Position numbers and translations under genes: made by a program | The notes under the pieces: generated by a model | Database searches by the model: none | What the model was told of the DNA's origin: nothing | The model's input: only the letters and a program-made list of their open reading frames with translations | Part shown: piece after piece, positions 1-64,000 of the stretch | Numbering within the stretch: the first letter of the stretch is position 1 | How the letters are laid out: every line of letters starts with the position of its first letter | Assembly (NCBI GenBank): GCA_013388635.1 | Contig: JACAEX010000080.1 | Span: 5,803-69,802 of the forward strand | Direction of reading: 5' to 3' | Source: Syntrophaceae bacterium | GTDB lineage: Bacteria; Desulfobacterota; BSN033; UBA1163 | Length of the DNA: 64,000 nt

Positions 1-1
1 A

Positions 2-505
2 ATCGATTCGATCGAGCATGGCTATTTTATTACCGATCGGGAGATCGATCTCCTGATCAAGAGGGATCGATGGCTCATTTTAACACCGAGCCCCTATCTT
101 ATGGAGGAACGATTGGAGGCCTTGCCCCTTGAGATGGCTGAGGCTTTCAGACGCGGTCAGCAGGAGGCCGGGGAACGCATGGCCGCTGCGATCAAGGGAG
201 GCGTGAAGTTTGCGGTGGGCAGCGACGCAATCCATGGCCGGCTCGCCCAGGAGATGGAATACCTTGTCAAATTAGGGGCTACGGAGAGGCAGGCGATCAT
301 CGCTGGGACCCGGGATGGAGCCAGGGTCTGCGGTCTTGAACAAGACATCGGAACCCTTGAACCCGGCAGGATCGCTGACATCCTGGCGATTGAGGGCAAC
401 CCATTGAGCGATATCCAGGCGCTTCAGAAGGTCAAAGCTGTGATCTGCAGGGGAAAGCTTTCTTATTCTCAGCAGGGGTGCAGGATGACCTCTCGGTCAA
501 AATGA
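2..505 (+). CDS. amidohydrolase-family protein, C-terminal fragment (5' end lies outside window)
   Basis: Frame is open from the window edge (IDSIEHGYFITDREIDLLIKRDRW precedes the tracked Met at 101). The C-terminal region resembles metal-dependent amidohydrolases (GSDAIHG motif). Confidence 0.5.
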   Translation: MDSIEHGYFITDREIDLLIKRDRWLILTPSPYLMEERLEALPLEMAEAFRRGQQEAGERMAAAIKGGVKFAVGSDAIHGRLAQEMEYLVKLGATERQAIIAGTRDGARVCGLEQDIGTLEPGRIADILAIEGNPLSDIQALQKVKAVICRGKLSYSQQGCRMTSRSK

Positions 506-545
506 GGGACGAGGGAGAATTTCAGGAGATCCAGAAAAAGAGGAG

Positions 546-1355
546 ATGATGGAACTGGAAATAGGCTTTACGGCCTCTCCGAAGCCGGTTGAGGAGTATT
601 TCAAATTTGCGGCTGACAACGGGTTCCCCCGTCTGGACCTGGGCTGTGAGAGCCCGGTCAATTTTCCCCAGACGTTTACAGCGCAGAGGGTCCGGAGGAT
701 CAAAAGACTGGCGGAGAAGCACGGGATCAGGTACGGGCTCCATTCCGCCTCCTTTGTCAATACGGCGGAGATCATGCCCACGGTCCGGAAGGCGTCCGAA
801 GAGCATCTGTTAGAATATATCCGGCTTTCAAAGGAGCTTTCGGCTGAGTATTGTGTGATCCATTGCGGATACCATTTCAGCCTGTTTAAGGAAGTGGTCA
901 TGGAGAACCTTTTGAGGACGTTGCGGGCCGCTGTCCGCCTGGCTGAAAAGATTCGCCTTCCGCTGGTCATCGAAAATATGAATGTGGTCCATCCCGACTG
1001 CGAAATCGTCTACCTTGGGGTGACTGTGGATGAGCTGGCCCAGGTTTTTGGAGCCATCCCCTCTCCCTATCTCGGGCTTGCACTTGATCTCGGTCATGCC
1101 AACCTGCTCCCCGGCGGAGCCGACCCATTCATCGAAACATTCCCGGATAAGATCTGCCATCTTCATATCAGCGATAATAACGGGGTACTGGACCAGCACC
1201 TCCGGGTTGGAGAGGGAAATATAAATTTTAAATCGATCTTTGGCCGACTTGAAGAAATCGGTTTTGCCGGGACCGCCACCTTAGAGGTTTCCTCTGATGA
1301 AGACCGGGTCGAAAGCCGCCGAAGACTCCTGAGCCTTTTAAACCCCGGTCAATAA
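546..1355 (+). CDS. sugar phosphate isomerase/epimerase (xylose-isomerase-like TIM barrel)
   Basis: 269-aa ORF with an RBS-like GGAG upstream. Typical AP-endonuclease-2/xylose-isomerase-like TIM-barrel motifs (HxxHxG-like CVIHCGYHF; ENM metal site VIENMN; LDLGHANL). Confidence 0.7.
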   Translation: MMELEIGFTASPKPVEEYFKFAADNGFPRLDLGCESPVNFPQTFTAQRVRRIKRLAEKHGIRYGLHSASFVNTAEIMPTVRKASEEHLLEYIRLSKELSAEYCVIHCGYHFSLFKEVVMENLLRTLRAAVRLAEKIRLPLVIENMNVVHPDCEIVYLGVTVDELAQVFGAIPSPYLGLALDLGHANLLPGGADPFIETFPDKICHLHISDNNGVLDQHLRVGEGNINFKSIFGRLEEIGFAGTATLEVSSDEDRVESRRRLLSLLNPGQ

Positions 1356-1372
1356 CCAAATCACAATTTGTA

Positions 1373-1401
1373 TTGACAGGCTTTTTCGATTTTGGTATAC
1401 A
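1373..1401 (+). promoter_or_regulatory. sigma70-like promoter (TTGACA-N17-TATACA) upstream of TRAP operon
   Basis: TTGACA at 1373-1378, a 17-nt spacer, then TGgTATACA (extended -10) at 1396-1401. It lies about 120 nt upstream of the dctP start. Confidence 0.4.
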
Positions 1402-1523
1402 AGCATGCAAAATTCAAGGAAGTTCCACTGGACGGGGTCAAAAAAATTTAGCAGCAGGGAGGGTCTTTTTTTTGTCCGGTCATCTTTTGAAGAAGGATGA
1501 CAATTCCGGAGAGGAGGAGAGAG

Positions 1524-2579
1524 ATGAAGAGAGAGTCAGAAGGATTTGCCGGGAAAGGTATTTTTGTCTTAGCCGTAATTGGTTTCATTGTCTTTGGCAT
1601 GACCTTTGGCTATGCTGCAGAACCGGCCAAGGGGAGATTTCCAAAGATGGAGATCAAGCTTGGCCATTCCGGCGTTGTGGAGATGTCCTATCATAAGGGG
1701 TGTGTCAAGTTTGCTGAGCTGATGAAGGAGCGGACGGACGGGGCTGTCACAGTCCATGTCTTCCCAGCGAACCAGCTGGGGAGCGAGAAGGACATGCTGG
1801 AGCAGGTCAAAAACGGCGTCATTCACATCTCTTTGACCGGTCCCAGCATGCTGGGTCAGTTCAAGGGCTGGGGGCCGATCGGTGTGCTCGGCATGCCCTA
1901 CGTTCTGAAGGGCAATACCGAGGATGAGCTTCGGCCCAAACTGATCAAGGTCGCACGCGGGCCCCTCATGAAGGAGCTGAATGAGCGGGCTGCGAAGGAG
2001 AGCGGGATCCGCATCCTTGACATGGGCTGGTGGTACGGGGAAAGACACCTGACCACAAAGACCAAACAGGTGAAAAAGCCTGACGACGTCAAAGGTCTGA
2101 AGATCCGGACCATGGATTCTCCCATGGCCAGGGCCGCGATGGCGGCACTGGGTGCGGCCACTGTCCCCATGCCTGTTGCAGAGCTCTACACCGCCCTTCA
2201 GCTTGGTGTGGTGGAAGGACAGGAGAATCCGCTGAACACGATCTATTCTCACAAGTTCTACGAGGTGCAGAAATACGTGGCGCTCACCGGTCATATGGCG
2301 ATGAACCTTGTCCTGGTGATCAATGATAAGTTCTACCAGAGCCTCTCCCCTGAGCTTCAGAAGATCTTTGTGAAGAGCATGGAGGATGCCGGAGACTTTG
2401 AGAGCGAGATGCAGATTGCGATGAACAAGAAGAATGCGCAGGACCTCAAGGACAAGGGAATGATCATCACGGCGGTCAACAAGGCCGAGTTCGCCGAGCG
2501 GACCAAGGACGCCTGGAAACAGTTTGAACCCGTTTTCGGAAAGGGATTCTACGAAAAGGTGGTCGAAGCTGCCAGGTAG
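1524..2579 (+). CDS. dctP: TRAP transporter substrate-binding protein DctP family
   Basis: Tracked ORF 1497..2579. The second in-frame ATG at 1524 has a GGAGGAG RBS 6-8 nt upstream. Signal-peptide-like N-terminus. DctP-family motifs are present (periplasmic SBP; FYEVQKYVALT tail typical of DctP). Confidence 0.85.
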   Translation: MKRESEGFAGKGIFVLAVIGFIVFGMTFGYAAEPAKGRFPKMEIKLGHSGVVEMSYHKGCVKFAELMKERTDGAVTVHVFPANQLGSEKDMLEQVKNGVIHISLTGPSMLGQFKGWGPIGVLGMPYVLKGNTEDELRPKLIKVARGPLMKELNERAAKESGIRILDMGWWYGERHLTTKTKQVKKPDDVKGLKIRTMDSPMARAAMAALGAATVPMPVAELYTALQLGVVEGQENPLNTIYSHKFYEVQKYVALTGHMAMNLVLVINDKFYQSLSPELQKIFVKSMEDAGDFESEMQIAMNKKNAQDLKDKGMIITAVNKAEFAERTKDAWKQFEPVFGKGFYEKVVEAAR

Positions 2580-2658
2580 GTCCTTACACGTGAAGGGGCG
2601 GGAGATGGCCGATCTTCCGTCCCTCTCTTTTTCTTCCCGATGGAGTCTGAACCCCCCC

Positions 2659-3141
2659 ATGCAGACCATCCGCTTCTTCGTGAAGTACTTTGAAGAGATC
2701 CTGTCCGGGGTCTTCATGGTTCTCATGTTTCTCGCCACCTTTGCCAATGTGCTGGCCCGATATATTTTTAACAGCCCCATCCAGTGGGCGGAAGAGTTTT
2801 CACGGTATGCCTTCATCTGGGTCGTCTTCCTGGGTGCAGTCGTCTGCAGCAAGCACAAGAGGCACATCGGGATTGACTCGTTGGTGAAGATCCTGCCCGG
2901 TCGCATCCAACCATGGGTGTATGTTGCCGCAGATCTGTTTACGCTTGCCCTGATGGTGATCATAATCTGGTATGGCTGGATACTCACCCGATCGGCCACC
3001 CAGATTACGGCGACCCTGCAGATACCACAATACGTCATCTACATCGTCGTCCCGTCCTCTGGAGTCTTGGGAATTTTTTATGGCCTGGGCGATTTCAGGC
3101 GCCATCTCAGGGAGGCCTTGGGAGAAAGGCAGGCGACCTGA
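2659..3141 (+). CDS. dctQ: TRAP transporter small permease DctQ family
   Basis: Tracked ORF 2524..3141. The likely start is the ATG at 2659 (MQTIRFFVKYFEEILSGVFMVLMFLATF...). It is about 160 aa with four hydrophobic segments. Its stop overlaps the dctM start (TGATG). Confidence 0.75.
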   Translation: MQTIRFFVKYFEEILSGVFMVLMFLATFANVLARYIFNSPIQWAEEFSRYAFIWVVFLGAVVCSKHKRHIGIDSLVKILPGRIQPWVYVAADLFTLALMVIIIWYGWILTRSATQITATLQIPQYVIYIVVPSSGVLGIFYGLGDFRRHLREALGERQAT

Positions 3142-4418
3142 TGATCTGGCTCTTCGTGATCATGCTCACGCTTTTTGTCATCAATGTGCCCATTGCGTGG
3201 TCGATGGCCATTGCGGCCACGGTCTACATGGCCTTCGGCCCCCATGTCCCGCTTCAGGGCATGGTTCAGCGGATGATCGGAGGGATCGATACCTTTCCGC
3301 TCTTGGCAATCCCCTTCTTCATCCTTGCGGGGAATTTGATGAATACCGGAGGGATCACTGATCGGCTGGTTCGGCTCGCAAGGGCTATGGTGGGGCACAT
3401 TACCGGAGGTTTGGCCCACGTGGTGGTGGTGACCAACATGATCATGGCGGGCATGTCAGGCTCAGGCGTGGCTGATGCTGCAGGCAGTGGTACGATTCTC
3501 ATCCCGGCCATGAAAAAGGCTGGCTATACCGTTCGTTTTTCTGCAGCAATCGTGGGCGCCGCCAGCACCATCGGTCCGATCATCCCCCCGAGTATTCCCT
3601 TTGTCGTCTACGGCTCGATCGCAAGCGTCTCCATCGGACGGCTTCTTTTAGGGGGGGCAGTCCCAGGGGTGCTGATGGGGATCATGCTGATGATTTTTGT
3701 TTATGTGATTGCCAAGAGGCGGAGGTATCCGAGCGAAAAACGGGCTACGTGGAAGGAGCTCGTTCATGCGGCACTCTATGCGATCCCGCCCATGGGGATG
3801 CCAGCGATCATCCTGGGCGGTATCATCTTTGGAGTGATGACGCCGACAGAGGCGGCAGCCGCTGGTGCAGCCTACGCCTTCATCCTCGGGTTCTTCATCT
3901 ACAGGGAAATCACCTTGGCTCAGATCCCAAGGATTGTCATCGAATCGGTCATGGGGACAGCCTCTATCATGATCATCATGTCCGCCGCACAGCCGTTCAG
4001 TTGGATCCTGACCTATGAGCTGGCCCCCCAGAAGGTCCTCGCCCTCTTTGAGAACGTTCAACTGGCCCAGTGGCAGATCCTATTGATCATCAATGGGGCG
4101 ATGTTCACCATTGGATGCTTTATGGAAAGCCTGTCAGTCATGATCATGGCAGTACCAGTGCTCCTTCCGCTCCTGGAGCATGCAAGAGTGAATCTCGTTC
4201 ACTTCGGGGTCTTCTTCGTCCTCAACTGCATGATCGCGGCGATCACCCCGCCTGTGGGCACTATGATGTATGTGGTCTGTTCCCTGAGCAAGACCTCGAT
4301 TGTCGAGTTTGCGATGGAAGTCTGGCCTTTCGTCATTGCACTGGTCATCGCACTGCTGATCGTGACCTATGTGCCGATTTTGTCCCTTTGGCTTCCCAAC
4401 CTGATCATTCCGGGATGA
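3141..4418 (+). CDS. dctM: TRAP transporter large permease DctM family
   Basis: Tracked ORF 2913..4418. The probable start is the ATG at 3141, overlapping the dctQ stop (MIWLFVIMLTLFVINVPIAW...). It is a polytopic membrane protein with the DctM signature spacing. Confidence 0.85.
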   Translation: MIWLFVIMLTLFVINVPIAWSMAIAATVYMAFGPHVPLQGMVQRMIGGIDTFPLLAIPFFILAGNLMNTGGITDRLVRLARAMVGHITGGLAHVVVVTNMIMAGMSGSGVADAAGSGTILIPAMKKAGYTVRFSAAIVGAASTIGPIIPPSIPFVVYGSIASVSIGRLLLGGAVPGVLMGIMLMIFVYVIAKRRRYPSEKRATWKELVHAALYAIPPMGMPAIILGGIIFGVMTPTEAAAAGAAYAFILGFFIYREITLAQIPRIVIESVMGTASIMIIMSAAQPFSWILTYELAPQKVLALFENVQLAQWQILLIINGAMFTIGCFMESLSVMIMAVPVLLPLLEHARVNLVHFGVFFVLNCMIAAITPPVGTMMYVVCSLSKTSIVEFAMEVWPFVIALVIALLIVTYVPILSLWLPNLIIPG

Positions 4419-4443
4419 AGATAAGAAAGGCCGCACCTCCCCA

Positions 4444-5178
4444 TTGAGCTGCGGACAGGAAAGGGATGTGAAAGCATCGACGATCCAAGAAAGAGCGGTT
4501 ATCGTCCCACCCAATTCGATCTCAGATCAGATCTATGAGGTTCTGAAGGAACGGATTTTGCTCGGCAAGATTGCCCCTGGAGAACGGATCATAGAGAACA
4601 GCATTGCTGAGAGTCTCAAGACAAGCAGGACGCCGGTTCGGGAGGCCTTCCAACGTCTCGTGCAGGACGGACTGGCAGAACGCGTGCCCCAGGGTGGCGT
4701 TCGGGCCACCATTATTACTCCGAGAATGGTCAGGGAGATATTTGGCATTCGAGCGGTATTGGAGGTTTATGCCGTTGAACTGGCGTGTGACCAGATTGAC
4801 GCAGAGACAATTCGTAAACTTAAGGAATTGGCCCGGCAGGCCCGAAAACTCCTCTCCTCGCCTGAGGCGAATCGTTTGGAGGAGTTGATCTCGCTTTGGA
4901 AGATCAATACTTCCTTTCATGAGACCATCTACAGGGCAACAGGGAGTGAATATCTTTTGAAATTAATAGATCAGCTGAACTGTCTGGTCAGACGTTTTCG
5001 ATTCCTCTCAATGAGAAAGACGAGGATACAGGCCTGGGATCAACATGAGCTGATCATCAGATACCTTGAGGATAGAAACAAGAGGGCCCTTGTCGAACTG
5101 ATGAAGGCCCATATCGAACACGCTGCGTCGGACACGCTCAAGGCGCTGGAAAATGATCGGTGGGAGAAGGACGTATAA
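4444..5178 (+). CDS. GntR-family transcriptional regulator (FadR/FCD C-terminal domain)
   Basis: N-terminal winged HTH (SISDQIYEVLKERILLGKIAPGERIIENSIAESLKTSRTPVREAF) plus an FCD-type all-helical C-domain. The tracked start is TTG, so the exact start is uncertain. Confidence 0.7.
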   Translation: MSCGQERDVKASTIQERAVIVPPNSISDQIYEVLKERILLGKIAPGERIIENSIAESLKTSRTPVREAFQRLVQDGLAERVPQGGVRATIITPRMVREIFGIRAVLEVYAVELACDQIDAETIRKLKELARQARKLLSSPEANRLEELISLWKINTSFHETIYRATGSEYLLKLIDQLNCLVRRFRFLSMRKTRIQAWDQHELIIRYLEDRNKRALVELMKAHIEHAASDTLKALENDRWEKDV

Positions 5179-5260
5179 TCCGGTTGATGATTTTTCGTAG
5201 AACTTTAGCTCCCCGATACCGAGCCGCTTCATCGCGCTCCTTGACAAAAACCTCAAATAT

Positions 5261-5274
5261 TGTTAACGTTAACA
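5261..5274 (+). promoter_or_regulatory. perfect 14-bp palindrome TGTTAACGTTAACA overlapping a candidate promoter of the por operon; candidate GntR operator
   Basis: TGTTAACGTTAACA is its own reverse complement and carries two GT-N-AC half-sites, as typical for GntR-family operators. A TTAACA(5269-5274)-N17-TAAAAT(5292-5297) sigma70-like promoter overlaps it. An alternative -35 TTGACA sits at 5241-5246. Confidence 0.35.
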
Positions 5275-5419
5275 CAATTAAGCTGCCTGAATAAAATATT
5301 GAGTGATATTCATGGGTTGTAATTCAACTTCTACTTGTGAAGAAATTTCATTCAGTACTTGAAAAGGTGGCCGGAATATTGTATAGTCCCTCTGTTTCTC
5401 AGGTTTAAGGAGAGTCGAG

Positions 5420-5968
5420 ATGATTGAGATTCGATTTCATGGAAGGGGTGGCCAGGGGTCGGTCACGTGTGCGGAACTGCTCGCTTTGGCAGCGATCGGA
5501 GAAGGGAAGTATGCTCAGGCCTTTCCGAGCTTTGGCCCGGAACGAAGGGGTGCTCCTGTGGTGGCCTTCTGCCGGATCAGCGATCAGCCGATCCGGATCA
5601 GGGCCAATATCTATGAGCCTGACATCGTCGTGGTCCTCGATCCAACTCTTCTGAAGATCGTCAATGTGGCTGCAGGGCTGAAACCCAATGGCATGGTGGT
5701 GACCACAAGCAAAGACAGCCCTGAGGTGGTGAAAGAGGCGTTGGGGATCAATAATCGAGTTGCCGTCGTGGATGCGATCAAGATTGCAATGGAGGTTCTC
5801 GGGGTCCCTATTACGAATACGTCGATGTTAGGATCTTTGACCCGCGCATCGAACCTCGTTCGAAAAGAGTCCTTTATCCCTCCTTTGAAGGAGCGGTTTG
5901 GCCGGATCGCTGAGAAGAATATGGCTGCCTTCGAGCGAGCCTATCAAGAGACCGTCCTCATTCAATAG
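5420..5968 (+). CDS. porG: pyruvate:ferredoxin oxidoreductase gamma subunit
   Basis: MIEIRFHGRGGQGSVTCAELLALAA... is typical of the PorC/PorG gamma subunit. RBS AAGGAGAG lies upstream. Confidence 0.85.
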   Translation: MIEIRFHGRGGQGSVTCAELLALAAIGEGKYAQAFPSFGPERRGAPVVAFCRISDQPIRIRANIYEPDIVVVLDPTLLKIVNVAAGLKPNGMVVTTSKDSPEVVKEALGINNRVAVVDAIKIAMEVLGVPITNTSMLGSLTRASNLVRKESFIPPLKERFGRIAEKNMAAFERAYQETVLIQ

Positions 5969-5993
5969 ATTTCTATCACAAGAGGTGAAAGGA

Positions 5994-6293
5994 ATGACAA
6001 AACCCGATTCGGAATGGAAGTGGAAGGAACTGCCAGAAGGAACAGTCATGCTGGAACCCGGAAACGCCGATCAATATCGGACAGGGGACTGGAAGACCCT
6101 CAAGCCGGTTCTGAATAAAGAGCTCTGTATTCATTGCGGACTGTGCTATATCTTCTGCCCGGACAGCTCCTATAATCTCGACGCAGAGGGATATTTCATC
6201 GTAAACCTTTTCTACTGCAAGGGATGTGGCATCTGTGCAAAAGAGTGTCCCACCGGAGCGATCACGATGGTGGTGGAAGAGGAGGAGAAATAA
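5994..6293 (+). CDS. porD: pyruvate:ferredoxin oxidoreductase delta subunit (2x[4Fe-4S] ferredoxin)
   Basis: The start is an internal ATG of tracked ORF 5898..6293 (MTKPDSEWKWKEL...). Two CxxCxxCxxxCP motifs are present. Its stop overlaps the porA start (TAATG). Confidence 0.85.
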   Translation: MTKPDSEWKWKELPEGTVMLEPGNADQYRTGDWKTLKPVLNKELCIHCGLCYIFCPDSSYNLDAEGYFIVNLFYCKGCGICAKECPTGAITMVVEEEEK

Positions 6294-7468
6294 TGGGAAA
6301 GAGAGTCGGAATGGAGGTTTCGATTGCCGCAGCCGAGGCAGTCAAACAGGCCAATGTGGATGTGATCTCAGCCTACCCCATTACGCCGCAGACCCACGTG
6401 GTTGAGCACCTTTCCGAATTAGTGGCGAACGGAGAGCTGGATGCGGAGTTTTTCTGCGTGGAATCGGAACACTCTGCCCTGAGCGTCTGTGTGGGAAGCG
6501 AGGCGACCGGAGCCAGGTCGTTCACGTGTACGAGTTCTCAGGGACTGGCCCTGATGAGCGAGATCACTTACATCGCCTCAGCTCTGAGACTCCCCATTGT
6601 GATGATCATTGCCAACCGGGCGCTTTCTGCGCCGATCAGCATCTGGAACGACCACAGCGATGTGATGTCGATCCGGGACTGTGGGTGGATCCAGTTTTTT
6701 GCGGAGAACGGGCAGGATGTCTACGACCACGTCTTCATCGCCTACCGATTAGCAGAGGACCGGAACGTTCTTCTCCCTGCCATTATCAATATGGATGGCT
6801 TCACCCTCAGCCATGTGATCGAACCCATCGAGTTCATCGAACAGGAGAAGATCGATCGGTTCCTGCCACCCTATCAGCCTGTTCACCGCCTCCATCCCGA
6901 TCGGCCAGTTTCGATGGGCGGGATCGCATTGCCCCCAATCTTTACGGAGACAAAGAAGGCGCACGAGGTTGCGCTTCAAGGTTCGATGCCCAAGATCTTG
7001 GAGACGTGGAAGGCCTTTGGCGATATGACGGGTCGGTATTACCAACCGGTTGAGACCTATAAGGCGGAAGATGCGGAGACCATCATGGTCATCATGGGAA
7101 GCTTTGGTGAGACCGCCTCTGCGGCAGTTGATTTGATGAGGGAAGAGGGAAGGTCGGTCGGGCTGGCGAAGATCAGGCTGTGGCGGCCCTTCCCCTTCGA
7201 GGCCTTTAAGCAGGCCACGCTCCATGCCAAGCAACTGGTGGTGATAGACCGGGCCATCTCCATCGGAGGGCCTGGCGGACCTGTGGCCTCTGAAGTGAAA
7301 GCCGCGCTCTATGGAGAGCCGATCCGTCCGGTGGTCTATAATTTTGTCGCAGGGCTCGGGGGAAGGGATGTCTCGCCTTCCGATTTTATCAAGATGGTGG
7401 ATAAGGCTGAAATTGAGATTGAGGAAGGGAACCGAGAAGGCTATGAGATTTACGGGGTGAGAGAATGA
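6293..7468 (+). CDS. porA: pyruvate:ferredoxin oxidoreductase alpha subunit
   Basis: [38 protein letters not shown]... is a PorA/VorA-type alpha subunit. The tracked ORF 6224..7468 has an upstream extension that I reject. Confidence 0.9.
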
Positions 7469-8403
7469 CAGAAAAGCTAAATGTTTTTGCGGTTCGAACA
7501 TTGACGCAGAAGGAATATTTTGCACCCGGCCATCGGGCGTGTCAGGGATGTGCAGAGGCACTGGCCGTGCGATTGGTTGCCAAAGCGCTGGGAAGGAATG
7601 TGATCATCGCCTCTGCTACAGGGTGCATGGAGGTCGTCTCGTCTCCTATTCCCTTTACGGCATGGAGAGTCCCATGGTTCCATGTGGCCTTTGAGAACGC
7701 CGCGGCTGTGGCCTCAGGGATTGAATCGGGTTTGAAGGTTTTGATGAGAAAGGGAAGGCTTCCGCGTAAAAAGATCGTGACCATCGCCCTGGCCGGTGAC
7801 GGAGGCACGGCAGACATCGGTCTTCAGGCCCTTTCAGGGGCCCTGGAGAGGGGCCATGACTTCATCTACATCTGCACCGATAATGAGGCCTACATGAACA
7901 CGGGAATCCAGAGATCTTCATCAACGCCTTTCGGTGCGTCGACGACCACCTCTCCCGCTGGGAAGGTGAAGATGGGTCAGATCACCTGGAAGAAGAACAT
8001 GCCTGCGATTGCAGCCGCGCACAACATCCCCTACGTGGCCACGGCCTGCCCGAGCTATCCGATCGATCTTGTCGAGAAGGTGAAGAAGGCGGCCAGCATC
8101 GAGGGGCCAGCCTATCTCCATATCCTTTCTGTCTGTCCTACGGGCTGGAGATCTGCACCCGAGCTTTCGATCAAATTGGGTCGGTTAGCTGTCGAGACAG
8201 GGATTTTCCCGCTCTACGAAGTGGAGCATGGGAAATATCACCTGAGCATCGATTTCCCTCGATTGAGGCCCATTAAAGAATACATCAGACTTCAGGGAAG
8301 GTTTCGACACCTGACCGAGGAGATGATCGGACAGATTGAGGAGCGGGTCCGAAAGGAATACGCGGAACTGAAGGAGAAGGCAGCAAAAGGAGTTGCGAGA
8401 TGA
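7465..8403 (+). CDS. porB: pyruvate:ferredoxin oxidoreductase beta subunit (TPP-binding)
   Basis: GDGG TPP-binding motif ([12 protein letters not shown]) and the cysteine cluster CQGCAE...C are present. There is an ATGA overlap with porA. Confidence 0.9.
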
Positions 8404-8888
8404 CACAATCGGAAATCGAAGCCATCATCGAACGGTATGGAAGAAAGGAATCTTCCATCCTTTCTATTCTTCAGGACATACAGACCAGGGAGAAATACCT
8501 TCCGAGAGAAGCCCTCGAGTATGTGGGCGAGAAACTCCAGATCCCTTTAAATAAGATTTACAGGATTGCAACCTTCTACCGGGCCCTGAGCCTGATGCCT
8601 CGGGGAAGACATGAGGTCTGCGTCTGTATGGGGACGGCCTGTCATGTTCGCGGAGCACAGAGGGTTCTTGATCAACTCAAACTGGAATTGGGCATCGCGC
8701 CTGGAGAGACCACAAAGGATTTAAACTTCACCCTCGAAACGGTCAACTGCCTGGGCGTATGTGCTGCCGGACCGGTTGTGGCGATCGACGGTCAATACTT
8801 TGGAAAGATGAATCCGACCAAGGTGGAAGGGACTTTAAAGCAGTTTCGTTCTGACAAGAAGAAGGAGGCCGCGGATGGGAAGGCTTAG
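8400..8888 (+). CDS. NuoE-like [2Fe-2S] thioredoxin-fold subunit (NADH dehydrogenase 24 kDa / HydC/HoxE family)
   Basis: Cys pattern CVCMGTAC...C...C with the NuoE fold. It is translationally coupled to porB (ATGA overlap) and to the following nuoF-like gene. Confidence 0.85.
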
Positions 8889-10746
8889 TTCTCCTCAGGA
8901 GTTGGAAAAATACAGGGAAGGGATCCGCCGCAGAAGAGACCCCCATCAGGCCTTCATCACGGTTTGCGGGGGAACGGGGTGTCATGCCTCAGGATGTCAT
9001 GCCGTGGTGGATGCCTTCAAAAAGGTCATTCAGGAGAAGGCCAAGGGCAATGGGGTGGGCCTTCGCGTGACAGGGTGTCACGGCTTCTGTGAAAGAGGGC
9101 CATTGGTGGTCCTTCATCCCCAGAAGGTCCTTTACCAGCGAGTCAAACCAGAGGATGCGCCAAAGATCTTTGAAGAGACGGTCCTGAATGGAAAGATTGT
9201 GGAATCCTTGCTTTATGAACATCCGACCACAGGGGAGAAGATCGTTTCGGAAGAGGAGGTCCCCTTCTACAAAAAACAGATGCGGATCATCTTCGGGAAT
9301 AATGGAAGTATCGACCCCGCTCAGATCGAGGACTATCTGGCGGTCGGAGGATATCAAGCCTTATGTAAGGCCCTTTTTTCGATGAAGCCGGAAGAAGTCA
9401 TTCGAGAGGTGAAGAAGGCCAACCTGAGAGGAAGAGGGGGAGGAGGATTCCCGGCTGGTCTGAAGTGGGAACAGTGCCGGAATGCGCCGGGTGAGATCAA
9501 GTATGTGATCTGCAATGCAGATGAAGGAGACCCCGGGGCCTATATGGACCGGAGCCTTTTGGAGGGAAATCCTCATAGCGTACTCGAAGGCATGATCATC
9601 GGGGCCTATGCGATCGGAGCCCATGAAGGGTATGTATTTGTCCGGCACGAATACCCGCTGGCCGTTGTGAATATTGGCATTGCGATCCAACAGGCCCGGG
9701 AATTGGGGCTTCTTGGAAAAGAGATCCTCGGATCGGGATTTTCGTTCGATGTTCAGATCAGCAGGGGAGGCGGGGCCTTTGTAGCAGGAGAATCGACCGC
9801 TCTCATGGCCACGATTGAAGGGAATGTGGGAGAGCCGAGAGCCAAGCACATCCATACGGTCATCAGTGGTCTCTGGGATAGGCCGACCAATCTGAACAAC
9901 GTGGAGACCTGGGCCAATGTACCCCTGATCATCGATCGGGGTGCTGATTGGTACACCCAGATTGGTACCGAGGGGAGCAAAGGGACGAAGATCTTCTCCC
10001 TCGTCGGTAAGGTGAACAATACCGGTCTGGTCGAAGTCCCCATGGGAATTACCCTCAGGGAGATCGTTTATGATATCGGAGGTGGCATCCCGGGAGGAAA
10101 GAAATTAAAAGCCGTGCAAACCGGAGGGCCATCGGGTGGATGCATTCCTGAGTCTCTCATCGATTTGCCTGTGGACTTCGATCGACTTACCGAAGTGGGT
10201 TCCATGATGGGCTCAGGCGGAATGATCGTCATGGACGAGTCGACCTGCATGGTGGACGTGGCCAAGTATTTTATGAACTTCCTCAAGGACGAATCGTGCG
10301 GGAAGTGTACCTCCTGCCGCGAGGGCACGAGACGGATGCATGAGATCCTGATGGAGATTACGGAGGGGAGGGGAACCCTGGACCACCTCGACCTTCTCGA
10401 GGAATTGGGCTGGGTCACTGCTGAGGCTTCCCTCTGCGCCCTGGGAGGGACAGCGCCCAATCCAGTCCTTTCCACCCTTCGCTATTTCCGGGATGAGTAT
10501 AAAGAACATATTCTGAACAAACGATGTCCGGCCAAGGTCTGCCGCGCTCTTCTGAAATACCGGATTCTTTCCGATGTGTGCACGATGTGCGGGAGGTGTG
10601 CGAAGGCCTGCCCGGTTGAGGCGATCAGCGGTAAGGTCAAGACAAAGAAAGAGAAGGGAATCCCTTTCAAGATCGACGAGCAGAAATGTATTAAGTGCGG
10701 GATGTGTTTCGAGTCCTGTAAATTTGAAGCAATCGAAGTCCAATAA
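8875..10746 (+). CDS. NuoF-like NAD(P)H-binding flavoprotein subunit (HydB/HndC architecture)
   Basis: 623 aa. N-terminal thioredoxin-like 2Fe-2S domain (CGGTGCHASGCHAV). NuoF core with FMN/NADH motifs (GRGGGGFPAG) and a 4Fe-4S cluster (ESCGKCTSCREG). Two C-terminal CxxCxxCxxxCP ferredoxin motifs. Confidence 0.85.
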   Translation: MGRLSSPQELEKYREGIRRRRDPHQAFITVCGGTGCHASGCHAVVDAFKKVIQEKAKGNGVGLRVTGCHGFCERGPLVVLHPQKVLYQRVKPEDAPKIFEETVLNGKIVESLLYEHPTTGEKIVSEEEVPFYKKQMRIIFGNNGSIDPAQIEDYLAVGGYQALCKALFSMKPEEVIREVKKANLRGRGGGGFPAGLKWEQCRNAPGEIKYVICNADEGDPGAYMDRSLLEGNPHSVLEGMIIGAYAIGAHEGYVFVRHEYPLAVVNIGIAIQQARELGLLGKEILGSGFSFDVQISRGGGAFVAGESTALMATIEGNVGEPRAKHIHTVISGLWDRPTNLNNVETWANVPLIIDRGADWYTQIGTEGSKGTKIFSLVGKVNNTGLVEVPMGITLREIVYDIGGGIPGGKKLKAVQTGGPSGGCIPESLIDLPVDFDRLTEVGSMMGSGGMIVMDESTCMVDVAKYFMNFLKDESCGKCTSCREGTRRMHEILMEITEGRGTLDHLDLLEELGWVTAEASLCALGGTAPNPVLSTLRYFRDEYKEHILNKRCPAKVCRALLKYRILSDVCTMCGRCAKACPVEAISGKVKTKKEKGIPFKIDEQKCIKCGMCFESCKFEAIEVQ

Positions 10747-10942
10747 AGTCAATGGTCGAAGGGTAACGGCAAGGAGGTCCGTTTCGTTAGGGGGTTAGGT
10801 TTTCAGAGTCTTTTAGCCGTAACCCATTCACGATATACGAAACCGGCTTTGTAACCATAACCCATTGACCATTTCGCTGTTTGTAGGTGACGAAATCGAC
10901 CCAATGACTCAATGATTTGTTCTTGATCAGGAGGAGCAGATA

Positions 10943-11659
10943 ATGATCCCCATTACGATTGATGGCCAGCCTGTTGAGGGAAAAGAGGGTGAGAATATCT
11001 TGCAAGTGGCACTCGATGCGGGATTTGATATTCCCCATCTCTGTTATAACGAAAATGTTAAGCCTTATGGCGCTTGCCGTCTCTGCCTGGTGGAGGTGGT
11101 CCGGAGAGGGAGGTCGAGAATGACCACTGCCTGCACCTATCCTGTCATGGAGGGGATTGAGGTGCTCACCCAATCGGAAAAGGTCTTGCGGGCTCGGCGG
11201 ATGATCATGGAACTTATCCTCGCCATGTGTCCGGGAGATAAACTGATCCAGGACATGGCGAAGCAGATGGGGGTTGAGCAGGTTCGTTTCAAGAAGGACG
11301 ATAATAAAGATTGTATCCTCTGCGGTCTCTGTGCCAGGGTGTGCGATGAAGTGGTGGGTGCCCATGCCATCAGCTTTGCCTTCAGGGGAGATCGGAGAGA
11401 GATGGTGCCTCCGTTTCTCGGGGAGGCGATGAATTGCATTGCCTGTGGAGCTTGCGTGGTTGTCTGTCCGGTGGATGTGATCCGGATGAAAGAGGAGGGG
11501 GATGAGCGGACGATCATCCGGTGGAAGCGGACCCTGAAGATGAAGCAGTGCAAGGTCTGCGGGAACTATTTTGCTCCCTGGTTTCAGCTGGAGAAGTTTA
11601 AAGAAAGGGCCAAGCTCCCGAAGGACTTTTTTGATGTCTGCTTCACCTGTCGGGGTTGA
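10943..11659 (+). CDS. NuoG-N-terminal-like iron-sulfur protein (2Fe-2S plus His/Cys 4Fe-4S and 4Fe-4S dicluster)
   Basis: 238 aa. A plant-type 2Fe-2S ferredoxin start (ITIDGQPVEGKEGENILQVALDAGFDIPHLCY...C...C) is followed by 4Fe-4S motifs (CILCGLCARVCDE; CIACGACVVVCPVD). It lacks any catalytic hydrogenase or FDH domain. RBS GGAGGAG lies upstream. Confidence 0.7.
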   Translation: MIPITIDGQPVEGKEGENILQVALDAGFDIPHLCYNENVKPYGACRLCLVEVVRRGRSRMTTACTYPVMEGIEVLTQSEKVLRARRMIMELILAMCPGDKLIQDMAKQMGVEQVRFKKDDNKDCILCGLCARVCDEVVGAHAISFAFRGDRREMVPPFLGEAMNCIACGACVVVCPVDVIRMKEEGDERTIIRWKRTLKMKQCKVCGNYFAPWFQLEKFKERAKLPKDFFDVCFTCRG

Positions 11660-11719
11660 CATCATCGACGAATTGGAATATAGTTATTTCAATACAGTTT
11701 ATCATAGGGAGTTGCAGGT

Positions 11720-12163
11720 ATGGTGTATGTGAAGTGGGAGCCTTTTCGGGACCTGATGGCCATGCAGGACCGGATGGCCCGACTCTTTGACGAGACGCTA
11801 TCCCGCATCTGGAAGGAGGAGGTTCCCCAGAGAGTCTGGTCTCCTCCGGTCGATATTCTGGAGGGGGAGGGCGAAGTAGTTCTGAAGGTGGATCTGCCCG
11901 AGGTCAACCAGAATGATATCGATATCAAGGTCGAAGAGGACACGCTGATCATTCAAGGGGAGAGAAAGTTCATCAAAGAGACATCCGCTGAGAATGTTCT
12001 CAAAATCGAAAGGCCATATGGAAATTTCCATCGGACCTTTTCCATTCCAAGAATGATTGACCGTGAAAAGATCAGAGCCGCCTATAGAGATGGTGTGCTC
12101 AGGGTTGTCCTGCCCAAGAAGACAGAGGTTCACCGAAAACAGATCCTCGTTGATGAGAGATGA
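11720..12163 (+). CDS. Hsp20/alpha-crystallin family small heat-shock protein
   Basis: 147 aa. Alpha-crystallin domain motifs (VDILEGEGEVVLKVDLPEV...DIDIKVEEDTLIIQGER...RPYGNFHRTFSIP). Confidence 0.85.
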   Translation: MVYVKWEPFRDLMAMQDRMARLFDETLSRIWKEEVPQRVWSPPVDILEGEGEVVLKVDLPEVNQNDIDIKVEEDTLIIQGERKFIKETSAENVLKIERPYGNFHRTFSIPRMIDREKIRAAYRDGVLRVVLPKKTEVHRKQILVDER

Positions 12164-12176
12164 CGGAGAAGGCGAA

Positions 12177-12204
12177 AGGGGCCTGAATCAGGGCCCCTTT
12201 TTTA
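12177..12204 (+). terminator. Rho-independent terminator after hsp20
   Basis: Stem AGGGGCC / GGCCCCT with loop TGAATCA, followed by a T7 run. Confidence 0.6.
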
Positions 12205-12294
12205 TTGTCTAAGAATTTATTCCAATCCCCCGAAAAGAGATTTCGCTCCGATGCGCTCATCCACGGACCCCGGTTAGAATTTTACTCAGCGCAC

Positions 12295-12329
12295 ATAAAA
12301 AAGGCGGCAGGGGTTTATCCCTGCCACCT
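12295..12329 (-). terminator. Rho-independent terminator after the OmpA-domain gene (minus strand)
   Basis: On the minus strand, GGTGGCAGGG-ataaac-CCCTGCCGCC is followed by TTTTTTAT. Confidence 0.5.
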
Positions 12330-12361
12330 CTCAGAGTTCAAATCAATGAAAAACTCAATTT

Positions 12362-13186
12362 CTACGGAATTACCCGGAACTCGACCCTTCTGTTCTTGGC
12401 CCTGCCTTCTTTGGTTGTATTATCTGCAATGGGCTTTATGCTTCCGTACCCTTTTACGATCAACCGATCCTCTGGGATGTTAAACTTATCTTGCAGATAC
12501 TTCTTCGCGCTAAGGGCCCTCTTTTCTGATATCTTCTGGTTCGCGGTTGCCGAGCCGGCTCCATCGGTATGCCCTCCGATTTCCACCTTGAGCTGGGGGT
12601 TTCCTTTAAGGATCATCCCGTTTCGATCCAGCGCCTTGGCTGCCAGAGGGCTGATATTTGTCTTGTTGGGTTCGAAATAGATCGTGTCAAACACCGGAGG
12701 CGCAACCGGTTTTGGTGGAGGAGCTGGTTTGGGTGGGGGAGGCGGTGGCGGCGGAGGAGGCGCTGCTGGTGTAGGCGGTGGCGGCGCAGGAGGCGCCGGA
12801 GGCGGAGGTGCTGCTGGTGTAGGCTCTGGCGGCGTAGGAGGCGCCGGAGGCGGTGGAGGTGGCGCTGGCGGTGCTGGTGGTGCCGGCGGTTTTTCGCAGA
12901 TCCTAATCGCTTCTAAGGACCTCTCTTTCGATATCGCAATGGCTTGGTCTATCTTATCAGTGGGCTTCAACCAAAATTTACGGATCCCATAGTCAGCCAG
13001 AGCCAGGTTCGCCTCCGCGGCAGCGTATTCACAAGGTGCGCACTTTTTTGCTCCGATCAATGTGGCCTTTTGAAATAGATCTTTAGCTTCATCATAGGCC
13101 ATCATGGTCTCTCGGCTAACGGCACATCCTGAAGCGATCATTGCTCCCAAGATAAGAACGATCAACATCATCCACTTCTTGCTCAT
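12362..13186 (-). CDS. OmpA-family lipoprotein with N-terminal DUF4398-like domain and long proline-rich (PAPP) linker
   Basis: Lipoprotein signal (LILGAMIASGC). The C-terminal OmpA peptidoglycan-binding motifs are NTDxxGxxxYNxxLSxxRA-like (HTDGAGSATANQKISEKRALSAKKYL). The linker of roughly 75 aa is almost pure P/A/T. Confidence 0.8.
   Translation of the reverse strand: MSKKWMMLIVLILGAMIASGCAVSRETMMAYDEAKDLFQKATLIGAKKCAPCEYAAAEANLALADYGIRKFWLKPTDKIDQAIAISKERSLEAIRICEKPPAPPAPPAPPPPPPAPPTPPEPTPAAPPPPAPPAPPPPTPAAPPPPPPPPPPKPAPPPKPVAPPVFDTIYFEPNKTNISPLAAKALDRNGMILKGNPQLKVEIGGHTDGAGSATANQKISEKRALSAKKYLQDKFNIPEDRLIVKGYGSIKPIADNTTKEGRAKNRRVEFRVIP
12700..12900 (-). repeat. low-complexity GC-rich (GGN/CCN) tract encoding the Pro/Ala-rich linker
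   Basis: Degenerate repeats of ggcgg/ggagg/gctgg units on the plus strand. They lie within the coding sequence of the OmpA-domain gene. Confidence 0.7.
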
Positions 13187-13213
13187 ATTTCACCCCCTTC
13201 TGTTCTGGTCCTA

Positions 13214-13504
13214 CTATTTCTTCTTCACCTGGGTCAGACCGGACTCAGCAGCAGATTTCGACTGCTCTGCAAATTTCTGAGCTCCCTTAAAATCGTTATT
13301 ATAGAATTCGACTTGAGAGATCCCAAAATTACTCCCGGCGCTGCAATACTCATAGGGAGCCAGTTTTTCTCCTCCTGCTGCTTTGAGTTCGAGAATGAGC
13401 TTCTCCGCATCCTTCATCTCTCTCTTCGCTGAAAAGTAGTAACAACCGGAGAGAAGAAAGGAGAGAAGGACAAATCCCATCAATAATAGATGCGTCTTCT
13501 TCAT
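13214..13504 (-). CDS. DUF4398-like lipoprotein
   Basis: Internal ATG at 13504 (MKKTHLLLMGFVLLSFLLSGC...) with an AGGAGG RBS. The motif APYEY...A...NF is shared with the N-domain of the downstream OmpA-family protein. The tracked N-terminal extension is rejected. Confidence 0.6.
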   Translation of the reverse strand: MKKTHLLLMGFVLLSFLLSGCYYFSAKREMKDAEKLILELKAAGGEKLAPYEYCSAGSNFGISQVEFYNNDFKGAQKFAEQSKSAAESGLTQVKKK

Positions 13505-13561
13505 GGGTACACCTCCTTTCACATTGTTTATAACAATATATAAAAGCGTCCCATTTGTCAA

Positions 13562-13813
13562 TTATTTTTTCTCTTCAAGATATCTTTTAAGACAGTCCGG
13601 GTTGCAAAAAAAATGGTCCTTTCCTCCGACTCTCTTTTTTATGGCGGATCGTTTCGGGATATAGGTCTTGCAATAGGGATCCTCAACCAGTTCTTCCGGC
13701 TCGGATCTTCCATCCCTTCTCTTTCTGAAGAGCAAGATGTCCTTGATCAGGAAGTAGAGAACATAGTAGAAAACGGAGACGAGAATAATGAAAAAGATGA
13801 GTCGAACCATCAC
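13562..13813 (-). CDS. small membrane-anchored YHS/TRASH-like metal-binding domain protein
   Basis: 83 aa with an N-terminal TM helix. The C-terminal DPYCKTY...GGKDHFFCNPDCLKRY matches the YHS-domain pattern (DPVCGM...GKxYYFCSxxC). Confidence 0.5.
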   Translation of the reverse strand: MMVRLIFFIILVSVFYYVLYFLIKDILLFRKRRDGRSEPEELVEDPYCKTYIPKRSAIKKRVGGKDHFFCNPDCLKRYLEEKK

Positions 13814-13885
13814 CAGCCCAGCTTCAAGAAACGACCGTCCGGGAGCACAGGGCGTAGCGAAAAATTTCTTGGTATGCGCCTTGCT

Positions 13886-14386
13886 CTATGCCCTTTGCGT
13901 TTCAATTCTTTCCACCCCCTGATCCTCTTTGATCTCGTCCAGGAGCTCTCCCACACTCTTTTTTAGCACAGGATGGATCAAGTTTCGATCGATCTCGGCA
14001 AGGGGGATGAGGACGAACTGGCGCTCATGAAGGAGAGGATGTGGGATCTGGAGCTCTTCTGTTCTGATCTTCCTATCATCGAACATGAGGATGTCGAGAT
14101 CGATCACGCGCGGACCGTATCGGAACGTTTGTTTGCGGCCCAGACGGGTTTCGATCAGCTTCAGCTCCCGGAGGAGCCTGAGAGGTTCAAGGGCTGTTTC
14201 GATCTTTATCACGCCATTGACGAACCAATCCTGGTCGGTGTAACCCACCGGTTTCGTTTTGAAGAGCGAGGATTTTGCCAGGAGCCTATGGTTATCCACG
14301 ACCAGAATTTCGGCGATGGCCTGTTCGCACTGGTGAACTTTGTTCCCAACGTTTGAACCGATCCCAATATAGGCAATATGGCTCAT
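13886..14386 (-). CDS. folK: 2-amino-4-hydroxy-6-hydroxymethyldihydropteridine diphosphokinase
   Basis: HPPK motifs (IAYIGIGSNVG...GPRVIDLDIL...ERQFVL). The start is taken at an internal ATG (MSHIAYIG). Confidence 0.8.
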   Translation of the reverse strand: MSHIAYIGIGSNVGNKVHQCEQAIAEILVVDNHRLLAKSSLFKTKPVGYTDQDWFVNGVIKIETALEPLRLLRELKLIETRLGRKQTFRYGPRVIDLDILMFDDRKIRTEELQIPHPLLHERQFVLIPLAEIDRNLIHPVLKKSVGELLDEIKEDQGVERIETQRA

Positions 14387-14521
14387 TCTGGCCGGAGAGG
14401 AGAGGCCCCCAGTTTCACCCTGCACCGTTCAAGACCCCGTCTTCTAATCAAGTAAGGAAATCCCTTTTAGGGAGAGATCCTCCCGATCAAAATGGGGGCT
14501 TCAAGGAGATGCGGCACGGGT

Positions 14522-14713
14522 TTACTTTTTCTCCGAGACTTCTTCGCTCTTTTTCGGAGTGACGTCGATCTCTTCCTGGTCCTTGGTCGCCTTCCTGAAG
14601 TTCCGGATCCCTTTACCAATACCCTCACCGATCTGGGGCAGTTTTCCAGCACCAAAAATGATCAGAACGATCACCAGGATCACGATCAACTCCGGCATCC
14701 CTATCCCGAACAT
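14522..14713 (-). CDS. tatA: twin-arginine translocase subunit TatA/E
   Basis: 63 aa. [29 protein letters not shown]... is the canonical TatA N-terminus, followed by a charged tail. Confidence 0.85.
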
Positions 14714-14798
14714 CTTTTCCTCCTTTTAAACCGCAGAGGGCAAAGGGCAGAGCGTTTTGGTTTTACACTGAGCTCTATGCTCCATGCGTCTGTCAGGT

Positions 14799-14893
14799 TG
14801 GCGGAAGTGCATGGGAATCGAACCCACCGCGGACATCTTCTGCCCGCCACTGGATTTGAAGTCCAGGAGGCCCACCAGGACCTAACCACTTCC
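14799..14893 (-). tRNA. selC: tRNA-Sec (selenocysteine tRNA, anticodon UCA)
   Basis: The minus-strand read is GGAAGTGGTTAGGTCCTGGTGGGCCTCCTGGACTTCAAATCCAGTGGCGGGCAGAAGATGTCCGCGGTGGGTTCGATTCCCATGCACTTCCGCCA (95 nt). Anticodon stem CTGGA/TCCAG with loop CTTCAAA gives anticodon TCA. Long variable arm (GCGGGCA-GAAGA-TGTCCGC). T-loop TTCGATT with a 5-bp stem. 7-8 bp acceptor stem and an encoded CCA. Confidence 0.8.
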
Positions 14894-14900
14894 AGCTCTC

Positions 14901-14929
14901 AGAATAATAGGTTTTCTCTTTAAAGTCAA
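14901..14929 (-). promoter_or_regulatory. sigma70-like promoter for selC (TTGACT-N17-TATTCT)
   Basis: On the minus strand, TTGACT-ttaaagagaaaacctat-TATTCT ends 7 nt before the tRNA 5' G. Confidence 0.45.
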
Positions 14930-14973
14930 CCCATTCGAGGGGCTCGGCCGGTTGTCAGAGAGGTCTCCCTCTC

Positions 14974-15234
14974 TCAAAGACCCAGCTTGCTCAGGGTTTG
15001 CGGGCCAGAGATCCTTAGCGTCTTCTCTCGGGAGTGATGGCCCCTGATGATTTTGATTTGGGAGGGCGAGATCTGTAATTCCTCGGCTAAGAACAGGATC
15101 AGGCCGCGGTTTGCTTTTCCCTCAACCGGAGGGGCAGCCACCCTTATCTTCACTCCGTCTCGGTATGGACCGACGATCTCGTTCTTTGCCGATTTTGGTT
15201 GAACGTAAACCTTCAAGATAATGCTTTCCATCAC
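14974..15234 (-). CDS. DUF167 (YggU/UPF0235) family protein
   Basis: 86 aa. The motif VKIRVAAPPVEGKANRGLILFLAEEL is typical of DUF167. The tracked start is GTG. Confidence 0.7.
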   Translation of the reverse strand: MMESIILKVYVQPKSAKNEIVGPYRDGVKIRVAAPPVEGKANRGLILFLAEELQISPSQIKIIRGHHSREKTLRISGPQTLSKLGL

Positions 15235-15282
15235 CGGTTTGATTTGTGCCAGCTGCTATTCTGAGGTCATTCCCTCGGGATA

Positions 15283-15350
15283 ATGGAATAGTGGAACAAT
15301 GGAATAATGAAGACAACCAATTTTCCATCATTCCATTATTTCGTTATTCC
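15283..15350 (-). repeat. array of TGGAAT/ATTCCA hexamer repeats forming an imperfect palindrome
   Basis: ATGGAATA-GTGGAACA-ATGGAATAATGAAG-acaaccaatt-TTCCATCATTCCATT-atttcg-TTATTCC gives three direct and three inverted copies. The coordinates are approximate. The array lies in the pgeF/DUF167 intergenic region and overlaps the pgeF stop. Confidence 0.4.
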
Positions 15351-16127
15351 GATGAATGAGAGTTGTCTTCCTGTCTGACCTTCTCCTCGGTAGGAGAAGA
15401 AGAGCTCCCTGTGGCAGCTGGTGCAGAGATCGATCCTGAAGATCTGCTCTTCTCGAATCCCCTCTTTTTTCATCTGGTCGATATTGATCGCAACAAGGTC
15501 CACGTTCCATCTTCCACCTCCTTTTGGAATGGAGAAGGATTCCCACTCTGGCCGAAAGACCTTGGCATCGATTTCATAGCAACATGGTCCGATGGAGGGG
15601 CCCAGGGCGATGAGGAGGTTTTCTGATAGACAGCCGAATTCTGTCTTCATCCTTCTTAGAACCTTTGTGGTGATACCAAGGCCTGTGCCCGCTCTTCCGG
15701 AATGGATCGCTGCGATCACCTTCCTTTTCCGGTCGGCGACGAAGATGGGAAGGCAGTCCGCTGTGAGGATGCCGAGAAAGATATTGGGGCAATCCGTGAT
15801 CATCGCATCATATTCTAAACGGTGAGCAAGAGCGGTCAGAGGTTCTCTGACCCAGAGAATCTGGTCTTGATGGCTTTGACGAAGAAGAACCAGGCGGCCT
15901 GGATCGAAATCAAACGCCCGGGCAATCAGACTCTTATTATTGGAAACGCGCTCTTCTTTATCACCGTTATCATCGCTCAGGTTGAGAGAATCATAAGGTG
16001 GAGAACTCACCCCTCCCTGACGGCTGAGGAAGGCGTGTTGGAGCCAACCGGTTTTTGAAAGTTCACGGATCTCAAAGTAGGGCAGACCATTTTTCGTTTT
16101 TAGAGAAGATCGATCGATGATGTTCAT
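15336..16127 (-). CDS. pgeF: peptidoglycan editing factor PgeF (YfiH/laccase-domain, purine nucleoside phosphorylase-like)
   Basis: Start at the internal ATG 16127 (MNIIDRSSLKTKNGLPYFEI...). Motifs ADCLPI, GPCCYEI and LCTSCH are present. It is adjacent to rluD, as in E. coli. The tracked 72-aa N-terminal extension is rejected. Confidence 0.8.
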   Translation of the reverse strand: MNIIDRSSLKTKNGLPYFEIRELSKTGWLQHAFLSRQGGVSSPPYDSLNLSDDNGDKEERVSNNKSLIARAFDFDPGRLVLLRQSHQDQILWVREPLTALAHRLEYDAMITDCPNIFLGILTADCLPIFVADRKRKVIAAIHSGRAGTGLGITTKVLRRMKTEFGCLSENLLIALGPSIGPCCYEIDAKVFRPEWESFSIPKGGGRWNVDLVAINIDQMKKEGIREEQIFRIDLCTSCHRELFFSYRGEGQTGRQLSFIGITK

Positions 16128-16156
16128 CTGAATTACCGAACGTAGCCCTAAAGAAT

Positions 16157-17173
16157 TCACCCTCGCCCTCTCCCGTTGGGGGAGAGGGCAGATGTTGTTC
16201 GGCGTGAGCGTAACCGTTCCAGTACTTCGTTCATATCTTGAGGGATCGGAGAAATGAATCGGACCCTTTCCCCTGTTCGGGGATGATCGAACCCCAGTCG
16301 ATGGGCATGAAGGGCCTGGCGATTCATCCTCGCCACACATTCCTTCAAGAAAGGATCATGGATACTCCCCGGTCTTCCCTTCCTTCCATAAACAGGGTCT
16401 CCTAATAGGGGATGGCCCGTCGAGGAGAAATGGACCCGGATCTGGTGGGTCCGACCTGTCTCGGGGAAGACCTCGAGGAGGGTGAAACCATAAAACCTTT
16501 CGATCACCTTCCATCGGGTGATGGCCATCCTTCCCTTTTTGGTGCGAGTGGACATTCGTTTTCTTTCACTCGGATGTCTTCCAATAGGAGAATCGATCAG
16601 GCCTTCATCCTTGCTGAATTGACCATAGGCGATGGCCAGATAGACCTTTTCCACTGTGCGGTTTTTGAATTGCTTGGTCAATTGATGATAGGCCTGATCA
16701 TCTTTGGCAACGACCATCACGCCCGACGTATCCTTATCCAAACGATGGACGATCCCAGGCCGCAAGGTTCCATTAATCCCGCCAAGGTCTTTACAATGAT
16801 GGAGAAGTGCGTTGACCAGCGTGCCGGAAGGGTTTCCAGCGGCTGGATGAACGACCATTCCTGGAGGCTTATCGACGACAATGATCGAAGGGTCCTCATA
16901 GAGGATGTTGAGGGGAAACGGCTCGGGTTTAACGTCGAGCGGCCTGGGCTGAGGAATAATTCCCGATACCCGATCGCCCGGTTTCACCCGCACACCGGGT
17001 TTCGTCGGCCTCTGGTTCAGCAGGATGCTTCCCGCATCGATCAGTTTCTTGATCTGAGAGCGGGAGAGATTGAGATCGGCTTCAGAGAGGAATTGATCGA
17101 GGCGTCTTCCCTCGTCCCGTTTTGTTATGGTGATGGAGAAATGTTTTCCTATCTCAAATCTATTCTCATACAT
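16157..17173 (-). CDS. rluD: 23S rRNA pseudouridine synthase RluD (RluA family)
   Basis: Start at internal ATG 17173 (MYENRFEIGKH...). S4 domain followed by the HRLDKDTSG catalytic motif. Confidence 0.85.
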   Translation of the reverse strand: MYENRFEIGKHFSITITKRDEGRRLDQFLSEADLNLSRSQIKKLIDAGSILLNQRPTKPGVRVKPGDRVSGIIPQPRPLDVKPEPFPLNILYEDPSIIVVDKPPGMVVHPAAGNPSGTLVNALLHHCKDLGGINGTLRPGIVHRLDKDTSGVMVVAKDDQAYHQLTKQFKNRTVEKVYLAIAYGQFSKDEGLIDSPIGRHPSERKRMSTRTKKGRMAITRWKVIERFYGFTLLEVFPETGRTHQIRVHFSSTGHPLLGDPVYGRKGRPGSIHDPFLKECVARMNRQALHAHRLGFDHPRTGERVRFISPIPQDMNEVLERLRSRRTTSALSPNGRGRG

Positions 17174-17231
17174 TGCATGTGGATTGATCGTGCATCTTTC
17201 AAGGATCGTAGAACATAATCTTTTTGGTTCG

Positions 17232-18680
17232 CTATGCACGATGCGCTTTGCTCTCTGCGGTTTTTGCAAGGGCCTTTTCAATTCCGGCGGCTAAGAGAGG
17301 AATCTCTTCATCCGAAATCGTTCTCATGTCCAGGATCAGTCCGTCCTTGCTGATTCGGGAGATGATCGGAGGCTCGGCTTTCCTCAAACCTTCTTCGAGA
17401 CCGTTCACGGACAGATCAACGGGCTTGAGGCGAACGACGACCGTTGGAAGTTCCTGAAGGGGGAGAGCTCCTCCACCGACCTGAGAGATATCCTCCTTGA
17501 GGACCGGGGTTGTCTTCTGCTTAATCCTTTCTGACAGGCTTCTTAGGAGACGCCTTGCCCTCCTCTTCAGTACAGCCCGATCGATTTTCAACATTCGAAG
17601 GGTCGGGATTTCTTCCATCGCCATCTTTTCATCGAGGTAGAGGAGGAGTGTGGATTCGAGCGCAGCTAAGGTCAGCTTGTCGATGCGAAGGGCTCGGGTC
17701 AGGGGATTGATTTTGACGAGGTCTAAGATGGCCTTCTTCCCCAAGATGATTCCGGCCTGGGGACCGCCCAGAAGTTTATCGCCGCTAAAAGTGACCAGGT
17801 CCACACCGGTCTGGATCGCCTCCGGGACAGTGGGTTCTCTTTCCAATCCATATTGACTGAGGTCAAGAAAGCAACCGCTTCCCAAGTCGTGCATCACAGG
17901 GAGGTGATTCTCTTTTCCCAGTTGAACGAGATCTTGGAGAGGGGTATCGGCGGTGAAGCCCATCACCCTGAAGTTGCTGGTATGGACCTTCAGGAGCAAG
18001 GCCGTCTGGGGGCCGATCGCCCTCTGATAGTCGCCGATATAGGTTCGATTCGTCGTCCCGACCTCTCTGAGAAAAGCTCCACTCCGTTTCATCACGTCAG
18101 GGATCCGAAACGCCCCTCCGATCTCGACCAGCTCCCCTCTCGAGACGATCACCTCTTTTCCTTCTGCGATCGTATTGAGGGCCAGCAAGACCGCGCCGGC
18201 GTTGTTGTTCACCACCATGGCCGACTCCGCACCTGAGAGACGGCAGAGGATCCCTTCCACATGGGTATAGCGGCTTCCCCGATCGCCCCGATCGAGGTCG
18301 TATTCCAGATTGGAGTAACCTCTGGCGATCTCTATCATGTGCTGAAGCGCAGAAGGGGCCAGGGGTGATCTTCCGAGATTGGTGTGGATCACCACTCCGG
18401 TCGCATTGATGACGCGACAGAGCCGGGGCTGGATCTGAACGGTGACCTCCCTCTGGAAAAGGGGATAAAGATTCTCGAAGGAGAATATCCCATCGTCAAG
18501 ATCGGAGAGGTCTTCCGTTTTCAGGATCTCTGAACGGAGCCTTTCCAGTCCCTTTCGAACGGCCTCCACCACGACGGCTCGAGGATGGACCTTCAAAAGG
18601 TCAGCCATCTCTGGCCTTGAGAGGATTTCATCGACCTTCGGTATCTTACGAAGGACCTGTTGACGAAGGGAGGGAGACAT
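17232..18680 (-). CDS. selA: L-seryl-tRNA(Sec) selenium transferase
   Basis: 482 aa. SelA motifs are present (INATGVVIHTNLGRS; FSGDKLLGGPQAGII with the PLP lysine). The N-terminus SLRQQVLRKIPKVDEIL resembles E. coli SelA SLYSQLPAIDRLL. Its 5' end overlaps the 3' end of the upstream radical-SAM ORF by about 35 nt. Confidence 0.9.
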   Translation of the reverse strand: MSPSLRQQVLRKIPKVDEILSRPEMADLLKVHPRAVVVEAVRKGLERLRSEILKTEDLSDLDDGIFSFENLYPLFQREVTVQIQPRLCRVINATGVVIHTNLGRSPLAPSALQHMIEIARGYSNLEYDLDRGDRGSRYTHVEGILCRLSGAESAMVVNNNAGAVLLALNTIAEGKEVIVSRGELVEIGGAFRIPDVMKRSGAFLREVGTTNRTYIGDYQRAIGPQTALLLKVHTSNFRVMGFTADTPLQDLVQLGKENHLPVMHDLGSGCFLDLSQYGLEREPTVPEAIQTGVDLVTFSGDKLLGGPQAGIILGKKAILDLVKINPLTRALRIDKLTLAALESTLLLYLDEKMAMEEIPTLRMLKIDRAVLKRRARRLLRSLSERIKQKTTPVLKEDISQVGGGALPLQELPTVVVRLKPVDLSVNGLEEGLRKAEPPIISRISKDGLILDMRTISDEEIPLLAAGIEKALAKTAESKAHRA

Positions 18681-20412
18681 TCGGTTTCCTCCTCATCAGG
18701 AGCGTCTTCACAATCTTGATGAAGTTCATCCGGATGAATCGGGTGGGCCACTCCAGTTCCTTCTTCTCGCAGACCGTTGACATGCTGTAGGCGTGAAGGG
18801 AGAGATCCCCGGGCAAAATCGAATCCAGGGCCCTCTCCCTTTCCTTCGGGTCAGAAAGGGCCATGATCTCGTCGATCTGTTTCATCACCCGGACAGCAGC
18901 CTCGATCCGCCTCTCGACCGATTCAGCCGTCTTTCGGTCGATCAGGCCAAATTCGGCCTTCAGACGATTGAGCCTCTTCCCCGCTTCATAGGTGCTATAG
19001 ACGATTTCATCACGGCTCATCCATCGGGTTTCGTAGTTGAGGATGTATTTCCAGCTGGGGGCCATTAAGGCCTGACGGTGCTCTTCAACGGTCCTGCAGA
19101 AAAGCCGGTATCCATATCTCTCCGGTTCTTCGAAGGCAGCGCTTCCAGGGTCTAAGAAAGGGGCGAGGGGAGAGATGAAGGGAATGAGTTTCGGATAGGG
19201 CTGGAATCGCTTTAAGAGGTATTGGCAGTAATCAACCGTCTCCAGCACCGAGTGATAGGTCTGCCCTGGAAGACCGGTCATGAAGAAGAGATCGATCCGT
19301 TTGGAACCGAGGTCAATGGCATCGCCGATCATCCTCTCCAGAGATTTGTTGTCATAAGGCCTTCCGAAGGTCTTTCGAACCTCTTCGTCGTGCGATTCCG
19401 GAGAGATCTCGATATTGAAATTCGGAATGGCCTCGGCAATCCTTTCGAGTCGATCCCTTGAGGGAGGGACAAAGAATTCGAAGGCGATGTGATTGGTGAT
19501 CCGCCTCTTTTTCATCTCCTGAAGAAAGGTGAGGCCATAGGCCTCACCGGGCTGGAAGATATCGCCGATGATCATCACCGGCGCGAGGAGGTGGTCTGCG
19601 ATATGGAAGATATCCTGGGCCAGAAGCCTTGGGTCTCGGTAGGCGGGTCTCCTCCGGTTAGCCATGGACCGAAACGTCTGGGACGAGCCGCCGCACGTTT
19701 TGCAGTGATAGCTACATCCGCGGCAGGTGAAGACCGCCGTAACCGGATAGGTGTACCAGTCGATAAAAGGCTGGTAACCCACGGGATCGGCATACCTGAC
19801 CACCTTCTTCATGATGTGGCGGTAGTCGATCGCCATGTCGTCGAGGTTCTCCGGCACGTAGGAGAGGGGATTGACCCGAATCCCATTTCCTCCGTCGCGG
19901 TAGGTGAGATTGGGAATATTTTGGAAATCTCCCTTTCCCTTGATCGCCCGGAGGAGCTGGAGAAGAGGCTTCTCCGTGGAATCTCCTTTGACCACAAAAT
20001 CGACGAAAGGATATTGGCGGAGGATCTCCTCGTGATAGTAGGTGGCGGAGAGACCGCCTAAAATGACCGGTGTTTCAGGGTGAAATCTCTTGATGATCTC
20101 CGCCAGAGCCAGCGCGCCCTGGACATGGGCCATCCAGTGAAGATCGAGACCGAAGGCCACGGGCTTACTCTTTTGGATGAGCCGTTCCACATCGAACCTT
20201 CTATCCTTCAGCATCTTCAAAGCGATATTGATAATCCTCACCCGGAGGCCGTGGCGTTCCAGGTATTCTGAGAGGCTGGCAAATCCAATCGGGTACATCT
20301 CAAAGATAGGGGTTGACGGAACGACATCACTGATCGGGCCATGGATCCCGGGTCTTTTCCTGAAATCGTAAAGGGTAGGGGGGTGGAGAAGGATCAGGTC
20401 AATGGTGGCCAT
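18646..20412 (-). CDS. B12-binding-domain radical SAM protein (class B; BchE/HpnJ-like)
   Basis: 588 aa. N-terminal cobalamin-binding Rossmann-like domain (DLILLHPP...YPIGFASLSEYL...VILGG). Radical-SAM CxxxCxxC motif (CSYHCKTC). Confidence 0.8.
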   Translation of the reverse strand: MATIDLILLHPPTLYDFRKRPGIHGPISDVVPSTPIFEMYPIGFASLSEYLERHGLRVRIINIALKMLKDRRFDVERLIQKSKPVAFGLDLHWMAHVQGALALAEIIKRFHPETPVILGGLSATYYHEEILRQYPFVDFVVKGDSTEKPLLQLLRAIKGKGDFQNIPNLTYRDGGNGIRVNPLSYVPENLDDMAIDYRHIMKKVVRYADPVGYQPFIDWYTYPVTAVFTCRGCSYHCKTCGGSSQTFRSMANRRRPAYRDPRLLAQDIFHIADHLLAPVMIIGDIFQPGEAYGLTFLQEMKKRRITNHIAFEFFVPPSRDRLERIAEAIPNFNIEISPESHDEEVRKTFGRPYDNKSLERMIGDAIDLGSKRIDLFFMTGLPGQTYHSVLETVDYCQYLLKRFQPYPKLIPFISPLAPFLDPGSAAFEEPERYGYRLFCRTVEEHRQALMAPSWKYILNYETRWMSRDEIVYSTYEAGKRLNRLKAEFGLIDRKTAESVERRIEAAVRVMKQIDEIMALSDPKERERALDSILPGDLSLHAYSMSTVCEKKELEWPTRFIRMNFIKIVKTLLMRRKPNVSLPSSTGPS

Positions 20413-20417
20413 GTCAA

Positions 20418-21563
20418 TTATCTCGCGGACTGGGCTTTCTTCGGTTCTGGAAATTTTGATAGATAGAGATCGACCATCTTTCGGATGCGAGGGTCATCTT
20501 TCGTACTTTCGCCGAGCAGGAAGATCGCATTGGTAAATTCGTTCTTTCCCTGGAGTTGTCTGAGGTTTCGCTCAACCTCCTCTTTTGCCTTTTGCCATTG
20601 GGCCTTTTCGGCCTCTGTTGCCCCTTTTTCCATCAATCGATAGTGGAGGCTCCTCAGGCCCTGTTCCATGGTCTGCTTGGCCGCGGTGTTGTAAAAGAAG
20701 GGTTCTCGATTATGAAAGGTAAGATCGATTCTTCCCGCATACATTCCCTTCGGGGCGGTCTGGAGGACGATCGTTCTGTTATAAGCGACACGGGGATAGG
20801 GAAGGTTGATCCCTGTATGACTGCCTATGATGAGGTGAATTCCAGAAAGGGTGTTTGCCAACTCCAGATCCTTGGGATAGCCCAGGTGGCTCAAGAGGAT
20901 GACGAGATCGGTTTTGGGTTGAAGTTCTTTGATCATGTTCTGGGCCGTTTCAACAGGAGATTTGAGGATCAGGCCTTTTTTTCTAAGATCTCCTTCGCCC
21001 AGGAAAAGATCAGGGGAGAGAAGGCCAAAGATACCTATTCGCAGACCGTCGATCTCTTTTAAGAGATAGGGCTGAAAAAGAGGTTTTCCTGATGACTCAT
21101 CAAAGAGGTTGGCAGAGAGGAGAGGGAAATTGGCCTTCTTCGCAATCTCTAAGAGGAAGTCCTTCCCGAGGGTGAGATCGTCATCGCCAACCCCCAGGGC
21201 GTCATAACCCATCAGATTGAAACTCTCGATGATCAGGTGAGCCCTTTCAGCGACCATCTTCAGCTCATCTTCCTGAACGGGCTTAGAAAACTTCTTAAAT
21301 AGAAGATCGCCTGCATCTAAGACCAGCACTCGTTTTTCAGCCTCCCTCGTTTCCCTCACCCATGTTGCCCTTCTGGCCAGACCGCCAAAACGATTCCTCG
21401 GGTCTCAGCCAGGACAGGGCTCGATCTCCCCATTGATATTATTGCTGTAAAGGATCGTAAGGTTCTTGACCGGGTTTTGGGCATGACAAGGGATGCTCGG
21501 ATTTGCCCAGAGAAACCCCAAGATCGAAAGGAGGATAAATAGCAGTTTTGCAGGCCCCATCAT
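20418..21563 (-). CDS. candidate selenoprotein: secreted 5'-nucleotidase-like metallophosphoesterase-domain protein with in-frame TGA (CPGU motif)
   Basis: The minus-strand frame runs from ATGATG at 21563 (GAGGGG RBS) through 52 codons (MMGPAKLLFILLSILGFLWANPSIPCHAQNPVKNLTILYSNNINGEIEPCPG). It then hits TGA at 21405-21407 and continues in frame (DPRNRFGGLARRATWV) into tracked ORF 20418..21359, whose annotated start is GTG. Homology to the UshA-type N-domain is continuous across the TGA. If the TGA is a true stop, the gene is split or a pseudogene. Confidence 0.5.
21405..21407 (-). other. in-frame TGA (putative Sec codon) in metallophosphoesterase-like gene
   Basis: Codon 53 of the 20418..21563 reading frame. 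Local context is C-P-G-TGA, a CxxU-like motif. Confidence 0.45.
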
Positions 21564-21879
21564 TTACCCCTCAATTCAATCAAATTCATATATACCCCAT
21601 CCCTCCCTTAGAGTCAAATAGGGACAGCGCCCATTAAACATAATTTTTTGCTTCGATAGATGAGACAAGATTGGCGTTGAAACCTTTTGGGGAATCCCGG
21701 CTTTCTCAGGATTTCAGCAATCCAGAACGTTGGCTGCTCAGTGCGGGCAAGGATCTTCTTCCGCATGAATTGTGAGGATCGCTCGATTTAGGGTGGAAAT
21801 AGGATTTTATCCACCTACACAGAGGACCACGAGGTTTGCGGTGTGGGGATTCGATACTCGTATATCCTTTTCTGATCAA

Positions 21880-22722
21880 TTATGAAGTCCAGGGGTTTGG
21901 GACGGGCCGATTATACCCTTTCTGAGAGGCTAAGATGTCGAGATGGAGAGTAGCCACATCCTCTAAGATTGGTTCACATTCTTCGATCTTTCTCAGGTCG
22001 ATGGTCTTGATATATTGATGGCATTTTTCGCAAAGGTCGATGCGATAGGCTTCCTCCCCCTCGGCATAGAAGTATTGCAGGGAGCCCCGTTCTTTGTTTC
22101 CGCAGAAAGGACATGACAGTCTATCGATTCGCCACTCAAATCCGCAATAGGAGCAGAGGAGGTAACGTTTTCCTCCCTCGCCTTTCAAGAGAGCAAAGGA
22201 GGGTAGGGAACCACAGATCGGGCAGTGGCCTTTGAGCCAGGTTTCAGCATCCACTTCTTGACCGAGCCTTTTCACCCCTTCCTCAAGAGAGGGCTTCAAG
22301 CTTTCATGAAGAAGGAAGAGAAAGACCTTCCGATCCATTTCGAATTGATCAGCCACCTTTTCTCCTTCTATCTCTCCGGTGAACACCTTCTTCAGATCGA
22401 ATCTTTTTTGGCTGATAACCTCCCGGATCTTTTCCACCTGCTCAGCCATATGAGGGGTTGCCTCTTTTGCAATGTTGCAGAGCGAGTGAAATAAAAGAGA
22501 GGAGGCCTCAAGGTCCACCGGGAAATCCTTTCTTTCGAGCATTGAAAAGCCTTCCCTGGCCAACAGCTCCTTCCACTCCTTTTTGAGATGAACGGGTTCG
22601 ACTTTCAAGGAATCTTTGATCTTCTCCTGCTCTTCCCTGACTTGCTGGTAGAAGTTCAGGATCTCTGTGTAGCCGGGTCGCTTCTTTTTGAGATGCTGAA
22701 TCCTTTTTCTTAGCTTTTCCAA
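21880..22722 (-). CDS. fdhE: formate dehydrogenase accessory protein FdhE
   Basis: 280 aa with four CxxC pairs (CPICG...CSYCG...CPFCG...CEKCH), the characteristic FdhE arrangement. Confidence 0.8.
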   Translation of the reverse strand: MEKLRKRIQHLKKKRPGYTEILNFYQQVREEQEKIKDSLKVEPVHLKKEWKELLAREGFSMLERKDFPVDLEASSLLFHSLCNIAKEATPHMAEQVEKIREVISQKRFDLKKVFTGEIEGEKVADQFEMDRKVFLFLLHESLKPSLEEGVKRLGQEVDAETWLKGHCPICGSLPSFALLKGEGGKRYLLCSYCGFEWRIDRLSCPFCGNKERGSLQYFYAEGEEAYRIDLCEKCHQYIKTIDLRKIEECEPILEDVATLHLDILASQKGYNRPVPNPWTS

Positions 22723-23121
22723 AGAAACTCTCCTAACCTCCCTCTATTCCGCTCTTGACTTAAGGGGGGATGAAGGGGGGTCATGAAAGAAACGGGCTTG
22801 TTTCGGAACTTCCATACCCAAAACAAGCCCTTCCGTTTCCCCGTCCCCCATCGGAGACTGTGTTATAACTTGCCAGAAACCGTTTCCGTTGCCACACAGA
22901 AGAGGCGGTCAGGTGACGAAGCCTTAAGGCGGAAACCTCTTATTCGATCAGCTTCTGAGTCCCAAGCCGAAGAAAGAAATCGCATTTCCCACAAGGCCGA
23001 TGACCCATAACTTTAAATGACCGCATCCTAAGGCTGAGGATGCCTGACTGCCTCTCCCACCTGGACCAGCTCCCTATCACGATTCCGACAAAGTCTCTCG
23101 ATAGGGAGGAAGAGTAAGGGA

Positions 23122-23856
23122 TTACCCGATCGTCATGCTTCTCAGGGGTTGAAAGATACGTCTAAGGGCCATCTTCCTTGTGATCCCGATCGTATTGTCC
23201 GCCACAGCTCTCTTATGATACTTCTTGGGATCGTCCACGAGGAGGTAAATCACCCTCACGTCATCCGGATTGGCCAGCATGGCTTCCTGATAAAGACCTT
23301 TGACTTCTTCGAGCCTCTTGTTTGCCCTCTCCAGGATCTCCCTCCGATCACCGAAACTCATCGCTCCGGTGGGACAGGTCTTGACGCAGGCAGGCAGCAT
23401 TCCCTCCTTGACCCTGTCGAAACACATTGTGCATTTCGCCATGGTTCCAGAAGCGGGATGGAACCTTGGGATGTCGTAGGGACAGGCCTCTCGGATCTCT
23501 TTAAACTCGTCGGCCTTTATCTTCACCTTCGGGTTGAAAACCACTGCCCCGGTCTTTTCGTCCTGGATGATGGCGCCCTTTGCCTTCCCGTCTGCCACCT
23601 CTTTGCAGGGAGGGGTGAGACAGTGGCGACATTGATCCGGGAAGAAATACCATTTCGGTTCCCCTCCGGGTATTGCCACCTCATTGAATCTTACCAACTT
23701 AAACGTGTAAACGGAAAGATCAGCTGGATTTTGATGATTTCCTCGCTGAAGGGTTTTCGTCCCAGGATTCTTATTCCACTGCTTGCAGGCGATCTGGCAG
23801 CCTCGGCAGGCAGTACATTTCGTCGTGTCGATAAAGAAAGATTTTCCTTCTGTCAT
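23122..23856 (-). CDS. fdhB: formate dehydrogenase iron-sulfur (beta) subunit, FdnH/HybA-like 4x[4Fe-4S]
   Basis: Multiple CxxCxxCxxxCP motifs (CTACRGCQIACK; CRHCLTPPCKEV; CPYD; CTMC...CVKTCP). A GAGGAGGTGAG RBS lies 6-8 nt upstream. It sits immediately downstream of fdhA. Confidence 0.85.
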   Translation of the reverse strand: MTEGKSFFIDTTKCTACRGCQIACKQWNKNPGTKTLQRGNHQNPADLSVYTFKLVRFNEVAIPGGEPKWYFFPDQCRHCLTPPCKEVADGKAKGAIIQDEKTGAVVFNPKVKIKADEFKEIREACPYDIPRFHPASGTMAKCTMCFDRVKEGMLPACVKTCPTGAMSFGDRREILERANKRLEEVKGLYQEAMLANPDDVRVIYLLVDDPKKYHKRAVADNTIGITRKMALRRIFQPLRSMTIG

Positions 23857-23872
23857 TTATCTCACCTCCTCC

Positions 23873-26800
23873 TCAGCCCTTTTTCGCGGCCGGTTTTTGC
23901 GTGATCTTGCGAACGTTGGCCATAAAGGCCTTGGATTCCGGAATCATGGTATTGGGATCACCGATCGTAGGAGTGAGGAGATTCGCACTCTCTCCTCCGT
24001 CCTTTGGGTGGAGCCAGCCAAAATGCCACGGAATTCCTATCTGGTGAACGGTCTGCCCGGCGACGTTGAACGGCTTCAGCCGAGAGGTCACAATAGCCAC
24101 GGCCACGAGCCTTCCCCTTGGAGTTTCCACAGACACCCGGTCACCGTTTTTGATCCCTCGCAGCTTGGCCAGTTCGATGCTCATCTCACAAAAGACCTGA
24201 GGTTCAGCCTCAATCAGCCAGGGCAGCCATCGGGTCAATACGCCGGTCTGCCAGTGTTCGGTAACCCGGTAGGTGCTGCAAACAAAGGGGTATCTCGGAT
24301 CGCAGGTCGCAAATGTGTCCGGACCTCCCTCGAAGATCTTGACCACAGGGTTGATCCTCTGGCTGGACATCAGATTCTTCTCGATCGGACATTCGAGAGG
24401 CTCGTAGTGTTCAGGGAAAGGACCGTCCTTCAAGCCAGGTCCGAAGATGGATGATACTCCATCGGGTTTCATAATGAACGGATAGGCTCCGGTGGTCCCC
24501 ATGGGAGGCACGGCATTGTCAGGGACGTCGCCTATCCATTTCTTTTCCGTCGGGTCCCATCTGAGGAGGGGCCGTTTTGGGTCTCGAGGATTTCCGTCAA
24601 GATCCACTGAGGCTCTGTTGTAGATGATTCTGCGATTCAGTGGCCAGCACCATGACCACTCGGGATAGAGGCCCAATCCGGTCGGGTCGGTCTTCTTTCT
24701 ACGGGCAGCCATATTCCCGGCCTCGGTATAGCTGGCAGAATAGAGCCAGTTCCCGCAAGAGGTCGTCCCATCATCTTTTAAAGCGACAAAATTGGGAACT
24801 AATTTGCCGGTCGTGAGATCGTAGCCGTTGATCTCTTTTGCAACCTTATGGATATCAAAATGGCCACCGGATTCGTAGTCCCACTTCAGGTTTAAAATCG
24901 GCTCCGGGAAGGCCCCCTTTTCCTTTTCATAGAGGGCCCGAACCTTCTTAAAGAGTTCATATATGATATCGCCATCGGGCTTCGCCTCTCCAGGAGGATT
25001 GGCACATTTATAGCGCCATTGCATCCAGCGACCGCTGTTCGAGATGCTTCCTTCTTTTTCGAGGAAGGCGGCACAGGGGAGCTGGAAGACCTCGGTCTTG
25101 ATCTTCTTCGGATCCATTCCCGGGCCCTTCCAGAACGATCCTGTCTCGCTGTCGAAGACGTTGACATTGACCATCCAGTCAAGCTTTGCCAAGGCCTGGC
25201 GGACCTTTCCCGCATGGGCGCTTGAACAAGCAGGATTCATTCCCCAGGCAAAGAAACCGGTGAAGGTCCCTTTATACATCTCATCGAAGAGATTTAACCA
25301 TGAGGCATCCTGAGTCGGATCGAGTTTGGGCATCCACGAGTATCCAAAATCGTTCTCTTTCGTCGCTTTCTCTCCAAACATCGATTTTAAGAAGCTCACT
25401 AGGTATTTGGGCCGGTGTCTCCACCAGTTCACACTTCTTGGGTCCTTCGTCGTCGGAGTCGTCTTATTGTAGTCGGCAATGGTTGGCCACTGGGCCCTTG
25501 GAGTGGGTAAATACCCGGGGAGGATATGGAAAAGCAATCCCTGATCGGTTGACCCCTGGACATTGGATTCACCCCGGAGGGCGTTGACACCTCCTCCTGC
25601 AATCCCCATATTTCCGAGGAGATCCTGGATGATCGCCATGGCTCGAATGTTCTGGACGCCGACCGTATGCTGAGTCCATCCCATCGCGTAGAGGACGGTC
25701 CCTGCTTTATCAGGGGCACCTGTTGAGCCATATGCCTTGTAGACGTTTTCCAGGTCGGCCATCGGGGTTCCAGTAATTTCAGAGACCTTTTGGAGGGTAT
25801 AGCGGGAATAATGTTTCTTCAGGATCTGGAAGACGCATCGTGGGTCTTGAAGGGTCATATCCCTCTTCGGAATCCCATTTTCGTCCTTCTCCAAAGCCCA
25901 GGTCGATTGATCATAAGCCCTCTTGACCGGATCATAGCCTGAAAAGAGGCCGTCATCAAAACTATACTTGGGGTTGACGATGAATGAGGCATTGGTATAG
26001 TTCTTGACATAAAATTCATCGTAGAGGTTGTGGTCGAGAATATACTTGATCATGCCTCCGAGAAAGGCGATATCGGTTCCCGAACGAAGCCGCACAAAGA
26101 GATCGGCCTTTGTCGAGGTCCGGGTGAATCTGGGATCCACATGGATAAAGATCGCCCCTCTATCCTTCGCGGCCTGAATCCATTTAAAAGAGACCGGGTG
26201 ATTCTCGGCCACGTTTCCACCCATGTTTAGGATCACATCCGCGTTTCTGAAGTCGATATAATGATTGGTCATTGCACCGCGTCCGTACGACTCTGCCAGA
26301 GCCGCTACCGTGGCGCTGTGTCAGATACGGGCCTGATGTTCGATATAGACGATCCCCAATGCCCTGAGGAACTTCTGATAGAGCCAGCATTCCTCATTGT
26401 CCAGGGCCGCGCTTCCAACGGATGCGATTCCATTGGTTCGATTGACCACCTGGCCCTGTGAATTTTTCTCCATAAAGCTTGCGTCACGGCTCTTCTTGAT
26501 GTTGGCCGCGATCTTATTCAGGGCCCATTCCCAGCTCACCTCTTTCCAGGTGGTGCTGTATGGGGCACGATAACGGACCTTCTGAAGCCGATGTGGATTG
26601 ACAGCGATTTGATAACTCGAGGCCCCTTTGGCGCAGAGAGCTCCTTCGTTGATGGGATGGTCAGGATCTCCCTCGGCGTTAATCACCTTTCCTTTGGCAT
26701 CGGTGTGAACGATGATTCCACAGCCGACCGAGCAGAAACAACAGATCGACGTCGTCTCCTTCGCACCCTTGATTCTAAGTTGTTGGGCATAGACATCCGC

Positions 26801-26890
26801 AGCGGACAGATCGAACCCCAGGCCGCCCATCACCGTCCCTGCAGCAGTGGCGCCCGAGATCTTTAAAAAGGTTCTTCGGGTAATCTTCAT
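23873..26890 (-). CDS. fdhA: formate dehydrogenase catalytic subunit, selenocysteine-containing, Tat-exported (FdnG/FdhA)
   Basis: Two tracked ORFs (26321..26890 and 23873..26272) are joined in frame through the TGA at 26321-26323. This gives ...GIVYIEHQARI-U-HSATVAALAESYGRGAMTNHYIDFRNADVIL..., the conserved Sec active-site context of FdnG/FdhF. The N-terminus has a twin-arginine signal (TRRTFLKISGATAAG) and a CxxCxxxC 4Fe-4S motif. Confidence 0.9.
26284..26309 (-). promoter_or_regulatory. putative SECIS hairpin downstream of fdhA UGA
   Basis: On the minus strand, after an 11-nt spacer from the UGA, GCGGCUC-UGGCA-GAGUCGU can form a roughly 7-bp GC-rich stem-loop. The spacing fits bacterial SECIS elements. 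It was folded by eye only. Confidence 0.3.
26321..26323 (-). other. UGA selenocysteine codon of fdhA
   Basis: It is the stop codon of tracked ORF 26321..26890. The frame continues into ORF 23873..26272 with the consensus Sec-FDH sequence. Confidence 0.85.
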
Positions 26891-26913
26891 AGCTATTTAT
26901 TCACCTTCCTTTC

Positions 26914-26929
26914 TTGAAATTTTGAAATC
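26914..26929 (-). repeat. TTGAAAT tandem motif in fdhA upstream region
   Basis: The plus strand reads ttgaaattttgaaatc, about 25-40 nt upstream of the fdhA start. The same ATTTCAA/TTGAAAT unit recurs in the lysA-upstream palindrome. Confidence 0.4.
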
Positions 26930-27059
26930 CGGAGTCAAATTCACCTCCTTTCCACACGTATAAAAATTCAGGGGAATCGACTGAGGATGATGATTTTCTT
27001 ACGAGATTCCCCTTCTTTGATCGTCATCTTTTTTAGGATTGGGCTAAGAATGTGGGAAG

Positions 27060-27557
27060 TCAAAGAGCATTGTGAAAGATACCACAAACGTTTTTTTTGT
27101 CAAGAAAAAAGTTTGCAAATTTCTTCATCCCGGAAAAAGCACTCACAATCGGCTTTCTCGTATCCGGATCGTCCGATAGCTCAAAGTTGAGTTGCTCTGA
27201 AAGGAGGCTAAGGGTTCTTTTTTTATCTGTCGGATGGATCCAGAGATCGTGGTCTGCTGTAAGAACGGGTGCACCATACAAGATGATGGCTCGACGACCA
27301 ACGATGAGGTATCGGATCTTATGGCGATTAAAGCTTCTTATGAGGTCAACGAATTTAACTTCTTTTCTGGTTTCATCCGTTTTTAAACCAAACTTATTGA
27401 TGAAGGTCTGAATTTCTTCCCATTCCCTGTCTATGTATGGTAGCCGTTCGACAGGGGAAAACTTAGAAAACCAGAGAAGGTCCTCGGCAAGCTGACGTTG
27501 TCTCCATAAGGGGATATCCTTAAGGGATTTTGGATATACGATCTTTTTTAAAGCCAT
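27060..27557 (-). CDS. hypothetical protein in AT-rich segment (possible nucleotidyltransferase-fold protein)
   Basis: 165-aa ORF in a region that looks lower in GC than its neighbours. The motif KIRYLIVGRRAIILYGAPVLTADHDLWIHP resembles a minimal nucleotidyltransferase fold (G[GS]x9-13DxD). The function is unassigned. Confidence 0.3.
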   Translation of the reverse strand: MALKKIVYPKSLKDIPLWRQRQLAEDLLWFSKFSPVERLPYIDREWEEIQTFINKFGLKTDETRKEVKFVDLIRSFNRHKIRYLIVGRRAIILYGAPVLTADHDLWIHPTDKKRTLSLLSEQLNFELSDDPDTRKPIVSAFSGMKKFANFFLDKKNVCGIFHNAL

Positions 27558-27635
27558 TCCCTCTCCTTTAAAAATAATCTAACATTTTCAGAAGAAATTT
27601 TTAATATAAAAAATGCAGGAACCGTCTAACTCTTT

Positions 27636-28586
27636 TTAAAACAAAGCCTGGACAAATTCGTTGGCATTAAACTCTTTGAGATCGTCGATCCCCTCGCCCA
27701 CGCCAATGTAGCGAATGGGAATTTTGAGCTCTTCGGTGATCCCCACAATGATCCCGCCCTTGGCCGTTCCATCCAGTTTGGTAAGGGCAATGCCTGTTAC
27801 GCCGATCACTTCGTTAAAAAGTTTTGCCTGAGAGATGGCATTCTGACCGGTTGTGGCATCGAGGACGAGAAGGATTTCATGGGGCGCGCCCGGACATTCC
27901 CTTCCGATAATCCGCTTTACCTTCTTCAACTCTTCCATGAGGTTGACCTTGGTGTGAAGCCTTCCTGCTGTATCGATGAAGACGAGATCGATCTCTCTGG
28001 CTTTGGCGGCGTGGATGGAGTCGAAGGCAACGGCTGATGGGTCTGAGCCCCTGGATTGCCTGATCAGATCGGCTCCGACCCGATTGGCCCAGACCTCCAG
28101 CTGCTCGACTGCTGCAGCCCGAAAGGTGTCGGCCGCACCGATCAGGACCTTCCTCCCCTGGGATGAGTATTGGTGGGCGATCTTGGCAATGGTCGTTGTC
28201 TTGCCTGTGCCGTTGACGCCAACCACCATGAAGACAAAGGGTCTGGTCTGTGAGAAGTCGATGAAGAGGGGTTTCTCTCCTGATCTGAGGATTCGAAGCA
28301 TCTCCTGTTTAATGAATTCTTTGACCTTATCCGGTTCCTTTAGCTCCCCCTTTTTCAGTCCCTGCCGGACACCTTCGAGCAGTTGATCCGACGTCTTCAC
28401 ACCCAGATCGGCAGCGAAGAGGAGACCTTCAAGCTCATCTAAGAGCCCCTCGTCGATCGTCTTCTTCCCTAAAAAGAGGCGGTCCATCTGCTCCACAAAA
28501 CCCTGGTGGGTTTTTGAGAGGCCCTTTCTTAATTTTTCAAAAAAAGCCATGGCTTCCTCTCCTGCGATTGATTCCGATCCTAACAC
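27636..28586 (-). CDS. ftsY: signal recognition particle receptor FtsY
   Basis: NG domain with GVNGTGKTTTIAKIA, DTAGR and TKLDGTAKGG motifs. Confidence 0.9.
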   Translation of the reverse strand: MLGSESIAGEEAMAFFEKLRKGLSKTHQGFVEQMDRLFLGKKTIDEGLLDELEGLLFAADLGVKTSDQLLEGVRQGLKKGELKEPDKVKEFIKQEMLRILRSGEKPLFIDFSQTRPFVFMVVGVNGTGKTTTIAKIAHQYSSQGRKVLIGAADTFRAAAVEQLEVWANRVGADLIRQSRGSDPSAVAFDSIHAAKAREIDLVFIDTAGRLHTKVNLMEELKKVKRIIGRECPGAPHEILLVLDATTGQNAISQAKLFNEVIGVTGIALTKLDGTAKGGIIVGITEELKIPIRYIGVGEGIDDLKEFNANEFVQALF

Positions 28587-28668
28587 CCTGGAGGGTCAAA
28601 ATCAAATAATCCTGGATTGGCCGTTTCTGAAAAAAAGCGGGCGGGGAGGAATTTAAAATTGCTCGCTC

Positions 28669-28696
28669 AAAAAAAAGGCGAGGTTTTGACCTCGCC
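28669..28696 (-). terminator. Rho-independent terminator downstream of dnaK
   Basis: On the minus strand, GGCGAGGT-caaa-ACCTCGCC is followed by a T8 run. Confidence 0.6.
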
Positions 28697-28723
28697 CTCT
28701 CTTCACGTTCTTTTCATGAAGGA

Positions 28724-30640
28724 TTATTTTTTTACGTCCTCGAAATCGGCATCGACCACATCCTCCTGGCTGGCTCGCCTCGGGCCTTCCTGAGCTCCTG
28801 CCTCAGCACCGGCTCCTGCCGCTCCAGCTCCCTTTGAGGCTTTGGCATACATCGCCTCCGCCAATTTATGGGAGGAACGGGTGAGGTCTTCCTGTGCCGA
28901 TTTGATCGTGCCCGGGTCATTCGACTCCATCGCCTTTTTCGCCTTGGCGATGGCCTCTTCGATGTTCTGTTTATCAGCGGCCTCGATCTTATCGCTGTAT
29001 TCCTTCAGAGATTTTTCGGTCGTGTAGATCAGGCTATCGAGCTGGTTTCTCGCCTCGGCCAGTTCCCGTCTCTTCTTATCCTCTGCCGCATGGGCCTCGG
29101 CGTCCCTGACCATCTTTTTGATTTCCTCTTCCGTCAAGCCGCTCGAAGCAGTGATCCGGATCGATTGTTCCTTGCCTGTCCCGAGGTCTTTTGCGGAGAC
29201 ATGGACAATCCCATTGGCATCGATATCGAAGGTGACCTCAATCTGCGGAACCCCTCTCGGAGCAGGAGGGATGCCGACCAGCTCAAACTGGCCCAGGGTC
29301 TTATTATCCGCGGCCATCTCCCTTTCTCCCTGAAGCACATGGATCGTCACTGCTGGCTGGTTATCCGATGCCGTTGAGAAGATCTGACTCTTCCTCGTGG
29401 GGATCGTCGTATTTCGCTCGATCAGCCTCGTAAAAACACCACCCAGCGTTTCGATTCCAAGGGAGAGGGGGGTGACGTCCAGGAGCAACACATCCTTGAC
29501 CTCGCCCTTCAGAACGCCTGCCTGAATGGCTGCCCCGATCGCCACGGCCTCGTCAGGGTTGACGCTCTTGTTCGGTTCCTTTCCGAAGATCGCCTTCACC
29601 TTCTCCTGCACCTTGGGCATCCGGGTCATGCCGCCGACCAGAATCACCTCATCAATATCCCTGGGCGAAAGCCCGGCGTCCGCAAGGGCCTGACGGCAGG
29701 GTCCCTCCACCATCTCAATCAGATCCTCTGTCAGTTTTTCCAGCTTAGCACGGGTCAGCTTCATATTCAGATGCTTCGGCCCAGAGGCGTCAGCCGTGAT
29801 GAAGGGAAGGTTGATATCGGTCTCCATCATGGAGGAGAGCTCAATCTTCGCCTTTTCAGCAGCCTCTTTCAGCCGCTGGAGGGCCATTCGATCCTTTCTC
29901 AGATCGATCCCCTGATCCTTTCGAAATTCATCGGCTAAGTAGTCGATGATCCGCTGGTCAAAGTCATCTCCACCGAGGTGGGTGTTTCCATTGGTCGATT
30001 TGACCTCGAAGACGCCCTCGCCTAACTCTAAGATCGAGATATCGAAGGTCCCGCCTCCCAGATCGAAGACAGCGATCTTCTCATCCTTCTTCTTGTCCAA
30101 TCCGTAAGCGAGAGAGGCGGCTGTCGGCTCGTTGATGATTCGGATGACATTGAGGCCTGCAATCCTTCCCGCATCCTTGGTCGCCTGTCGTTGACTGTCG
30201 TTGAAGTAGGCCGGGACCGTGATCACCGCATCGGTCACCTTTTCACCGAGATAGGCCTCTGCCGTCTCCTTCATCTTCTGAAGGATGAAGGCGGAGATTT
30301 CAGGAGGGCTGTAGTCCTTATCCCTCACCCTGACCCACGCATCCCCGTTCTTGTTTTCGACGATCTTGTAGGGAAGGATCTTGCGGTCCTTCACCACCTC
30401 TGGATCGTTATACTTCCTTCCCATCAGACGCTTGATGGAGAAGATCGTATTCTCAGAGTTTGTGATCGCCTGCCGTTTGGCAATCTGTCCCACCACTCTT
30501 TCACCTTTATCTGTAAAGGCAACGACGGAAGGAGTGGTTCGGCTCCCCTCGGGGTTGGCGATCACCACCGGGTCGCCTCCTTCCATGACTGCCACTACAG
30601 AGTTCGTTGTTCCTAAATCAATTCCAATTGTTTTTGCCAT
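28724..30640 (-). CDS. dnaK: molecular chaperone DnaK (Hsp70)
   Basis: 638 aa. Canonical Hsp70 signatures are present (IDLGTTNS; DLGGGTFD; [11 protein letters not shown]). Confidence 0.95.
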
Positions 30641-30674
30641 TGTCTTTCCCCCTTCTTAAACGTAGTATGAACGA

Positions 30675-31289
30675 TCATTCCGTTACCTGAGCCTCCTTCT
30701 CGATCGGCTTCGATACCGAGACAGTAGCCGGTCTCAAGAGACGGTCGTTGAATAGATAGCCTTTCTGAAATTCCTCCACCACCTGATTCGGTTCGTATTG
30801 ATCCGTTGGCACCACCAAGATCGCCTCGTGAAGGGCCGGATCGAAGGGCTTTCCGCGCGACTCAAACGAAGAGAGCCCAAACCTCCGCAGCTCCTGAAGA
30901 AGCTGCTGAATTGTTAGCCGCACGCCCTCGATCAGAACGCCCGTGTCCTCCACCTTTTCAGCGTGATTGACCGCCCTCTCCAGATTGTCGATAAAAGGGA
31001 GGATGGTCCTCATCAAATCCTCGTTTGCAAACTTGGTCCAATCCTCCTTCTCTCTCGCTGCCCTTTTCTTGTAGTTATCAAAGTCAGCAGCCACCCTCAG
31101 CAAGCGGTCGTAATGTTCCTTGGCCTCCTTTTCTTTCTCCTCCAATTTCTTCTTCAATTCCTCTATCTCCTTTTCCTTCTCTTCCAGGTGCATCTGGGGT
31201 TCCTGGCCGAGGTGATCGAGGAGAGTCTCGCTTCTCTCCCCTTCTGAAGTTCCCTGATGCTTATTCTTTCCTTCCTTCTTTTCACCCAT
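30675..31289 (-). CDS. grpE: nucleotide exchange factor GrpE
   Basis: C-terminal GrpE domain plus an acidic/lysine-rich N-terminal tail. The start is uncertain. The tracked TTG is at 31334. The in-frame ATG at 31289 has a GGGAG RBS. Confidence 0.8.
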   Translation of the reverse strand: MGEKKEGKNKHQGTSEGERSETLLDHLGQEPQMHLEEKEKEIEELKKKLEEKEKEAKEHYDRLLRVAADFDNYKKRAAREKEDWTKFANEDLMRTILPFIDNLERAVNHAEKVEDTGVLIEGVRLTIQQLLQELRRFGLSSFESRGKPFDPALHEAILVVPTDQYEPNQVVEEFQKGYLFNDRLLRPATVSVSKPIEKEAQVTE

Positions 31290-31341
31290 TCTTCTTACTC
31301 CCATCTTTTCGTGCATCAAATTCGAAACAGTCAAAGCAGGT

Positions 31342-32376
31342 TTAGGGGGCCTCCAGAACCTCTGTCAGAAGCTTCGCCGTATAATCGACCAGAGGAATCA
31401 CCCTCGAATAGTTCATCCGACGGGGTCCGATCACCCCTAAGGCTCCCCAGACCTTTCCTGGACAGCCATAGGTCGAGGTGACCAGACTGCAGTTCTCCAT
31501 TTCCTGGACCTGGCTTTCAGAGCCGATTGCGATCTGCACACCCCTGGGTTGCATCAACTTGTCCAGAAGTTTGACCATGGTCGCCTTTTCTTCAAAGGCC
31601 CGGAAGAGATCGGTCATCCTTGAAATGTTACAGAACTCAGGTTCCTGAAGGATGTTCGACCTCCCCTCGATGAACACATCGGTCTCGTCGATGGAGGAGA
31701 GGGCCTTTTCTCCCAATTTGAGCGCCTGTTCCAGCAGGCGGTCATAAGCATTCTTTTCCACCCTCATCTGTTCGAGAAGTTTTTCTCTGGCCTGCAGAAG
31801 GGTGAGCCCGCTGAGGAGATCGTTCATGTAATCCGAGAGACGATCCAGCTGGGATTGAGAGAGGTCTTCATTCACCTCGATCATCCGGTTGTGGACCAGG
31901 CCAGTGGTGCTCACCAGAATGGCCAGGACCAGATACTTCCTCAATCTCACAAACTCAATATGCTGAAGCAGGACGGAACTCATCCTCGGGGCCCAGACCA
32001 CGGCCAGATAGTGAGAGGATGAGGAGAGGATCCGGCATGTTTCACGAAACAGATCTTTGACTTCGGTTTGATGGCCGAAGTATTTGGAGCGGATCTGCTG
32101 CTTTTCCTCGTCACTCAAGGCGCGGACGTCGAGAATAGAATCGACATAGAATCGGAACCCCTTCTCCGTCGGAACCCTCCCTGCTGAAGGGTAGGGTTGA
32201 AAGATCAAGCCGAGCTCCTCCAGATCGGCCATGATGTTTCGGATCGTAGCAGGGCTGAGGTTGAGCCTCGATGCCTTTGAAACCGCTTTCGAACCCACCG
32301 GTTCAGCAGTAAGGATGTAATCCTCGACAATATTCTTAAGAACGAGTCTCATTCGCTCAGAAATCGAAAAAACCAT
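31342..32376 (-). CDS. hrcA: heat-inducible transcription repressor HrcA
   Basis: 344 aa. N-terminal winged HTH (LTAEPVGSKAVSKASRLNLSPATIRNIMADLEELG) and the HrcA C-domain. It is the first gene of hrcA-grpE-dnaK. Confidence 0.85.
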   Translation of the reverse strand: MVFSISERMRLVLKNIVEDYILTAEPVGSKAVSKASRLNLSPATIRNIMADLEELGLIFQPYPSAGRVPTEKGFRFYVDSILDVRALSDEEKQQIRSKYFGHQTEVKDLFRETCRILSSSSHYLAVVWAPRMSSVLLQHIEFVRLRKYLVLAILVSTTGLVHNRMIEVNEDLSQSQLDRLSDYMNDLLSGLTLLQAREKLLEQMRVEKNAYDRLLEQALKLGEKALSSIDETDVFIEGRSNILQEPEFCNISRMTDLFRAFEEKATMVKLLDKLMQPRGVQIAIGSESQVQEMENCSLVTSTYGCPGKVWGALGVIGPRRMNYSRVIPLVDYTAKLLTEVLEAP

Positions 32377-32450
32377 AAATCCCTCTCGGTCTTGGCCAGC
32401 CTCGTCTCGGAGGTTGATCGGTTAGGAATAAGTGTCCTATTTTTAAGTAA

Positions 32451-32479
32451 AAAATAATAACGGGCACACGGTTTGTCAA
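32451..32479 (-). promoter_or_regulatory. sigma70-like promoter upstream of hrcA (TTGACA-N17-TATTTT)
   Basis: The minus strand reads CTTGACA-aaccgtgtgcccgttat-TATTTT, about 75 nt upstream of the hrcA ATG. No canonical CIRCE (TTAGCACTC-N9-GAGTGCTAA) was seen. Confidence 0.3.
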
Positions 32480-32498
32480 GAAAATGGATGAGGCTGGA

Positions 32499-33500
32499 CT
32501 ACTCTTCTTCTAATATATTTTTAACAATATTTTCAGGGGGTTCTGTCTGGTCCCATGGCTCGGCTGCGTAGAAGAACTGCTCGAATGCGCGATGATAGTG
32601 AGTCCATTTCGATCCCGGCTGGACTTCGGCTCTTAGAAATTGTTTAATTCCATTAATCTTTGCATCCATGTCATCAAGATAGTGGAGCATCACCGCCTCT
32701 AAGGTCATAGGCCTTTTGGGAGAACCCCAACTATATTGACCGTGATGGCTGATGAGGAGGTGTTTTAGCAGCATTGAAAGATCTTTTGGGAAATCGGGTA
32801 GTTGACGGATTTTAGCTTCCACCCTTTCGATTCCAAGAACGATGTGGCCGAGGAGGCGCCCCTCATCGGAGTAGCCAAAAGACCGCCGGTAGGAGAGCTC
32901 ATCCACCTTGCCCAGGTCGTGGAGAATGGATCCTGTGATGAGCAGGTCGATGTTCAGGCCGGGGTAGTGGCTCGCGTTGTTCAGTACCAGCTGGGTTAGG
33001 GAAAGGGTATGCTCCAACAGGCCGCCCAAACAGGTATGGTGAAGCCAGGTGGAGGCAGGGGCGATCCTAAACTTTTCCACAAAGGCCGTATCTTCCCAGA
33101 AGAGGCGCAGAAGCTGGCTGAGGTGTTCGTTTCGGACCTGCTGACCGATTTCGATAAGAGACTGAAGCATCTCCTCGATATTTTTTTCAGTCATGGGGAA
33201 GAAGTCGGAGAGAGCGATTTCCTCCTCTTTGAGTTTCTCGATATGAGTGACATTGATTTGGAGACGATCCTGAAAAGAGACTGCTTTCCCCTTTACCAGG
33301 ACGAAGTCATCCCTCTCAAAAGATCCCTCGAACGCCTCCACGGACGTCCAAATCCTGGCTTCTATCTCACCTGAACGGTCGGTCAGTTTCAGCTTCAGGT
33401 AGGGATTTCCGTTTCTTGTCACACCCGAGGATTTTTCTTTGACGAGAAAGGATGAGTCCACATGGTCGTTCTCTCTGATCTCATGAATATAGGTTTTCAT
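32499..33500 (-). CDS. YhaM-like 3'-5' exoribonuclease (OB-fold plus HD domain)
   Basis: HD-domain motifs (HHTCLGGLLEHT...HDLGK...SHHG) follow an N-terminal OB-fold. Start at the internal ATG 33500 (MKTYIHEIRE). The tracked start at 33533 is TTG. Confidence 0.7.
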   Translation of the reverse strand: MKTYIHEIRENDHVDSSFLVKEKSSGVTRNGNPYLKLKLTDRSGEIEARIWTSVEAFEGSFERDDFVLVKGKAVSFQDRLQINVTHIEKLKEEEIALSDFFPMTEKNIEEMLQSLIEIGQQVRNEHLSQLLRLFWEDTAFVEKFRIAPASTWLHHTCLGGLLEHTLSLTQLVLNNASHYPGLNIDLLITGSILHDLGKVDELSYRRSFGYSDEGRLLGHIVLGIERVEAKIRQLPDFPKDLSMLLKHLLISHHGQYSWGSPKRPMTLEAVMLHYLDDMDAKINGIKQFLRAEVQPGSKWTHYHRAFEQFFYAAEPWDQTEPPENIVKNILEEE

Positions 33501-33624
33501 CAAATTTACCCAACCTGTAAAAACAGAGGTCAATGGTCATAAGGTTAAGGCTAAGATGCCCGTTTCCTCAAGGGGTAGTGTCTTTGGTCTTTAAGATCTT
33601 TTGACCGTAACCCTTCGACTATCT

Positions 33625-34632
33625 TCACTTGAAGTGTTCAAAACCCAGGCGATCAGGTGAATATTCTCTTCCATCTCTTTGGACGATGCGGAGTCCTTTT
33701 TTTCGATGGACAATTTCTCCGATACGGGTGATCGGTATCCTTAAGGAGTGGGATAGGGTTAAGATCTCCTTCCTCTTTTCTGGAGGTGCAGTGAAAAGGA
33801 GTTCGTAATCCTCACCTCCGGCAAGGGCGATCTCATAAAGATCTTTCGAATAGGAGCGGATCCACTTCCGGTAAGGCCTCGAGAGGGGAAGCTGTTCCTC
33901 CCGGATCCGAGCCCCTACCTTGCTCTCTTTCAGGAGATGGGTTGTATCGATCAGGAGGCCATCACTGACATCGATCATCGCCGTTGCCAGACGATGGCCT
34001 GCAATCGCCTGGCCCAATTCGATTCTCGGTCGGGGAGAGAGGTGCTTCTCAATCAATCGGCTGGCGTCTCCCTTCGCTCCTCCTTTCTCAAGCATCCTTA
34101 GCCCCAGAGCAGCGTCGCCCAGTGTTCCAGAGACAAAGAGATCATCGCCGACTCTTGCCCCTTTTCTGAAGAGAAGGCCTCCTTTCGTTCCTTCTCCGAG
34201 GAGGCAGATGTTGATGATGATCCTCGGAGAGAGCGAGGTATCCCCTCCCACAAGATCGACTCCGAAGCGCCTCGAGCCGTCTTTTAACCCGCGGTAGAAT
34301 GAGGTGACAAAGGAAAGGCTGAGGTTCTTTGGAAGACCAAGGGAGATCAGAAAGTATTTCGGCACGCCGCCCATCGCGGCAATGTCGCTGAGATTGACGG
34401 CTATGGCCTTCCTTCCCAATCGGTAAGGATCGCTCCAGGAGCGCTTGAAGTGGATGTCTTCGATGAGGATGTCAGTGGTGGCGAGCAGGACTTTGCGACG
34501 CATCTCGATCACAGCCACGTCATCTCCGATACCTTGGAGCAGGGCCGGATCAGATGAGCCCGTCCACCTTCTGATTCGATCGATGATGCCGAATTCACCT
34601 ATTTCCCGTAGGATTTTGTCAGTCACTCTCAA
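33625..34632 (-). CDS. thiL: thiamine-monophosphate kinase
   Basis: The AIR-synthase-related fold has the ThiL signature (EFGIIDRI...GDDVAVI...LLATTDILIEDIHF...GGDTS). The start is TTG. Confidence 0.8.
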   Translation of the reverse strand: MRVTDKILREIGEFGIIDRIRRWTGSSDPALLQGIGDDVAVIEMRRKVLLATTDILIEDIHFKRSWSDPYRLGRKAIAVNLSDIAAMGGVPKYFLISLGLPKNLSLSFVTSFYRGLKDGSRRFGVDLVGGDTSLSPRIIINICLLGEGTKGGLLFRKGARVGDDLFVSGTLGDAALGLRMLEKGGAKGDASRLIEKHLSPRPRIELGQAIAGHRLATAMIDVSDGLLIDTTHLLKESKVGARIREEQLPLSRPYRKWIRSYSKDLYEIALAGGEDYELLFTAPPEKRKEILTLSHSLRIPITRIGEIVHRKKGLRIVQRDGREYSPDRLGFEHFK

Positions 34633-34649
34633 CTCCGAACTCTGAACTC

Positions 34650-37001
34650 CTAACTCCTATTCTTGGCGAGAGCGATCCGTAGGACTTCGTCCATATGTTT
34701 GACGGGCAGAAAGTCGATCTTCTTCCGGACGTAGGATGGAAGATCGGTAAGGTCCTTCTTGTTCAGATATGGGATGACAACCTTCTTGATATTGTTTCGC
34801 AAGGCGGCCAGGGCCTTCTCCTTCAGCCCCCCTACCGGCAGGACCCTTCCCCTCAGGGTGATCTCACCCGTCATGGCTACGTCTTTTCGGATGGGAGTAC
34901 CGGTGAGGACGGAGATCAGGGCGACAGCCATGGTAATCCCTGCGGAGGGCCCATCCTTCGGAATAGCCCCGGCAGGGACATGGATATGGATCTCCTTGTT
35001 ATTGAAGGCCTCGGGCTTAATCCGATACGCCTTGCTTTTCGAGCGGGCGTAAGTCAGGGCGGCCTGGGCCGACTCCTTCATCACCTCTCCCAGGTGACCC
35101 GTGAGGATGAGATTGCCCTTGCCCGGAGTGGTGGAGGCCTCCACATGAAGGATTTCACCACCGGTCTCTGTCCAGGCCAGACCCGTGGCCACGCCGATTT
35201 CATTCCGCTTCTGTTCTTCATCGGGTAAGAAGGGGGGAGGGCCCAAAAATCGATGAATATTTCTGGTATGGATGACGGTCTTTTCTTTCTTTCCCTCTGC
35301 CACTTTCCTTGCTACCTTCCGACAGATGGAGGCCAGTTGCCTCTCAAGGTTCCGAAGGCCTGCCTCCTGAGTATATTGAGAGATGATCTGGAGGATCGCC
35401 TTATCGGAGATCTGGAGTTCCTTCGGGCTGATCCCATTCTCCTCCATCTGCCGTGGCAGGAGGAAGGTTCGGGCGATCTTAACTTTTTCGATATCGGTGT
35501 ATCCGGGAAGGTGGATGATCTCCATCCGGTCTCTGAGAGCGCTCGGGATGGGATCGGTCAGGTTCCCTGTCGTGATAAACATGACCTTGGAGAGATCGAA
35601 GGGAACGTTGAGGTAATGGTCGCTGAACGCATAGTTCTGCTCCGGGTCGAGGACCTCCAGAAGGGCAGACGCGGGGTCTCCACGGAAGTCATTCCCGATC
35701 TTGTCCACCTCGTCCATCATAAAGACTGGGTTATTGGTACCGGCCTGTTTGATCGATTGGATGATCCTTCCTGGCATGGCACCGATATAGGTCCGGCGAT
35801 GTCCGCGTATCTCAGCCTCGTCCCGAATTCCGCCGAGGGAGATCCTGACAAATTTCCTGCCCAGCGCTCTGGCGATCGATCTTCCCAGAGAGGTTTTTCC
35901 CACTCCTGGGGGGCCGATGAAGCAGAGGATGGGCCCCTTCATCTTTCTCTTCAATTTGCGAACGCTCAGGAATTCTAAAATGCGTTCTTTCACCTTTTCC
36001 AGGTTGTAATGATCCTCATCCAGGACCTTCTTGGCCTTTCGAATATCGAGGCTGTCGACGGTCGATCTGGACCAGGGCATCTCCACCAGCCAGTCGAGGT
36101 AGGTGCGGACCATGGAGGCCTCTGCCGCATCGGGATGCATCTGCTCCAACCGACTCAGTTCGCGTCGGGCCTCCTTCTCCACCTCTTTTGGCATATTTGC
36201 CTTTTTGATCTTCTGACGAAGTTCTCTCAATTCCTTGGTCCGTTCATCCACCTCTCCGAGTTCACTTCGGATGGCCCTCATCTGCTCTCGGAGAAAGTAT
36301 TCCCTCTGACTTTTTGTGATCTCCTCCTTTGCCTGGGACTGGATCTTCGCCTGCATGGTGAGGACCTGGACCTCTTTTCCGAGAACCTCGTTGAGTGCCC
36401 GAAGTCTCTGGACAGGGTCGAAGATCTCCAGAATCTCTTGGGCCTTCTCCACGGTCAAATCCAAATTGGAGGCAACCAGATCAGCCAATCTTCCGGGATC
36501 GTCGACGCTTTCGAGGACGAACATCAGATCGGGCGAAAGGAGCTTTCCGTAAGAGACGATCCTCTCCAGCTGTTCTTTGACATTCCTCATCAGGGCTTCG
36601 GTCTCAAGGGTGATCTCCGTAATGAAGGGGTCTTTTATATTTTCTAACCTCACAAGAAAGAAAGGGGTGGTCCGGAGGACTTCTTTGATCGAGGCCTTGG
36701 AGAGACCCTGGATGAGGATCTTGACCTTTCCGTCAGGAAGCTTAAGCATCTTCATCACGATGGCCACTGTGCCCACTTGATAGAGGTCTTTCAGGGAGGG
36801 TTCCTCTTCGTTAAGATTTTGTTGGGCCACCAGGAAGATCAGTCGGTCCTTGGAGAGGGCCTCTTCCAGCGCCTTGATCGATTTTTCCCGGCTTATAAAG
36901 AGGGGGAGGACCATATAAGGAAAGACGACGATATCCCTGACGGGAAGGAGAGGAAGTGTTTCAGGAAGGGAGAGCAGGTCTTGTTCAGATCTTTTTTCCA
37001 T
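34650..37001 (-). CDS. lon: ATP-dependent Lon protease
   Basis: 783 aa. LON N-domain, AAA+ motifs ([11 protein letters not shown]) and the proteolytic Ser-Lys dyad region (PKDGPSAGI). Confidence 0.95.
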
Positions 37002-37473
37002 AACGTTCTAATATCTTTTGAATCAGATTGGAGGTCGAGGAGCCTTCTACAAAGGGAAGGAGGATGACCTCTCCACCCGATCCTTCGACCACCTCCCTTC
37101 CCACGATGGCCTCCTTGGTCCAGTCCCCGCCCTTGACGAGAACGTCAGGCTGAAGGGAGGAGATTAGCTCGAGAGGGGTCTTTTCATCAAATATGGTAAT
37201 GTAATCCACACATCCAAGGCTTGAGAGGATCTCTGCCCTCTCCTCCTGAGGAAGGATCGGTCGTTCAGGCCCTTTTAAGCTGCGGACCGAGGCATCGCTG
37301 TTCAACCCAACGACCAGTACATCACCAAGAGATTTGGCACTCTCGAGATACCGAACGTGGCCGAGATGGAGAAGATCGAAACAACCATTGGTGAAGACGA
37401 TTCGTCTTCCTTCTTTCTTGAGATCCTTGACAATCCGGCGAAGATCTTCTCTTGTCTGAATCTTTTCCTTCAA
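36985..37473 (-). CDS. D-glycero-beta-D-manno-heptose 1-phosphate adenylyltransferase-like cytidylyltransferase (RfaE domain II family)
   Basis: 162 aa. [13 protein letters not shown] nucleotidyltransferase motif and [17 protein letters not shown]. The start is TTG and overlaps the first codons of lon. Confidence 0.7.
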
Positions 37474-37526
37474 TGATTTCCTCTATTGAAACCGTATCAG
37501 ATTTAATACCCACAGTCAACGACCTA

Positions 37527-37768
37527 TTGGGGTCAGGTCTTGAAATATCATTTTTTGTTTACCTTTTCCCTCCCTGTCACTTTCCTTACCGCGGTATCGT
37601 CCTTTCTGCTGGATATTTATCCAGACCCGGCCGGTTTACAAATTGTACCAAGTGGCCATGGCCTCCGGGCTATGAAGGGAACCCCCCTGATCCTGATCGT
37701 CTCCGAATATCTTCTACCTCGTAACCAATCTAACAAAGATAAACTTATATTTCAAGACCTGACCCCAA
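37527..37768 (+). mobile_element. MITE-like element: 242 bp bounded by perfect 22-bp terminal inverted repeats
   Basis: TTGGGGTCAGGTCTTGAAATAT at 37527-37548 and its exact reverse complement ATATTTCAAGACCTGACCCCAA at 37747-37768. The roughly 198-bp interior has no convincing coding capacity; tracked ORFs 37452..37724 and 37540..37788 run through the repeats. It sits in the divergent rfaE-like/gntR intergenic region. Confidence 0.5.
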
Positions 37769-37823
37769 CTGGTGAAATTTTGTCTTGACAAGAATAATTA
37801 TCCGTGATACCAGAATCTTTAAA

Positions 37824-37851
37824 ATATATTAAAAATATTTTTTTAATATAT
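37824..37851 (+). promoter_or_regulatory. AT-rich palindrome ATATATTAAAAA-tat-TTTTTTAATATAT upstream of gntR
   Basis: Near-perfect dyad 25 nt upstream of the GntR ATG. It could be a candidate autoregulatory operator or an UP element. A TTGACA sits at about 37785. Confidence 0.3.
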
Positions 37852-37875
37852 CGGAATGGACGTCGGAGATAGGTC

Positions 37876-38520
37876 ATGAAGAGGAACGCCAGGAGCAAGA
37901 AAGCCGTTGTTTACGAGAACCTGAAGAACAGGATTATCAACAACCTCATCAAGCCAGGGGAACCTCTCAATGAGGGCAGCCTTTCAAAAGAGCTTAAAAT
38001 CAGCAAAACCCCGGTCAGGGAGGCACTGCAGCAGCTTGAAAAGGAGGGGTTTGTTGAAAATATCCCCGTAAAGGGAGCTTTCGTCTCCAAGATTTCTGTT
38101 CAGGACATCAGAGAGCTATTCGAGATAAGGGAGATCTTGGAATGTGAGGTGATCAAGCGGGCGGTGAACAAGGTGGATCCAGCCAAGGTCAGACTCCTCA
38201 GGGATAGGTTCGTCTCTTCCGAAAGCGAGAATAGCCGATCTGCTCCGAGTCACTTCAGGTCCGGAGATCAGATCCATACCTTTATTTTTGAGACCTTCGG
38301 GAACCGTCGTTTAATGGAGATTTATAAAAGGCTTCAGGATCATGTGGTCAGAAACCGCATCTTTTTCTTCGATCAATCACATCCGGGGCGGTCCGAAGAG
38401 TCCTTTAAAGAGCACCTGGAGATATTGGATGCCTTAGAGGCAAAAGATCCTTTAAGAGCGGAGCAGGCGGTCAGAAGCCACCTCAGAAACTCCTTAGAAT
38501 ATCTGAAAAAGATCTTATGA
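37876..38520 (+). CDS. GntR-family transcriptional regulator (FCD domain)
   Basis: 214 aa. HTH LSKELKISKTPVREALQQLEKEGFV plus an FCD C-domain. Confidence 0.8.
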   Translation: MKRNARSKKAVVYENLKNRIINNLIKPGEPLNEGSLSKELKISKTPVREALQQLEKEGFVENIPVKGAFVSKISVQDIRELFEIREILECEVIKRAVNKVDPAKVRLLRDRFVSSESENSRSAPSHFRSGDQIHTFIFETFGNRRLMEIYKRLQDHVVRNRIFFFDQSHPGRSEESFKEHLEILDALEAKDPLRAEQAVRSHLRNSLEYLKKIL

Positions 38521-38550
38521 AACAAAGAGTCGAGAGGGAGGGATCCATCC

Positions 38551-39222
38551 GTGATCCATGTCATCACCCAGATTGAGAGGCCTCCAAAGGAATTGATCGA
38601 TCGATTTCGTGGGATCGGGACGGCTACCGTTCATGAAGCATCCGGGAGAAAGGGGGCGGTCGATCCGGCGATCAAGCCGATCAGCAGAGGGGTTCGGATC
38701 TGTGGTCCTGCTTTCACGGTTCAGTGCCATCCCCTGGACAACCTGATGCTCCACAAGGCTCTGGAAAAGGCTCAGCCTGGAGATGTCCTGGTGGCAACGG
38801 TTGGAGGACATTATGAAGGCGGCTATTTCGGGGGGTTGATGGCCACCTCCGCCCTCGCCAAAAAGATCGGGGGTTTGGCGATTGACGGGTGCATCCGGGA
38901 TTCTGCTGAAATCATCAGAATGGGATTTCCGATATTCTGCCGTGGGTTCTGCATTCGTGGAACGACCAAGACGGTCCTGGGTTCGATCAATCATCCAACT
39001 CTTTTTGGTGGGGTCTTGGTCAACCCCGGCGATTTGATCCTCGGGGATGATGACGGCATGGTTGTTGTTGAGCGGACAGAATCCGAAGAGGTACTGGAGA
39101 AATCGATCAAAAGGGCAGAGGCGGAGAAGTTGAAATCGGAGAAACTGAAAGCCGGGATCTCCAGCGTCGAGCTGAACCAATTGGAAAAGGTCTTCGAATT
39201 TTTAGGCCTGGTTGAAGGTTAG
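38551..39222 (+). CDS. RraA-family protein (4-hydroxy-4-methyl-2-oxoglutarate aldolase / oxaloacetate decarboxylase-like)
   Basis: 223 aa. RraA/MenG-like fold motifs (GDVLVATVGG...GGLMA...IDGCIRD). GTG start with a GAGAGGGAGGG RBS. Confidence 0.7.
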   Translation: MIHVITQIERPPKELIDRFRGIGTATVHEASGRKGAVDPAIKPISRGVRICGPAFTVQCHPLDNLMLHKALEKAQPGDVLVATVGGHYEGGYFGGLMATSALAKKIGGLAIDGCIRDSAEIIRMGFPIFCRGFCIRGTTKTVLGSINHPTLFGGVLVNPGDLILGDDDGMVVVERTESEEVLEKSIKRAEAEKLKSEKLKAGISSVELNQLEKVFEFLGLVEG

Positions 39223-39226
39223 TTTC

Positions 39227-40273
39227 ATGAAAATTCAGGTAGAAAAATTGAAGGAGGCCTCGGTCCAGATCCTAAGGGGGTTAAAGGCCACCGATGAGGA
39301 GGCAGCCTTGGTGGCAGAGTGTCTGGTCCGGGCCGAGATGAGGGGGATCGATACCCACGGGGTCTATTTTTTGAAACTTCTATCGGACCGGATTGATGCT
39401 CAGATGATCCGTATTCCCACCGCTCTGAAGGTGATCCGCGAAGACAAGACGACTGCGGTCCTCGACGGAGGGAATGGATTAGGCCAGGTCGCCGCTCATC
39501 GGGCCATGAAGATGAGCATTCAAAAGGCCCGGGATTTCGGGACGGGAATGACACTCATCCGAAACACAAACCATGTCGGTATCCTTGCCTTCTATACTCT
39601 CATGGCGGCTGAGCAAGGAGTGGTCGGAATCATGATGAGCAATTCAGCCCCTTCGATGTCCCCCTGGGGAGGGGCAGAGCCTTTTTTAGGGACGAACCCA
39701 CTCTCCATTGCCATTCCAGGCGGTTTAGATGGTCCTGTCGTGCTGGATATGTCGTCGAGCGTCGTTGCCCGGGGAAAGATTCGACGGGCCGAGCGAATGA
39801 AGGAAAGCATCCCCTTGGGTTGGGCTCTCGATGAGACAGGGTCTCCAACCACAGACCCTGCGGCTGCCCTAAGGGGTACGCTCCTGCCTATCGGGGGTCC
39901 AAAGGGGTATGGCTTGGCCCTGATGATCGATATCCTTGCCGGCCTGCTTTCCGGTTCGCGGTATGGCCCTGAGGTCAAGACGTTTCACCAGCCCGAGGGA
40001 CCAACCGGAATCGGCGTCTTCACCATGGCCATCGATATTGAGAGATTTATGCCTCTTCCCCAATTCAGACGATTGATGGAATCTTACGTCACATCGATCA
40101 AGGGGACGAGGAAGGCGAAAGGGGTTTCCAGGATCTATCTACCAGGAGAGATCGAACGCGAAAAAGAGAAGCAGAGCTCAGCAGAGGGGATTGAGATTGG
40201 TTCAGAGCTGGCAAAGGATCTGAACACCCTTCTTCAAAAAGCTGGGAGCCGGCTGAGATTGGGGGAAGAGTAG
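39227..40273 (+). CDS. Ldh_2-family NAD(P)H-dependent oxidoreductase (malate/L-sulfolactate/ureidoglycolate dehydrogenase-type)
   Basis: Family motifs are present (GIDTHG...NHVG...GTNPLSIA...GGPKGYGLALMIDILAG). The ATG at 39227 is preferred over the tracked TTG at 39212. Confidence 0.8.
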   Translation: MKIQVEKLKEASVQILRGLKATDEEAALVAECLVRAEMRGIDTHGVYFLKLLSDRIDAQMIRIPTALKVIREDKTTAVLDGGNGLGQVAAHRAMKMSIQKARDFGTGMTLIRNTNHVGILAFYTLMAAEQGVVGIMMSNSAPSMSPWGGAEPFLGTNPLSIAIPGGLDGPVVLDMSSSVVARGKIRRAERMKESIPLGWALDETGSPTTDPAAALRGTLLPIGGPKGYGLALMIDILAGLLSGSRYGPEVKTFHQPEGPTGIGVFTMAIDIERFMPLPQFRRLMESYVTSIKGTRKAKGVSRIYLPGEIEREKEKQSSAEGIEIGSELAKDLNTLLQKAGSRLRLGEE

Positions 40274-40280
40274 AAGGGCC

Positions 40281-42011
40281 ATGAAGTGGATTATTCGAGT
40301 CAATACGAGAACCGGGAAGATTACGAAGCAGGAGGCCTCAGCCGAGGAGAGGCGATGGGGAGGCCGACTGCTGGTCTCAAAATTCCTTCTGAGAGAGGTC
40401 CCTCCCACATGCGATCCCCTTGGACGTCACAACAAGCTGATCATCGCCCCAGGGCTCTTAGGAGATACCCTGGTGACTACGGCCGGCAAGTTTTCAGTTG
40501 GAGGCAAGAGCCCGCTGACGCGTGGCGTTAAGGAGAGCGATGTCGGAGGAGAGGCCGGGAAGAAGATGGCCAGGCTCGGGATCAAGGCCCTGGTGCTGGA
40601 GGATATTCCTGAAAGAGCCGTGACGAAGATCCTCACGATCACCGCGAATCAAATCGCGCTCTCCGATTCTCCTGAGTTGGGAGGGAAGCCTGTCTCGGAG
40701 ACGATTCAACTCCTCCGGAGGCGCTTCGGTGGCCAGGTCGGAATGATCTGCATCGGCCCCGCGGGAGAGATGAAGATGGCAAGCGCAGGTGTAGCGGTGA
40801 CCGATGTCCAGGATGTACAGATCCGCTACGCGGCCAGAGGAGGGCTGGGCGCGGTGATGGGCTCCAAAGGGATTAAGGCGATCGTCGTGGATGATGCAGA
40901 GGCTGTGCCGGTTCAGGTTTCTGATGAGGCCCTTCTTCGAGAGGCAAGCAAAGCCCTGGCTCAAGCCATCTTAGCCGATCCCAAGACAGAAAACAGACAT
41001 CGGTATGGAACCCCTGCAATCCTCATGGTGGCAAATGAAATCGGCCTTCTTCCAACTCGAAATTTCAGCGCGGGTCAGTTTGAAAAAGCAGAGGAGATCG
41101 CTGGAGAACGGATCGCCGAAGTGATCGGGGCGCGTGGGGGGGAGGGGTGTTCAGGGGCACCCTGTTTGAGAGGCTGCGTGATTTCATGCTCCAATGTCTT
41201 TCCAGACCCATCGGGGAAGAAGACGGTTGCCTCGATCCAATATGAGAACATCGCCCTTCTTGGGCCAAACTGTGGGATTGGCGACCTTGACAGCATCGCG
41301 GAGCTGAACCGTCTTTGCAATGAGGTGGGTGTGGATACGATCGAGACCGGAGCTGCGATAGCGGTCGCCATGGAGGCCGGGGTGATTTCATTCGGTGACG
41401 CCCAAGGGGCCAAAGACCTGGTTCGGCAGATCGGCCAGGGCACCTACCTTGGACGGATCCTTGGAAATGGGGTGGTGATCACGGGCCGCGTATTGGGCGC
41501 AAGGCGTATCCCGGCTGTTAAGGGTCAGGCGATTCCAGGCTATGATCCTCGTGCATTGAAGGGCAACGGCGTCACCTACATCACTTCTCCAATGGGAGCG
41601 GACCACACCGCCGGAAATGCCTTCGAGACCGCTCAGTCCATCAATCCAATCGGTAAAGAAAATCAGGTTGAGATTTCGAGGAGGCTTCAGATCAGAGCAG
41701 CTATCCTCGACACCATGGGCCTATGTCTTTTCACTCGGCCTCCCTTTGTAAAGAGACCAGAACTCTTTGCTCATTTCTTGAGGGGACGCTACGGATGGAA
41801 CGTGGGTTACGAAGACGTCCAGCGAATTGGGATCGATGCGCTGGAGACAGAAAGAGAGTTTAACCGGCGTGCCGGGGTTTCAGAAGAGTTTTATGATATT
41901 CCGGAATTCATGAGGGAAGAACCGCTGCCTCCGAGAAATTCTGTTTTCGACCTCTCTCTGGAGGAGGTGCAGCGAATCTGGGAGGTCAAGATCCCGAACG
42001 ATATGTTTTAG
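40281..42011 (+). CDS. aldehyde:ferredoxin oxidoreductase (tungsten/molybdopterin AOR family)
   Basis: 576 aa. AOR N-domain (MKWIIRVNTRTGKITKQE...) and the C-terminal domains with CxxC 4Fe-4S ligands (RGGEGCSGAPC...C). Confidence 0.9.
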   Translation: MKWIIRVNTRTGKITKQEASAEERRWGGRLLVSKFLLREVPPTCDPLGRHNKLIIAPGLLGDTLVTTAGKFSVGGKSPLTRGVKESDVGGEAGKKMARLGIKALVLEDIPERAVTKILTITANQIALSDSPELGGKPVSETIQLLRRRFGGQVGMICIGPAGEMKMASAGVAVTDVQDVQIRYAARGGLGAVMGSKGIKAIVVDDAEAVPVQVSDEALLREASKALAQAILADPKTENRHRYGTPAILMVANEIGLLPTRNFSAGQFEKAEEIAGERIAEVIGARGGEGCSGAPCLRGCVISCSNVFPDPSGKKTVASIQYENIALLGPNCGIGDLDSIAELNRLCNEVGVDTIETGAAIAVAMEAGVISFGDAQGAKDLVRQIGQGTYLGRILGNGVVITGRVLGARRIPAVKGQAIPGYDPRALKGNGVTYITSPMGADHTAGNAFETAQSINPIGKENQVEISRRLQIRAAILDTMGLCLFTRPPFVKRPELFAHFLRGRYGWNVGYEDVQRIGIDALETEREFNRRAGVSEEFYDIPEFMREEPLPPRNSVFDLSLEEVQRIWEVKIPNDMF

Positions 42012-42106
42012 AGGAGGGCGAAGGAAGAAGTTCGGAGTTATGAGTTCAGAGAAGGAGACGAGGATCAGAGGAGCGTTCTTTGTCCGAGAAAAAGGAGGGC
42101 TCTTAG

Positions 42107-42853
42107 ATGGAATTGAAGGAATTGGTGGCCATTGTCACAGGTGGAGGGAAAGGGATCGGGAAGACCATTGCTGAAAAGTTTTACGGAGAGGGGGCCAGGG
42201 TGGCGATATGGGACATCGACCTTTCCTCCGCTGAGAATTTAGCCATTTCATTGGATCCTTCAGGCGATAGGACGATGGCGGTTAAGGTGGATATTACCAA
42301 TGAGGGAGAAGTTGCCAACGGGACTTCCGAGGTGCTCAAAAAGTTTAAACGGATTGACATCCTTGTCAACAATGCGGGAATTTCCCGGCACAGACCCATT
42401 GAAGAGATGAGCCTTGAAATTTTTGAGTCGGTCCTGAAGGTCAATTTGACCGGGACGTTTCTCTGTTGCCGGGCGGTCACCCCGATAATGAAAAAACAGG
42501 GAGGAGGAAAAATCATCAATATTGCCTCCCTCGGAGGCCGAACGGGTCGACCCGGAGTCGGGATCAATTATGCCGCATCCAAGGCAGGGGTCATCGGCTT
42601 AACCCAGACCCTGGCCCGAGAACTCGGGCCTTCCGGGATTTATGTGAATGCCATTGCTCCAGGCCCCATCCTGACGGAACAGACCAAACAGTATCCAGCA
42701 GAAGTCTTCGCAACATGGAATGTGGGCCGGGCCATCCAAAAAGATGGTCTGCCAGAGGATGTGGCCGACGCAGCCATCTTCCTCGGTTCAGCCCGTTCTG
42801 ATTGGGTGACGGGTGTCACCTTAGATGTCAATGGAGGGATCCTCATAAGGTAG
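42107..42853 (+). CDS. SDR-family oxidoreductase (3-oxoacyl-ACP reductase-like)
   Basis: TGGGKGIGKTIA Rossmann motif, the NNAG motif and the YxxxK catalytic motif (YAASKAG). Confidence 0.85.
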   Translation: MELKELVAIVTGGGKGIGKTIAEKFYGEGARVAIWDIDLSSAENLAISLDPSGDRTMAVKVDITNEGEVANGTSEVLKKFKRIDILVNNAGISRHRPIEEMSLEIFESVLKVNLTGTFLCCRAVTPIMKKQGGGKIINIASLGGRTGRPGVGINYAASKAGVIGLTQTLARELGPSGIYVNAIAPGPILTEQTKQYPAEVFATWNVGRAIQKDGLPEDVADAAIFLGSARSDWVTGVTLDVNGGILIR

Positions 42854-42910
42854 ATCTCCTGCCTCTCCTCTGAAGGAAAAGGCGGGCGGAAATCTGAAAA
42901 TTAGGAGACG

Positions 42911-43273
42911 ATGATGTCCGAGCTAAAAGTTGTCCATATGAAGGATGTGAAAGGCGAGCGTCGAGACCCTCCCCGAATGTCGTGGATCCTCGTTTCTGAA
43001 AAGACCGTGGGGTCGCAGAATCTGGCCATGGGAGTCAACGAGACCTATCCAGGGGGCATGGTACCGGAACACAAGCATGAGAATGAAGAGGAGGTCATGT
43101 TTTTTGTTTCAGGGAGAGGAGTCTTTGTGACTGAAGACAGGGAGATTCCCCTTGAGCCAGGCGTCTGCATCTACAATCCGCCCGGCAAGCTTCACCAGAT
43201 TTTGAATACGGGGGACGAGGTCTTGAGATTCATCTGGATCTATTCCCCGCAGTTACCCAGCCATAGGAAGTGA
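42911..43273 (+). CDS. cupin-domain protein
   Basis: 120 aa. Cupin motifs G(x)5HxH(x)3-4E...G and PxGxxHxxxN (PEHKHENEEEVMFFVSGRG...PPGKLHQILNTG). Confidence 0.7.
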   Translation: MMSELKVVHMKDVKGERRDPPRMSWILVSEKTVGSQNLAMGVNETYPGGMVPEHKHENEEEVMFFVSGRGVFVTEDREIPLEPGVCIYNPPGKLHQILNTGDEVLRFIWIYSPQLPSHRK

Positions 43274-43313
43274 TGGTGAAAGGTAAAAAGTATATTAAAT
43301 GAGGAGGATAAAG

Positions 43314-44279
43314 ATGGGAAATTGGAAGTTACCACCGGAAGGCGGGCACATGGATAAGCCCAGCAAGATCTATTTCCAGACGATGACGAAAAAGGATGTG
43401 GAGGAGCGGCTTAAGAAGAACGATCTGATCCTCATCCCGCTCGGCTCCACAGAGAACCATGGAGCGGCCGGTCCCTACGGCGAGGATATCTTTATGGTGA
43501 CCCGAATGGCAGAGGAGGTGGCCAGGGTAACCGGGTGTACGGTCGCTCATCCGGTCTGTTACGGATCCCACCCCTATCATCATTTGGGACAGCCCGGAAC
43601 CGTCGTCATTCCGGACGATGTCTTCTCCGCTTATCTCAGGGCGATCATGGCCGGTTTCTGGAACACGGGTTTCCGGAAACAGATCTTCATGAGCCTCCAC
43701 GGCCAGGAGTATATCGTCCCCTCGGCGATCAATGAGTTCGGGAAGAAGTACCAGGTCCCTGCGATCATCATCTTCCTCGACATCCCGAGGATCATGGGAG
43801 ACACCTTAAAGGATAAGGCCCACGGAGGCCCTTATGAGAATCCGTTCCAGCATGCCTGTGAAGCAGAGACCTCCCTCTCGATGGCCCTCTTCCCTGAGAT
43901 GGTCAAGCTCGAAGATGCCGAGGACAATACACCCTGGGGATTTTTGCCTCCGGGCCATCTGGACAGGGGAGGGGACATCTACGGGAATCCGATCCCAGGC
44001 CATTGCCAGATCGGTTGCGGCGGCATTGAATGCGTCATCTATCCTGAGGGGGTCATCGGAAAGCCCTCGCTGGCCGACCCGAGAAAGGCATACAAGAGCG
44101 TTGAAGTCTACCTCGATTATGTGAAGAAACTTCACGACGATATTATGGCCAAGTTTCCTGCAGGGGTGTTGCCTGAGAGCAAATATTTGAGCCAGCGACC
44201 CAAGGAGGAGATTGAGGCTCTCCTGAAGGGCCCGATGAAAGGTGGAAGGCATCTCTATACCGTAGCCTTTCCGCCATAA
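43314..44279 (+). CDS. creatininase-family amidohydrolase
   Basis: LIPLGSTENHG motif of the creatininase family, with a GAGGAGG RBS before the ATG at 43314. The tracked ORF starts at 43299. Confidence 0.75.
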   Translation: MGNWKLPPEGGHMDKPSKIYFQTMTKKDVEERLKKNDLILIPLGSTENHGAAGPYGEDIFMVTRMAEEVARVTGCTVAHPVCYGSHPYHHLGQPGTVVIPDDVFSAYLRAIMAGFWNTGFRKQIFMSLHGQEYIVPSAINEFGKKYQVPAIIIFLDIPRIMGDTLKDKAHGGPYENPFQHACEAETSLSMALFPEMVKLEDAEDNTPWGFLPPGHLDRGGDIYGNPIPGHCQIGCGGIECVIYPEGVIGKPSLADPRKAYKSVEVYLDYVKKLHDDIMAKFPAGVLPESKYLSQRPKEEIEALLKGPMKGGRHLYTVAFPP

Positions 44280-44354
44280 CGAATAACCGCATTGAACAAA
44301 GGATATTCCTACGCTCTGCCCTTTGCGATTCGCGATTCAAAGAGGGGGATTTTT

Positions 44355-45386
44355 ATGAAAGCGATTATTAAGGCAAGTCAGGAGGCAGGATCTCTTGAGG
44401 TCAAAGAGCTTCCCGTGCCAAAGCCGGGTCCGGGTGAAATCCTTGTCCAGATGAAGGCTGCGGGGATCTGTTACAGCGATGTGATGATCCTCACGAATAA
44501 GTATAAAGGGAGAGTGCCTGTTCCCATCCCGTTGATCATGGGACATGAGGGAGCAGGCGTGGTGGCAGAGGTGGGTCAAGGGGTGGGTCACGTTAAGCCT
44601 GGAGACAGAGTAGGACTCAATCCCCTGTGGGGCTGCGGGCAATGTGTAAACTGTCTGAACGGATTTCCGAACATGTGTATGCAGTGGAGACACCTTGGCA
44701 TCACCTGCGACGGGACGTTTGCCGAATACCGGGTGGTGCCTGATTTTGTCGCTTACAAATTGCCGGAAAGCATTTCGATGATCGATGCTGCATTTCTTGA
44801 GCCCATCAGCCTGACCGTCCGAACCCTCGAGCATGTGAGACCCATGGTAGGAGATACCGTGGCCATCATTGGCCCTGGGTCGATCGGCATGTTTCATCTC
44901 CAGGCCTTTAAGTCAGCCGGAGCTTCGGTCGTCATCGTGATCGGTCTTGATCAGGATGCGAAACGATTTGAGGTTGCGAAGAGGCTTGGGGCGGATTTGA
45001 TTGTCAACGGCAGCAAAGAGGATGTGGTGAAACGGGTCAAAGAGATTACAAACGGGGCAGGGGTGGATATCGTGGTGGAGACAGCCAATCATCCTTCAAC
45101 CGTTCCTCTTGCCATCAACCTGGCAGCCGCCAGAGGCCGTGTGGTTCTCTTCGGTCTCTATCCCGAGGCCACCATGAGTCCGCTCACCTTTTTGAGGAGT
45201 GGTCTAACCATGGCTGGAGATGTGGCAGTCGTTCCAAGACAGTTTCTCAGAGCCATCCGCTGGGTGGAACATAAGAAGGTGTTGGCTGAGCCGATGATTA
45301 GCCGACGGTTTAAGCTGGATCAGGCGAAAGAGGCATTCGAGGCTTTTTACCAGGGAGATATTGTAAAGGTGCCTTTTGAGATGTAG
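44355..45386 (+). CDS. zinc-dependent alcohol dehydrogenase (MDR family, threonine/sorbitol dehydrogenase-like)
   Basis: GHEGAG zinc site, GCGQCVNCLNG structural zinc Cys4, and GPGSIG NAD motif. Start at the internal ATG 44355 with an AGAGGGGG RBS. Confidence 0.85.
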   Translation: MKAIIKASQEAGSLEVKELPVPKPGPGEILVQMKAAGICYSDVMILTNKYKGRVPVPIPLIMGHEGAGVVAEVGQGVGHVKPGDRVGLNPLWGCGQCVNCLNGFPNMCMQWRHLGITCDGTFAEYRVVPDFVAYKLPESISMIDAAFLEPISLTVRTLEHVRPMVGDTVAIIGPGSIGMFHLQAFKSAGASVVIVIGLDQDAKRFEVAKRLGADLIVNGSKEDVVKRVKEITNGAGVDIVVETANHPSTVPLAINLAAARGRVVLFGLYPEATMSPLTFLRSGLTMAGDVAVVPRQFLRAIRWVEHKKVLAEPMISRRFKLDQAKEAFEAFYQGDIVKVPFEM

Positions 45387-45516
45387 GGGCTTTCCCAGAA
45401 AAAAGATTCCTCACTTTGCTTGGAAAGAGAAACGACCTCTCCCCGTCCGAGGCGAAGCTGAGGCAATCTACTTTGGGTATCAACCGGGGAGGGATTAAAG
45501 AAAGGAGGAAGGAGAG

Positions 45517-46548
45517 ATGAGAAGGTTTCAGTTGTTTTCAGGTATCATGGTCGGTCTGTTTGTCATAGCCTTGGCCATTGCGCCTGCTTGGGCGGCTCCC
45601 ATTGAGATCAAGTTTGGCCATGTCGATCCACCCGATGTCTGTACATCCAAAAAGGGAGCGGCCGGCGCAGCCTTTAAGAATATTGTGGAGGCTGAAACAG
45701 CGGGTGGCGTAGAGGTCAAGGTCTTTCCGGCCGGTCAGCTCGGCGGAGAGCGGGAGTTGATCGAGGCCACCAAACTTGGGACCATCCAGATGTGCATGGT
45801 CTCTGCGGCAATCGCAGGATATTATAAGGAAGCCCAGGTGCTGGATATTCCCTATCTCTTTTCTTCGGCTCCTGTTGCCTGGAAGGTGATGGATGGCCGG
45901 TTTGGAAAAGAGATGGCAGAGGACTGTCTGAAGAAGACAGGAATGCGAGTCCTGGCCTACGGAGAGACGGGGTTCAGGAACTTCACCACCTCGGTCCGGC
46001 TGATCAAATCGCCTGCCGACATGAAGGGCCTGAAAATCCGAGTCATGGAGAGCCCGGTCTATATCAATATGGTCAAGGCGCTTGGAGCTGCTCCCACTCC
46101 GATCGCCTGGCCTGAGACCTATACCGCTCTTCAACAGAAGGTCGTGGATGGCCAGGAGAATCCGGTTTCCGTGATCCTTTCCGTCAAATTTTTTGAGGTT
46201 CAAAAATACCTGACGCTCGATGGCCATTCCTACGGTGTGGATTTCATTCTGATCAACGATAAATTTTTCCAGGGCCTTCCCAAAGAGACCCAACATATCC
46301 TAAAGACAGCGGCCATCAATGCCGGCCTGATCGGAAGGGGGATTCAACAACTCAACTCAGCCATTGGGGTCTCCCAATTGAAAGAAAAGGGGATGGAGGT
46401 CTATTCTCCCAATCCCAAAGAAAGGGCGATGTTCCGGGAGGCAGCGCAGAAGCCGGTCATGGAGTACATCGAAAAGCAGATTGGAAAGGCCTGGATCGAT
46501 AAATTGATGAAGGCGGTAAAAGAGGCTGAGGCTGAATTGGCCAAGTGA
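45517..46548 (+). CDS. dctP: TRAP transporter substrate-binding protein DctP family (second system)
   Basis: 343 aa. Signal peptide, DctP family, with a strong AGGAGGAAGGAGAG RBS. Confidence 0.85.
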   Translation: MRRFQLFSGIMVGLFVIALAIAPAWAAPIEIKFGHVDPPDVCTSKKGAAGAAFKNIVEAETAGGVEVKVFPAGQLGGERELIEATKLGTIQMCMVSAAIAGYYKEAQVLDIPYLFSSAPVAWKVMDGRFGKEMAEDCLKKTGMRVLAYGETGFRNFTTSVRLIKSPADMKGLKIRVMESPVYINMVKALGAAPTPIAWPETYTALQQKVVDGQENPVSVILSVKFFEVQKYLTLDGHSYGVDFILINDKFFQGLPKETQHILKTAAINAGLIGRGIQQLNSAIGVSQLKEKGMEVYSPNPKERAMFREAAQKPVMEYIEKQIGKAWIDKLMKAVKEAEAELAK

Positions 46549-46623
46549 TCTGACGGAATCCCCCCGATCCCTCTCAACAAAGGAGGGGGAGGGGGGATTG
46601 AAACGAGGGGATTGTCTTTAGCC

Positions 46624-47133
46624 ATGGAGAAATTTCAAAACCGGATCCTCCGGGTCGAAGAGGGTTTACATGGGTTGATGAGGTGGACCCTTTTTCTGAT
46701 TACAGGGGCTATGACTGGGATCGTCCTCCTCGGGGTTCTCTTTCGGTATATCCTGAGAGCTCCACTTCCCTGGTCAGAGGAATTGGCCCGATATCTGATG
46801 GTATGGGGTGCCTCTCTTGGGGCCTCGGTCGCCTACCGGGAGGGAGCCCATATCGCGATCACCATCCTCGTTGATAAGTTCCACGGGATGACGGGTCGGG
46901 TGATCACATCGATCACTCAAATCATCGTCATTGTCTTTATGACCATCATCGTGTTCAAGGGGTTTGTTCTTGTTTTTGAGCTTTCAGGACAGACCTCTCC
47001 TGCGATGGAGATTCCCATGGCGTGGCCCTATTTGGCGATTCCCGTCGGTTGTCTCTTCATTCTCTTTGAGGCCGTCATCACCACGTTTTGGAAGGGCCAG
47101 CGTATGGGAAAGAAAGGGACGGAGCCCTTATGA
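46624..47133 (+). CDS. dctQ: TRAP transporter small permease DctQ family (second system)
   Basis: Start at ATG 46624 (MEKFQNRILRVEEGLHGLMRWTLFLITGA...). Four TM segments. ATGA overlap with dctM. Confidence 0.75.
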   Translation: MEKFQNRILRVEEGLHGLMRWTLFLITGAMTGIVLLGVLFRYILRAPLPWSEELARYLMVWGASLGASVAYREGAHIAITILVDKFHGMTGRVITSITQIIVIVFMTIIVFKGFVLVFELSGQTSPAMEIPMAWPYLAIPVGCLFILFEAVITTFWKGQRMGKKGTEPL

Positions 47134-48413
47134 ATCTCCTGATCGCGATCAGCTTTTTCGTGTCTTTGGCGTTGGGGATTCCCATTGCCTTTGTGATGGG
47201 AATCAGCGCTTTGGCAGCCCTCTTTGCGCTGCCCAATGTGCCACTCCACCTGATCCCTCAGCGGCTCTTCACAGGCATGGACTCTTTTCCCATCATGGCC
47301 GTCCCCTTCTTTATCCTCGGTGGTGATCTGATGAACGCTGCAAAGATTACGGACCGGATTCTTGATTTTTCCAAGCTGCTGGTGGGGAGGATCCGGGGCG
47401 GGCTGGGCCATGTCAATATTGTGGGCAGCATGTTTTTTGCTGGGATCAGCGGTTCCGCAGTGGCGGATGCCTCATGTCTTGGGTCCATACTGATTCCGGC
47501 CATGCAAAAGGATGGTTATGAGGTTCATTACGCCTCTGCGATCACCGCGTCAGCAGCCATCATCGGTCCGATTATCCCTCCGAGCATTCCCATGGTGGTG
47601 CTTGCCCTGGTGGCGAACCTCTCCGTAGGGGCGCTCTTTTTAGGCGGGGTGCTGCCAGGGGTTTTTATCGGGCTGGGATTGATGGCGGTGAACTATGTGA
47701 TCTCAAGAAGAAGAGATTATGCGAGGGTTAACCAACCCCTGACGTTCAGGATATTTTTCAGTACCCTTATCGGCGCCATCATTCCTCTTCTGATGCCGCT
47801 GATCATCATGGGAGGAATTCTGAGCGGGGTTTTCACCCCTACGGAAGCGGCTTCCATTGCTGTGGCCTATGCCCTTTTTGTGGGGTTCTTCGTTCTTCGG
47901 ACCCTCACGCTGAAAGACCTTCCGAGGATCTTTTTCAGGAGCGCGGTCGCTACCAGCACGATCCTGATTGTGATGGCAATGGCCAATGCCTTCAGCTGGA
48001 TTCTGGCGACCCAGCAGATCCCTCAACAGGTTAGCCAGTTCATCTTTTCCATCTCCAGGGATCCTTATGTCATCCTTTTTCTGATCAATATCTTTCTCCT
48101 GATCGTGGGTTGTTTCCTGGAGGGGCTGGCCGCCATCATTCTGATCGTCCCGATCCTCATGCCTGTGGTGACACAGCTTGGAATCCACCCCATCCATTTT
48201 GCCCTGATCGTGGTGGTCAACCTGATGATCGGTCTCCTGACACCGCCCCTGGGGCTCTGCCTCTTTGTGGTCTGCGGTATTTCCAAGATAAAGCTCGGGC
48301 CCCTTTTTAAAGAGGTCGTCCCATTCCTGATCGTGGAGATCGTCATTCTATTCGTGATCACCTATATGCCCTGGTTTACGCTGACCCTTCCTCGCCTGTT
48401 TAAGCTTTTGTGA
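47130..48413 (+). CDS. dctM: TRAP transporter large permease DctM family (second system)
   Basis: Start at ATG 47130 (MNLLIAISFFVSLALGIPIAFVMG...). Paralogous to dctM at 3141. Confidence 0.85.
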   Translation: MNLLIAISFFVSLALGIPIAFVMGISALAALFALPNVPLHLIPQRLFTGMDSFPIMAVPFFILGGDLMNAAKITDRILDFSKLLVGRIRGGLGHVNIVGSMFFAGISGSAVADASCLGSILIPAMQKDGYEVHYASAITASAAIIGPIIPPSIPMVVLALVANLSVGALFLGGVLPGVFIGLGLMAVNYVISRRRDYARVNQPLTFRIFFSTLIGAIIPLLMPLIIMGGILSGVFTPTEAASIAVAYALFVGFFVLRTLTLKDLPRIFFRSAVATSTILIVMAMANAFSWILATQQIPQQVSQFIFSISRDPYVILFLINIFLLIVGCFLEGLAAIILIVPILMPVVTQLGIHPIHFALIVVVNLMIGLLTPPLGLCLFVVCGISKIKLGPLFKEVVPFLIVEIVILFVITYMPWFTLTLPRLFKLL

Positions 48414-48472
48414 CCCCTGTTTTACCGATTTCAGACTTGACAATCCTCCGGGATTCCTTTAGTTTTTAAAAA

Positions 48473-49078
48473 ATGAAAAACCGTCTCATCCTGGCCTCAA
48501 GGTCTCCCCGTCGATATGAGTTGCTCAAACAAATCGGTCTTGATTTCGATGTGATCCCGAGCGGGATCGAAGAGGACTTCGTTCCTGACGAGTCTCCCAG
48601 GGAACATGTGATTCGATTGGCAGAGGCAAAGGCCTTCGATGTAGGGAACCGATACCCTGACCGTTGGGTGATTGCCGCGGATACCATGGTCTATGTGGAT
48701 GGTGATGTCTTAGGAAAGCCGAAGACCATGGAAGAGGCCATGGAGATGTTGAAACGCCTCAGCGGAAGGGAACACCGGGTGTTGACCGGATTTTCTGTCC
48801 GGCACTTTGGGAAAGGGATCCGAGATCAGGAGGCGGTCGAGACGGCGGTGAGGGTGAAGGGCCTGACACCTGCTGAGATGGACTGGTATGTCCGGACAGG
48901 AGAGCCTTTTGATAAGGCAGGAGGTTATGCGATTCAAGGGATCGGATCCTTCATGATCGAGTCGATCCGGGGATCATACACCAATGTGGTGGGCCTTCCG
49001 GTCTGCGAGGTGATTCAGATGCTCAATCGCCTGGGGGCCCTGACCATTGCAGATTTCAGATTGCAGATTTCAGATTGA
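48473..49078 (+). CDS. maf: Maf-family nucleoside triphosphate pyrophosphatase
   Basis: LILASRSPRR...GKP...ADTVV-type Maf motifs (ILASRSPRRYELLKQIG; IAADTMVYVDGDVLGKP). Confidence 0.85.
   Translation: MKNRLILASRSPRRYELLKQIGLDFDVIPSGIEEDFVPDESPREHVIRLAEAKAFDVGNRYPDRWVIAADTMVYVDGDVLGKPKTMEEAMEMLKRLSGREHRVLTGFSVRHFGKGIRDQEAVETAVRVKGLTPAEMDWYVRTGEPFDKAGGYAIQGIGSFMIESIRGSYTNVVGLPVCEVIQMLNRLGALTIADFRLQISD
49049..49076 (+). repeat. 2 x 14-bp tandem repeat (GCAGATTTCAGATT; heptad AGATTNC x4) inside the maf 3' end
   Basis: The plus strand reads gcagatttcagatt gcagatttcagatt and encodes the Maf C-terminal IADFRLQISD. It ends at the yggS TTG start. Confidence 0.7.
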
Positions 49079-49761
49079 ATATGTCATCCATCAAAGAAAA
49101 TTATGTAAAAGTGATAGAGCGAGTGGAGAAGGCAGCGAAGAGATCGGGAAGAGATCCAAAGGAGATCAAGCTGGTTGCTGTCTCCAAGACGGTGGAGCCT
49201 GCTCGCATCAAAGAGGCCATCGAGGCCGGAGTCTCCATTCTTGGTGAGAACTACGTTCAGGAGGCGCAGAGGAAGATCGAGGAGATCGGTCGATCAGTCT
49301 CCTGGCATTTCATCGGACACCTTCAATCGAACAAGGCAAAGTATGCGGTCCGACTTTTTGATATGATACACTCTTTGGACAGTATCGCCCTGGCCGAGGA
49401 GTTGAACCGGAGAGCTGAAAGAGAAGGCAAGGTGATGGAAGTGATGATCGAGGTCAATCTCTCCGGAGAGGCCAGCAAATTTGGTGCGGAAGGTGAGAAG
49501 GCCTTGGACATCGCAAGAAGGGTTCTGGATCTTAAGAATCTTTCATTAGTGGGATTGATGACCATGCCACCCTACTTCGATTCGCCTGAGATGAGCAGGC
49601 CATACTTCATTCAACTTCGAGAGTTAAAGGAGAGGATGGCAGCGCAAGGCATCTCTCTAAGGGAGCTTTCCATGGGCATGTCGAATGACTTTGAAATCGC
49701 CATCGAAGAAGGGGCCACCTATGTGAGGGTGGGAACAGCGATCTTTGGACCACGAAGATGA
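49075..49761 (+). CDS. yggS: YggS-family pyridoxal-phosphate homeostasis protein
   Basis: PLP-binding lysine context (KLVAVSKT) and the alanine-racemase N-domain-like barrel. TTG start overlapping the maf stop. Confidence 0.85.
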   Translation: MNMSSIKENYVKVIERVEKAAKRSGRDPKEIKLVAVSKTVEPARIKEAIEAGVSILGENYVQEAQRKIEEIGRSVSWHFIGHLQSNKAKYAVRLFDMIHSLDSIALAEELNRRAEREGKVMEVMIEVNLSGEASKFGAEGEKALDIARRVLDLKNLSLVGLMTMPPYFDSPEMSRPYFIQLRELKERMAAQGISLRELSMGMSNDFEIAIEEGATYVRVGTAIFGPRR

Positions 49762-50837
49762 ACAAAAGAGTTCAAAGTTCAAAGTTCAAAGTTCGAAGTT
49801 TTAAGTCCCAATTGGGAAGTATCACCCTTCTTGGAATAGTATTGATGATATTAGGTGGTTGTGGTGTGAAGGGGCGGCCTGTTCCCTGGGAGACAGTTGT
49901 TCCCAAGAGGATCGTCGACCTTGAGGCCATTCCGCGGGATGGCCATCTTCTCTTGGAATGGACCTCTCCAAAGGAGAATACCGACAAATCACCTCTCGTT
50001 GATCTGGTCAAGTTTCAAATCTTCAGGTCAGAAGGGATTCTCGTCGAGGACGGATGCAAGGGATGTGGGGAGAGAAGGAGAGTGGTCTATGAGATGAAGT
50101 TGGAGGGGAAGGAGGAGATGAAGAGCAGAAGGATGTCCGTCCTGCTTGAGGATCATGAGGCGAGAAGGGTCTATGTCTACGAGGTGGTTTCCATCAACCG
50201 GCGAGGGCACCCCAGTTCTCCCTCCAATCCGGTTTGGGTCTATTGGGATCATCCACCCGAACCACCGAAGATGTTGAAAGGAGAAGGAGGAGATAAGAGG
50301 GTGGACCTCTCATGGGAAGCCGTGGAGGAGGCAACAGGGTATAACGTTTACAGAAGGTTGGCGGACGAGGCCTTTCCGACCAGGCCTCTCAACAGAGAGC
50401 CTCTGACTGTGACCGGGTATACAGATCTCAATGTGGAGAATGAAAAGCAGTATATCTATTCCGTCAGGGCATTGAGACGGGTGGTCAAGACCGATGTTGA
50501 AGGAAAGGGGTCTCCTGACCTTCCGGTCACCCCTGTGGATCTCGTTCCACCCAGCGCTCCTCTGGGCCTTACGGCCATCCCTGTCAAAAATGGGATAGAG
50601 CTGAGCTGGAACAGGAATCGAGAGCCGGACCTGTTGGGTTATTACGTTTACCGGAGAAAGTCAGGGGAGAGGGACTTCAAGAGATTGCATGAGACTCCTC
50701 TGGAGAAGGAGGCCTACTTTGACACTCAGGTTGAGTTGGAGCAGAATTATGACTATGCGGTGACGGCAGTGGATAACTCGGCCCGAAGAAACGAAAGCCC
50801 ATTGTCTGAGGAAGTGAGAGTGAAATATATCTATTGA
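49758..50837 (+). CDS. lipoprotein with three fibronectin-type-III-like repeats
   Basis: Lipobox LGGCG. There are three repeats of about 100 aa, each with LxW...GYxVYR...PL...Y.D........Y.Y.V.A.D..G..S. Confidence 0.6.
   Translation: MNKRVQSSKFKVRSFKSQLGSITLLGIVLMILGGCGVKGRPVPWETVVPKRIVDLEAIPRDGHLLLEWTSPKENTDKSPLVDLVKFQIFRSEGILVEDGCKGCGERRRVVYEMKLEGKEEMKSRRMSVLLEDHEARRVYVYEVVSINRRGHPSSPSNPVWVYWDHPPEPPKMLKGEGGDKRVDLSWEAVEEATGYNVYRRLADEAFPTRPLNREPLTVTGYTDLNVENEKQYIYSVRALRRVVKTDVEGKGSPDLPVTPVDLVPPSAPLGLTAIPVKNGIELSWNRNREPDLLGYYVYRRKSGERDFKRLHETPLEKEAYFDTQVELEQNYDYAVTAVDNSARRNESPLSEEVRVKYIY
49769..49800 (+). repeat. heptad tandem repeat (AGTTCAA)x4.5 at the 5' end of the lipoprotein gene
   Basis: The plus strand reads agttcaa agttcaa agttcaa agttcga agtt and encodes KFKVRSFKS near the N-terminus. 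Confidence 0.7.
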
Positions 50838-50840
50838 TCG

Positions 50841-50917
50841 CAGATTTCAGATTTAAGATTTCAAATTGAGGTTTCTATCTTTTCAATCTGAAATTTGAAA
50901 TTTGAAATCTGAAATTT
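50841..50917 (+). repeat. large imperfect palindrome built from ATTTCAA/AGATTTC heptads between the lipoprotein gene and lysA
   Basis: The left arm cagatttcagatttaagatttcaaatt and the right arm aatctgaaatttgaaatttgaaatctgaaattt are near reverse complements, separated by about 17 nt. The structure ends 16 nt before the lysA ATG. Confidence 0.6.
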
Positions 50918-50932
50918 CATGCGGAGGGAAGG

Positions 50933-52189
50933 ATGCATTTTTTTGAATATCAGGACCATCAGCTTCATTGTGAGGGGGTTCCGGTTGAAGCGATCGCTGA
51001 GAAGGTGGGGACCCCTTTCTATCTTTACAGTTACCATACTCTGGTGAGGCATTTTACCGTCTTTGATAAGGCCTTCGATGGAATTCCTCATTTAGTCTGC
51101 TATTCTGCCAAGGCCAATTCCAATCTGGCACTTCTCCGTCTCTTCGTCAACCTCGGAGGGGGTGTCGATATCGTCTCCGGAGGGGAGCTCTACCGGGCCC
51201 TTCAAGCCGGGGCCGATCCGCAAAAGATCGTCTTTTCGGGAGTGGGGAAGAGGCCCGACGAGATCGAGTACGGCCTGAGGGCAGGGATCCTCATGTTCAA
51301 TGTAGAATCTTCCCAGGAGCTCCAGGCGCTCGACGAGGTGGCCGGTCGCATCGGAAAAAAGGCGAGCATTTCGATCCGGGTCAACCCTGACATCGATCCT
51401 AAAACCCATCCCTATATCTCCACTGGACTGAAGCAGAATAAATTTGGGATCGATATCCTCCGGGCGCCGATGGCTTATCGCATGGCCACGCAGTTGCCGA
51501 ACCTGAAGATCGTAGGGATCGACTGCCATATCGGTTCGCAGCTGATCGAAGTGGAGCCGGTGATCGAGGCCCTGCGAAAGCTGAAACGGCTGGTCGAGGA
51601 TCTGAGAAAAGAGGGGATAGAAATCCGATACCTGGATTTAGGAGGGGGTCTCGGCATCACCTATGAGGATGAAGAGCCTCCCCATCCCACGGATTATGCG
51701 GCCAGTATCCTGGAAGAGATCAAAGGATTCGGTTGCACCCTGATCCTGGAACCGGGCCGGGTGATTGTGGGCAATGCGGGGATTCTGGTTTCAAAGGTCC
51801 TCTATATGAAAGAGAACGAGGAGAAGCAATTTGTCATTGTCGATGCGGGCATGAACGATCTGGTCCGGCCGAGCTACTATGGCTCCTATCATCAGATCCT
51901 TCCGGTGAAGGAGGAGGCACGGGAGGAGATCGTGGCAGACGTGGTCGGTCCGATCTGCGAGTCGAGCGACTTTTTGGCCAAGGGACGGAGGATGCCGAAG
52001 GTCAAACCCGGTGAGTTGATCGCTGTGATGAGCGCGGGCGCGTACGGGTTTTCCATGTCGACCAACTATAACTCGAGGCCGAGGGTGGCTGAGGTGATGG
52101 TTCGGGACGATCAGATGTATGTCATCCGGCGGAGAGAGGGTTATGAGGATCTGATTCGAGGAGAAGAGATACCGGAGTTCTTGCTCTGA
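50933..52189 (+). CDS. lysA: diaminopimelate decarboxylase
   Basis: 418 aa. Fold-III PLP decarboxylase motifs (YSAKANSN with the lysine; GGG; EPGR; SDF). Confidence 0.9.
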   Translation: MHFFEYQDHQLHCEGVPVEAIAEKVGTPFYLYSYHTLVRHFTVFDKAFDGIPHLVCYSAKANSNLALLRLFVNLGGGVDIVSGGELYRALQAGADPQKIVFSGVGKRPDEIEYGLRAGILMFNVESSQELQALDEVAGRIGKKASISIRVNPDIDPKTHPYISTGLKQNKFGIDILRAPMAYRMATQLPNLKIVGIDCHIGSQLIEVEPVIEALRKLKRLVEDLRKEGIEIRYLDLGGGLGITYEDEEPPHPTDYAASILEEIKGFGCTLILEPGRVIVGNAGILVSKVLYMKENEEKQFVIVDAGMNDLVRPSYYGSYHQILPVKEEAREEIVADVVGPICESSDFLAKGRRMPKVKPGELIAVMSAGAYGFSMSTNYNSRPRVAEVMVRDDQMYVIRRREGYEDLIRGEEIPEFLL

Positions 52190-52354
52190 AAATTCGAGGC
52201 ATCCCAAAGGGATCAATCCGAAACAAATCCAAATGACCCAAGCACTCAATTCGAAACGAAAAGCAGCAATGTTCAGGACATTTGGCCATTCGAATTTTAA
52301 ATTTGTTTCGAGTTTCGATATTCGAATTTCGGATTTTCAAAACCGGAGGTTTTG

Positions 52355-53176
52355 GTGAAGATTCCTTTCATGAAGATGAGCGGGAGCGGCAATGACTTCA
52401 TCCTGATCGATCATCGTATTCCGTTTCTCGGTCAGGACGAGATGAAAGGTTTTGCCTGCAAGGTCTGCCAGAGAAGAGTCTCTGTCGGTGCGGATGGCCT
52501 GATCCTGATCGAGAAATCGGAAAGGGCAGATTTCAGATGGCGGTTCTTCAATGCCGACGGAAGCGAGGCAGAGATGTGCGGCAACGGCGGCCGTTGCGCG
52601 GCCCGCTTTGCCAATTTGAAAGGGATCGCCGGGCCTTCGCTGACCTTTGAGACCCTGGCCGGGATCGTGTCTGCAGAAGTCAATGGAAAACGGGTAAAGC
52701 TGGAAATGACCAAACCCCACGGCCTGAAGCTGGACGAAAAGATTTCAATCGAAGGGAAGGATGTGATGCTCTCAAGCATCAACACCGGAGTCCCTCATGC
52801 TATCTTGTTCTTGAAAGATCTTGAACAGGTCGATGTGGTTCAAACGGGAAAGGCGATCCGATTCCATCCCCATTTCAAACCAGCTGGGACGAATGTGAAT
52901 TTTGTTCAGGTGGAGAATCCTTCCCGGCTTTCCATCCGGACTTATGAACGGGGAGTGGAGGATGAGACCCTGGCCTGTGGCACCGGTGCAGTGGCCTCGG
53001 CCCTGGTCTCTGCTTTTAAGGGATTGGTGAGCTCGCCGGTTTCGATCAGGACCCGGGGGGGCGAGATCCTCACGGTCTATTTTGAGATGGAAGACCGGGA
53101 CGTAAAGAGGGTCTTCTTTGAAGGAGATGTCCGTATCATTTATGAAGGTGAGATATGGGAGGAGGGGTACCGATGA
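52355..53176 (+). CDS. dapF: diaminopimelate epimerase
   Basis: N-terminal KMSGSGNDF, two catalytic Cys regions (GNGGRC; ACGTGAVA). The GTG at 52355 is 6 nt after GGAGG. The tracked TTG is at 52352, and an ATG at 52370 is also possible. Confidence 0.85.
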   Translation: MKIPFMKMSGSGNDFILIDHRIPFLGQDEMKGFACKVCQRRVSVGADGLILIEKSERADFRWRFFNADGSEAEMCGNGGRCAARFANLKGIAGPSLTFETLAGIVSAEVNGKRVKLEMTKPHGLKLDEKISIEGKDVMLSSINTGVPHAILFLKDLEQVDVVQTGKAIRFHPHFKPAGTNVNFVQVENPSRLSIRTYERGVEDETLACGTGAVASALVSAFKGLVSSPVSIRTRGGEILTVYFEMEDRDVKRVFFEGDVRIIYEGEIWEEGYR

Positions 53177-53973
53177 AAGAGATCAGGGCGATCCTCGTGG
53201 GAGCAGCGGGGAGGATGGGGGCAAGGCTTGTTCATATCATCCAGGAGACAGCCGGGATAAAACTCTTTCGAGCGATTGAGCGGCCGGACCATCCCTCGAT
53301 CGGAAAGGATATCGGAGAGATCGTTGGCCTTGGAAATTTAGGGATTCCACTGGAGGGGAGGTTGAGAGAAGGAGGCGATGTGATCATCAATTTCAGCAGT
53401 CCTCAGGCCTCCTTAGAAAGTCTGGAGTTTGCCAACCAGGCAGGTCTGGCCATTGTGATCGGTACCACAGGCTTAAGTCCGGAGCAGATGGAGAGGGTGA
53501 GGGAGCTTTCGAAAGGCACACGCTGCGTCATGGCGCCCAATATGAGCGTCGGGATGAATGTGATGTTTCGCATCGTTCAGGAGATCGCCCGAGTGTTGGG
53601 CCCGGATTATGATATTGAAATCCTGGAGGCCCATCATCGTTTGAAGAAGGATTCTCCGAGCGGGACAGCCGTAAGGCTGGGAGAATTGATTGCCAGCGCC
53701 CTCGACAGAGACTTTGGAAAGGTGGGTGTTTATGGAAGAAAGGGCATGGTTGGTGAACGAAAAAGGGAGGAGATCGGGATGCAGGTGATCCGGGCAGGCG
53801 ATATCGTCGGAGAACACACGGTCCTCTTCGGAGGGATCGGAGAGCGTCTGGAGATCACCCACCGTGCTCACAGCCGGGACAACTTTGCTCGCGGGGCAGT
53901 GAGGGCTGCCCTCTGGGTGGTCGGCCAGCCCAACGGCCTTTATGACATGCAGGATGTGTTGGGATTGAGATAG
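53173..53973 (+). CDS. dapB: 4-hydroxy-tetrahydrodipicolinate reductase
   Basis: Start at ATG 53173 (MKEIRAILVGAAGRMG), with an ATGA overlap with dapF. E(L/A)HH motif (LEAHHRLKKDSPSGTA). Confidence 0.9.
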   Translation: MKEIRAILVGAAGRMGARLVHIIQETAGIKLFRAIERPDHPSIGKDIGEIVGLGNLGIPLEGRLREGGDVIINFSSPQASLESLEFANQAGLAIVIGTTGLSPEQMERVRELSKGTRCVMAPNMSVGMNVMFRIVQEIARVLGPDYDIEILEAHHRLKKDSPSGTAVRLGELIASALDRDFGKVGVYGRKGMVGERKREEIGMQVIRAGDIVGEHTVLFGGIGERLEITHRAHSRDNFARGAVRAALWVVGQPNGLYDMQDVLGLR

Positions 53974-54032
53974 ATGAGACGATGTCAAATCTCAAATTTT
54001 TTGCCTCGCCTTTGGCGGGATAGGCGGGAGTT

Positions 54033-55304
54033 TCACTGTGGAGATTTTTCAGGGGTTTCCTCAGAGAGGAGCCTATCGACCAGCTGGATGGGGTGGAGAA
54101 CGGTGATCTGATCGCTTTCGTCCATATTGCCGCTGATGGTGACGCGGCAGCCCGGACATCCGGTGACCACGATGGAGGCCCCTGTCTCACGAATGTTCTT
54201 GATCTTGTTCGCCGTGATCCCTTTGGAGACATCGGGAAAATCGAACTGAAAGGATCCGCCTCCGCCGCAGCAGACATTGGCATCCTTCATTTCAACAAAC
54301 TCCACCCCGGGCAGCGCCTTCAGGATCTTTCGAGGGGCCTGGCTCACTCCCTGGGCACGGACCAGGTGGCAGGGGTCGTGATAGGTGACCCGGATCTTCG
54401 GTCGATTCCGGTCTTTGCGAAACGGAAGCAGGTCTATCCGTTCTGCCACGTACTCCAGGACATCGAGCGTTTTCCCCTTAAGGATTTCGGCCTTTGAAGT
54501 GTCCATCCCTTTACGCCTGAGCAGGGCGATGTACTCTTTCTTAAAGGCAGCCCCGCAGGTGGCACAGTCGACCAGGACTGCATCGAGGTCTTCCCGTGCC
54601 AGGGTTGAGATGTTCTTCTCCACGCTCTTCATCGGAATCTCTTCCTCTCCGGAGAGGATCGCGGCAACGCCGCAGCAGTCCTGGCCGGATGGGATCTCGA
54701 TCTCCAGGTGGAGCCTCTTCAGTACATTGACCACGGCCTGGCCCACCTCCTCTGCAAAGTAATTCGTAAAGCAGCCGGTGAAGTAATAGACCCGGCCTCT
54801 GACCTCGCCTTCGGGCAGGACCAGGCCGTTGAAGCGGTCCCGGAATGGTTTTGGATTGACCCTGGGCAATCTTTCAACCGGGATATTTCCCAACCGCATG
54901 CCCTTGGCAAAGGTCTCAAGCAGCCAGTTTCGGCCAAGCCTTGCCAAGACAGAGGTCGAGTGAAGAAGTTTCTCGTTTGTCAGTAATTTATAGATAAGAC
55001 GCTTCTTCCAGTTCAGCCCGTATGTCTTGACCAGTTCGGTCCTTAAATCGGTAAAGACATGGTCGTGCTGGACTCCGCTCGGACAGTTGACCACGCAATT
55101 CTCACAGAGAAGGCAGGTGAGGAGGATCTCTTTGAATCGCGGAGAGAGCTCCATCCCGCCCTCTAAGTAACTCTTCACTAGCTGGACTTTACCCCTCGGG
55201 CTGGCCGCCTCCATCAGAAGTTGCTGGTAGACCGGACAGGCTGAAATGCAGAGCCCGCATTTATTACAGCGGTAGACCAGGTCTTTGGTTTCTTGTAGAT
55301 CCAT
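54033..55304 (-). CDS. (Fe-S)-binding subunit of FAD-linked oxidase (GlcF/LutA-like; 2x4Fe-4S plus two CCG domains)
   Basis: CxxCxxCxxxCP x2 near the N-terminus and two cysteine-rich CCG-type domains (CCGGGG...). Confidence 0.8.
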   Translation of the reverse strand: MDLQETKDLVYRCNKCGLCISACPVYQQLLMEAASPRGKVQLVKSYLEGGMELSPRFKEILLTCLLCENCVVNCPSGVQHDHVFTDLRTELVKTYGLNWKKRLIYKLLTNEKLLHSTSVLARLGRNWLLETFAKGMRLGNIPVERLPRVNPKPFRDRFNGLVLPEGEVRGRVYYFTGCFTNYFAEEVGQAVVNVLKRLHLEIEIPSGQDCCGVAAILSGEEEIPMKSVEKNISTLAREDLDAVLVDCATCGAAFKKEYIALLRRKGMDTSKAEILKGKTLDVLEYVAERIDLLPFRKDRNRPKIRVTYHDPCHLVRAQGVSQAPRKILKALPGVEFVEMKDANVCCGGGGSFQFDFPDVSKGITANKIKNIRETGASIVVTGCPGCRVTISGNMDESDQITVLHPIQLVDRLLSEETPEKSPQ

Positions 55305-55323
55305 CCATTACTCCAAAAGCGGT

Positions 55324-56706
55324 TCAGACGATTCGGACGACCTTGTCAGGATTGAGGATATTGAAGGGATCAAATGCCTTTTTCAGAGTTCGAGTGATCT
55401 CCATCGCTACCTCACCTATTTCATAGGGAAGGATCTCCCTCTTGGCGATCCCAATGCCATGTTCTCCGGTCAGGGTTCCGCCTAACTCCACAGCCTTGAT
55501 CGAAATCTCATCGATCGCCTTGACCACCCTTTCCATCTCTTCCTTATTCCGGATATCGGTCAGGATCTGGGGATGGAGGTTTCCATCTCCGGCATGGGCC
55601 ACGATCGGGATCAAGAGGTTATATTTCCGGGCGATCTTGGCCACCTCCTGAAACATGTCGACCAGCTTCGTGACCGGGACTGTACAGTCCTCTGCAATTG
55701 CAGTCGGCCTCAATCTCGCCTCAGCCCCGTAAGCCGATCGCCTCGCCCTCCAGATCTCCTCGTTCTCCTCTGCGGTCTTGGCGACCTTAATCTCATGGGC
55801 TCCCATCTCCCGGCAGAGTTTGGTCAGCCTTTCTGCCTGGTCGATGACGCCGGCCTCGGGTCCATCGACCTCGATCAGAAGCAGGGCTTCGGCCTCTCGG
55901 GGAAGACCGATGTGCGTATAGTCTTCGATAATGTTGATAAATACCTTGTCCAGAAGCTCCAGGGCAACCGGAAGGATCCCTCTCTCGAGGACCTTCACCA
56001 CGGTCTGCCCGGCATCGCTCAGATTCTTGTAGGCTGCCTGCAAGGTCCTCCGAGACTCAGGAAGGGGCAGAAGTTTGAGCGTGATCTCTGTGATCAGGCC
56101 CAGGGTTCCTTCAGAACCACAGAAGAGCTGGGTCAGATTGTATCCGGTCACATTCTTGATCGTCTTTCCACCTGTGTGCAGGATTTGACCCGAGGCTAAG
56201 ACGACCTCCAGACCGAGGAGGTAATCCTTGGTCACACCGTACTTCACGGCCCTGGGCCCGCCTGCATTTTCTGCCACGTTTCCTCCCATGGTCGTGACCG
56301 CCATGCTCCCAGGGTCAGGCGGATAGTAGAGGCCGTATTTGGTCAGCTCCTTCTGAAATTCCATATTGACCACACCGGGCTGCAACACGGCCACCCGATT
56401 CTCCTTATCGATGTCGAGGATCTTGTTCATCTTCGTGAAGCAGAGGACAATCCCTCCCTGTGTCGGTACAGATCCGCCTGTCAGGTTCGTTCCTGCTCCC
56501 CGGGCCGTGACCGGGATCCTCTCCCGAGAGGCCACCTTCATGATCTTTGAGACCTCTTCTGTTGTGATCGGAAGAAGGACGACCTCCGGTTGGGCCTGGA
56601 CCATGAAGGCATCATAGGAATAGAGCATCAGGTCTTCCTTGTTATCCAGGTACCTCCCGTCTCCCACAATAGCCCGGAGTTCCTTCTTGACCTCTTTGCC
56701 AATCAT
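55324..56706 (-). CDS. FAD-binding oxidoreductase (GlcD / D-lactate dehydrogenase-like)
   Basis: FAD-binding PCMH domain (RGAGTNLTGG) and the VAO-type C-domain. The start at ATG 56706 (MIGKEV) has a GGGAGG RBS. The tracked start is 56718. Confidence 0.8.
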   Translation of the reverse strand: MIGKEVKKELRAIVGDGRYLDNKEDLMLYSYDAFMVQAQPEVVLLPITTEEVSKIMKVASRERIPVTARGAGTNLTGGSVPTQGGIVLCFTKMNKILDIDKENRVAVLQPGVVNMEFQKELTKYGLYYPPDPGSMAVTTMGGNVAENAGGPRAVKYGVTKDYLLGLEVVLASGQILHTGGKTIKNVTGYNLTQLFCGSEGTLGLITEITLKLLPLPESRRTLQAAYKNLSDAGQTVVKVLERGILPVALELLDKVFINIIEDYTHIGLPREAEALLLIEVDGPEAGVIDQAERLTKLCREMGAHEIKVAKTAEENEEIWRARRSAYGAEARLRPTAIAEDCTVPVTKLVDMFQEVAKIARKYNLLIPIVAHAGDGNLHPQILTDIRNKEEMERVVKAIDEISIKAVELGGTLTGEHGIGIAKREILPYEIGEVAMEITRTLKKAFDPFNILNPDKVVRIV

Positions 56707-56740
56707 AAAACCTCCCATCCGCCGCTCCCGGCCTGATCCG

Positions 56741-57967
56741 CTACTTTTTCTCCTTCTTCACCTCATTGACGATCTTCTTGAACTCACTCTCCTTCAGCGT
56801 TCTCTTCAGATCATGGGCCTTGAGTTTCACCCGTCTCAGGACCTCCATGCTTTCCTCTTCGGTCAGGTTGATCCCTAACTTCGCAGACCAGATTAAGATG
56901 TTATCGATCCCGCTCTTCTTGCCCATCAGGATCTCTGGTTTTTTGTGTCCGACGAAATCAGGCCGAACAGGATAGACCGTCGTCGGATCTTTCTCAAAGA
57001 CATTTCTGAACCACCCGGTGACGATCCCGGACTCGATGTTATAGGCCCCCTCTCCGATGAAGGGACGGTTGGCCGGAACGGCTGTGCCTGAGAGTTTCTG
57101 TACCAGCTCGGAGAGCTCGTTGAGCTTGCCGTAGTTGATCCCCACATCGATATTGTACATCGTGAGCAGGGCCAGGGCGGTCTCCTCCATGGGCGTGTTG
57201 CCAGCTCGCTCTCCGATCCCGGTCACGGTGGAATGAATCACTTCAGCGCCGGCCAGGACGGCCATGATGGTGTTTGCCACGCCGAGGCCAAAGTCGGAGT
57301 GGAAATGGATCTCCAGGGGTTTGGAGACCCTCTCTTTGACCTTCTTGGTGAAGTAGCTTGCGCCGTGAGGCGAGAGCACCCCAAAGGTGTCGACCAGCGT
57401 GAAGGCATCCATATGGCCTTCCTTGGATACGCGGTCGATCAGGTCAAGCAACCAGTTCATCTCCGTCCTCGTTCCGTCGATGGTGAAGAAGACCGTGTAG
57501 AGTCCCTGCTCCCTGGCATAGGCCGTGGCCTTGATGGAGAGGTCGATCGCCTTTTCGAGAGGCCACTTGTAGGCGTGTTCGATCAGGTGGGCGCTGGCAG
57601 GGATCTCGATCACAATCCCTCGGACGCCACAATCAACCGCCCTTTTCACATCGTCCACCATGCAACGGCAGAAACAGAAGATCTCTGGACCGAGGTCTCG
57701 CTTGACGATCTCCTTGATCGCCGCCTCATCGAGCGGTGAGACAGCGGGCATGCCCGCCTCAATTCGATGCACGCCTGCCTCTGCCAGTTTTTCAGCGATT
57801 CGGATCTTGTCGTCCTTGGTAAAGGTGATCCCGGCCTGTTGTTCACCGTCCCGTAGGGTAATATCGTGGATCTTCACCCTCTTGGGCGGATGAAAATCTT
57901 TGGTCATCTCCTCCACGTAATTCCAGGGGCTGACAAACCAGTTTTCCGTTTTCCAGGGTGTGCTCAT
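56741..57967 (-). CDS. HMGL-like (pyruvate carboxyltransferase) family: 2-isopropylmalate/homocitrate/citramalate synthase-type enzyme
   Basis: DxxLRDGEQ motif (HDITLRDGEQQAG) and HxH metal site (IHFHSDFG). Start at the internal ATG 57967 with a GGAGGAG RBS. Confidence 0.75.
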   Translation of the reverse strand: MSTPWKTENWFVSPWNYVEEMTKDFHPPKRVKIHDITLRDGEQQAGITFTKDDKIRIAEKLAEAGVHRIEAGMPAVSPLDEAAIKEIVKRDLGPEIFCFCRCMVDDVKRAVDCGVRGIVIEIPASAHLIEHAYKWPLEKAIDLSIKATAYAREQGLYTVFFTIDGTRTEMNWLLDLIDRVSKEGHMDAFTLVDTFGVLSPHGASYFTKKVKERVSKPLEIHFHSDFGLGVANTIMAVLAGAEVIHSTVTGIGERAGNTPMEETALALLTMYNIDVGINYGKLNELSELVQKLSGTAVPANRPFIGEGAYNIESGIVTGWFRNVFEKDPTTVYPVRPDFVGHKKPEILMGKKSGIDNILIWSAKLGINLTEEESMEVLRRVKLKAHDLKRTLKESEFKKIVNEVKKEKK

Positions 57968-58070
57968 CTGCTTTCTCCTCCCTTTGTATGAAAAGTTTCT
58001 ATTTAAACTATAACCCAACCTGAGCGATTCAGCATCTCTGAGGGAGAGCAGACATTCTAATCCGTTTACC

Positions 58071-59426
58071 TCATCGGAGATCGCTCCGGGTCACAAATCT
58101 TCCCCATCCCGGTTCTCCGATCACCTCTCCCTCCTGCATGACGATTTTCCCACGGACCATGGTCATCACCACATCTCCTGTAATTTCCCTTCCGTGGTAT
58201 GGCGTCCAGCCGCATTTGGAGACAACCTTTGAGTTATCCAGGACCCTCTTGCGTCTCATGTCGACAAAGATCAGGTCCGCGTCGCAGCCGACCGAAAGAG
58301 ATCCTTTCTGACCTGTCAAGCCGTAGATCGCCGCAGGCCTTTCGCTCCGGACACGGACGACCTGGGAGATCGTGATTCTCCCATGAGCCACGCCGTCCAA
58401 GAGGAGCGGGGTGACGGTCTCCACGCCCGGGATGCCGAACGGCGCTGACCAGATATCGTTCCAGCCTCCCTCCTTTTCAGAGGCGGGATAGGGGCAATGA
58501 TCCGAGTTGACCATATCGATCAGGCCTTGAGCCAGGCACTTCCACATCCTCTCCATCTCTTCCCTCTTCCGGGGCGGAGGTGTAAATTTGACAAAAGGCC
58601 CTTTTGTCCTGAAGTCCTCTTCAGTTAAGGTGAGGTACTGCGCACAGGTCTCTGTGTAGATCGGAACCCCCTGAACCCGGGCCTGAGCCATCTGCTCTGC
58701 GAGAGAGGGAAGGCTCGTATGGGCAACGGCCACGCGCGCACCGGTCTGCTTCGCAACATAGATCAGGGTCTGAACAGATAGCTCCTCTGCCTCCGGACAT
58801 CTCCATTCCGGGATCAGTTGAGGATCCTTTCTCCCCTGTCTTCGGAGCTGCTCCTCCCTCTTCTTGAGAAGGGAGTCCTCCTCGCAGTGGAAGAGGGCGA
58901 TCCCGTTGAATCGCCGGATCTCGGTGAGGATCTCCATCAGGTGGCCGGGCAGGATCGCATCAGCCTCGTGCACGGCACAGGTGTACCCTTTGAAACCCAG
59001 GGCACCTGCCTCCCACATTCCGCGCAATGCCTCCAGATTGGTATAGTTCAGACCTCCCAAGAGCCCGAAGTCCACCACCGCCCGTTTCTGCAGATGGTCT
59101 CTCTTCTCCAGCAGCTCTTTCGCACCGAAGATCTCAGGAATGGTTCGATGGTGATCGATCACCATGGTCACGCCGCCTCGAGCGGCTGCCCTGGTCCCTG
59201 TTGTAAAATCCTCCCGCTCCGTATAACCAGGGTCCATCATGTGGACATGTCCATCAATAGCCCCGGGAAGGACGTAAAGTCCCTTCGCATCGATGATTTC
59301 CCGGGGTCGCTCTTTTAGGGATTGCGCAATCCCCACAATCCTTCCCTGGTCGATATAGAGAACTCCGGGATAGATCCTTTGTGAATCGACCAGGAGTCCA
59401 TTGGTCACGGCGAGATCGAGGCTCAT
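58071..59426 (-). CDS. cyclic amidohydrolase (dihydroorotase/dihydropyrimidinase/allantoinase family)
   Basis: HxH motif (IDGHVHM) and a later MVIDHHRT. 451 aa. Confidence 0.75.
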   Translation of the reverse strand: MSLDLAVTNGLLVDSQRIYPGVLYIDQGRIVGIAQSLKERPREIIDAKGLYVLPGAIDGHVHMMDPGYTEREDFTTGTRAAARGGVTMVIDHHRTIPEIFGAKELLEKRDHLQKRAVVDFGLLGGLNYTNLEALRGMWEAGALGFKGYTCAVHEADAILPGHLMEILTEIRRFNGIALFHCEEDSLLKKREEQLRRQGRKDPQLIPEWRCPEAEELSVQTLIYVAKQTGARVAVAHTSLPSLAEQMAQARVQGVPIYTETCAQYLTLTEEDFRTKGPFVKFTPPPRKREEMERMWKCLAQGLIDMVNSDHCPYPASEKEGGWNDIWSAPFGIPGVETVTPLLLDGVAHGRITISQVVRVRSERPAAIYGLTGQKGSLSVGCDADLIFVDMRRKRVLDNSKVVSKCGWTPYHGREITGDVVMTMVRGKIVMQEGEVIGEPGWGRFVTRSDLR

Positions 59427-59480
59427 CTTCTTATCTCTCCTTTCTGGTGGAGATTCTGATCGGTCTCTTCAAATCCAAAA

Positions 59481-60329
59481 TCATCTCTTCCGGTGGGCCT
59501 GAAACGAGGCCATCACGATCGCAGAGACCTTCTTGGCCCTGATCCCTAATCTTTCAAGGGCGAGGAGGCTCAGTTCTTCGAGAGGGGCTGATGGAGGAAG
59601 CTCTCTCTCCAGATCTGAAACGATTTCGTCGATCCGCTTGATATAGCGAAGGCCATCTTCCATCACTTTGTAGATCTGATCGCCTGAGATGGGATCGTGC
59701 CAGGAGGAGAAGAGATATTTCACCCCGGACACCTTCTGTAACTTTTCGATAGATCGGATCGAGGCCTTTGGGTCTGCATAAATAGGCAAAGCGCCAGCAG
59801 CCGGGATCGCATCTCCGGAAAAGAGCGCCCCTTCTTCTTCGTCAAGAAAGGAGACCGCACCCAAGGAATGTCCGGGCGTCTCCAGGACCCTGATCGTCTT
59901 TCCCTCGTCCCATGGGATCACGTCCCCTTCTCTCAGATCCCGGCTGATCGGGACAGGACCTTCCACCAGCTCAAAGAAATTGAGGATGGGCCTCTCCTGG
60001 TGCTGTTTCTTCACATCCTCGATCCATGGCCTATCTACGGGATGAGCGGCAAAAGAGGCCTGGGAATTTTTCTTAATCCCGAGACACCCGCCGATATGGT
60101 CAGGATGGGCATGGGTGAGGAGGACCATGGAGATCTCCTCTGGAGATCGGTTCATCTTTCTGATGTAGTCGAGGAGCGTGGAGCTTGAAGAGGCCACGCC
60201 TGTATCGATCAGGCAGATCTTTTTCCCGAAGAGGATGTAAGAATAGACCGAGCGATCCGCATAGAGCCCTTCGCCCACGGATAGCCGAAAGTGATGTTTG
60301 AGGGCGTGAATCGTGTCGGTGATTTTCAT
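59481..60329 (-). CDS. MBL-fold metallo-hydrolase
   Basis: HxHxDH motif (THAHPDHIGG) and a downstream His. Confidence 0.75.
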   Translation of the reverse strand: MKITDTIHALKHHFRLSVGEGLYADRSVYSYILFGKKICLIDTGVASSSSTLLDYIRKMNRSPEEISMVLLTHAHPDHIGGCLGIKKNSQASFAAHPVDRPWIEDVKKQHQERPILNFFELVEGPVPISRDLREGDVIPWDEGKTIRVLETPGHSLGAVSFLDEEEGALFSGDAIPAAGALPIYADPKASIRSIEKLQKVSGVKYLFSSWHDPISGDQIYKVMEDGLRYIKRIDEIVSDLERELPPSAPLEELSLLALERLGIRAKKVSAIVMASFQAHRKR

Positions 60330-60384
60330 CTCTTGATCTCCTTATCCCCACCGGTGATGAGAATCCCTCTCTTCAGGTTGTGAA

Positions 60385-61080
60385 TCAGACTCCGAGGTAA
60401 CGCTCCTTGATCTCACGGTTTTCCCAGAGTTCCTGGGGCGTAGAGGAATGGACGATTTTCCCCTTGCTCATCACATGGGTGTAGTCCGCAAATTTTATGG
60501 CAAAGGAGAGGTTCTGTTCGACCAGAAAGATCGACAGGCCCTCTCCTTTGAGCTGCCGGATTGCATCGCCCACCTCACGGACCAGGACCGGTGCCAGACC
60601 CTCTGTGGGTTCGTCCATCAGCAGGAAGATCGGATTGGATATCAGGGCCCTGGCAATGGCCAGCATCTGCTGTTCCCCGCCGCTCAGTTCGTTTCCCCGA
60701 TGCCGATCCCTTTCCCTGAGACGGGGGAAGAGAGCGAAGACCTTTTCAAAGTCCCAGGCCTGGCTGCCCGAGGTCCGTGCAGCAATGGCCAGGTTCTCTT
60801 TCACGGTCAGCGAGGGGAATATCCGTCTCCCCTGGGGAACGAGTCCCATACGGAGGCGGATGATCTTATATGAAGACAGGCGGGTGATATCCATCTCGTT
60901 GAAGAGGATTTGGCCTCTTCGGGCTGGCGTAAATCCGACGATCGATCTGATCAGAGTGGTCTTCCCAACGCCGTTTCGGCCGAGAAGGGCGACCACCGTC
61001 CCTTTGGCAACCTCGAGGCTGATCCCCTGGAGGACGTAGCTATCTCCGTAGTAGGTGTGGATATCGATGACCCTTAGCAT
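60385..61080 (-). CDS. livF: branched-chain amino acid ABC transporter ATP-binding protein (LivF-like)
   Basis: Walker A (GRNGVGKTT), ABC signature (LSGGEQQ) and Walker B (LLMDEPT). Confidence 0.85.
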   Translation of the reverse strand: MLRVIDIHTYYGDSYVLQGISLEVAKGTVVALLGRNGVGKTTLIRSIVGFTPARRGQILFNEMDITRLSSYKIIRLRMGLVPQGRRIFPSLTVKENLAIAARTSGSQAWDFEKVFALFPRLRERDRHRGNELSGGEQQMLAIARALISNPIFLLMDEPTEGLAPVLVREVGDAIRQLKGEGLSIFLVEQNLSFAIKFADYTHVMSKGKIVHSSTPQELWENREIKERYLGV

Positions 61081-61085
61081 ACGCC

Positions 61086-61883
61086 TTACTCCGCGCCCAG
61101 GTAGATCTCCTGGACGGTAGGATTATTCCTGATCTCCTCCTTTGTCCCTTCGGCAAGAAATTTTCCTTGATAGAGGACCGTTATCTTTTCTGCGAACTCA
61201 AAGGCCACGTCCATGTCGTGTTCGATCAACAGAATGGTGATCTTTGGATCCAATCTCTTCAGCAGAAGGGTCAGCGCATGGGTTTCTGCTGAAGAGAGCC
61301 CTGCGGCCGGCTCGTCGAGAAGAAGGAGGTGAGGCTTTCCCGCAAGGGCAATGGCGACCTCGATCTGTCTCTGATCCCCGTGGGAGAGATTCTTGACCAG
61401 CTCGTTCCGTTTATCCCAGAGGTCAAATTCTTTCAAAAGTTGGTCGCACCGATCCCTGAGGTGGTGATAAGAGGTGACGGGTCGGAACATCACAAATTTG
61501 GTCCGGCTCAAGGCCTGGCAGGCCATCAGGATATTTTCCGCCACGGTCAGGTTCGGAAAGAGATTGGTGATTTGATACGTCCTCGCAATCCCTAATGCTG
61601 CCCGACGATAGGGAGGGAGTTTGCTCACATCCTTCTGGAAGAAGAGGATCCTCCCCTCTGTGGCTGGATAGACTCCGCTGATCATATTGAAGAGCGTGGT
61701 CTTGCCTGCGCCGTTCGGGCCCATCAGGACCCGCCTCTCTCCTTGCTCGATCGTCAGATTGACCCCGTCCACCGCCCGGAGGCCACCGAAATCCTTTGAG
61801 AGGTTCTCAATCACCAGACACGGCACAGAATCCTTCACAAAGAGAGTACAGTCCTTTTTCTCATCTGTTTCAGTTTTGGCCAT
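61086..61883 (-). CDS. livG: branched-chain amino acid ABC transporter ATP-binding protein (LivG-like)
   Basis: Walker A (GPNGAGKTT), LSHGDQRQ signature and LLLLDEPAAG. Confidence 0.85.
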   Translation of the reverse strand: MAKTETDEKKDCTLFVKDSVPCLVIENLSKDFGGLRAVDGVNLTIEQGERRVLMGPNGAGKTTLFNMISGVYPATEGRILFFQKDVSKLPPYRRAALGIARTYQITNLFPNLTVAENILMACQALSRTKFVMFRPVTSYHHLRDRCDQLLKEFDLWDKRNELVKNLSHGDQRQIEVAIALAGKPHLLLLDEPAAGLSSAETHALTLLLKRLDPKITILLIEHDMDVAFEFAEKITVLYQGKFLAEGTKEEIRNNPTVQEIYLGAE

Positions 61884-61992
61884 CGATCATCACTTCTCCA
61901 CGAGGCATCTGAGATCTGAACGCTTCGTCACTCTTCAGTCCCATCTTTTTAGGGCGTGGGAGGAGTTCGATCTCCCCCACGCCAGCCTTTCA

Positions 61993-63237
61993 CTAAGGTT
62001 TGAGCGGAGGAAATTCCCTTGAGTAGACAGGCTGTTTCAGGAACTCCTCGGGTTTGTACTTCCAGAACTGCGAGACGTTCGGATAGGTATAGATGACAGT
62101 GTTCTGAAGTTCGCCGCGAACCCTCTCCACCTTGCGGATATAGACATTTTGAATCGGATTCCCATAATCATCCAGCCTGAAATTCCCCCGGGGGACATCC
62201 CTGAGCTCAACCTTTCTCAAGGCTTCCATGAACTTGGGCCTGTTCTCGACGTCTCCGTTGATCGCCTTGATCGCCTCGATAATCCATCTGGCTCCGGTGT
62301 ACGTTCCCTCCGAGTAGTAGGAAGCCGCCTTCTTTGCCTTTTCACGGAAGGCCTTGACAAACTTTTTGTTGGCCGGGTTATCCAGAACCTCGCTGTAATG
62401 AAGGGCTGTTATGATCCCTATGGCCTCATCTCCCATGGATGGAAGCGCATGCTCATCCGTTGTCGTTCCTCCTCCGATCAGAGGAAGTCTTCCTTTGAGA
62501 CCAAACTCCTGATACTGTTTGGTGAACTGAAGCGCGGACCGACCGGTGAACATGGCGTAGACCGCATCCGCTTCCTTGGAGATCTGTGCGAGGTAGGGAC
62601 TGAAATCGGTGACGGTCAAGGGGATCCATATCTTCTGGATGATCTTTCCTCCTGCTTCCTCAAAGGTCTTCTGGAAGCCTCCTACATTCTCCCAACCAAA
62701 GGCATAGTCTAAGGACATCGTGGCGATCTTCCTGAATTTCAGGACGTTGTAGGCATACTCTCCAAAAGGGTGGTTTGGCTGGCTGCTGTTCCAGCCTGTC
62801 CGGACAATCCATTTGGCCCTCTGCCGCTGGGTGAGGTCATCCGGAGCCATGATCGGATAGGTCATGGGGATCTCCTTGGAGTCGATATAAGGAGCGAGGG
62901 CATAGCCGGTGGAGGCCATCAAACCTCCGGACATGACATGGACCCCGTCCTTTTCCACTAACTTTCTCGTCTTCGTAAGGCCTGTCGCAGGAGTGGCCTC
63001 GTCGTCCTCGACAAAGAGCTCGATCTTGCGGCCTGCTACCTGGTAGCCGATCTCTTCAAGGTAGAGCTGGAAACCTGCTAACATGTCCTTTCCATTTGCC
63101 GCCATACCACCCGATAGGGGTGTGATAAATCCAATCTTGATCGGACCCCTGGCCTGAGCCCAAGGGGTCGAAGGGTTCAGTGCGATTAGGCTTCCCAGAA
63201 CCATAGCCAAAAATACCCAGAACAGAACCTTTCTCAT
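61993..63237 (-). CDS. ABC transporter substrate-binding protein (LivK/LivJ family)
   Basis: 414 aa with a signal peptide. Type I periplasmic binding fold. GGAGGAG RBS. Confidence 0.85.
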   Translation of the reverse strand: MRKVLFWVFLAMVLGSLIALNPSTPWAQARGPIKIGFITPLSGGMAANGKDMLAGFQLYLEEIGYQVAGRKIELFVEDDEATPATGLTKTRKLVEKDGVHVMSGGLMASTGYALAPYIDSKEIPMTYPIMAPDDLTQRQRAKWIVRTGWNSSQPNHPFGEYAYNVLKFRKIATMSLDYAFGWENVGGFQKTFEEAGGKIIQKIWIPLTVTDFSPYLAQISKEADAVYAMFTGRSALQFTKQYQEFGLKGRLPLIGGGTTTDEHALPSMGDEAIGIITALHYSEVLDNPANKKFVKAFREKAKKAASYYSEGTYTGARWIIEAIKAINGDVENRPKFMEALRKVELRDVPRGNFRLDDYGNPIQNVYIRKVERVRGELQNTVIYTYPNVSQFWKYKPEEFLKQPVYSREFPPLKP

Positions 63238-63294
63238 AATCTCCTCCTCATATAATATATTTGGAAAATGAGCATAGGCGTAGCGCCTACTCTT

Positions 63295-64000
63295 CTAAAC
63301 GATCCCTTTTAGTTCGGTCTTCTTCTCACCCCCTTTGAGCCAATCCCGGATAAGGTTGACGAGCCCCTGCGGAGCATAGAGAATTGTGAGGATATAGATC
63401 GTTCCCAGGATGAGCAGCCAGCGCTGGGTGTAGGCACTGATGAAGTTCTTCAGGAAGACGATAATCCCCGCGCCCAGGGCCGGGCCGACCAGGGTTCCCG
63501 GACCACCTAAGATGACCATCAGGATGATCTCGATCGATGCGGTGAGATCCATATTATAAGGGCTGATGAAACCGTCAAAATAGGCCCACAGGACACCCGC
63601 TACACTGCCAAAGGCCGCTGCAGAAACGTAACTCAGGTACTTGTGGAGCCATGTATGATAACCCAGAACCCGCATCCGGGATTCGCTTTCCCGAATCCCC
63701 TTGAGACTGTGGCCAAAAGGCGATCGGACATAGATCGCCATCAGGATCAGGCAGACCAGAAAGAAGACGAGGATCATATAATAATAGGTGAGAGGGTCCT
63801 TCAGGGAGAGAGGCAGCCCGAGATCGGGTCTCGGGATCCCAGAGATGCCGTTGTCCCCTCCGGTCATCGTGACCCAGCGGAAGGCGAGTCCCCAGAGGAC
63901 CATTCCCAAGGCCAATGTGATGATCAGAAAATAGACTCCAGTCGCATGAGCGACCAGCAGGCCAAAGATCATACTGATCGCGGTTGCGACTCCAATCCCA
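63295..64000 (-). CDS. branched-chain amino acid ABC transporter permease (LivM/LivH family), 5' end probably beyond window
   Basis: Polytopic membrane protein. The ORF appears to run to the window edge, so the tracked Met at 63972 is probably internal. Confidence 0.65.
   Translation of the reverse strand, partial: GIGVATAISMIFGLLVAHATGVYFLIITLALGMVLWGLAFRWVTMTGGDNGISGIPRPDLGLPLSLKDPLTYYYMILVFFLVCLILMAIYVRSPFGHSLKGIRESESRMRVLGYHTWLHKYLSYVSAAAFGSVAGVLWAYFDGFISPYNMDLTASIEIILMVILGGPGTLVGPALGAGIIVFLKNFISAYTQRWLLILGTIYILTILYAPQGLVNLIRDWLKGGEKKTELKGIV

Follow-up and report, generated by a model that had tools for sequence, protein, structure and literature searches.

The stretch of DNA that we analyzed (64,000 nucleotides; hereafter "the window") contains two open reading frames (ORFs) on the minus strand, 26321..26890 (189 aa) and 23873..26272 (799 aa), that are joined in frame. 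The only stop codon within the joined frame, which occupies 23873..26890, is a minus-strand TGA at 26321-26323; when selenocysteine (Sec) is counted as residue 190, the product comprises 1005 residues. A previous, sequence-only reading of this DNA had taken the two ORFs for one Sec-containing formate dehydrogenase (FDH) gene, with the peptide YIEHQARI-U-HSATVAALAESYGRGAMTNH running across the TGA. Do the two halves indeed belong to the same protein? The joined product, a predicted Mo/W-bis-PGD formate dehydrogenase catalytic subunit (FdhA), matched TIGR01553 with 1493 bits over residues 3-995 (cut-off, 814). The top structural match was D. gigas FdhA (1H0H_A; 1400 bits, query residues 38-995), and the D. 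vulgaris FdhA chains (6SDV and others) aligned over residues 1-1002 with approximately 1390 bits. The two ORFs are therefore not parts of unrelated proteins; they form one FdhA that is alignable from end to end with the D. gigas and D. vulgaris enzymes. In these alignments, the TGA falls on the Sec (written "X") of 1H0H_A and of the D. vulgaris chains, 6SDV included. From the comparisons of the frame, the family model and the structures, we conclude that 26321..26890 and 23873..26272 are a single fdhA gene whose codon 190, UGA, lies at the predicted metal-ligand Sec position. In annotation, the two ORFs of fdhA should become one Sec-containing gene. A look-up by exact sequence in the NCBI protein collection found FdhB and SelA, and neither of the FdhA fragments.

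Other residues that are conserved in FdhA include the iron-sulfur ligands C50, C53, C57 and C86, as well as U190, H191, R439, C834 and C863. At the N-terminus, the motif RRTFLK (residues 5-10) precedes a hydrophobic stretch and the tripeptide VYA, in keeping with the Tat signal that had been proposed. This signal peptide would occupy approximately residues 1-35 (26786..26890, minus strand), with cleavage likely after VYA35, as judged from the sequence; the first residue of the crystallized D. gigas chain falls near query residue 34.

Downstream of fdhA on the same strand lies fdhB (23122..23856), which encodes an iron-sulfur subunit of 244 residues, and then fdhE (21880..22722), which encodes a predicted FDH maturation/accessory protein of 280 residues with four CxxC pairs. 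This order, also noted in the sequence-only reading, is kept among relatives: within a few kilobases after fdhA, fdhB was found in 78 of 80 related loci and fdhE thereafter in 62 of 80. The closest match of FdhB was to the soluble D. vulgaris protein (6SDR_B; E 8.8e-84, full-length over residues 4-237), with the D. gigas beta subunit close to it (E 1.2e-80). E. coli FdnH (1KQF_B) aligned with an E-value of 8.2e-38, and only over residues 33-239 of its 294. Thus, while the earlier call of an iron-sulfur beta subunit holds, its description as "FdnH-like" is better replaced by "DvFdhB-like". FdhB contains 12 cysteines, a number that fits three [4Fe-4S] clusters, and has neither a signal peptide nor a membrane anchor; its hydropathy over 19 residues peaks at 0.61, below what a membrane helix requires, and it has no hydrophobic tail. 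For FdhE, the Pfam domains FdhE_C (47.9) and FdhE_central (42.5) scored above their cut-off of 27 and FdhE_N (21.9) below its cut-off of 28.7; both NCBIfam models scored below theirs (NF002925, 89.6 vs. 426; TIGR01562, 76.2 vs. 187.65).

The genes that follow fdhB on the coding strand are fdhE, a ushA-like gene and a radical SAM (rSAM) gene, while a 165-residue ORF, ftsY and dnaK lie upstream of fdhA. A third subunit was sought in the 400-nt gap between fdhB and fdhE (22723-23121), in which no coding-strand ORF exceeds 46 codons. The same gap measures 99 to 348 nt in the closest relatives, and we treat it as intergenic. The 165-residue ORF (27060..27557) was also considered as a partner subunit; it was rejected because it matches no family and lacks both a heme motif and a membrane helix. 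Between 21300 and 27700, scans returned six promoter-like sites (4.7 expected) and nine terminator-like sites (8.0 expected). As both figures are at background, no conclusion on operon structure is drawn from them.

The TGA was then compared among related fdhA loci, which range from 64 to 90% identity. In those genome loci that cover the region, codon 190 is TGA in 74 of 78 and a Cys codon in the other four. TGA is also the commonest ordinary stop in the window, ending 20 of its 48 family-supported genes. The meaning of UGA has thus not been reassigned in this genetic code, and the recoding in fdhA is site-specific.

The sequence-only reading had pointed to a GC-rich hairpin just after the UGA, at a spacing suited to a SECIS. 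We located a candidate element at 26274..26316 on the minus strand. Numbering from the U of the UGA in the RNA sense, its upper stem consists of eight base pairs (nt 19-26/30-37; 26305..26287), its apical loop is GGC (nt 27-29; 26297..26295), and nt 8-12 form its lower stem together with nt 46-50 (26316..26274). The interval named previously, 26284-26309, does enclose the upper helix, and the hairpin is SECIS-like; the helix begins 15 nt past the UGA, however, instead of the approximately 11 nt that had been given. The distance from the UGA to the apical loop is 23 nt. The calculated free energy of nt 19-37 is -9.1 kcal/mol, and that of nt 8-50 is -19.8 kcal/mol. In E. coli fdhF, the SECIS has a GGUC-type loop at about nt 22-25 and a bulged U17; here the GGC triloop sits at nt 27-29, and a bulged U equivalent to U17 is not evident. 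The consensus model for bSECIS elements (Zhang and Gladyshev; summary in PMC13188914) calls for an apical loop of 3-9 nt that lies 16-37 nt from the UGA, an upper stem with 4-16 bp, and an energy of -7.5 kcal/mol or lower. The fdhA hairpin agrees with this model on all four counts (loop and stem size, loop G content, spacing and energy).

Taken as a single sequence, the fold is not remarkable: the 64 nt that follow the UGA gave a z of -1.49, and 15 of 200 shuffled sequences folded equally well or better. Because the hairpin is thus not significant from one sequence, we turned to the relatives. Base pairing was retained in 95% of the cells examined, vs. 29-55% in slid registers. Every one of the 63 distinct sequences has G27 and G28 in the loop. 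The hairpin codons GCU, CUG and GAG are likewise unchanged in 63 of 63 distinct Sec sequences, and they vary in the four Cys loci. Indeed, synonymous sites under the hairpin are fixed in loci with a TGA, and they vary freely in the Cys loci, which have lost the hairpin. The four natural Cys variants thus serve as a clean internal control, as the hairpin is retained only where a UGA needs recoding. The helix is so uniform that it offers little covariation: six of the eight upper-stem pairs never change, and compensation occurs at one pair only, a C-G to A-U change seen in three sequences. The lower stem, when held in a fixed register, shows pairing of only 88% with no double changes, since relatives carrying UCC/CCC re-pair in a shifted register; no covariation is claimed for it. 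A search of the window with Rfam at gathering thresholds matched no SECIS family, the sole match being tRNA-Sec; this result says little, as only families in the library can be found. The case for the hairpin rests mainly on the synonymous-site contrast between Sec and Cys loci, and these comparisons support its designation as a predicted bacterial SECIS that is under selection in TGA loci only.

Two components of the Sec-decoding machinery accompany fdhA on the same strand, 5-12 kb downstream. The first is selC (14799..14893, minus strand), a tRNA-Sec for which ARAGORN assigned the anticodon tca (UCA) and which scored 81.3 bits against Rfam RF01852 (gathering score, 47); when folded (z = -3.18), it forms a D stem of 6 bp and a variable arm of 7 bp. 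The tRNA scan hence upheld the Sec identity that the sequence-only reading had assigned to this gene. The second, selA (17232..18680, minus strand), encodes L-seryl-tRNA(Sec) selenium transferase. SelA, which the same reading had also placed in the window, scored 622.6 bits against TIGR00474 (cut-off, 267.9) over profile positions 1-453 of 455, and its exact sequence is deposited in NCBI as NWF93811.1. On these sequence matches, both genes are judged genuine. Sec insertion also requires selB and selD. Profile searches of the 64-kb window found neither, and the Sec machinery is consequently only partly shown. An AIRS-family gene (33625..34632) that was considered as selD is instead thiL: it scored 331 bits against TIGR01379, and its selD score was 78.8 against a cut-off of 125.

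Could the TGA simply be a stop codon, leaving a pseudogene or else two distinct products, a Tat/iron-sulfur fragment of 189 residues and a remainder of 799? The prevalence of TGA among the ordinary stops of the window, the splitting of the gene by a mechanical ORF call and the lack of selB and selD in the window are what one would expect if it were. Against this stand the persistence of the same codon in nearly all relatives and its replacement by Cys in the rest, a protein that is intact and conserved on either side of the TGA, a predicted SECIS under selection after the codon, and the presence of tRNA-Sec and selA on the same contig. Moreover, the ushA-like gene shows the same pattern, its TGA being kept in 55 of 55 metagenome relatives and in four of four close genome relatives. 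We therefore regard termination at this codon as highly improbable. It is also conceivable that the UGA is read through with a residue other than Sec, be it by near-cognate insertion of Cys or Trp or through a reassigned code, inasmuch as the inserted residue cannot be identified from sequence alone. A reassigned code is at odds with the well-supported genes that end in UGA, and read-through of either kind with a hairpin that has the hallmarks of a bSECIS and is missing from precisely those loci that have a Cys codon, as well as with a dedicated tRNA having a UCA anticodon and Sec-type architecture. The probability that we would grant to such decoding is next to nil.

If UGA 190 is decoded as Sec in the manner known from E. 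coli fdhF and SelB, SelA would convert Ser-tRNA(Sec) to Sec-tRNA(Sec), and a complex of SelB, GTP and Sec-tRNA(Sec) would bind the GG-containing apical loop as the ribosome nears the codon. Sec would then be delivered at the UGA in competition with release factor 2.

To which type of FDH does this locus belong? The sequence-only reading favored a soluble, periplasmic enzyme of the Desulfovibrio type on the grounds that no cytochrome b was encoded nearby, and our searches are in agreement. Genes for a cytochrome b, a cytochrome c or an NrfD-like subunit are absent from the 64-kb window, and none of its stop-to-stop segments contains two or more CxxCH motifs. Together with the resemblance of FdhB to soluble DvFdhB and its lack of an FdnH-type tail, this makes FdhAB a better fit than FdnGHI. 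The rival assignment is a membrane-bound FDH-N (FdnGHI) that reduces quinone via a cytochrome b encoded elsewhere in the genome, and it draws on several facts. The best NCBIfam model for FdhA, TIGR01553, is named "formate dehydrogenase-N subunit alpha" and scored above its cut-off; the Sec-containing, Tat-exported alpha subunit of E. coli FDH-N (1KQF) belongs to the same model and is homologous over its full length (FdnG, 1KQF_A, aligned over FdhA residues 1-995 with E 2.6e-299); and the window is only part of a genome. The beta subunit, however, argues otherwise. It reached 140 bits on the FDH-beta model TIGR01582, for which the cut-off is 334.7, and it is far closer to DvFdhB than to FdnH. 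The C-terminal tail of FdnH holds a membrane helix, and FdnH carries four clusters. As FdhB aligns to FdnH only up to residue 239, that tail has no counterpart here, and FdhB has 12 cysteines where 16 would be expected and a hydropathy too low for such a helix. In addition, the fdhAB pair is conserved with fdhE in related loci, and in this window no gene for FdnI cytochrome b or an NrfD-like protein lies beside it. An FDH-N at this locus is thus very unlikely. We conclude that the locus very probably encodes a heterodimeric, periplasmic, Sec-containing, Mo- or W-dependent FDH of the Desulfovibrio FdhAB type, together with FdhE, as predicted from sequence comparison.

The likeness to the W/Sec FdhAB of D. 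vulgaris Hildenborough (6SDR, 6SDV and later entries) extends beyond the alpha subunit, which is alignable over almost its whole length. Both enzymes have a Tat signal on that subunit and neither, as far as the window shows for the present one, has a membrane subunit. U190, H191 and R439 here correspond to U192, H193 and R441 in D. vulgaris, and C834 and C863 to C845 and C872, the cysteines of its allosteric disulfide. The beta subunits are of the same size class (244 residues here, 236 in D. vulgaris), and the number of cysteines is consistent with a total of four [4Fe-4S] clusters, the complement of DvFdhAB. The two differ in that the present lineage is an uncultured Syntrophaceae-like Thermodesulfobacteriota known from a metagenome-assembled genome, and in that this window has no cytochrome c partner. 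With the D. gigas W-FDH (1H0H), the peptide flanking Sec is identical; FdhB here has a C-terminal tail of approximately 25 residues, as does that of D. vulgaris, which is absent from the 214-residue D. gigas chain.

By homology to DvFdhAB and the D. gigas FDH, FdhA would bind one [4Fe-4S] cluster in addition to the bis-PGD metal cofactor, and the other three clusters would lie in FdhB. Once folded, the heterodimer would be exported by the Tat system on the signal peptide of FdhA, because FdhB has no signal of its own. Formate and CO2 would be interconverted at the Sec/His191/Arg439 site, be it in the direction of formate oxidation or in that of CO2 reduction for syntrophic formate transfer. 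The four clusters would relay electrons between this site and a soluble carrier in the periplasm, which for the FdhAB of Desulfovibrio is a c-type cytochrome.

Sec-containing periplasmic FdhAB is already well known, and the FDH itself is nothing new. FdhA has been described as the most widespread selenoprotein of bacteria (PMC13188914), structures and detailed studies exist for the FdhAB type, and the neighboring proteins of the contig are already in NCBI under the expected names. The finding accordingly matters little beyond correct annotation. Although unsurprising, the retention of the D. vulgaris redox-switch cysteines could be of interest in the search for FDHs that reduce CO2. The organism uses Sec, and this 64-kb window has no fewer than two of its selenoprotein genes.

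A sweep of the window for ORF pairs joined by a TGA yielded just two credible cases, fdhA and the ushA-like gene. The latter has its in-frame TGA at 21405-21407 and encodes a predicted secreted selenoprotein that carries a CxxU motif and lacks the C-terminal nucleotidase domain. It is tightly linked to selA and to a gene for a B12-radical SAM protein that belongs to TIGR04190 and is highly conserved. We think it unlikely that the UshA-like selenoprotein, the TIGR04190 protein and selA constitute a clade-specific selenium-handling module as opposed to a chance neighborhood. Were they to do so, the module might, for example, mobilise or modify a selenium or nucleotide compound, and it would adjoin the main selenoenzyme of an uncultured, Syntrophaceae-like lineage that is very abundant. 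In a homolog search with the B12-rSAM protein, the matches listed were all at least 81% identical and included no distant relatives with which the rSAM-selA linkage could be tested outside the clade. The reading frames of the rSAM gene and selA overlap, and tRNA-Sec lies nearby.

On the minus strand, the ORFs at 26321..26890 (189 codons) and 23873..26272 (799 codons) share a reading frame, and their sole separator is the TGA at 26321-26323. Translation from 26890 to 23873 gives 1005 codons with one internal stop, around which the peptide reads YIEHQARI, the stop, and then HSATVAALAESYGRGAMTNH. When scored with Cys in place of the internal stop, the joined protein reached 1493 bits against the formate dehydrogenase alpha model TIGR01553 (cut-off 814; residues 3-995). 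End-to-end alignments were obtained with the tungsten-containing formate dehydrogenase of D. gigas (1H0H_A; 1400 bits), with the FdhA chains of D. vulgaris Hildenborough (about 1390 bits, residues 1-1002) and with E. coli FdnG (1KQF_A; E 2.6e-299). The TGA coincides exactly with the selenocysteine “X” position of 1H0H_A and the D. vulgaris chains. The [4Fe-4S] ligands C50, C53, C57 and C86 are conserved, and U190, H191 and R439 correspond to U192, H193 and R441 of the D. vulgaris enzyme (DvFdhAB). C834 and C863 likewise correspond to C845 and C872, which form an allosteric disulfide in DvFdhAB (residue roles per PMC11323313). The sequence-only reading, in which the two ORFs constitute one selenocysteine (Sec) formate dehydrogenase gene, is thus borne out by the single frame, the one TGA and the end-to-end alignments; the Tat signal that it reported is present as a twin-arginine motif, RRTFLK, at N-terminal residues 5-10.

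The codon was compared across 80 related genome loci (64-91% identity), all from uncultured metagenome-assembled genomes (MAGs) of Thermodesulfobacteriota, Syntrophaceae-like or Nitrospirota affiliation. Two of these end before the TGA region of fdhA; among the remaining 78, the Sec codon is TGA in 74 and TGT or TGC in four. The code itself is standard, since TGA is the most frequent ordinary stop of the window (20 of 48 family-supported genes); its recoding in fdhA is hence specific to the site. The Sec formate dehydrogenase reading is correct, and the system is a textbook one that is already known. FdhB and SelA exactly match NWF93816.1 (annotated in NCBI as formate dehydrogenase) and NWF93811.1 (L-seryl-tRNA(Sec) selenium transferase), both from a MAG labelled Syntrophaceae bacterium, and the neighboring radical SAM gene is likewise already annotated there. 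FdhA has been described as the bacterial selenoprotein with the widest distribution, and the Thermodesulfobacteriota as one of the most selenoprotein-rich lineages (PMC13188914).

ARAGORN found a single tRNA in the window, a minus-strand tRNA-Sec (selC) at 14799-14893 with anticodon UCA. Its Rfam score was 81.3 bits (gathering score 47), and its fold comprises a 6-bp D stem, a CUUCAAA anticodon loop and a 7-bp variable arm. The earlier assignment of this tRNA accordingly survived the tRNA scan in anticodon, score and long-arm fold. Neither selB nor selD turned up when essentially every sizeable ORF of the 64 kb was scanned for protein families. An AIRS-family gene at 33625-34632 (minus strand) was considered as selD and rejected: it scored 331 bits with TIGR01379, identifying it as thiL, and its selD score (78.8) was below the cut-off of 125.

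In the minimum-energy fold of the sequence following the fdhA UGA (numbered from its U), nt 19-26 and nt 30-37 form an upper helix (26305..26287) capped by a GGC loop, and a lower one joins nt 8-12 to nt 46-50. The interval proposed previously, 26284-26309, does enclose the upper helix, but the distance from the UGA to the start of this conserved helix is 15 nt and not 11 nt. Judged from the window sequence alone, the hairpin is unremarkable (z = -1.49); the case for it is decided by comparison with relatives rather than by the single-sequence fold. Among 63 distinct TGA-bearing sequences, the upper-helix codons GCU, CUG and GAG are synonymously invariant, and UCG is retained in 60. In the flanking codons, Thr, Val, Gly, Arg and Ala are each spelled with three to five synonymous codons, and five are in use for the Ser at codon 2. 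Three sequences have UCU for UCG together with CAG for GCG, a compensatory change that converts C20-G36 to A-U. On the alignment, 95% of cells pair in the helix, vs. 29–55% when its 3' partner is shifted one to three columns out of register. The four relatives with a Cys codon (loci L045, L054, L071 and L074; TGT or TGC) spell AALAES with varied codons and have no SECIS hairpin. They constitute a natural control: the hairpin is kept only where the UGA must be Sec. The bacterial SECIS model specifies a 3-9 nt loop on a 4-16 bp stem, a G within the first two loop positions, a UGA-to-loop distance of 16-37 nt and a free energy of no more than -7.5 kcal/mol (PMC13188914). The fdhA hairpin, with its 3-nt GGC loop, 8-bp stem, 23-nt distance and -9.1 kcal/mol, agrees with the model on all four counts.

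Another selenoprotein gene (20418-21563, minus strand) comes immediately after fdhE; the TGA at 21405-21407 links its two ORFs, 21405..21563 and 20418..21359, in one frame. The product is a UshA-like metallophosphoesterase of 381 residues with a signal-peptide-like N-terminus and a CxxU motif (NGEIEPCPG-U-DPRNRFGGLARR). This TGA is kept in 4/4 close genome relatives and in all 55 metagenome relatives (52-71% identity). UshA-like selenoproteins are a listed family (PMC13188914); the present protein scores just below the cut-offs of both NCBIfam models, NF041198 and NF049981 (257 vs. 275 and 79 vs. 140), and has no counterpart to the last, C-terminal third of the profile. Between this gene and selA is a TIGR04190 B12-binding radical SAM gene (18646..20412, minus strand), and selA begins about 25-35 nt before the end of the radical SAM gene. 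Among the related loci (L081-L135) long enough to hold all three genes (17232-21563 in the window), nearly all have them side by side, the exception being L113. The formate dehydrogenase operon is more loosely linked, standing upstream in about 11 of 19 loci with enough upstream sequence. The radical SAM protein is more conserved than the UshA-like one (78-94% vs. 52-71% identity); matches in the search for its relatives were all at least 81% identical, so that the linkage is seen within one clade. All of these loci come from a single abundant clade, and inheritance may therefore be the sole cause of the shared gene order.

Which type of formate dehydrogenase is encoded? The name of the alpha model TIGR01553, that of FDH-N, would favor an enzyme of the E. 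coli FdnGHI type, which has a cytochrome b subunit. FdhB (23122..23856; 244 residues) was compared with structure chains: a full-length match was obtained with the soluble FdhB of D. vulgaris (6SDR_B; E 8.8e-84) and a further match, at E 1.2e-80, with that of D. gigas, whereas its match to E. coli FdnH was weaker and partial (E 8.2e-38; FdnH residues 33-239 of 294). Its maximum 19-residue hydropathy is 0.61, indicating no membrane helix. The family scans, which covered essentially every sizeable ORF of the 64 kb, likewise revealed no cytochrome b, multiheme cytochrome c or NrfD-like gene, and no reading frame in the window has two or more CxxCH motifs. From these sequence data, a Desulfovibrio-type soluble FdhAB is better supported than an FdnGHI-type enzyme, as the sequence-only reading had proposed in noting the missing cytochrome b subunit. 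The 12 cysteines of FdhB suffice for three [4Fe-4S] clusters; with the one in FdhA, four are predicted, the number reported for DvFdhAB (PMC9774666). The product of fdhE (21880..22722) is below the NCBIfam cut-offs and above those for the Pfam FdhE central and C-terminal domains. The described order also holds among relatives, with fdhB following fdhA in 78/80 loci and fdhE in 62/80.

The spacers at 22723-23121 (fdhB-fdhE; 399 nt; range among the closest relatives, 99-348 nt) and 21564-21879 (fdhE to the ushA-like gene; 316 nt) are unusually long and hold no credible coding-strand ORF. Promoter and terminator scans gave background levels only. In the ftsY/fdhA interval, a 165-residue ORF (27060-27557, minus strand) has no Pfam or NCBIfam match, heme motif or membrane helix; it is partly conserved next to ftsY in two related loci, L008 and L029 (62-73% over 90-102 residues).

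In hand are one gene with a Sec-position UGA, a conserved SECIS-like hairpin, and a contig-borne tRNA-Sec and selA; for the enzyme, there are a Tat motif and FdhB, a soluble partner with three clusters. By analogy with the systems of E. coli and Desulfovibrio, Sec-tRNA(Sec) would be the product of SelA, and SelB would bind the hairpin loop and bring Sec to the UGA. The cofactor-loaded FdhAB dimer would presumably leave via Tat using the FdhA signal peptide, and electrons would be exchanged, by way of the four clusters, with a soluble carrier in the periplasm.

Elsewhere in the window, a 576-residue ORF (40281-42011, plus strand) matches aldehyde:ferredoxin oxidoreductase, a tungsten enzyme family, over its first ~227 residues only (85 bits vs. 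a cut-off of 868). If it is a genuine relative, it hints at tungsten use by the host; it does not settle whether the formate dehydrogenase contains W or Mo. At 5420-10746 (plus strand), a pyruvate:ferredoxin oxidoreductase set (porC, porA and porB matches) precedes a fused protein of 623 residues, which combines NuoE-like 2Fe-2S and NuoF-like regions with a ferredoxin region at its C-terminus; ORF 8400..8888 sits between porB and the fused protein. The latter has no link to the periplasmic formate dehydrogenase; it looks like one of the NAD(H)-linked modules for electron transfer in the cytoplasm that are typical of syntrophic anaerobes.

Follow-up and report, generated by a model that had tools for sequence, protein, structure and literature searches.

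The gene boundaries of a Syntrophaceae bacterium raise the question of what short tandem repeats are doing between, and partly within, its genes. In the 64,000-nt stretch of DNA analyzed here (the window), heptamers of the form AGTTCNN recur in tandem at three loci, and it had been proposed that these are three copies of one array belonging to a genome-wide family comparable to the STRR heptamers of cyanobacteria. All three arrays were present in the sequence at the coordinates given in this original prediction; they are, however, three distinct arrays built from related units rather than one array in three copies. A search with the pattern AGTTCNNAGTTCNNAGTT, allowing up to two mismatches, returned eight matches, all within the three loci, versus 0.35 ± 0.64 in 100 dinucleotide shuffles of the window, none of which reached eight. 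Among periods that are not multiples of three, only 7 and its multiple 14 were enriched in the window (5–6 self-matching stretches), as compared to 0–2 such stretches for periods 4, 5, 6, 8, 10 and 11. By TRF period-7 rows, shuffles and period scan alike, the window arrays are direct head-to-tail repeats above chance, with units in the 5–11 nt range that defines LSSRs.

The array between lon and thiL lies on the minus strand at 34657–34631 (34624..34660 with flanks) and reads GGAGTTA GGAGTTC AGAGTTC GGAGTT or, in full, (A)GGAGTT-A/GGAGTT-C/AGAGTT-C/GGAGTT-G/AGAGTG. It contains the lon stop codon (TAG, 34652–34650) and encodes the last two codons of Lon along with it. The whole 23-nt spacer consists of heptamer array, which extends one degenerate unit beyond the core to end in the GTG start of thiL (34626–34624, as positioned by the gene call on the identical contig L001) and supplies a GGAG motif (34636–34633) 6 nt upstream of that GTG. 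Between the AOR and SDR genes, the plus-strand array at 42029..42051 (AGTTCGG AGTTATG AGTTCAG AG) is the weakest of the three, with three units of which one is deviant, and is situated in a 95-nt spacer, 17 nt past the AOR stop (42009–42011) and 55 nt short of the SDR ATG (42107). The third array (plus strand, 49769..49807) comprises 4.6 copies of AGTTCAA (49769–49800, TRF match 96%) and a degenerate unit, and begins 7 nt beyond the stop of yggS (the TGA in an ATGA overlap at 49758–49761). It lies within the ORF (49758–50837) of a lipoprotein that contains an fn3 domain and is probably located at the surface, where it forms codons 4–15 and is translated into the Lys-rich n-region (VQSSKFKVRSFKS) of the signal peptide.

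Enrichment of heptamers extends beyond these loci, and at least four other arrays, all on the plus strand, had been missed. The 3′ end of maf carries 4.6 copies of ATTGCAG/ATTTCAG (CAGATTK units; 49046..49077), which encode the C-terminal tail of Maf and run into its stop codon (TGA, 49076–49078); other heptamers (GATGGCA type) are found in the same place in L004, L149 and L186. Between the lipoprotein gene and lysA, two arrays constitute the arms of a predicted hairpin: the 5′ arm (50841..50867, CAGATTT ×3.9) starts 3 nt past the lipoprotein stop (TGA, 50835–50837), and the 3′ arm (50885..50917, AATCTGA/AATTTGA ×4.7), whose units are the reverse complement of those of the 5′ arm, ends 15 nt before the lysA ATG (50933), with a Shine-Dalgarno GGAGG (50923–50927) just 3′ of the stem. 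The predicted RNA fold of this spacer has a free energy of −31.2 kcal/mol (z −2.9), and its widest predicted pair joins a base 2 nt short of the stop codon's 3′ end to one 16 nt upstream of the start. Between lysA and dapF, an array of 4.4 units (52306..52336, TTTCGAG TTTCGAT ATTCGAA TTTCGGA TTT; 79% match) ends 15 nt before the dapF start; a weak and partial candidate for its inverted partner (AATCCGAAACAAATCCAAATGAC, plus strand, 52216..52238), which we regard as tentative, is placed 27 nt past the lysA stop, and in the predicted fold 52219–52229 pairs with about 52300–52311, at a z-score of only −1.7. An octamer pair is also present in the window, at 15280–15340.

AGTTCNR, originally taken as the defining unit, turned out to be only one sub-type, in that AATGCGG, ATTTCGG, ATTTCAG, ATTTGGG, TTTCGAA and other units mix within single arrays. 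The family unit is roughly A-D-T-K-S-R-R (a pattern defined post hoc, after inspection of the data), with AGTTCRR as one sub-type. In a TRF census of 718 kb, made up of the window and about 80 orthologous metagenome loci of related Thermodesulfobacteriota, we detected 151 unique period-7 arrays (plus 48 of period 14), as compared to 27, 49 and 42 for periods 6, 8 and 9. The 7n arrays showed the preference of non-3n units for non-coding DNA that is typical of LSSRs: 140 of 206 (68%) were intergenic or straddled a gene boundary, with non-coding DNA making up only about 12% of the sequence, although the relatives' loci are non-independent, sampling few junctions many times, such that these positional statistics describe those junctions and not the genome. 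Outside the maf-to-dapF neighborhood the period-7 excess was modest, with 8 non-coding period-7 arrays of at least three copies in 325 kb. Arrays thus do occur beyond the three initial loci, but to call the family genome-wide overstates its reach, as it is concentrated at lon/thiL and at the junctions of the maf-to-dapF operon and is sparse elsewhere.

The same junctions carry arrays in relatives, with the periodicity conserved, and the repeats represent a real, lineage-wide heptanucleotide family. Across the roughly 80 orthologous loci, arrays were found at lon/thiL, the maf 3′ end, yggS/lipoprotein, lipoprotein/lysA and lysA/dapF. These include arrays of the same type, with 2–5 units, at lon/thiL (L129, L139, L174, L186 and L191), type-B arrays at yggS/lipoprotein (L136, L137, L159, L183 and L204), and ATTTGGG, ATTTGAC or TTTCGRA arrays at lysA/dapF (L002, L003, L129, L137, L142, L163, L190 and L195). 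The AOR/SDR array is not conserved: the closest syntenic relative (L591) lacks it and has only 20 nt between the two genes, and in L596 a two-unit remnant (GTTCGGA ATTCGGA) follows the AOR stop.

Overlooked by the original prediction were the anchoring of the arrays to stop codons and their arrangement as inverted pairs. The median start of sense-strand family arrays lies 5 nt past the upstream stop (between −6 and +8 for 24 of 37), whereas the median end of their reverse-complement partners lies 16 nt ahead of the downstream start (0–29 nt for 12 of 12). Among 44 distinct lipoprotein/lysA spacers, with a median length of 106 nt, the widest predicted pair reaches from a median of 1 nt after the stop to 15 nt before the ATG, the median folding z-score is −3.7, and complementary arm pairs are built from at least five unit types (CAGATTT, AATGCGG, AGTTCGG, ATTTCAG and CAATKRN). 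These folds neither masked nor exposed the Shine-Dalgarno sequence consistently: of 42 spacers, 13 left the motif entirely unpaired and 18 had half of it or more in pairs. Neither a sigma-70-type promoter nor an intrinsic terminator was detected at the array junctions (terminators were searched for across 48300–53300); in place of a GC-rich stem-loop and a T run, the stems are AT-rich and are followed by a Shine-Dalgarno sequence and a start codon. The array junctions are therefore probably internal to one transcript. Because sense-strand folding was not significantly better than antisense folding (23 versus 15 spacers, Wilcoxon p = 0.12), a role at the RNA level is not distinguished from one at the DNA level or from none. 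Complementary arms could come from template-switch repair of quasi-palindromes, without selection.

Hypermutability, which had been suggested for the repeats, is supported by the non-coding arrays of relatives, where indels of 7 or 14 nt remove or add whole units, but not by the lipoprotein-gene array, which showed no variation in copy number. With relatedness measured over the final 650 nt of the neighboring lipoprotein gene (93–99% identity), L161/L162 and L167 differ by 14 nt in the lipoprotein/lysA 5′ arm despite 99% identity in that stretch, L187 and L203 by 14 nt in the 3′ arm, and L176 and L199 by 7 nt at lon/thiL. These whole-unit changes between related genomes, the mark of slippage in LSSRs, come from relatives, the window itself having been compared with the one identical contig. 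The hairpin type as a whole was also swapped between flanks that are 96–99% identical (L139/L164 versus L151 and L169; L178 versus L199). In the lipoprotein gene, 102 nt separate the ATG from the codon for the lipobox Cys in each of the seven distinct orthologous sequences, all of which are in frame and carry the same translated AGTTCAA array. Units within this array undergo concerted T-to-C changes in orthologs; its first three units are nucleotide-identical in the window, L003 and L004, whose proteins are only 66–72% identical, and L004–L007, from four different samples, are identical across the entire array.

Cyanobacterial STRR units are CCCCAGT (STRR1), TTGGTCA (STRR2) and CAACAGT (STRR3). 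The present units (AGTTCRR, CAGATTT, TTTCGAA and others) are not canonical STRR units, and they occur in Syntrophaceae/Thermodesulfobacteriota MAGs rather than in the cyanobacterial phylum, in arrays that are anchored to stop codons and that, at a single junction, change in unit type from one close relative to another. The comparison is nevertheless apt: both sets consist of 7-bp units in short, intergenic or intercistronic tandem arrays with hairpins between co-transcribed genes, those in our arrays being predicted, and for the STRR hairpins in the hupS-hupL intergenic region, a role in transcript stability or translational coupling has been proposed (PMC2670836).

The TAACTGA direct repeats of marine Beggiatoaceae, some Cyanobacteria and Bacteroidetes are present in 2–6 copies, mostly intergenic and often forward and directly upstream of a start codon, with some overlapping the end of the upstream ORF, and a translational role has been proposed for them (MacGregor, 2015, PMC4679880). 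The lon/thiL and type-B yggS/lipoprotein arrays share this layout of few, mostly intergenic copies that end just before a start codon and at times overlap the upstream ORF, and the other strand of TAACTGA, AGTTATC, is one base from AGTTCTC, with which it mixes within single arrays of other phyla (L021, L022 and L058). However, the window yielded no TAACTGA array (0 matches to TAACTGATAACTGA at up to two mismatches), and the sense strand here, AGTTCNN relative to the downstream gene, is the strand opposite to TAACTGA. Furthermore, TAACTGA is almost never inverted-paired (there is one case in BOGUAY), whereas inverted pairs are common here, and BOGUAY has essentially one unit, as compared to many related ones.

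Geobacter metallireducens, which belongs to the same broad phylum-level group (the former Deltaproteobacteria), has paired sites of five heptanucleotides MTYCTGA (class 3) or of the octanucleotide GTTGCTYN (class 1). The two arrays of a pair are on opposite strands, separated by a spacer of variable length, and the pairs are found between genes in operons for biosynthesis such as proBA (Aklujkar, 2009, PMC2700814). Opposite-strand heptamer pairs with a variable spacer likewise occur at 50841–50867 and 50885–50917 and in many orthologous spacers; the nearest unit, AATCTGA of the 3′ arm, is identical to MTYCTGA at six of seven positions, and the octamer pair of the window parallels the octamer sites. 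The MTYCTGA consensus itself had 0 matches in the window (three units, up to three mismatches per 21 nt), and stop-to-start anchoring and unit turnover are not described for the Geobacter sites, whose reading as IHF/HU binding sites rests on no more evidence than the present arrays offer.

Transcribed (ATCTTTC)n at the hmw locus of Haemophilus influenzae forms one arm of a long, RNase III-processed 5′-UTR hairpin, and its copy number tunes hmw1A expression post-transcriptionally (PMC12721329); it is the best experimental model for how the arrays might act. That repeat has at least 11 copies, follows a promoter within a 5′-UTR and has as its pairing partner a G-rich arm that is not repetitive, with experimentally established RNase III dependence, whereas the present arrays, known from sequence, have 3–5 copies, two repetitive arms and an intercistronic position. 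The general class into which they fall is that of the LSSRs (5–11 nt units), in which heptanucleotides are the most abundant, which occurs sporadically across phylogeny and for which an origin by slippage has been proposed (Mrazek et al., 2007, as cited in PMC4679880), but this purely statistical class does not predict junction-specific conservation, stop-codon anchoring or paired arms.

It seems probable, though far from settled, that the arrays form a slippage-prone, lineage-specific heptamer SSR family in the gene spacers of uncultured Syntrophaceae-like Thermodesulfobacteriota, with a role in cis on the mRNA. An array starts at the stop codon of the preceding gene or only a few bases away from it, and at times enters coding sequence, as in the C-terminal tails of Lon and Maf and the n-region of the lipoprotein signal peptide. 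In one variant it runs up to the next start and thereby provides GGAG Shine-Dalgarno-like motifs (lon/thiL); in the other, an inverted array by the downstream ribosome-binding site would allow the spacer to fold, bringing stop and start together (lipoprotein/lysA). Arrays grow and shrink by whole units, homogenize internally and, over very short evolutionary distances, are replaced by hairpins of another unit type. The most likely role is in translational coupling, mRNA stability or as a tunable spacer: on a polycistronic mRNA, a structured or Shine-Dalgarno-bearing intercistronic spacer would set the translational coupling or transcript stability of the gene that follows, and the number of units would be the parameter through which mutation tunes it.

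Alternatively, the arrays may be neutral junk, slippage by-products of polymerases that seem to favor 7-nt units, tolerated in spacers and dispensable tails without any cis role and with arms kept complementary by template-switch correction. We give this reading a real but lesser chance: heptanucleotides are the commonest long SSRs in many prokaryotes (Mrazek et al., 2007, as cited in PMC4679880), and AGTTC cores did not clearly outnumber permuted ones in DNA from elsewhere (in viral contigs, permuted 5-mers had 58–113 matches and AGTTC at least 120), implying that any heptamer array is common. The rapid turnover of unit type, the missing AOR/SDR array in L591 and the symmetry of sense and antisense folding all agree with it. 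Harder to reconcile with neutrality is that the same four or five junctions are occupied across a clade with proteins down to about 65% identity, most other spacers being empty, as are the anchoring of arrays to stop codons and of their partners to ribosome-binding sites, and the nucleotide identity of the first AGTTCAA units amid diverged proteins. A further reading, that the arrays are iterated protein-binding sites, on DNA (IHF/HU-like nucleoid proteins, as suggested for the paired Geobacter sites) or RNA (S1, Csp or CsrA-like proteins, as suggested for TAACTGA), marking a small regulon that includes lon/thiL and the maf-to-dapF junctions, is improbable. Concentration on few junctions, the GGA/GGAG that many units create every 7 nt (AGTTCGG|A, AATGCGG|A, ATTTCGG|A), the resemblance of the inverted pairs to G. 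metallireducens class-3 sites (PMC2700814) and a similar proposal for TAACTGA (PMC4679880) are in its favor, but units at one orthologous junction (CAGATTT, AATGCGG, AGTTCGG and CAATTGG) are too diverse for one sequence-specific binder, AGTTCAA, CAGATTT and TTTCGAA contain no GGA, and within the window the arrays have no linked gene that would be a candidate for the binding protein.

The swapping of non-homologous hairpins between nearly identical flanks is what would be expected of mobile cassettes, in which arm pair and loop together would make up a small element, similar to a MITE or REP, with the gap between a stop codon and the following ribosome-binding site as its insertion site. Distant relatives share a recognizable loop and arm layout for each hairpin type (the AATGCGG type shares the loop GAAAAAATTAAAAACTGATTTCTAAGATTTGA in L139, L161, L164, L171 and L200), and other small palindromic elements are inserted in hairpin loops. 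Yet relative to REP, BIME and MITE elements, replacement in relatives is cassette-like but no complete hairpin has a second copy within the 64 kb of the genome covered by the window; we saw no target-site duplications and no transposase or RAYT gene, homologous recombination via the conserved flanking genes accounts equally well for replacement, and the unpaired arrays (lon/thiL and the lipoprotein 5′ end) do not fit, leaving mobility doubtful at best. Least probable is a phase-variation switch, for which we see almost no prospect, in which production of the surface lipoprotein would be switched on or off by frameshifts as the AGTTCAA array gained or lost one 7-nt unit. A unit length not divisible by three, within codons 4–15 of a probable surface protein, is characteristic of contingency loci, whole-unit changes do occur in the family's non-coding arrays, and heptanucleotide SSRs drive phase variation in H. 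influenzae (PMC12721329). However, the constant in-frame spacing in all seven orthologs, the identity of L004–L007 and of the window and L001, and a copy number of only 4–5, below that of typical contingency loci, all speak against it.

Similar heptamer repeats have been described before, in cyanobacteria and in a small number of other bacteria, and the present set is a further member. Beyond the cis-acting spacer role that we favor, a more ambitious and rather unlikely version is that of a dedicated, mutable "rheostat" for gene expression within operons: stop-to-start hairpins of 7-nt modules would collapse a spacer of ~100 nt, allowing the ribosome that terminates on one gene to re-initiate on the following one, and slippage by 7 or 14 nt together with the exchange of entire hairpin cassettes would keep retuning the coupling at a fixed set of junctions (lon/thiL and maf-yggS-lipoprotein-lysA-dapF), possibly with the participation of a repeat-recognizing factor. 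If this were true, the arrays would be a selected, evolvable regulatory device rather than tolerated junk.

The anatomy of the heptamer arrays is apparent at the three loci of the original prediction, and all three AGTTC arrays are present where it placed them. On the minus strand, positions 34660-34624 read AGGAGTT AGGAGTT CAGAGTT CGGAGTT GAGAGTG: the lon stop codon (TAG, 34652-34650) falls within this array, which extends to the thiL start, a GTG at 34626 as called on the Logan contig L001 (from SRR10095340; its sequence at this junction is the same as that of the window), so that the 23-nt lon-thiL spacer is wholly repeat-derived. The same array carries the motif GGAG 6 nt upstream of the thiL start. 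The second array (AGTTCGG AGTTATG AGTTCAG AG, 42029-42051) lies inside the 95-nt spacer between the AOR and SDR genes, and the third (AGTTCAA x4.6, 49769-49800) occupies codons 4-15 of a lipoprotein ORF that overlaps the yggS stop codon through its ATG at 49758 (ATGA). Searching with AGTTCNNAGTTCNNAGTT at up to two mismatches returned eight matches, all at these three loci, against 0.35 in shuffles (0/100 shuffles reached eight), and period 7, with its multiple 14, was the sole period not divisible by three that stood out in the window by TRF and a simple self-match scan. Elsewhere in the window, GGAGGCGGT-type repeats of period 9/18/48 occur at 12738-12890, within an ORF at 12362-13186 (minus strand), and the protein segment that they encode is presumably of low complexity.

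Four additional heptamer arrays, not listed in the original prediction, are found within 3.3 kb. An ATTGCAG/ATTTCAG array (x4.6, 49046-49077) codes for the final residues of Maf and its stop codon; a CAGATTT array (x3.9, 50841-50867) begins 3 nt past the lipoprotein stop and is matched by its reverse complement, AATCTGA/AATTTGA (x4.7, 50885-50917), which ends 15 nt upstream of the lysA ATG; and a TTTCGAR array (x4.4, 52306-52336) ends 15 nt upstream of dapF. On the sense strand, the inverted pair has a predicted long-hairpin fold of -31.2 kcal/mol (z -2.9). Three units of the broader pattern ADTKSRR, a pattern set only after the data had been seen, matched the window 12 times at five loci with at most one mismatch, compared to 0.45 expected. 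Remnants of the same unit vocabulary, too short to count as arrays, occur directly past the dapB stop (TGTCAAATCTCAAATTT, 53974-54010) and in another spacer (TTGAAATTTTGAAATCCGGAG, 26891-26930). Rfam at gathering threshold revealed no riboswitch or known element at the array junctions, its single match in the window being a tRNA-Sec gene at 14799-14893 on the minus strand (81 bits), which ARAGORN also called.

The arrays are conserved at specific junctions, as evident from contigs encoding lipoprotein orthologues together with 80 loci from a metagenome scan. Nearly all of the 704 lipoprotein homologues are metagenomic, those that are named being Thermodesulfobacteriota or "Deltaproteobacteria RBG_16_48_10" MAGs. 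Between yggS and the lipoprotein gene, seven distinct sequences contain the in-frame AGTTCAA array, with a distance of 102 nt from ATG to lipobox Cys in all of them; T-to-C variants shared by adjacent units (AGCTCAA) occur in the four relatives L145, L158, L175 and L186. In five further sequences, an untranslated AGTTCGG AGTTAAG AGTTCGG array follows the yggS stop and precedes the ATG, closely resembling the lon-thiL and AOR-SDR arrays of the window; others have AGGTTRA/TTAACCT or CCAAATY/ATTTGGR heptamers as inverted pairs, or repeats of other kinds. Across the Lon stop, AGAGTT-type arrays of 2-5 units are present in the window and in relatives L129, L139, L191, L186 and L174, with ATTTGCG or CTATGCG heptamers taking their place in other relatives. 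The 44 distinct lipoprotein-lysA spacers (median length 106 nt) have a repeat that begins at the stop codon (e.g., TAA|TGCGGAA TGCGGAA, TGA|AGTTCAG AGTTCGG or TAA|TTTCAGA TTTCAGA), usually with its reverse complement just upstream of the Shine-Dalgarno motif; their widest predicted base pair has a median start 1 nt past the stop and a median end 15 nt upstream of the ATG, with a median folding z-score of -3.7.

The 7-nt periodicity is thus retained in relatives, as predicted, but AGTTCNR, proposed as the defining unit, is a sub-type and not the family, because the family is a connected series of units (AGTTCGG, AATTCGG, AATGCGG, ATTGCGG, ATTTCGG, ATTTCAG, ATTTGGG and so on) whose related types are often mixed inside single arrays. 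Other small repeats occur within heptamer arrays or hairpin loops of relatives (L139 lon-thiL, L002 at 6490-6510, and the lipoprotein-lysA spacers of L135, L185 and L190), one a GC-rich palindrome, CCTGCCTGCGGCAGGCAGG, and a second a palindromic element of ~100 nt, CATTGCGAGG...GCAATGAC, that gene callers translate as MCHCEAEPKQS.

Between co-directional genes of the lineage set, sense-strand family arrays start at a median of 5 nt past the upstream stop (24 of 37 within -6 to +8), and reverse-complement arrays end at a median of 16 nt upstream of the downstream start (12/12 within 0-29), these period-7 counts being dominated by a handful of orthologous junctions, such that samples are not independent. 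No sigma-70-type promoter or intrinsic terminator was found at the array junctions in 48.3-53.3 kb, consistent with a single transcript.

In 718 kb of lineage DNA, TRF returned 151 unique arrays of period 7 and 48 of period 14, compared to 27, 49 and 42 for periods 6, 8 and 9, and 68% of the arrays with periods in multiples of seven were non-coding or straddled a gene boundary, versus ~12% non-coding sequence. The excess of period 7 is local to the maf-to-dapF neighbourhood: in the 325 kb at distances above 3.5 kb from the lipoprotein gene, TRF showed no period-7 enrichment at low copy number, and at three or more copies period 7 led only modestly, with 8 of 15 non-coding arrays and period 8 second. 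The original proposal of a genome-wide family is therefore not borne out as uniform enrichment. Arrays also appear and vanish elsewhere, with GTAAGGG and CGCTATG arrays in relative L591 occupying junctions where the window has tight gene spacing. The AOR-SDR array is not conserved, being missing in L591 (spacer of 20 nt), and the SDR gene itself is missing in L590 and L596. These two genes belong to an 11-kb block between coaD and maf (37876-48413; GntR, RraA-like, Ldh_2, AOR, SDR, cupin, creatininase, Zn-ADH, TRAP DctPQM) that is missing in the otherwise syntenic L004, where lon-coaD directly faces maf, and that adjoins lon-coaD in L591.

Close relatives differ by whole units and by replacement of whole cassettes. 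L161/L162 and L167 share 99% identity over the 650 nt at the 3' end of the lipoprotein gene, and one 14-nt indel in the 5' arm of the spacer hairpin separates them; a difference of 14 nt, in the 3' arm, is seen between L187 and L203, and one of a single 7-nt unit, at lon-thiL, between L176 and L199. Genomes with 96-99% identity across the flanking 3' end of the lipoprotein gene and 5' end of lysA can have wholly different hairpin types (AATGCGG/ATTTCGG in L139/L164 versus AGTTCGG in L151 and L169; CAATTGG in L178 versus AGTTCGG in L199). The suggested hypermutability is supported by these whole-unit differences, but not by the translated AGTTCAA array, which is frozen in length among orthologs and identical in four samples. 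Together, these patterns fit intrinsically unstable repeats that are restrained by reading frame.

The arrays satisfy the definition of heptanucleotide long SSRs, and are similar in architecture and context to the STRR, TAACTGA and G. metallireducens paired heptamer sites (PMC2700814), but differ from each in unit sequence. The analogy to cyanobacterial STRRs therefore holds for architecture and context and fails for the unit, and the window units likewise do not match the TAACTGA or the Geobacter MTYCTGA family by sequence. At 15280-15340 (spacer 15235-15362), a period-8 array, ATAATGGA x3.8, is followed by its inverted copy, with a predicted long hairpin (-43 kcal/mol, z -5.9); this pair resembles the G. 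metallireducens octamer pairs, and its location between divergent genes means that it is not an intercistronic spacer.

A homologous AGTTC family spanning phyla would account for the at least 120 species that matched AGTTCNN x3.6 among one-genome-per-species contigs, against ~4 expected by our own arithmetic. Among the matches listed, Acidobacteriota, Planctomycetota, Bacteroidota, Verrucomicrobiota, Cyanobacteriota and others are represented, locations are mostly intergenic and inverted pairs are frequent; some single arrays combine AGTTCTC with AGTTATC, which is the Beggiatoa TAACTGA repeat read on the opposite strand. However, when the core was permuted at constant composition, viral contigs yielded 58, 113 and 92 matches versus at least 120 for AGTTC, and we therefore dropped this explanation: the cross-phylum matches mostly reflect a general abundance of heptamer arrays, which, of whatever sequence, are simply common. 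Nor was there a strand bias across phyla, with 22 arrays co-oriented with both flanking genes and 31 antisense to both among the matches listed, counts that rest on crude ORF calls. In L024 (2534-2760), a MAG with the label Pseudomonadota, at least nine AGTTCGG units form an array ~10 nt past the stop, downstream of an AOR homologue (42% identity) and a small MoaD-like ORF; a scaffold gap of Ns lies within this array, and the repeat therefore broke the assembly.

We infer that the arrays function in cis, within the operon mRNA. At lon-thiL, the array itself would be the spacer, bearing the Shine-Dalgarno motif; at lipoprotein-lysA, the paired arrays would collapse a spacer of ~100 nt, so that stop and start would sit at the base of one hairpin. 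A ribosome terminating upstream would have to open the 5' arm at its first units, which would free sequence adjacent to the Shine-Dalgarno motif and favour termination-reinitiation coupling; alternatively, the hairpin stem may protect or target the transcript. Coupling and transcript stability are both ideas already put forward for the hupS-hupL intergenic STRR hairpins (PMC2670836), and hmw of H. influenzae is a demonstrated case of expression tuned by a hairpin of transcribed heptamer repeats (PMC12721329). A pure unmasking model for the Shine-Dalgarno motif is not supported, because the pairing status of that motif in the predicted lipoprotein-lysA hairpins is mixed. Fold asymmetry did not separate action on RNA from action on DNA, the difference between sense and antisense folding energies being non-significant in 38 lipoprotein-lysA spacers (p = 0.12). 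Template-switch repair, moreover, can maintain complementary arms without selection.

Overall, the original observation stands and its interpretation is partly supported. Observations of intergenic heptamer repeats in cyanobacteria, Beggiatoa and Geobacter go back 35 years, and we know of no function established for them. The kind of repeat is thus already known, and the heptamer phenomenon here is real and well sampled; stop-codon anchoring, clade-wide occupancy of specific junctions and cassette turnover between near-identical genomes appear to have no earlier description in the literature searched. Heptamer arrays have practical consequences, in that they mislead gene callers, give Lon and Maf variable C-terminal tails, and can break assemblies. 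In the public call (P0001, 330 aa), the lipoprotein start is placed at Met30 (MILGGCG), 29 codons too late and without the signal-peptide n-region (affected stretch 49758-49847). The upstream ATG at 49758 is conserved in seven orthologs; in other relatives, gene callers read through upstream repeat hairpins, producing spurious N-terminal extensions such as NTKFQTNSNYQISKFQT...WSLEIGICDLFGIW. The lineage also constitutes a well-sampled natural experiment, in which dozens of related metagenome genomes have heptamer arrays at the same operon junctions, near-identical relatives differ in unit number and type, and a translated array is frozen in length. Two questions hence become testable: whether unit number tunes translational coupling or mRNA stability, and whether the complementary arms are maintained by selection or by template-switch repair.

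Follow-up and report, generated by a model that had tools for sequence, protein, structure and literature searches.

What is the 242-bp unit that lies between a cytidylyltransferase-like (rfaE-like) gene and a gntR gene of a Syntrophaceae bacterium, and does it matter for the genes on its two sides? The unit is bounded by a perfect 22-bp inverted repeat. An initial annotation had proposed that it is a miniature, non-autonomous element derived from an insertion sequence (IS) or, alternatively, a very long structured RNA. In this work we analysed the window, a stretch of 64,000 nucleotides from contig JACAEX010000080.1 that carries the unit, and compared it with related loci in other genomes. 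The unit is, on the evidence of its sequence, very probably a TIRtron reduced to a miniature, non-autonomous form. In a TIRtron, terminal inverted repeats (TIRs) starting GGGGTCAGGTCTTGAAAT frame the gene for a TIR-associated tyrosine transposase (TIRYT). TIRtrons are cassettes of approximately 0.9 kb (~920 bp), and TIRYTs are RAYT-like Y1/HUH enzymes with a C-terminal helix-turn-helix (HTH).

The names were introduced by Di Nocera, De Gregorio & Rocco 2013 (PMC3733652), who designated RAYT-like genes flanked by TIRs as TIRYTs and the corresponding cassettes as TIRtrons. The TIR motif common to TIRYTs was given as GGGGWSAS, and it was noted that TIRs can give rise to dispersed families with monomeric, dimeric and clustered copies (PMC3733652). 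Quentin et al. 2018 (PMC6006769) assigned 20 of the 26 TIRYTs to TnpA_REP subclass 2.1, whose defining trait is a Bac_DnaA_C, HTH_23 or HTH_28 domain at the C-terminus, and found the TIR motif to be unlike DnaA boxes. In our literature search for TIRYT these two papers alone mentioned TIRYTs, and the search for the TIR sequence itself gave no relevant paper. Their texts contain only the 8-nt motif and 26 examples, and neither reports a transposition or cleavage assay. The text on the RAYT groups of Bertels et al. 2017 yields no usable correspondence for mapping TIRYTs onto them.

The perfect TIR pair on which the first annotation was based was re-located exactly, with TTGGGGTCAGGTCTTGAAATAT on the plus strand at one end of the unit and its exact reverse complement at the other (Table 1). 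No third match to TTGGGGTCAGGTCTTGAAATAT was found anywhere in the 64-kb window at up to 3 mismatches, and 100 dinucleotide-preserving shuffles gave 0 matches to the 22-mer. The inverted repeat extends imperfectly over 39 nt with 85% complementarity (37522-37560 versus 37735-37773); its outer extension (ACCnnTT) is unsupported across 208 ends of the wider family described below. In the flanks of these 208 ends the only trends are that T is favoured at -1 and -2 and that positions -3 to -7 are rich in A. A 10-nt flank identity between the window unit and one family member, L071 (AACTGGTGAA), was taken as chance or target preference. The 198 bp between the arms contain no intact gene, in agreement with the earlier view that no credible open reading frame (ORF) is present, and the plus-strand ORFs across the unit (37452-37724 and 37540-37788) are not called as genes on two identical public contigs (L120, L121).

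Table 1. Features of the 242-bp unit and its surroundings, in positions of the window; roles are predicted from the sequence.
Feature	Position	Strand	Description
Whole element	37527..37768	-	242 bp; very probably an internally deleted, non-autonomous TIRtron; 5' end 37768, 3' end 37527
5' TIR (promoter end)	37747..37768	-	Reads TTGGGGTCAGGTCTTGAAATAT on the minus strand, then AAATATAAGTTT
3' TIR (stop-codon end)	37527..37548	+	Reads TTGGGGTCAGGTCTTGAAATAT on the plus strand
Promoter-like site	37727..37755	-	-35 TTGAAA within TIR, 17-nt spacer, TG then -10 TAGATT
Decayed N-terminal coding remnant	37641..37721	-	Approximately residues 22-48; ~80 nt; R*KIFGDDQDQ...WYN versus RDKIFSDDQDREIFL...RYN
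C-terminal helix-turn-helix codon remnant	37548..37597	-	DTAVRKVTGREKVNKK versus HYTTVSKVI...K
Cytidylyltransferase-like gene	36985-37473	-	Followed by lon
GntR/FCD regulator	37876-38520	+	Neighbour of the unit
Probable cytidylyltransferase -35 box	37519-37514	-	TTGACT; left flank conserved up to AGTCAA in relatives
Probable GntR -35 box	37785-37790	+	TTGACA; right flank conserved from TCTTGACAAGAA
AT-rich palindrome	37824-37851		ATATATTAAAAA / TTTTTAATATAT; perfect 12-nt arm pair; conserved in relatives without the element

Within the TIRs, GGGGTCAG at 37529-37536 and its reverse complement at 37759-37766 correspond to the TIRYT motif GGGGWSAS. By its small size, its perfect 22-bp TIRs and its lack of a transposase gene the unit resembles MITEs in general, but it has no target-site duplication. 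The flanks (cgaccta before TTGGGG and ctggtga after CCCCAA) contain no direct repeat, and none is shared either when the TIR is taken from GGGG (flanks cctatt and aactgg). The absence of a duplication is accounted for by HUH transposition, where none is expected. Folded as single-stranded DNA, the two TIRs pair as one long hairpin (-42.9 kcal/mol, z -5.6).

The TIRs of the window unit do not enclose an intact RAYT-like Y1/HUH gene; its ends and its interior are nevertheless homologous to full-length TIRtrons, which argues for descent from such a cassette. Read on the minus strand, the right end continues with AAATATAAGTTT, like full-length 5' ends (L056, L027, L005). At the left end AAAAAATGATAT precedes the TIR on this strand, as in L033 and L083, where the TGA is the stop codon of the transposase. 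The right end being 5'-like and the left end 3'-like, the ancestral gene ran on the minus strand. Using a profile of 11 full-length elements, nhmmer aligned 37767-37741 to profile positions 2-28 (E 5.9e-5) and 37597-37528 to profile positions 866-932 (E 1.6e-7). An internal block (37718-37642, E 0.031) was the top match in the 64 kb outside the two ends of the element, and the three blocks are collinear and all on the minus strand.

Similar results were obtained with a single full-length copy, L070, to which blastn aligned 68 nt of the left end (79% identity, E 1.6e-10) and 46 nt of the right end (E 8.5e-8). A gap-tolerant alignment to this copy gave collinear blocks corresponding to the 5' TIR and leader (35/40), an N-terminal coding piece (24/28), two stretches near the C-terminal third (18/24 and 11/12) and the last 75 nt (57/75). 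After removal of both TIRs and 8 further nt, the interior alone still aligned to L070 positions 113-193 with a score of 27, compared with a mean of 12.8 (sd 1.3, max 18) for shuffles, 0/300 of which reached 27, and with 14 for the antisense control. At the protein level, tblastn of TIRYT against the window found only a 26-aa fragment with 46% identity, containing a stop. The unit has lost the beginning of the gene (start codon and first ~21 codons) as well as ~650 bp of coding sequence, and the residual frame has a stop, so that the window copy cannot encode the enzyme. Two decayed pieces of the gene are recognisable (Table 1), the C-terminal one ending with a TGA stop codon (37550-37548) that overlaps the last base of the TIR. 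The proposal of a non-autonomous miniature element from a transposase-bearing parent fits well with this collinear, sense-oriented gene remnant.

Relatives of the presumed parent were found over a wide taxonomic range. In a scan of one genome per species, the first 20 bases of the TIR (TTGGGGTCAGGTCTTGAAAT) occurred exactly in at least 119 genome stretches, the titles of which name about 14 phylum-level groups. The groups include Thermodesulfobacteriota, Methylomirabilota/Rokubacteria, Bacillota, Atribacterota, Elusimicrobia, Omnitrophica, Acidobacteriota (Thermoanaerobaculia), Bacteroidota (Pedobacter), Chlamydiota (Parachlamydia), Gamma- and Betaproteobacteria, Aerophobetes, Abyssobacteria, Eisenbacteria, Binatia and Chrysiogenales, and the isolates Aliiglaciecola sp. 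CAU 1673 and Desulfoferrobacter suflitae DRH4 are among the carriers. Two types of ends were seen. In the first, the repeat is followed after ~30 nt by ATGGCNCGNCCNCTNCG, encoding MARPLRIEYPGAVYHV; the second, on the opposite strand, closes an ORF (...HYTTVSKVI...*) whose stop codon abuts the repeat.

Inverted pairs of the repeat fall into several size classes. Many are simple TIR hairpins of 42-96 bp, and several of the intermediates of 106-629 bp, among them L087, L056 and L072, carry gene remnants at both ends; deletion derivatives that arose independently are thus common in the family. In the full-length class (869-1004 bp, n = 12), 11 pairs, 911-1004 bp apart, enclose a RAYT-like ORF of 233-300 aa, which usually begins with MARPLRIEYPGAVYHV and ends in the HYTTVSK helix-turn-helix; the remaining pair has no ORF. 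The domains were tested on the L104 protein, which matched Pfam Y1_Tnp (E 1.4e-9) and, weakly, HTH_23 (residues 245-283), and thus combines a Y1 domain (HUH motif, catalytic Tyr) with a C-terminal HTH. It scored 78.8 bits, below the cutoff of 80, against the NCBIfam REP-associated tyrosine transposase (REP_Tyr_transpos), and the motifs NHYHL and RYVVLNP can be read in the translated sequences of L070 and L104. The initial annotation had advised looking for an IS with matching ends, and these full-length elements of ~920 bp share the ends of the unit and carry a transposase gene.

The genes on the two sides of the unit are indeed a minus-strand cytidylyltransferase-like gene and a plus-strand GntR/FCD gene. 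The latter is followed by RraA-like aldolase, Ldh_2 dehydrogenase, aldehyde:ferredoxin oxidoreductase and short-chain dehydrogenase genes. Identical copies of the locus (100% identity) are present in two sequencing-run assemblies (L120, L121), and the organism itself recurs in the assemblies of SRR10095340, SRR10095342 and SRR10095362. The next-nearest GntR proteins are 82-84% identical, and their contigs carry the same divergent cytidylyltransferase/GntR pair with the same downstream genes. The element is absent from the spacer between these two genes in the relatives L122, L124, L125, L126 and L128, and no TIR is found there.

On either side of the element a -35 box is conserved in the relatives, at 7 bp from one of its ends and 16 bp from the other, so that the unit sits, as had been supposed, between divergent promoters. 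The sequence between the two boxes in the relatives is unrelated and variable in length. With the element removed, the boxes would be only 23 bp apart, versus ~70 bp or more in the relatives, and a deletion may therefore also belong to the history of the locus. A base-precise empty site would read ...GTCAACGACCTA joined directly to CTGGTGAAATTTTGTCTTGAC...; the relatives are too diverged in the spacer for this, and the comparison of orthologous spacers suggested earlier thus finds the element lacking while leaving the exact empty site blurred. Since the relatives keep the gene pair and both -35 boxes without the element, the unit is, as judged by sequence comparison, a lineage-specific insertion and not a conserved RNA.

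Two further observations concern this locus. Lying upstream of the GntR start codon and downstream of the probable promoter of this gene, the AT-rich palindrome is a likely operator for the GntR-controlled cluster. The relatives L122-L124 lack the lon gene that the window (34650-37001 compared), L125 and L128 have between their cytidylyltransferase and AIR-synthase-like genes.

A TIRtron remnant may also have been put to use by its host, its promoter driving or boosting the cytidylyltransferase-lon operon, or its 242 bp serving as a spacer that insulates the divergent promoters. The unit contains a promoter-like site (TTGAAA-17-TAGATT), which faces the cytidylyltransferase-lon genes and is the only sigma-70-like site in 37300-38000. 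From this site to the cytidylyltransferase gene the minus strand has no terminator-like site. The arrangement is typical of full-length 5' ends, where a -10-like hexamer (matching the -10 consensus at 4 or more of its 6 positions) occurs 16-17 nt after the TTGAAA of the TIR in 8 of 11 cases, against 1 of 11 for the 3' ends; on these counts the TIR probably also serves the transposase promoter as its -35 box. The site in the window is inherited from the parent element, and may function there. The TIRs have also remained perfect while the interior is heavily decayed, as would suit a unit in use. However, one promoter-like match per 700 bp is not above chance (mean of 0.9 in shuffles), the operon's own conserved -35 box is intact, and the relatives manage without the element. 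We thus regard a present role for the host as unlikely; such a role would be compatible with a TIRtron origin rather than an alternative to it.

In five full-length elements (L019, L028, L040, L070 and L112) the -10-like hexamer ends 6 nt before the transposase ATG, which would make the transcript start at or beside the start codon. The transposase mRNA of these five is therefore a probable leaderless one, as far as can be told from the spacing.

Much less probable is an origin as a classical MITE, with a DDE-type insertion sequence as its parent and cut-and-paste as its mode of transposition. Such an element would equally be small, with perfect TIRs and no coding capacity, but this origin is contradicted by the lack of a target duplication and by the genes of the full-length relatives. 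Among the 12 TIR pairs 869-1004 bp apart, the 11 with an ORF enclose a RAYT-like gene, one of them confirmed as Y1/HUH, and a DDE transposase was found within none, the pair without an ORF included; moreover, the interior of the unit is itself homologous to the Y1 gene. The earlier label of an IS-derived element consequently holds for the miniature derivative and fails for a classical DDE insertion sequence, the parent being a Y1/HUH RAYT-like cassette. With classical bacterial MITEs (e.g. Correia, RUP, ERIC/IS-derived) the unit shares a length below 300 bp, perfect TIRs, the lack of a transposase and an intergenic position near promoters. These MITEs derive from DDE insertion sequences and have target-site duplications, whereas the window unit has none and appears to be HUH-derived.

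When the unit was folded as RNA, as had been recommended, one long TIR stem was obtained, favourable on both strands (z -6.2 and -4.9); this stem provides almost all of the stability, and the centroid structures retain little else. In spite of this fold, a reading as a regulatory RNA (the long structured RNA offered as an alternative in the initial annotation) or as a conserved hairpin acting in cis on the GntR-controlled cluster is the least likely of all, because the unit is absent from relatives with the same genes, promoters and AT-rich palindrome, because the unit region has no Rfam match at gathering score and one chance-level lncRNA match at E<=1, and because a transcript from the internal promoter would exclude the 5' TIR and make the long stem impossible. 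At gathering score the whole window gave a single Rfam match, elsewhere than in the unit, to a selenocysteine tRNA gene (tRNA-Sec, 14803-14893, minus strand, 81.3 bits).

The TIRtron derivation was also weighed against other known systems. The TIR of the window starts with GGGGWSAS (GGGGTCAG), as in published TIRtrons; both ends and the gene fragments are shared with full-length cassettes, in which a RAYT-like Y1/HUH gene that includes a C-terminal helix-turn-helix lies between the TIRs, and TIRs are likewise found solo, as dimers and in clusters. Lacking the gene, the window copy is a derivative rather than a TIRtron proper. A second difference is that the published motif has 8 nt, whereas an end of 18-20 nt is identical here over about 14 phylum-level groups. 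The class of the window element is already published, and the window copy adds a member to it; the identical end across phyla and the duplications of flank plus GGGGTCA described below appear to be absent from the texts of PMC3733652 and PMC6006769.

The REPIN/RAYT system (Bertels & Rainey 2011, PMC3116915) is also based on a non-autonomous, hairpin-capable unit of two inverted repeats, which a related Y1 transposase is presumed to mobilise in trans, with no duplication of the target. REP units are imperfect palindromes with a GTAG or CGTC tag (PMC3733652, PMC3116915). They are GTAG-tagged, lineage-specific and present in hundreds of copies, and REPINs are inherited vertically with a single-copy RAYT. 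In contrast, the 22-mer of the window has neither a GTAG nor a CGTC tag, and its own stem is, by eye, only a 3-bp TCA/TGA pair. The repeat of its family is shared across phyla, the parent cassette has several copies per genome, and the unit holds gene debris; two inverted, tagged, imperfect-palindrome REP units are not found in it. IS200/IS605 elements belong to the same Y1/HUH catalytic superfamily (Pfam Y1_Tnp) and share the working model of single-stranded DNA transposition without target duplication. They differ in having no terminal inverted repeats, a subterminal hairpin at each end and a transposase without a C-terminal helix-turn-helix.

By analogy with IS200/IS605 and RAYT/REPIN, the mobilisation in trans of a TIRtron derivative such as the window unit would have depended on a TIRYT encoded elsewhere. 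Where the DNA is single-stranded, as at a replication fork, pairing of the two TIRs would produce a hairpin, the foot of which the Y1 enzyme would recognise. It would cut the strand via a 5'-phosphotyrosine intermediate and rejoin it at a different position, with no target duplication. This mobilisation in trans and every step of the mechanism are inferred from these analogies. The insertion would have been tolerated because it landed in a neutral spacer between two divergent -35 boxes. With both divergent promoters intact, little effect on the locus is expected, except that the promoter kept by the unit may contribute some transcription toward the cytidylyltransferase-lon genes.

The copy in the window may be a fossil, as neither an intact TIRYT gene nor any TIR other than the two of the unit was found in the 64-kb window and 4.3 kb of extra flank, where one copy of the 242-bp unit is known. 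A metagenome exact-match scan gave 0 matches for the word spanning the deletion junction (TTGGTTACGAGGTAGAAGATATTC) and 0 for the 5' end with its specific extension (GGTCTTGAAATATAAGTTTATC), and thus revealed no sibling copy or close parent.

The wider family is of more interest than the window copy, the end being frozen across phyla while the protein diverges. The 11 full-length TIRYT proteins are pairwise only 43-69% identical, and 18-20 nt of the TIR are identical across the ~14 groups. Each lineage has its own extension of 5-8 nt inside the TIR core, inverted between the two ends (e.g. ...AAATTTGACTTAAG / CTTAAGTCAAATTT...). Several copies with differing flanks were present inside single loci in L033, L100 and L107, which speaks for mobility of the cassettes. 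Some TIRYT ORFs (L010, L028, L114) enter the 3' TIR and end with ...FKT*, the TGA being located within CCTGACCCC, and others terminate at a TGA just inside the TIR, so that the repeat provides stop codons in two frames.

Viruses and plasmids were considered as vehicles of horizontal spread and rejected. Only 4 IMG/VR contigs contain the 18-mer of the TIR, and TIRYT homologues were found on 29 of 72,556 plasmids, every one with less than 60% identity. The best plasmid match (Legionella) has a degenerate TIR-like 3' end, GGCCTGACCC, and lacks a recognisable TIR on its 5' side.

A partial copy of the outer TIR was observed within 40 nt outside the element at 26 of the 208 TIR ends, mostly 4-16 nt away. 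Such copies were seen at L005, L019, L026, L028, L029, L034, L038, L039, L046, L048, L051, L056, L072, L083 and others; they usually read GGGGTCA and sometimes GGGGTCAGGTCTTG. A short flank X is often duplicated alongside, in the form X-GGGGTCA-X-GGGGTCAGGTCTTGAAAT, as in L028 (gaaaccaatGGGGTCAgaaaccaatGGGG), and L046, L005 and L048 show several rounds of this duplication. GGGGTCA lies outside 39 ends, compared with 2 for its reverse complement. These short duplications, which are absent at the window element, suggest that breaking and rejoining take place within the TIR, after its GGGGTCA, which makes this point a candidate cleavage site.

Taken at its widest, the family could be viewed as one horizontally spreading HUH element, comprising the TIRYT cassettes with this end. 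Its 18-20-nt terminus would be frozen by three uses, as recognition site, as -35 box of a probably leaderless promoter and as stop-codon reservoir; the duplications of flank plus GGGGTCA would mark its cleavage point, and the window copy would have moved recently, bearing a promoter that transcribes the cytidylyltransferase-lon operon. We consider this combined reading improbable. In genome annotation, orphan inverted repeats starting GGGGTCAGGTCTTGAAAT in anaerobes and metagenome-assembled genomes (MAGs) may be read as TIRtron debris, and need not be labelled as MITEs or RNAs of unknown kind.

Very short TIR dimers were also observed, in Thermoanaerobaculia (L037, L043, L071, L089) and in Methylomirabilota (L002, L023, L057, L066). 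They comprise a 43-bp hairpin with a 7-nt loop and a 75-76-bp unit with an inner palindrome, GTGACGGCAATTGCCGTCAC. Each type recurs at different sites of one genome or of related genomes, which resembles a REPIN-like amplification of bare ends.
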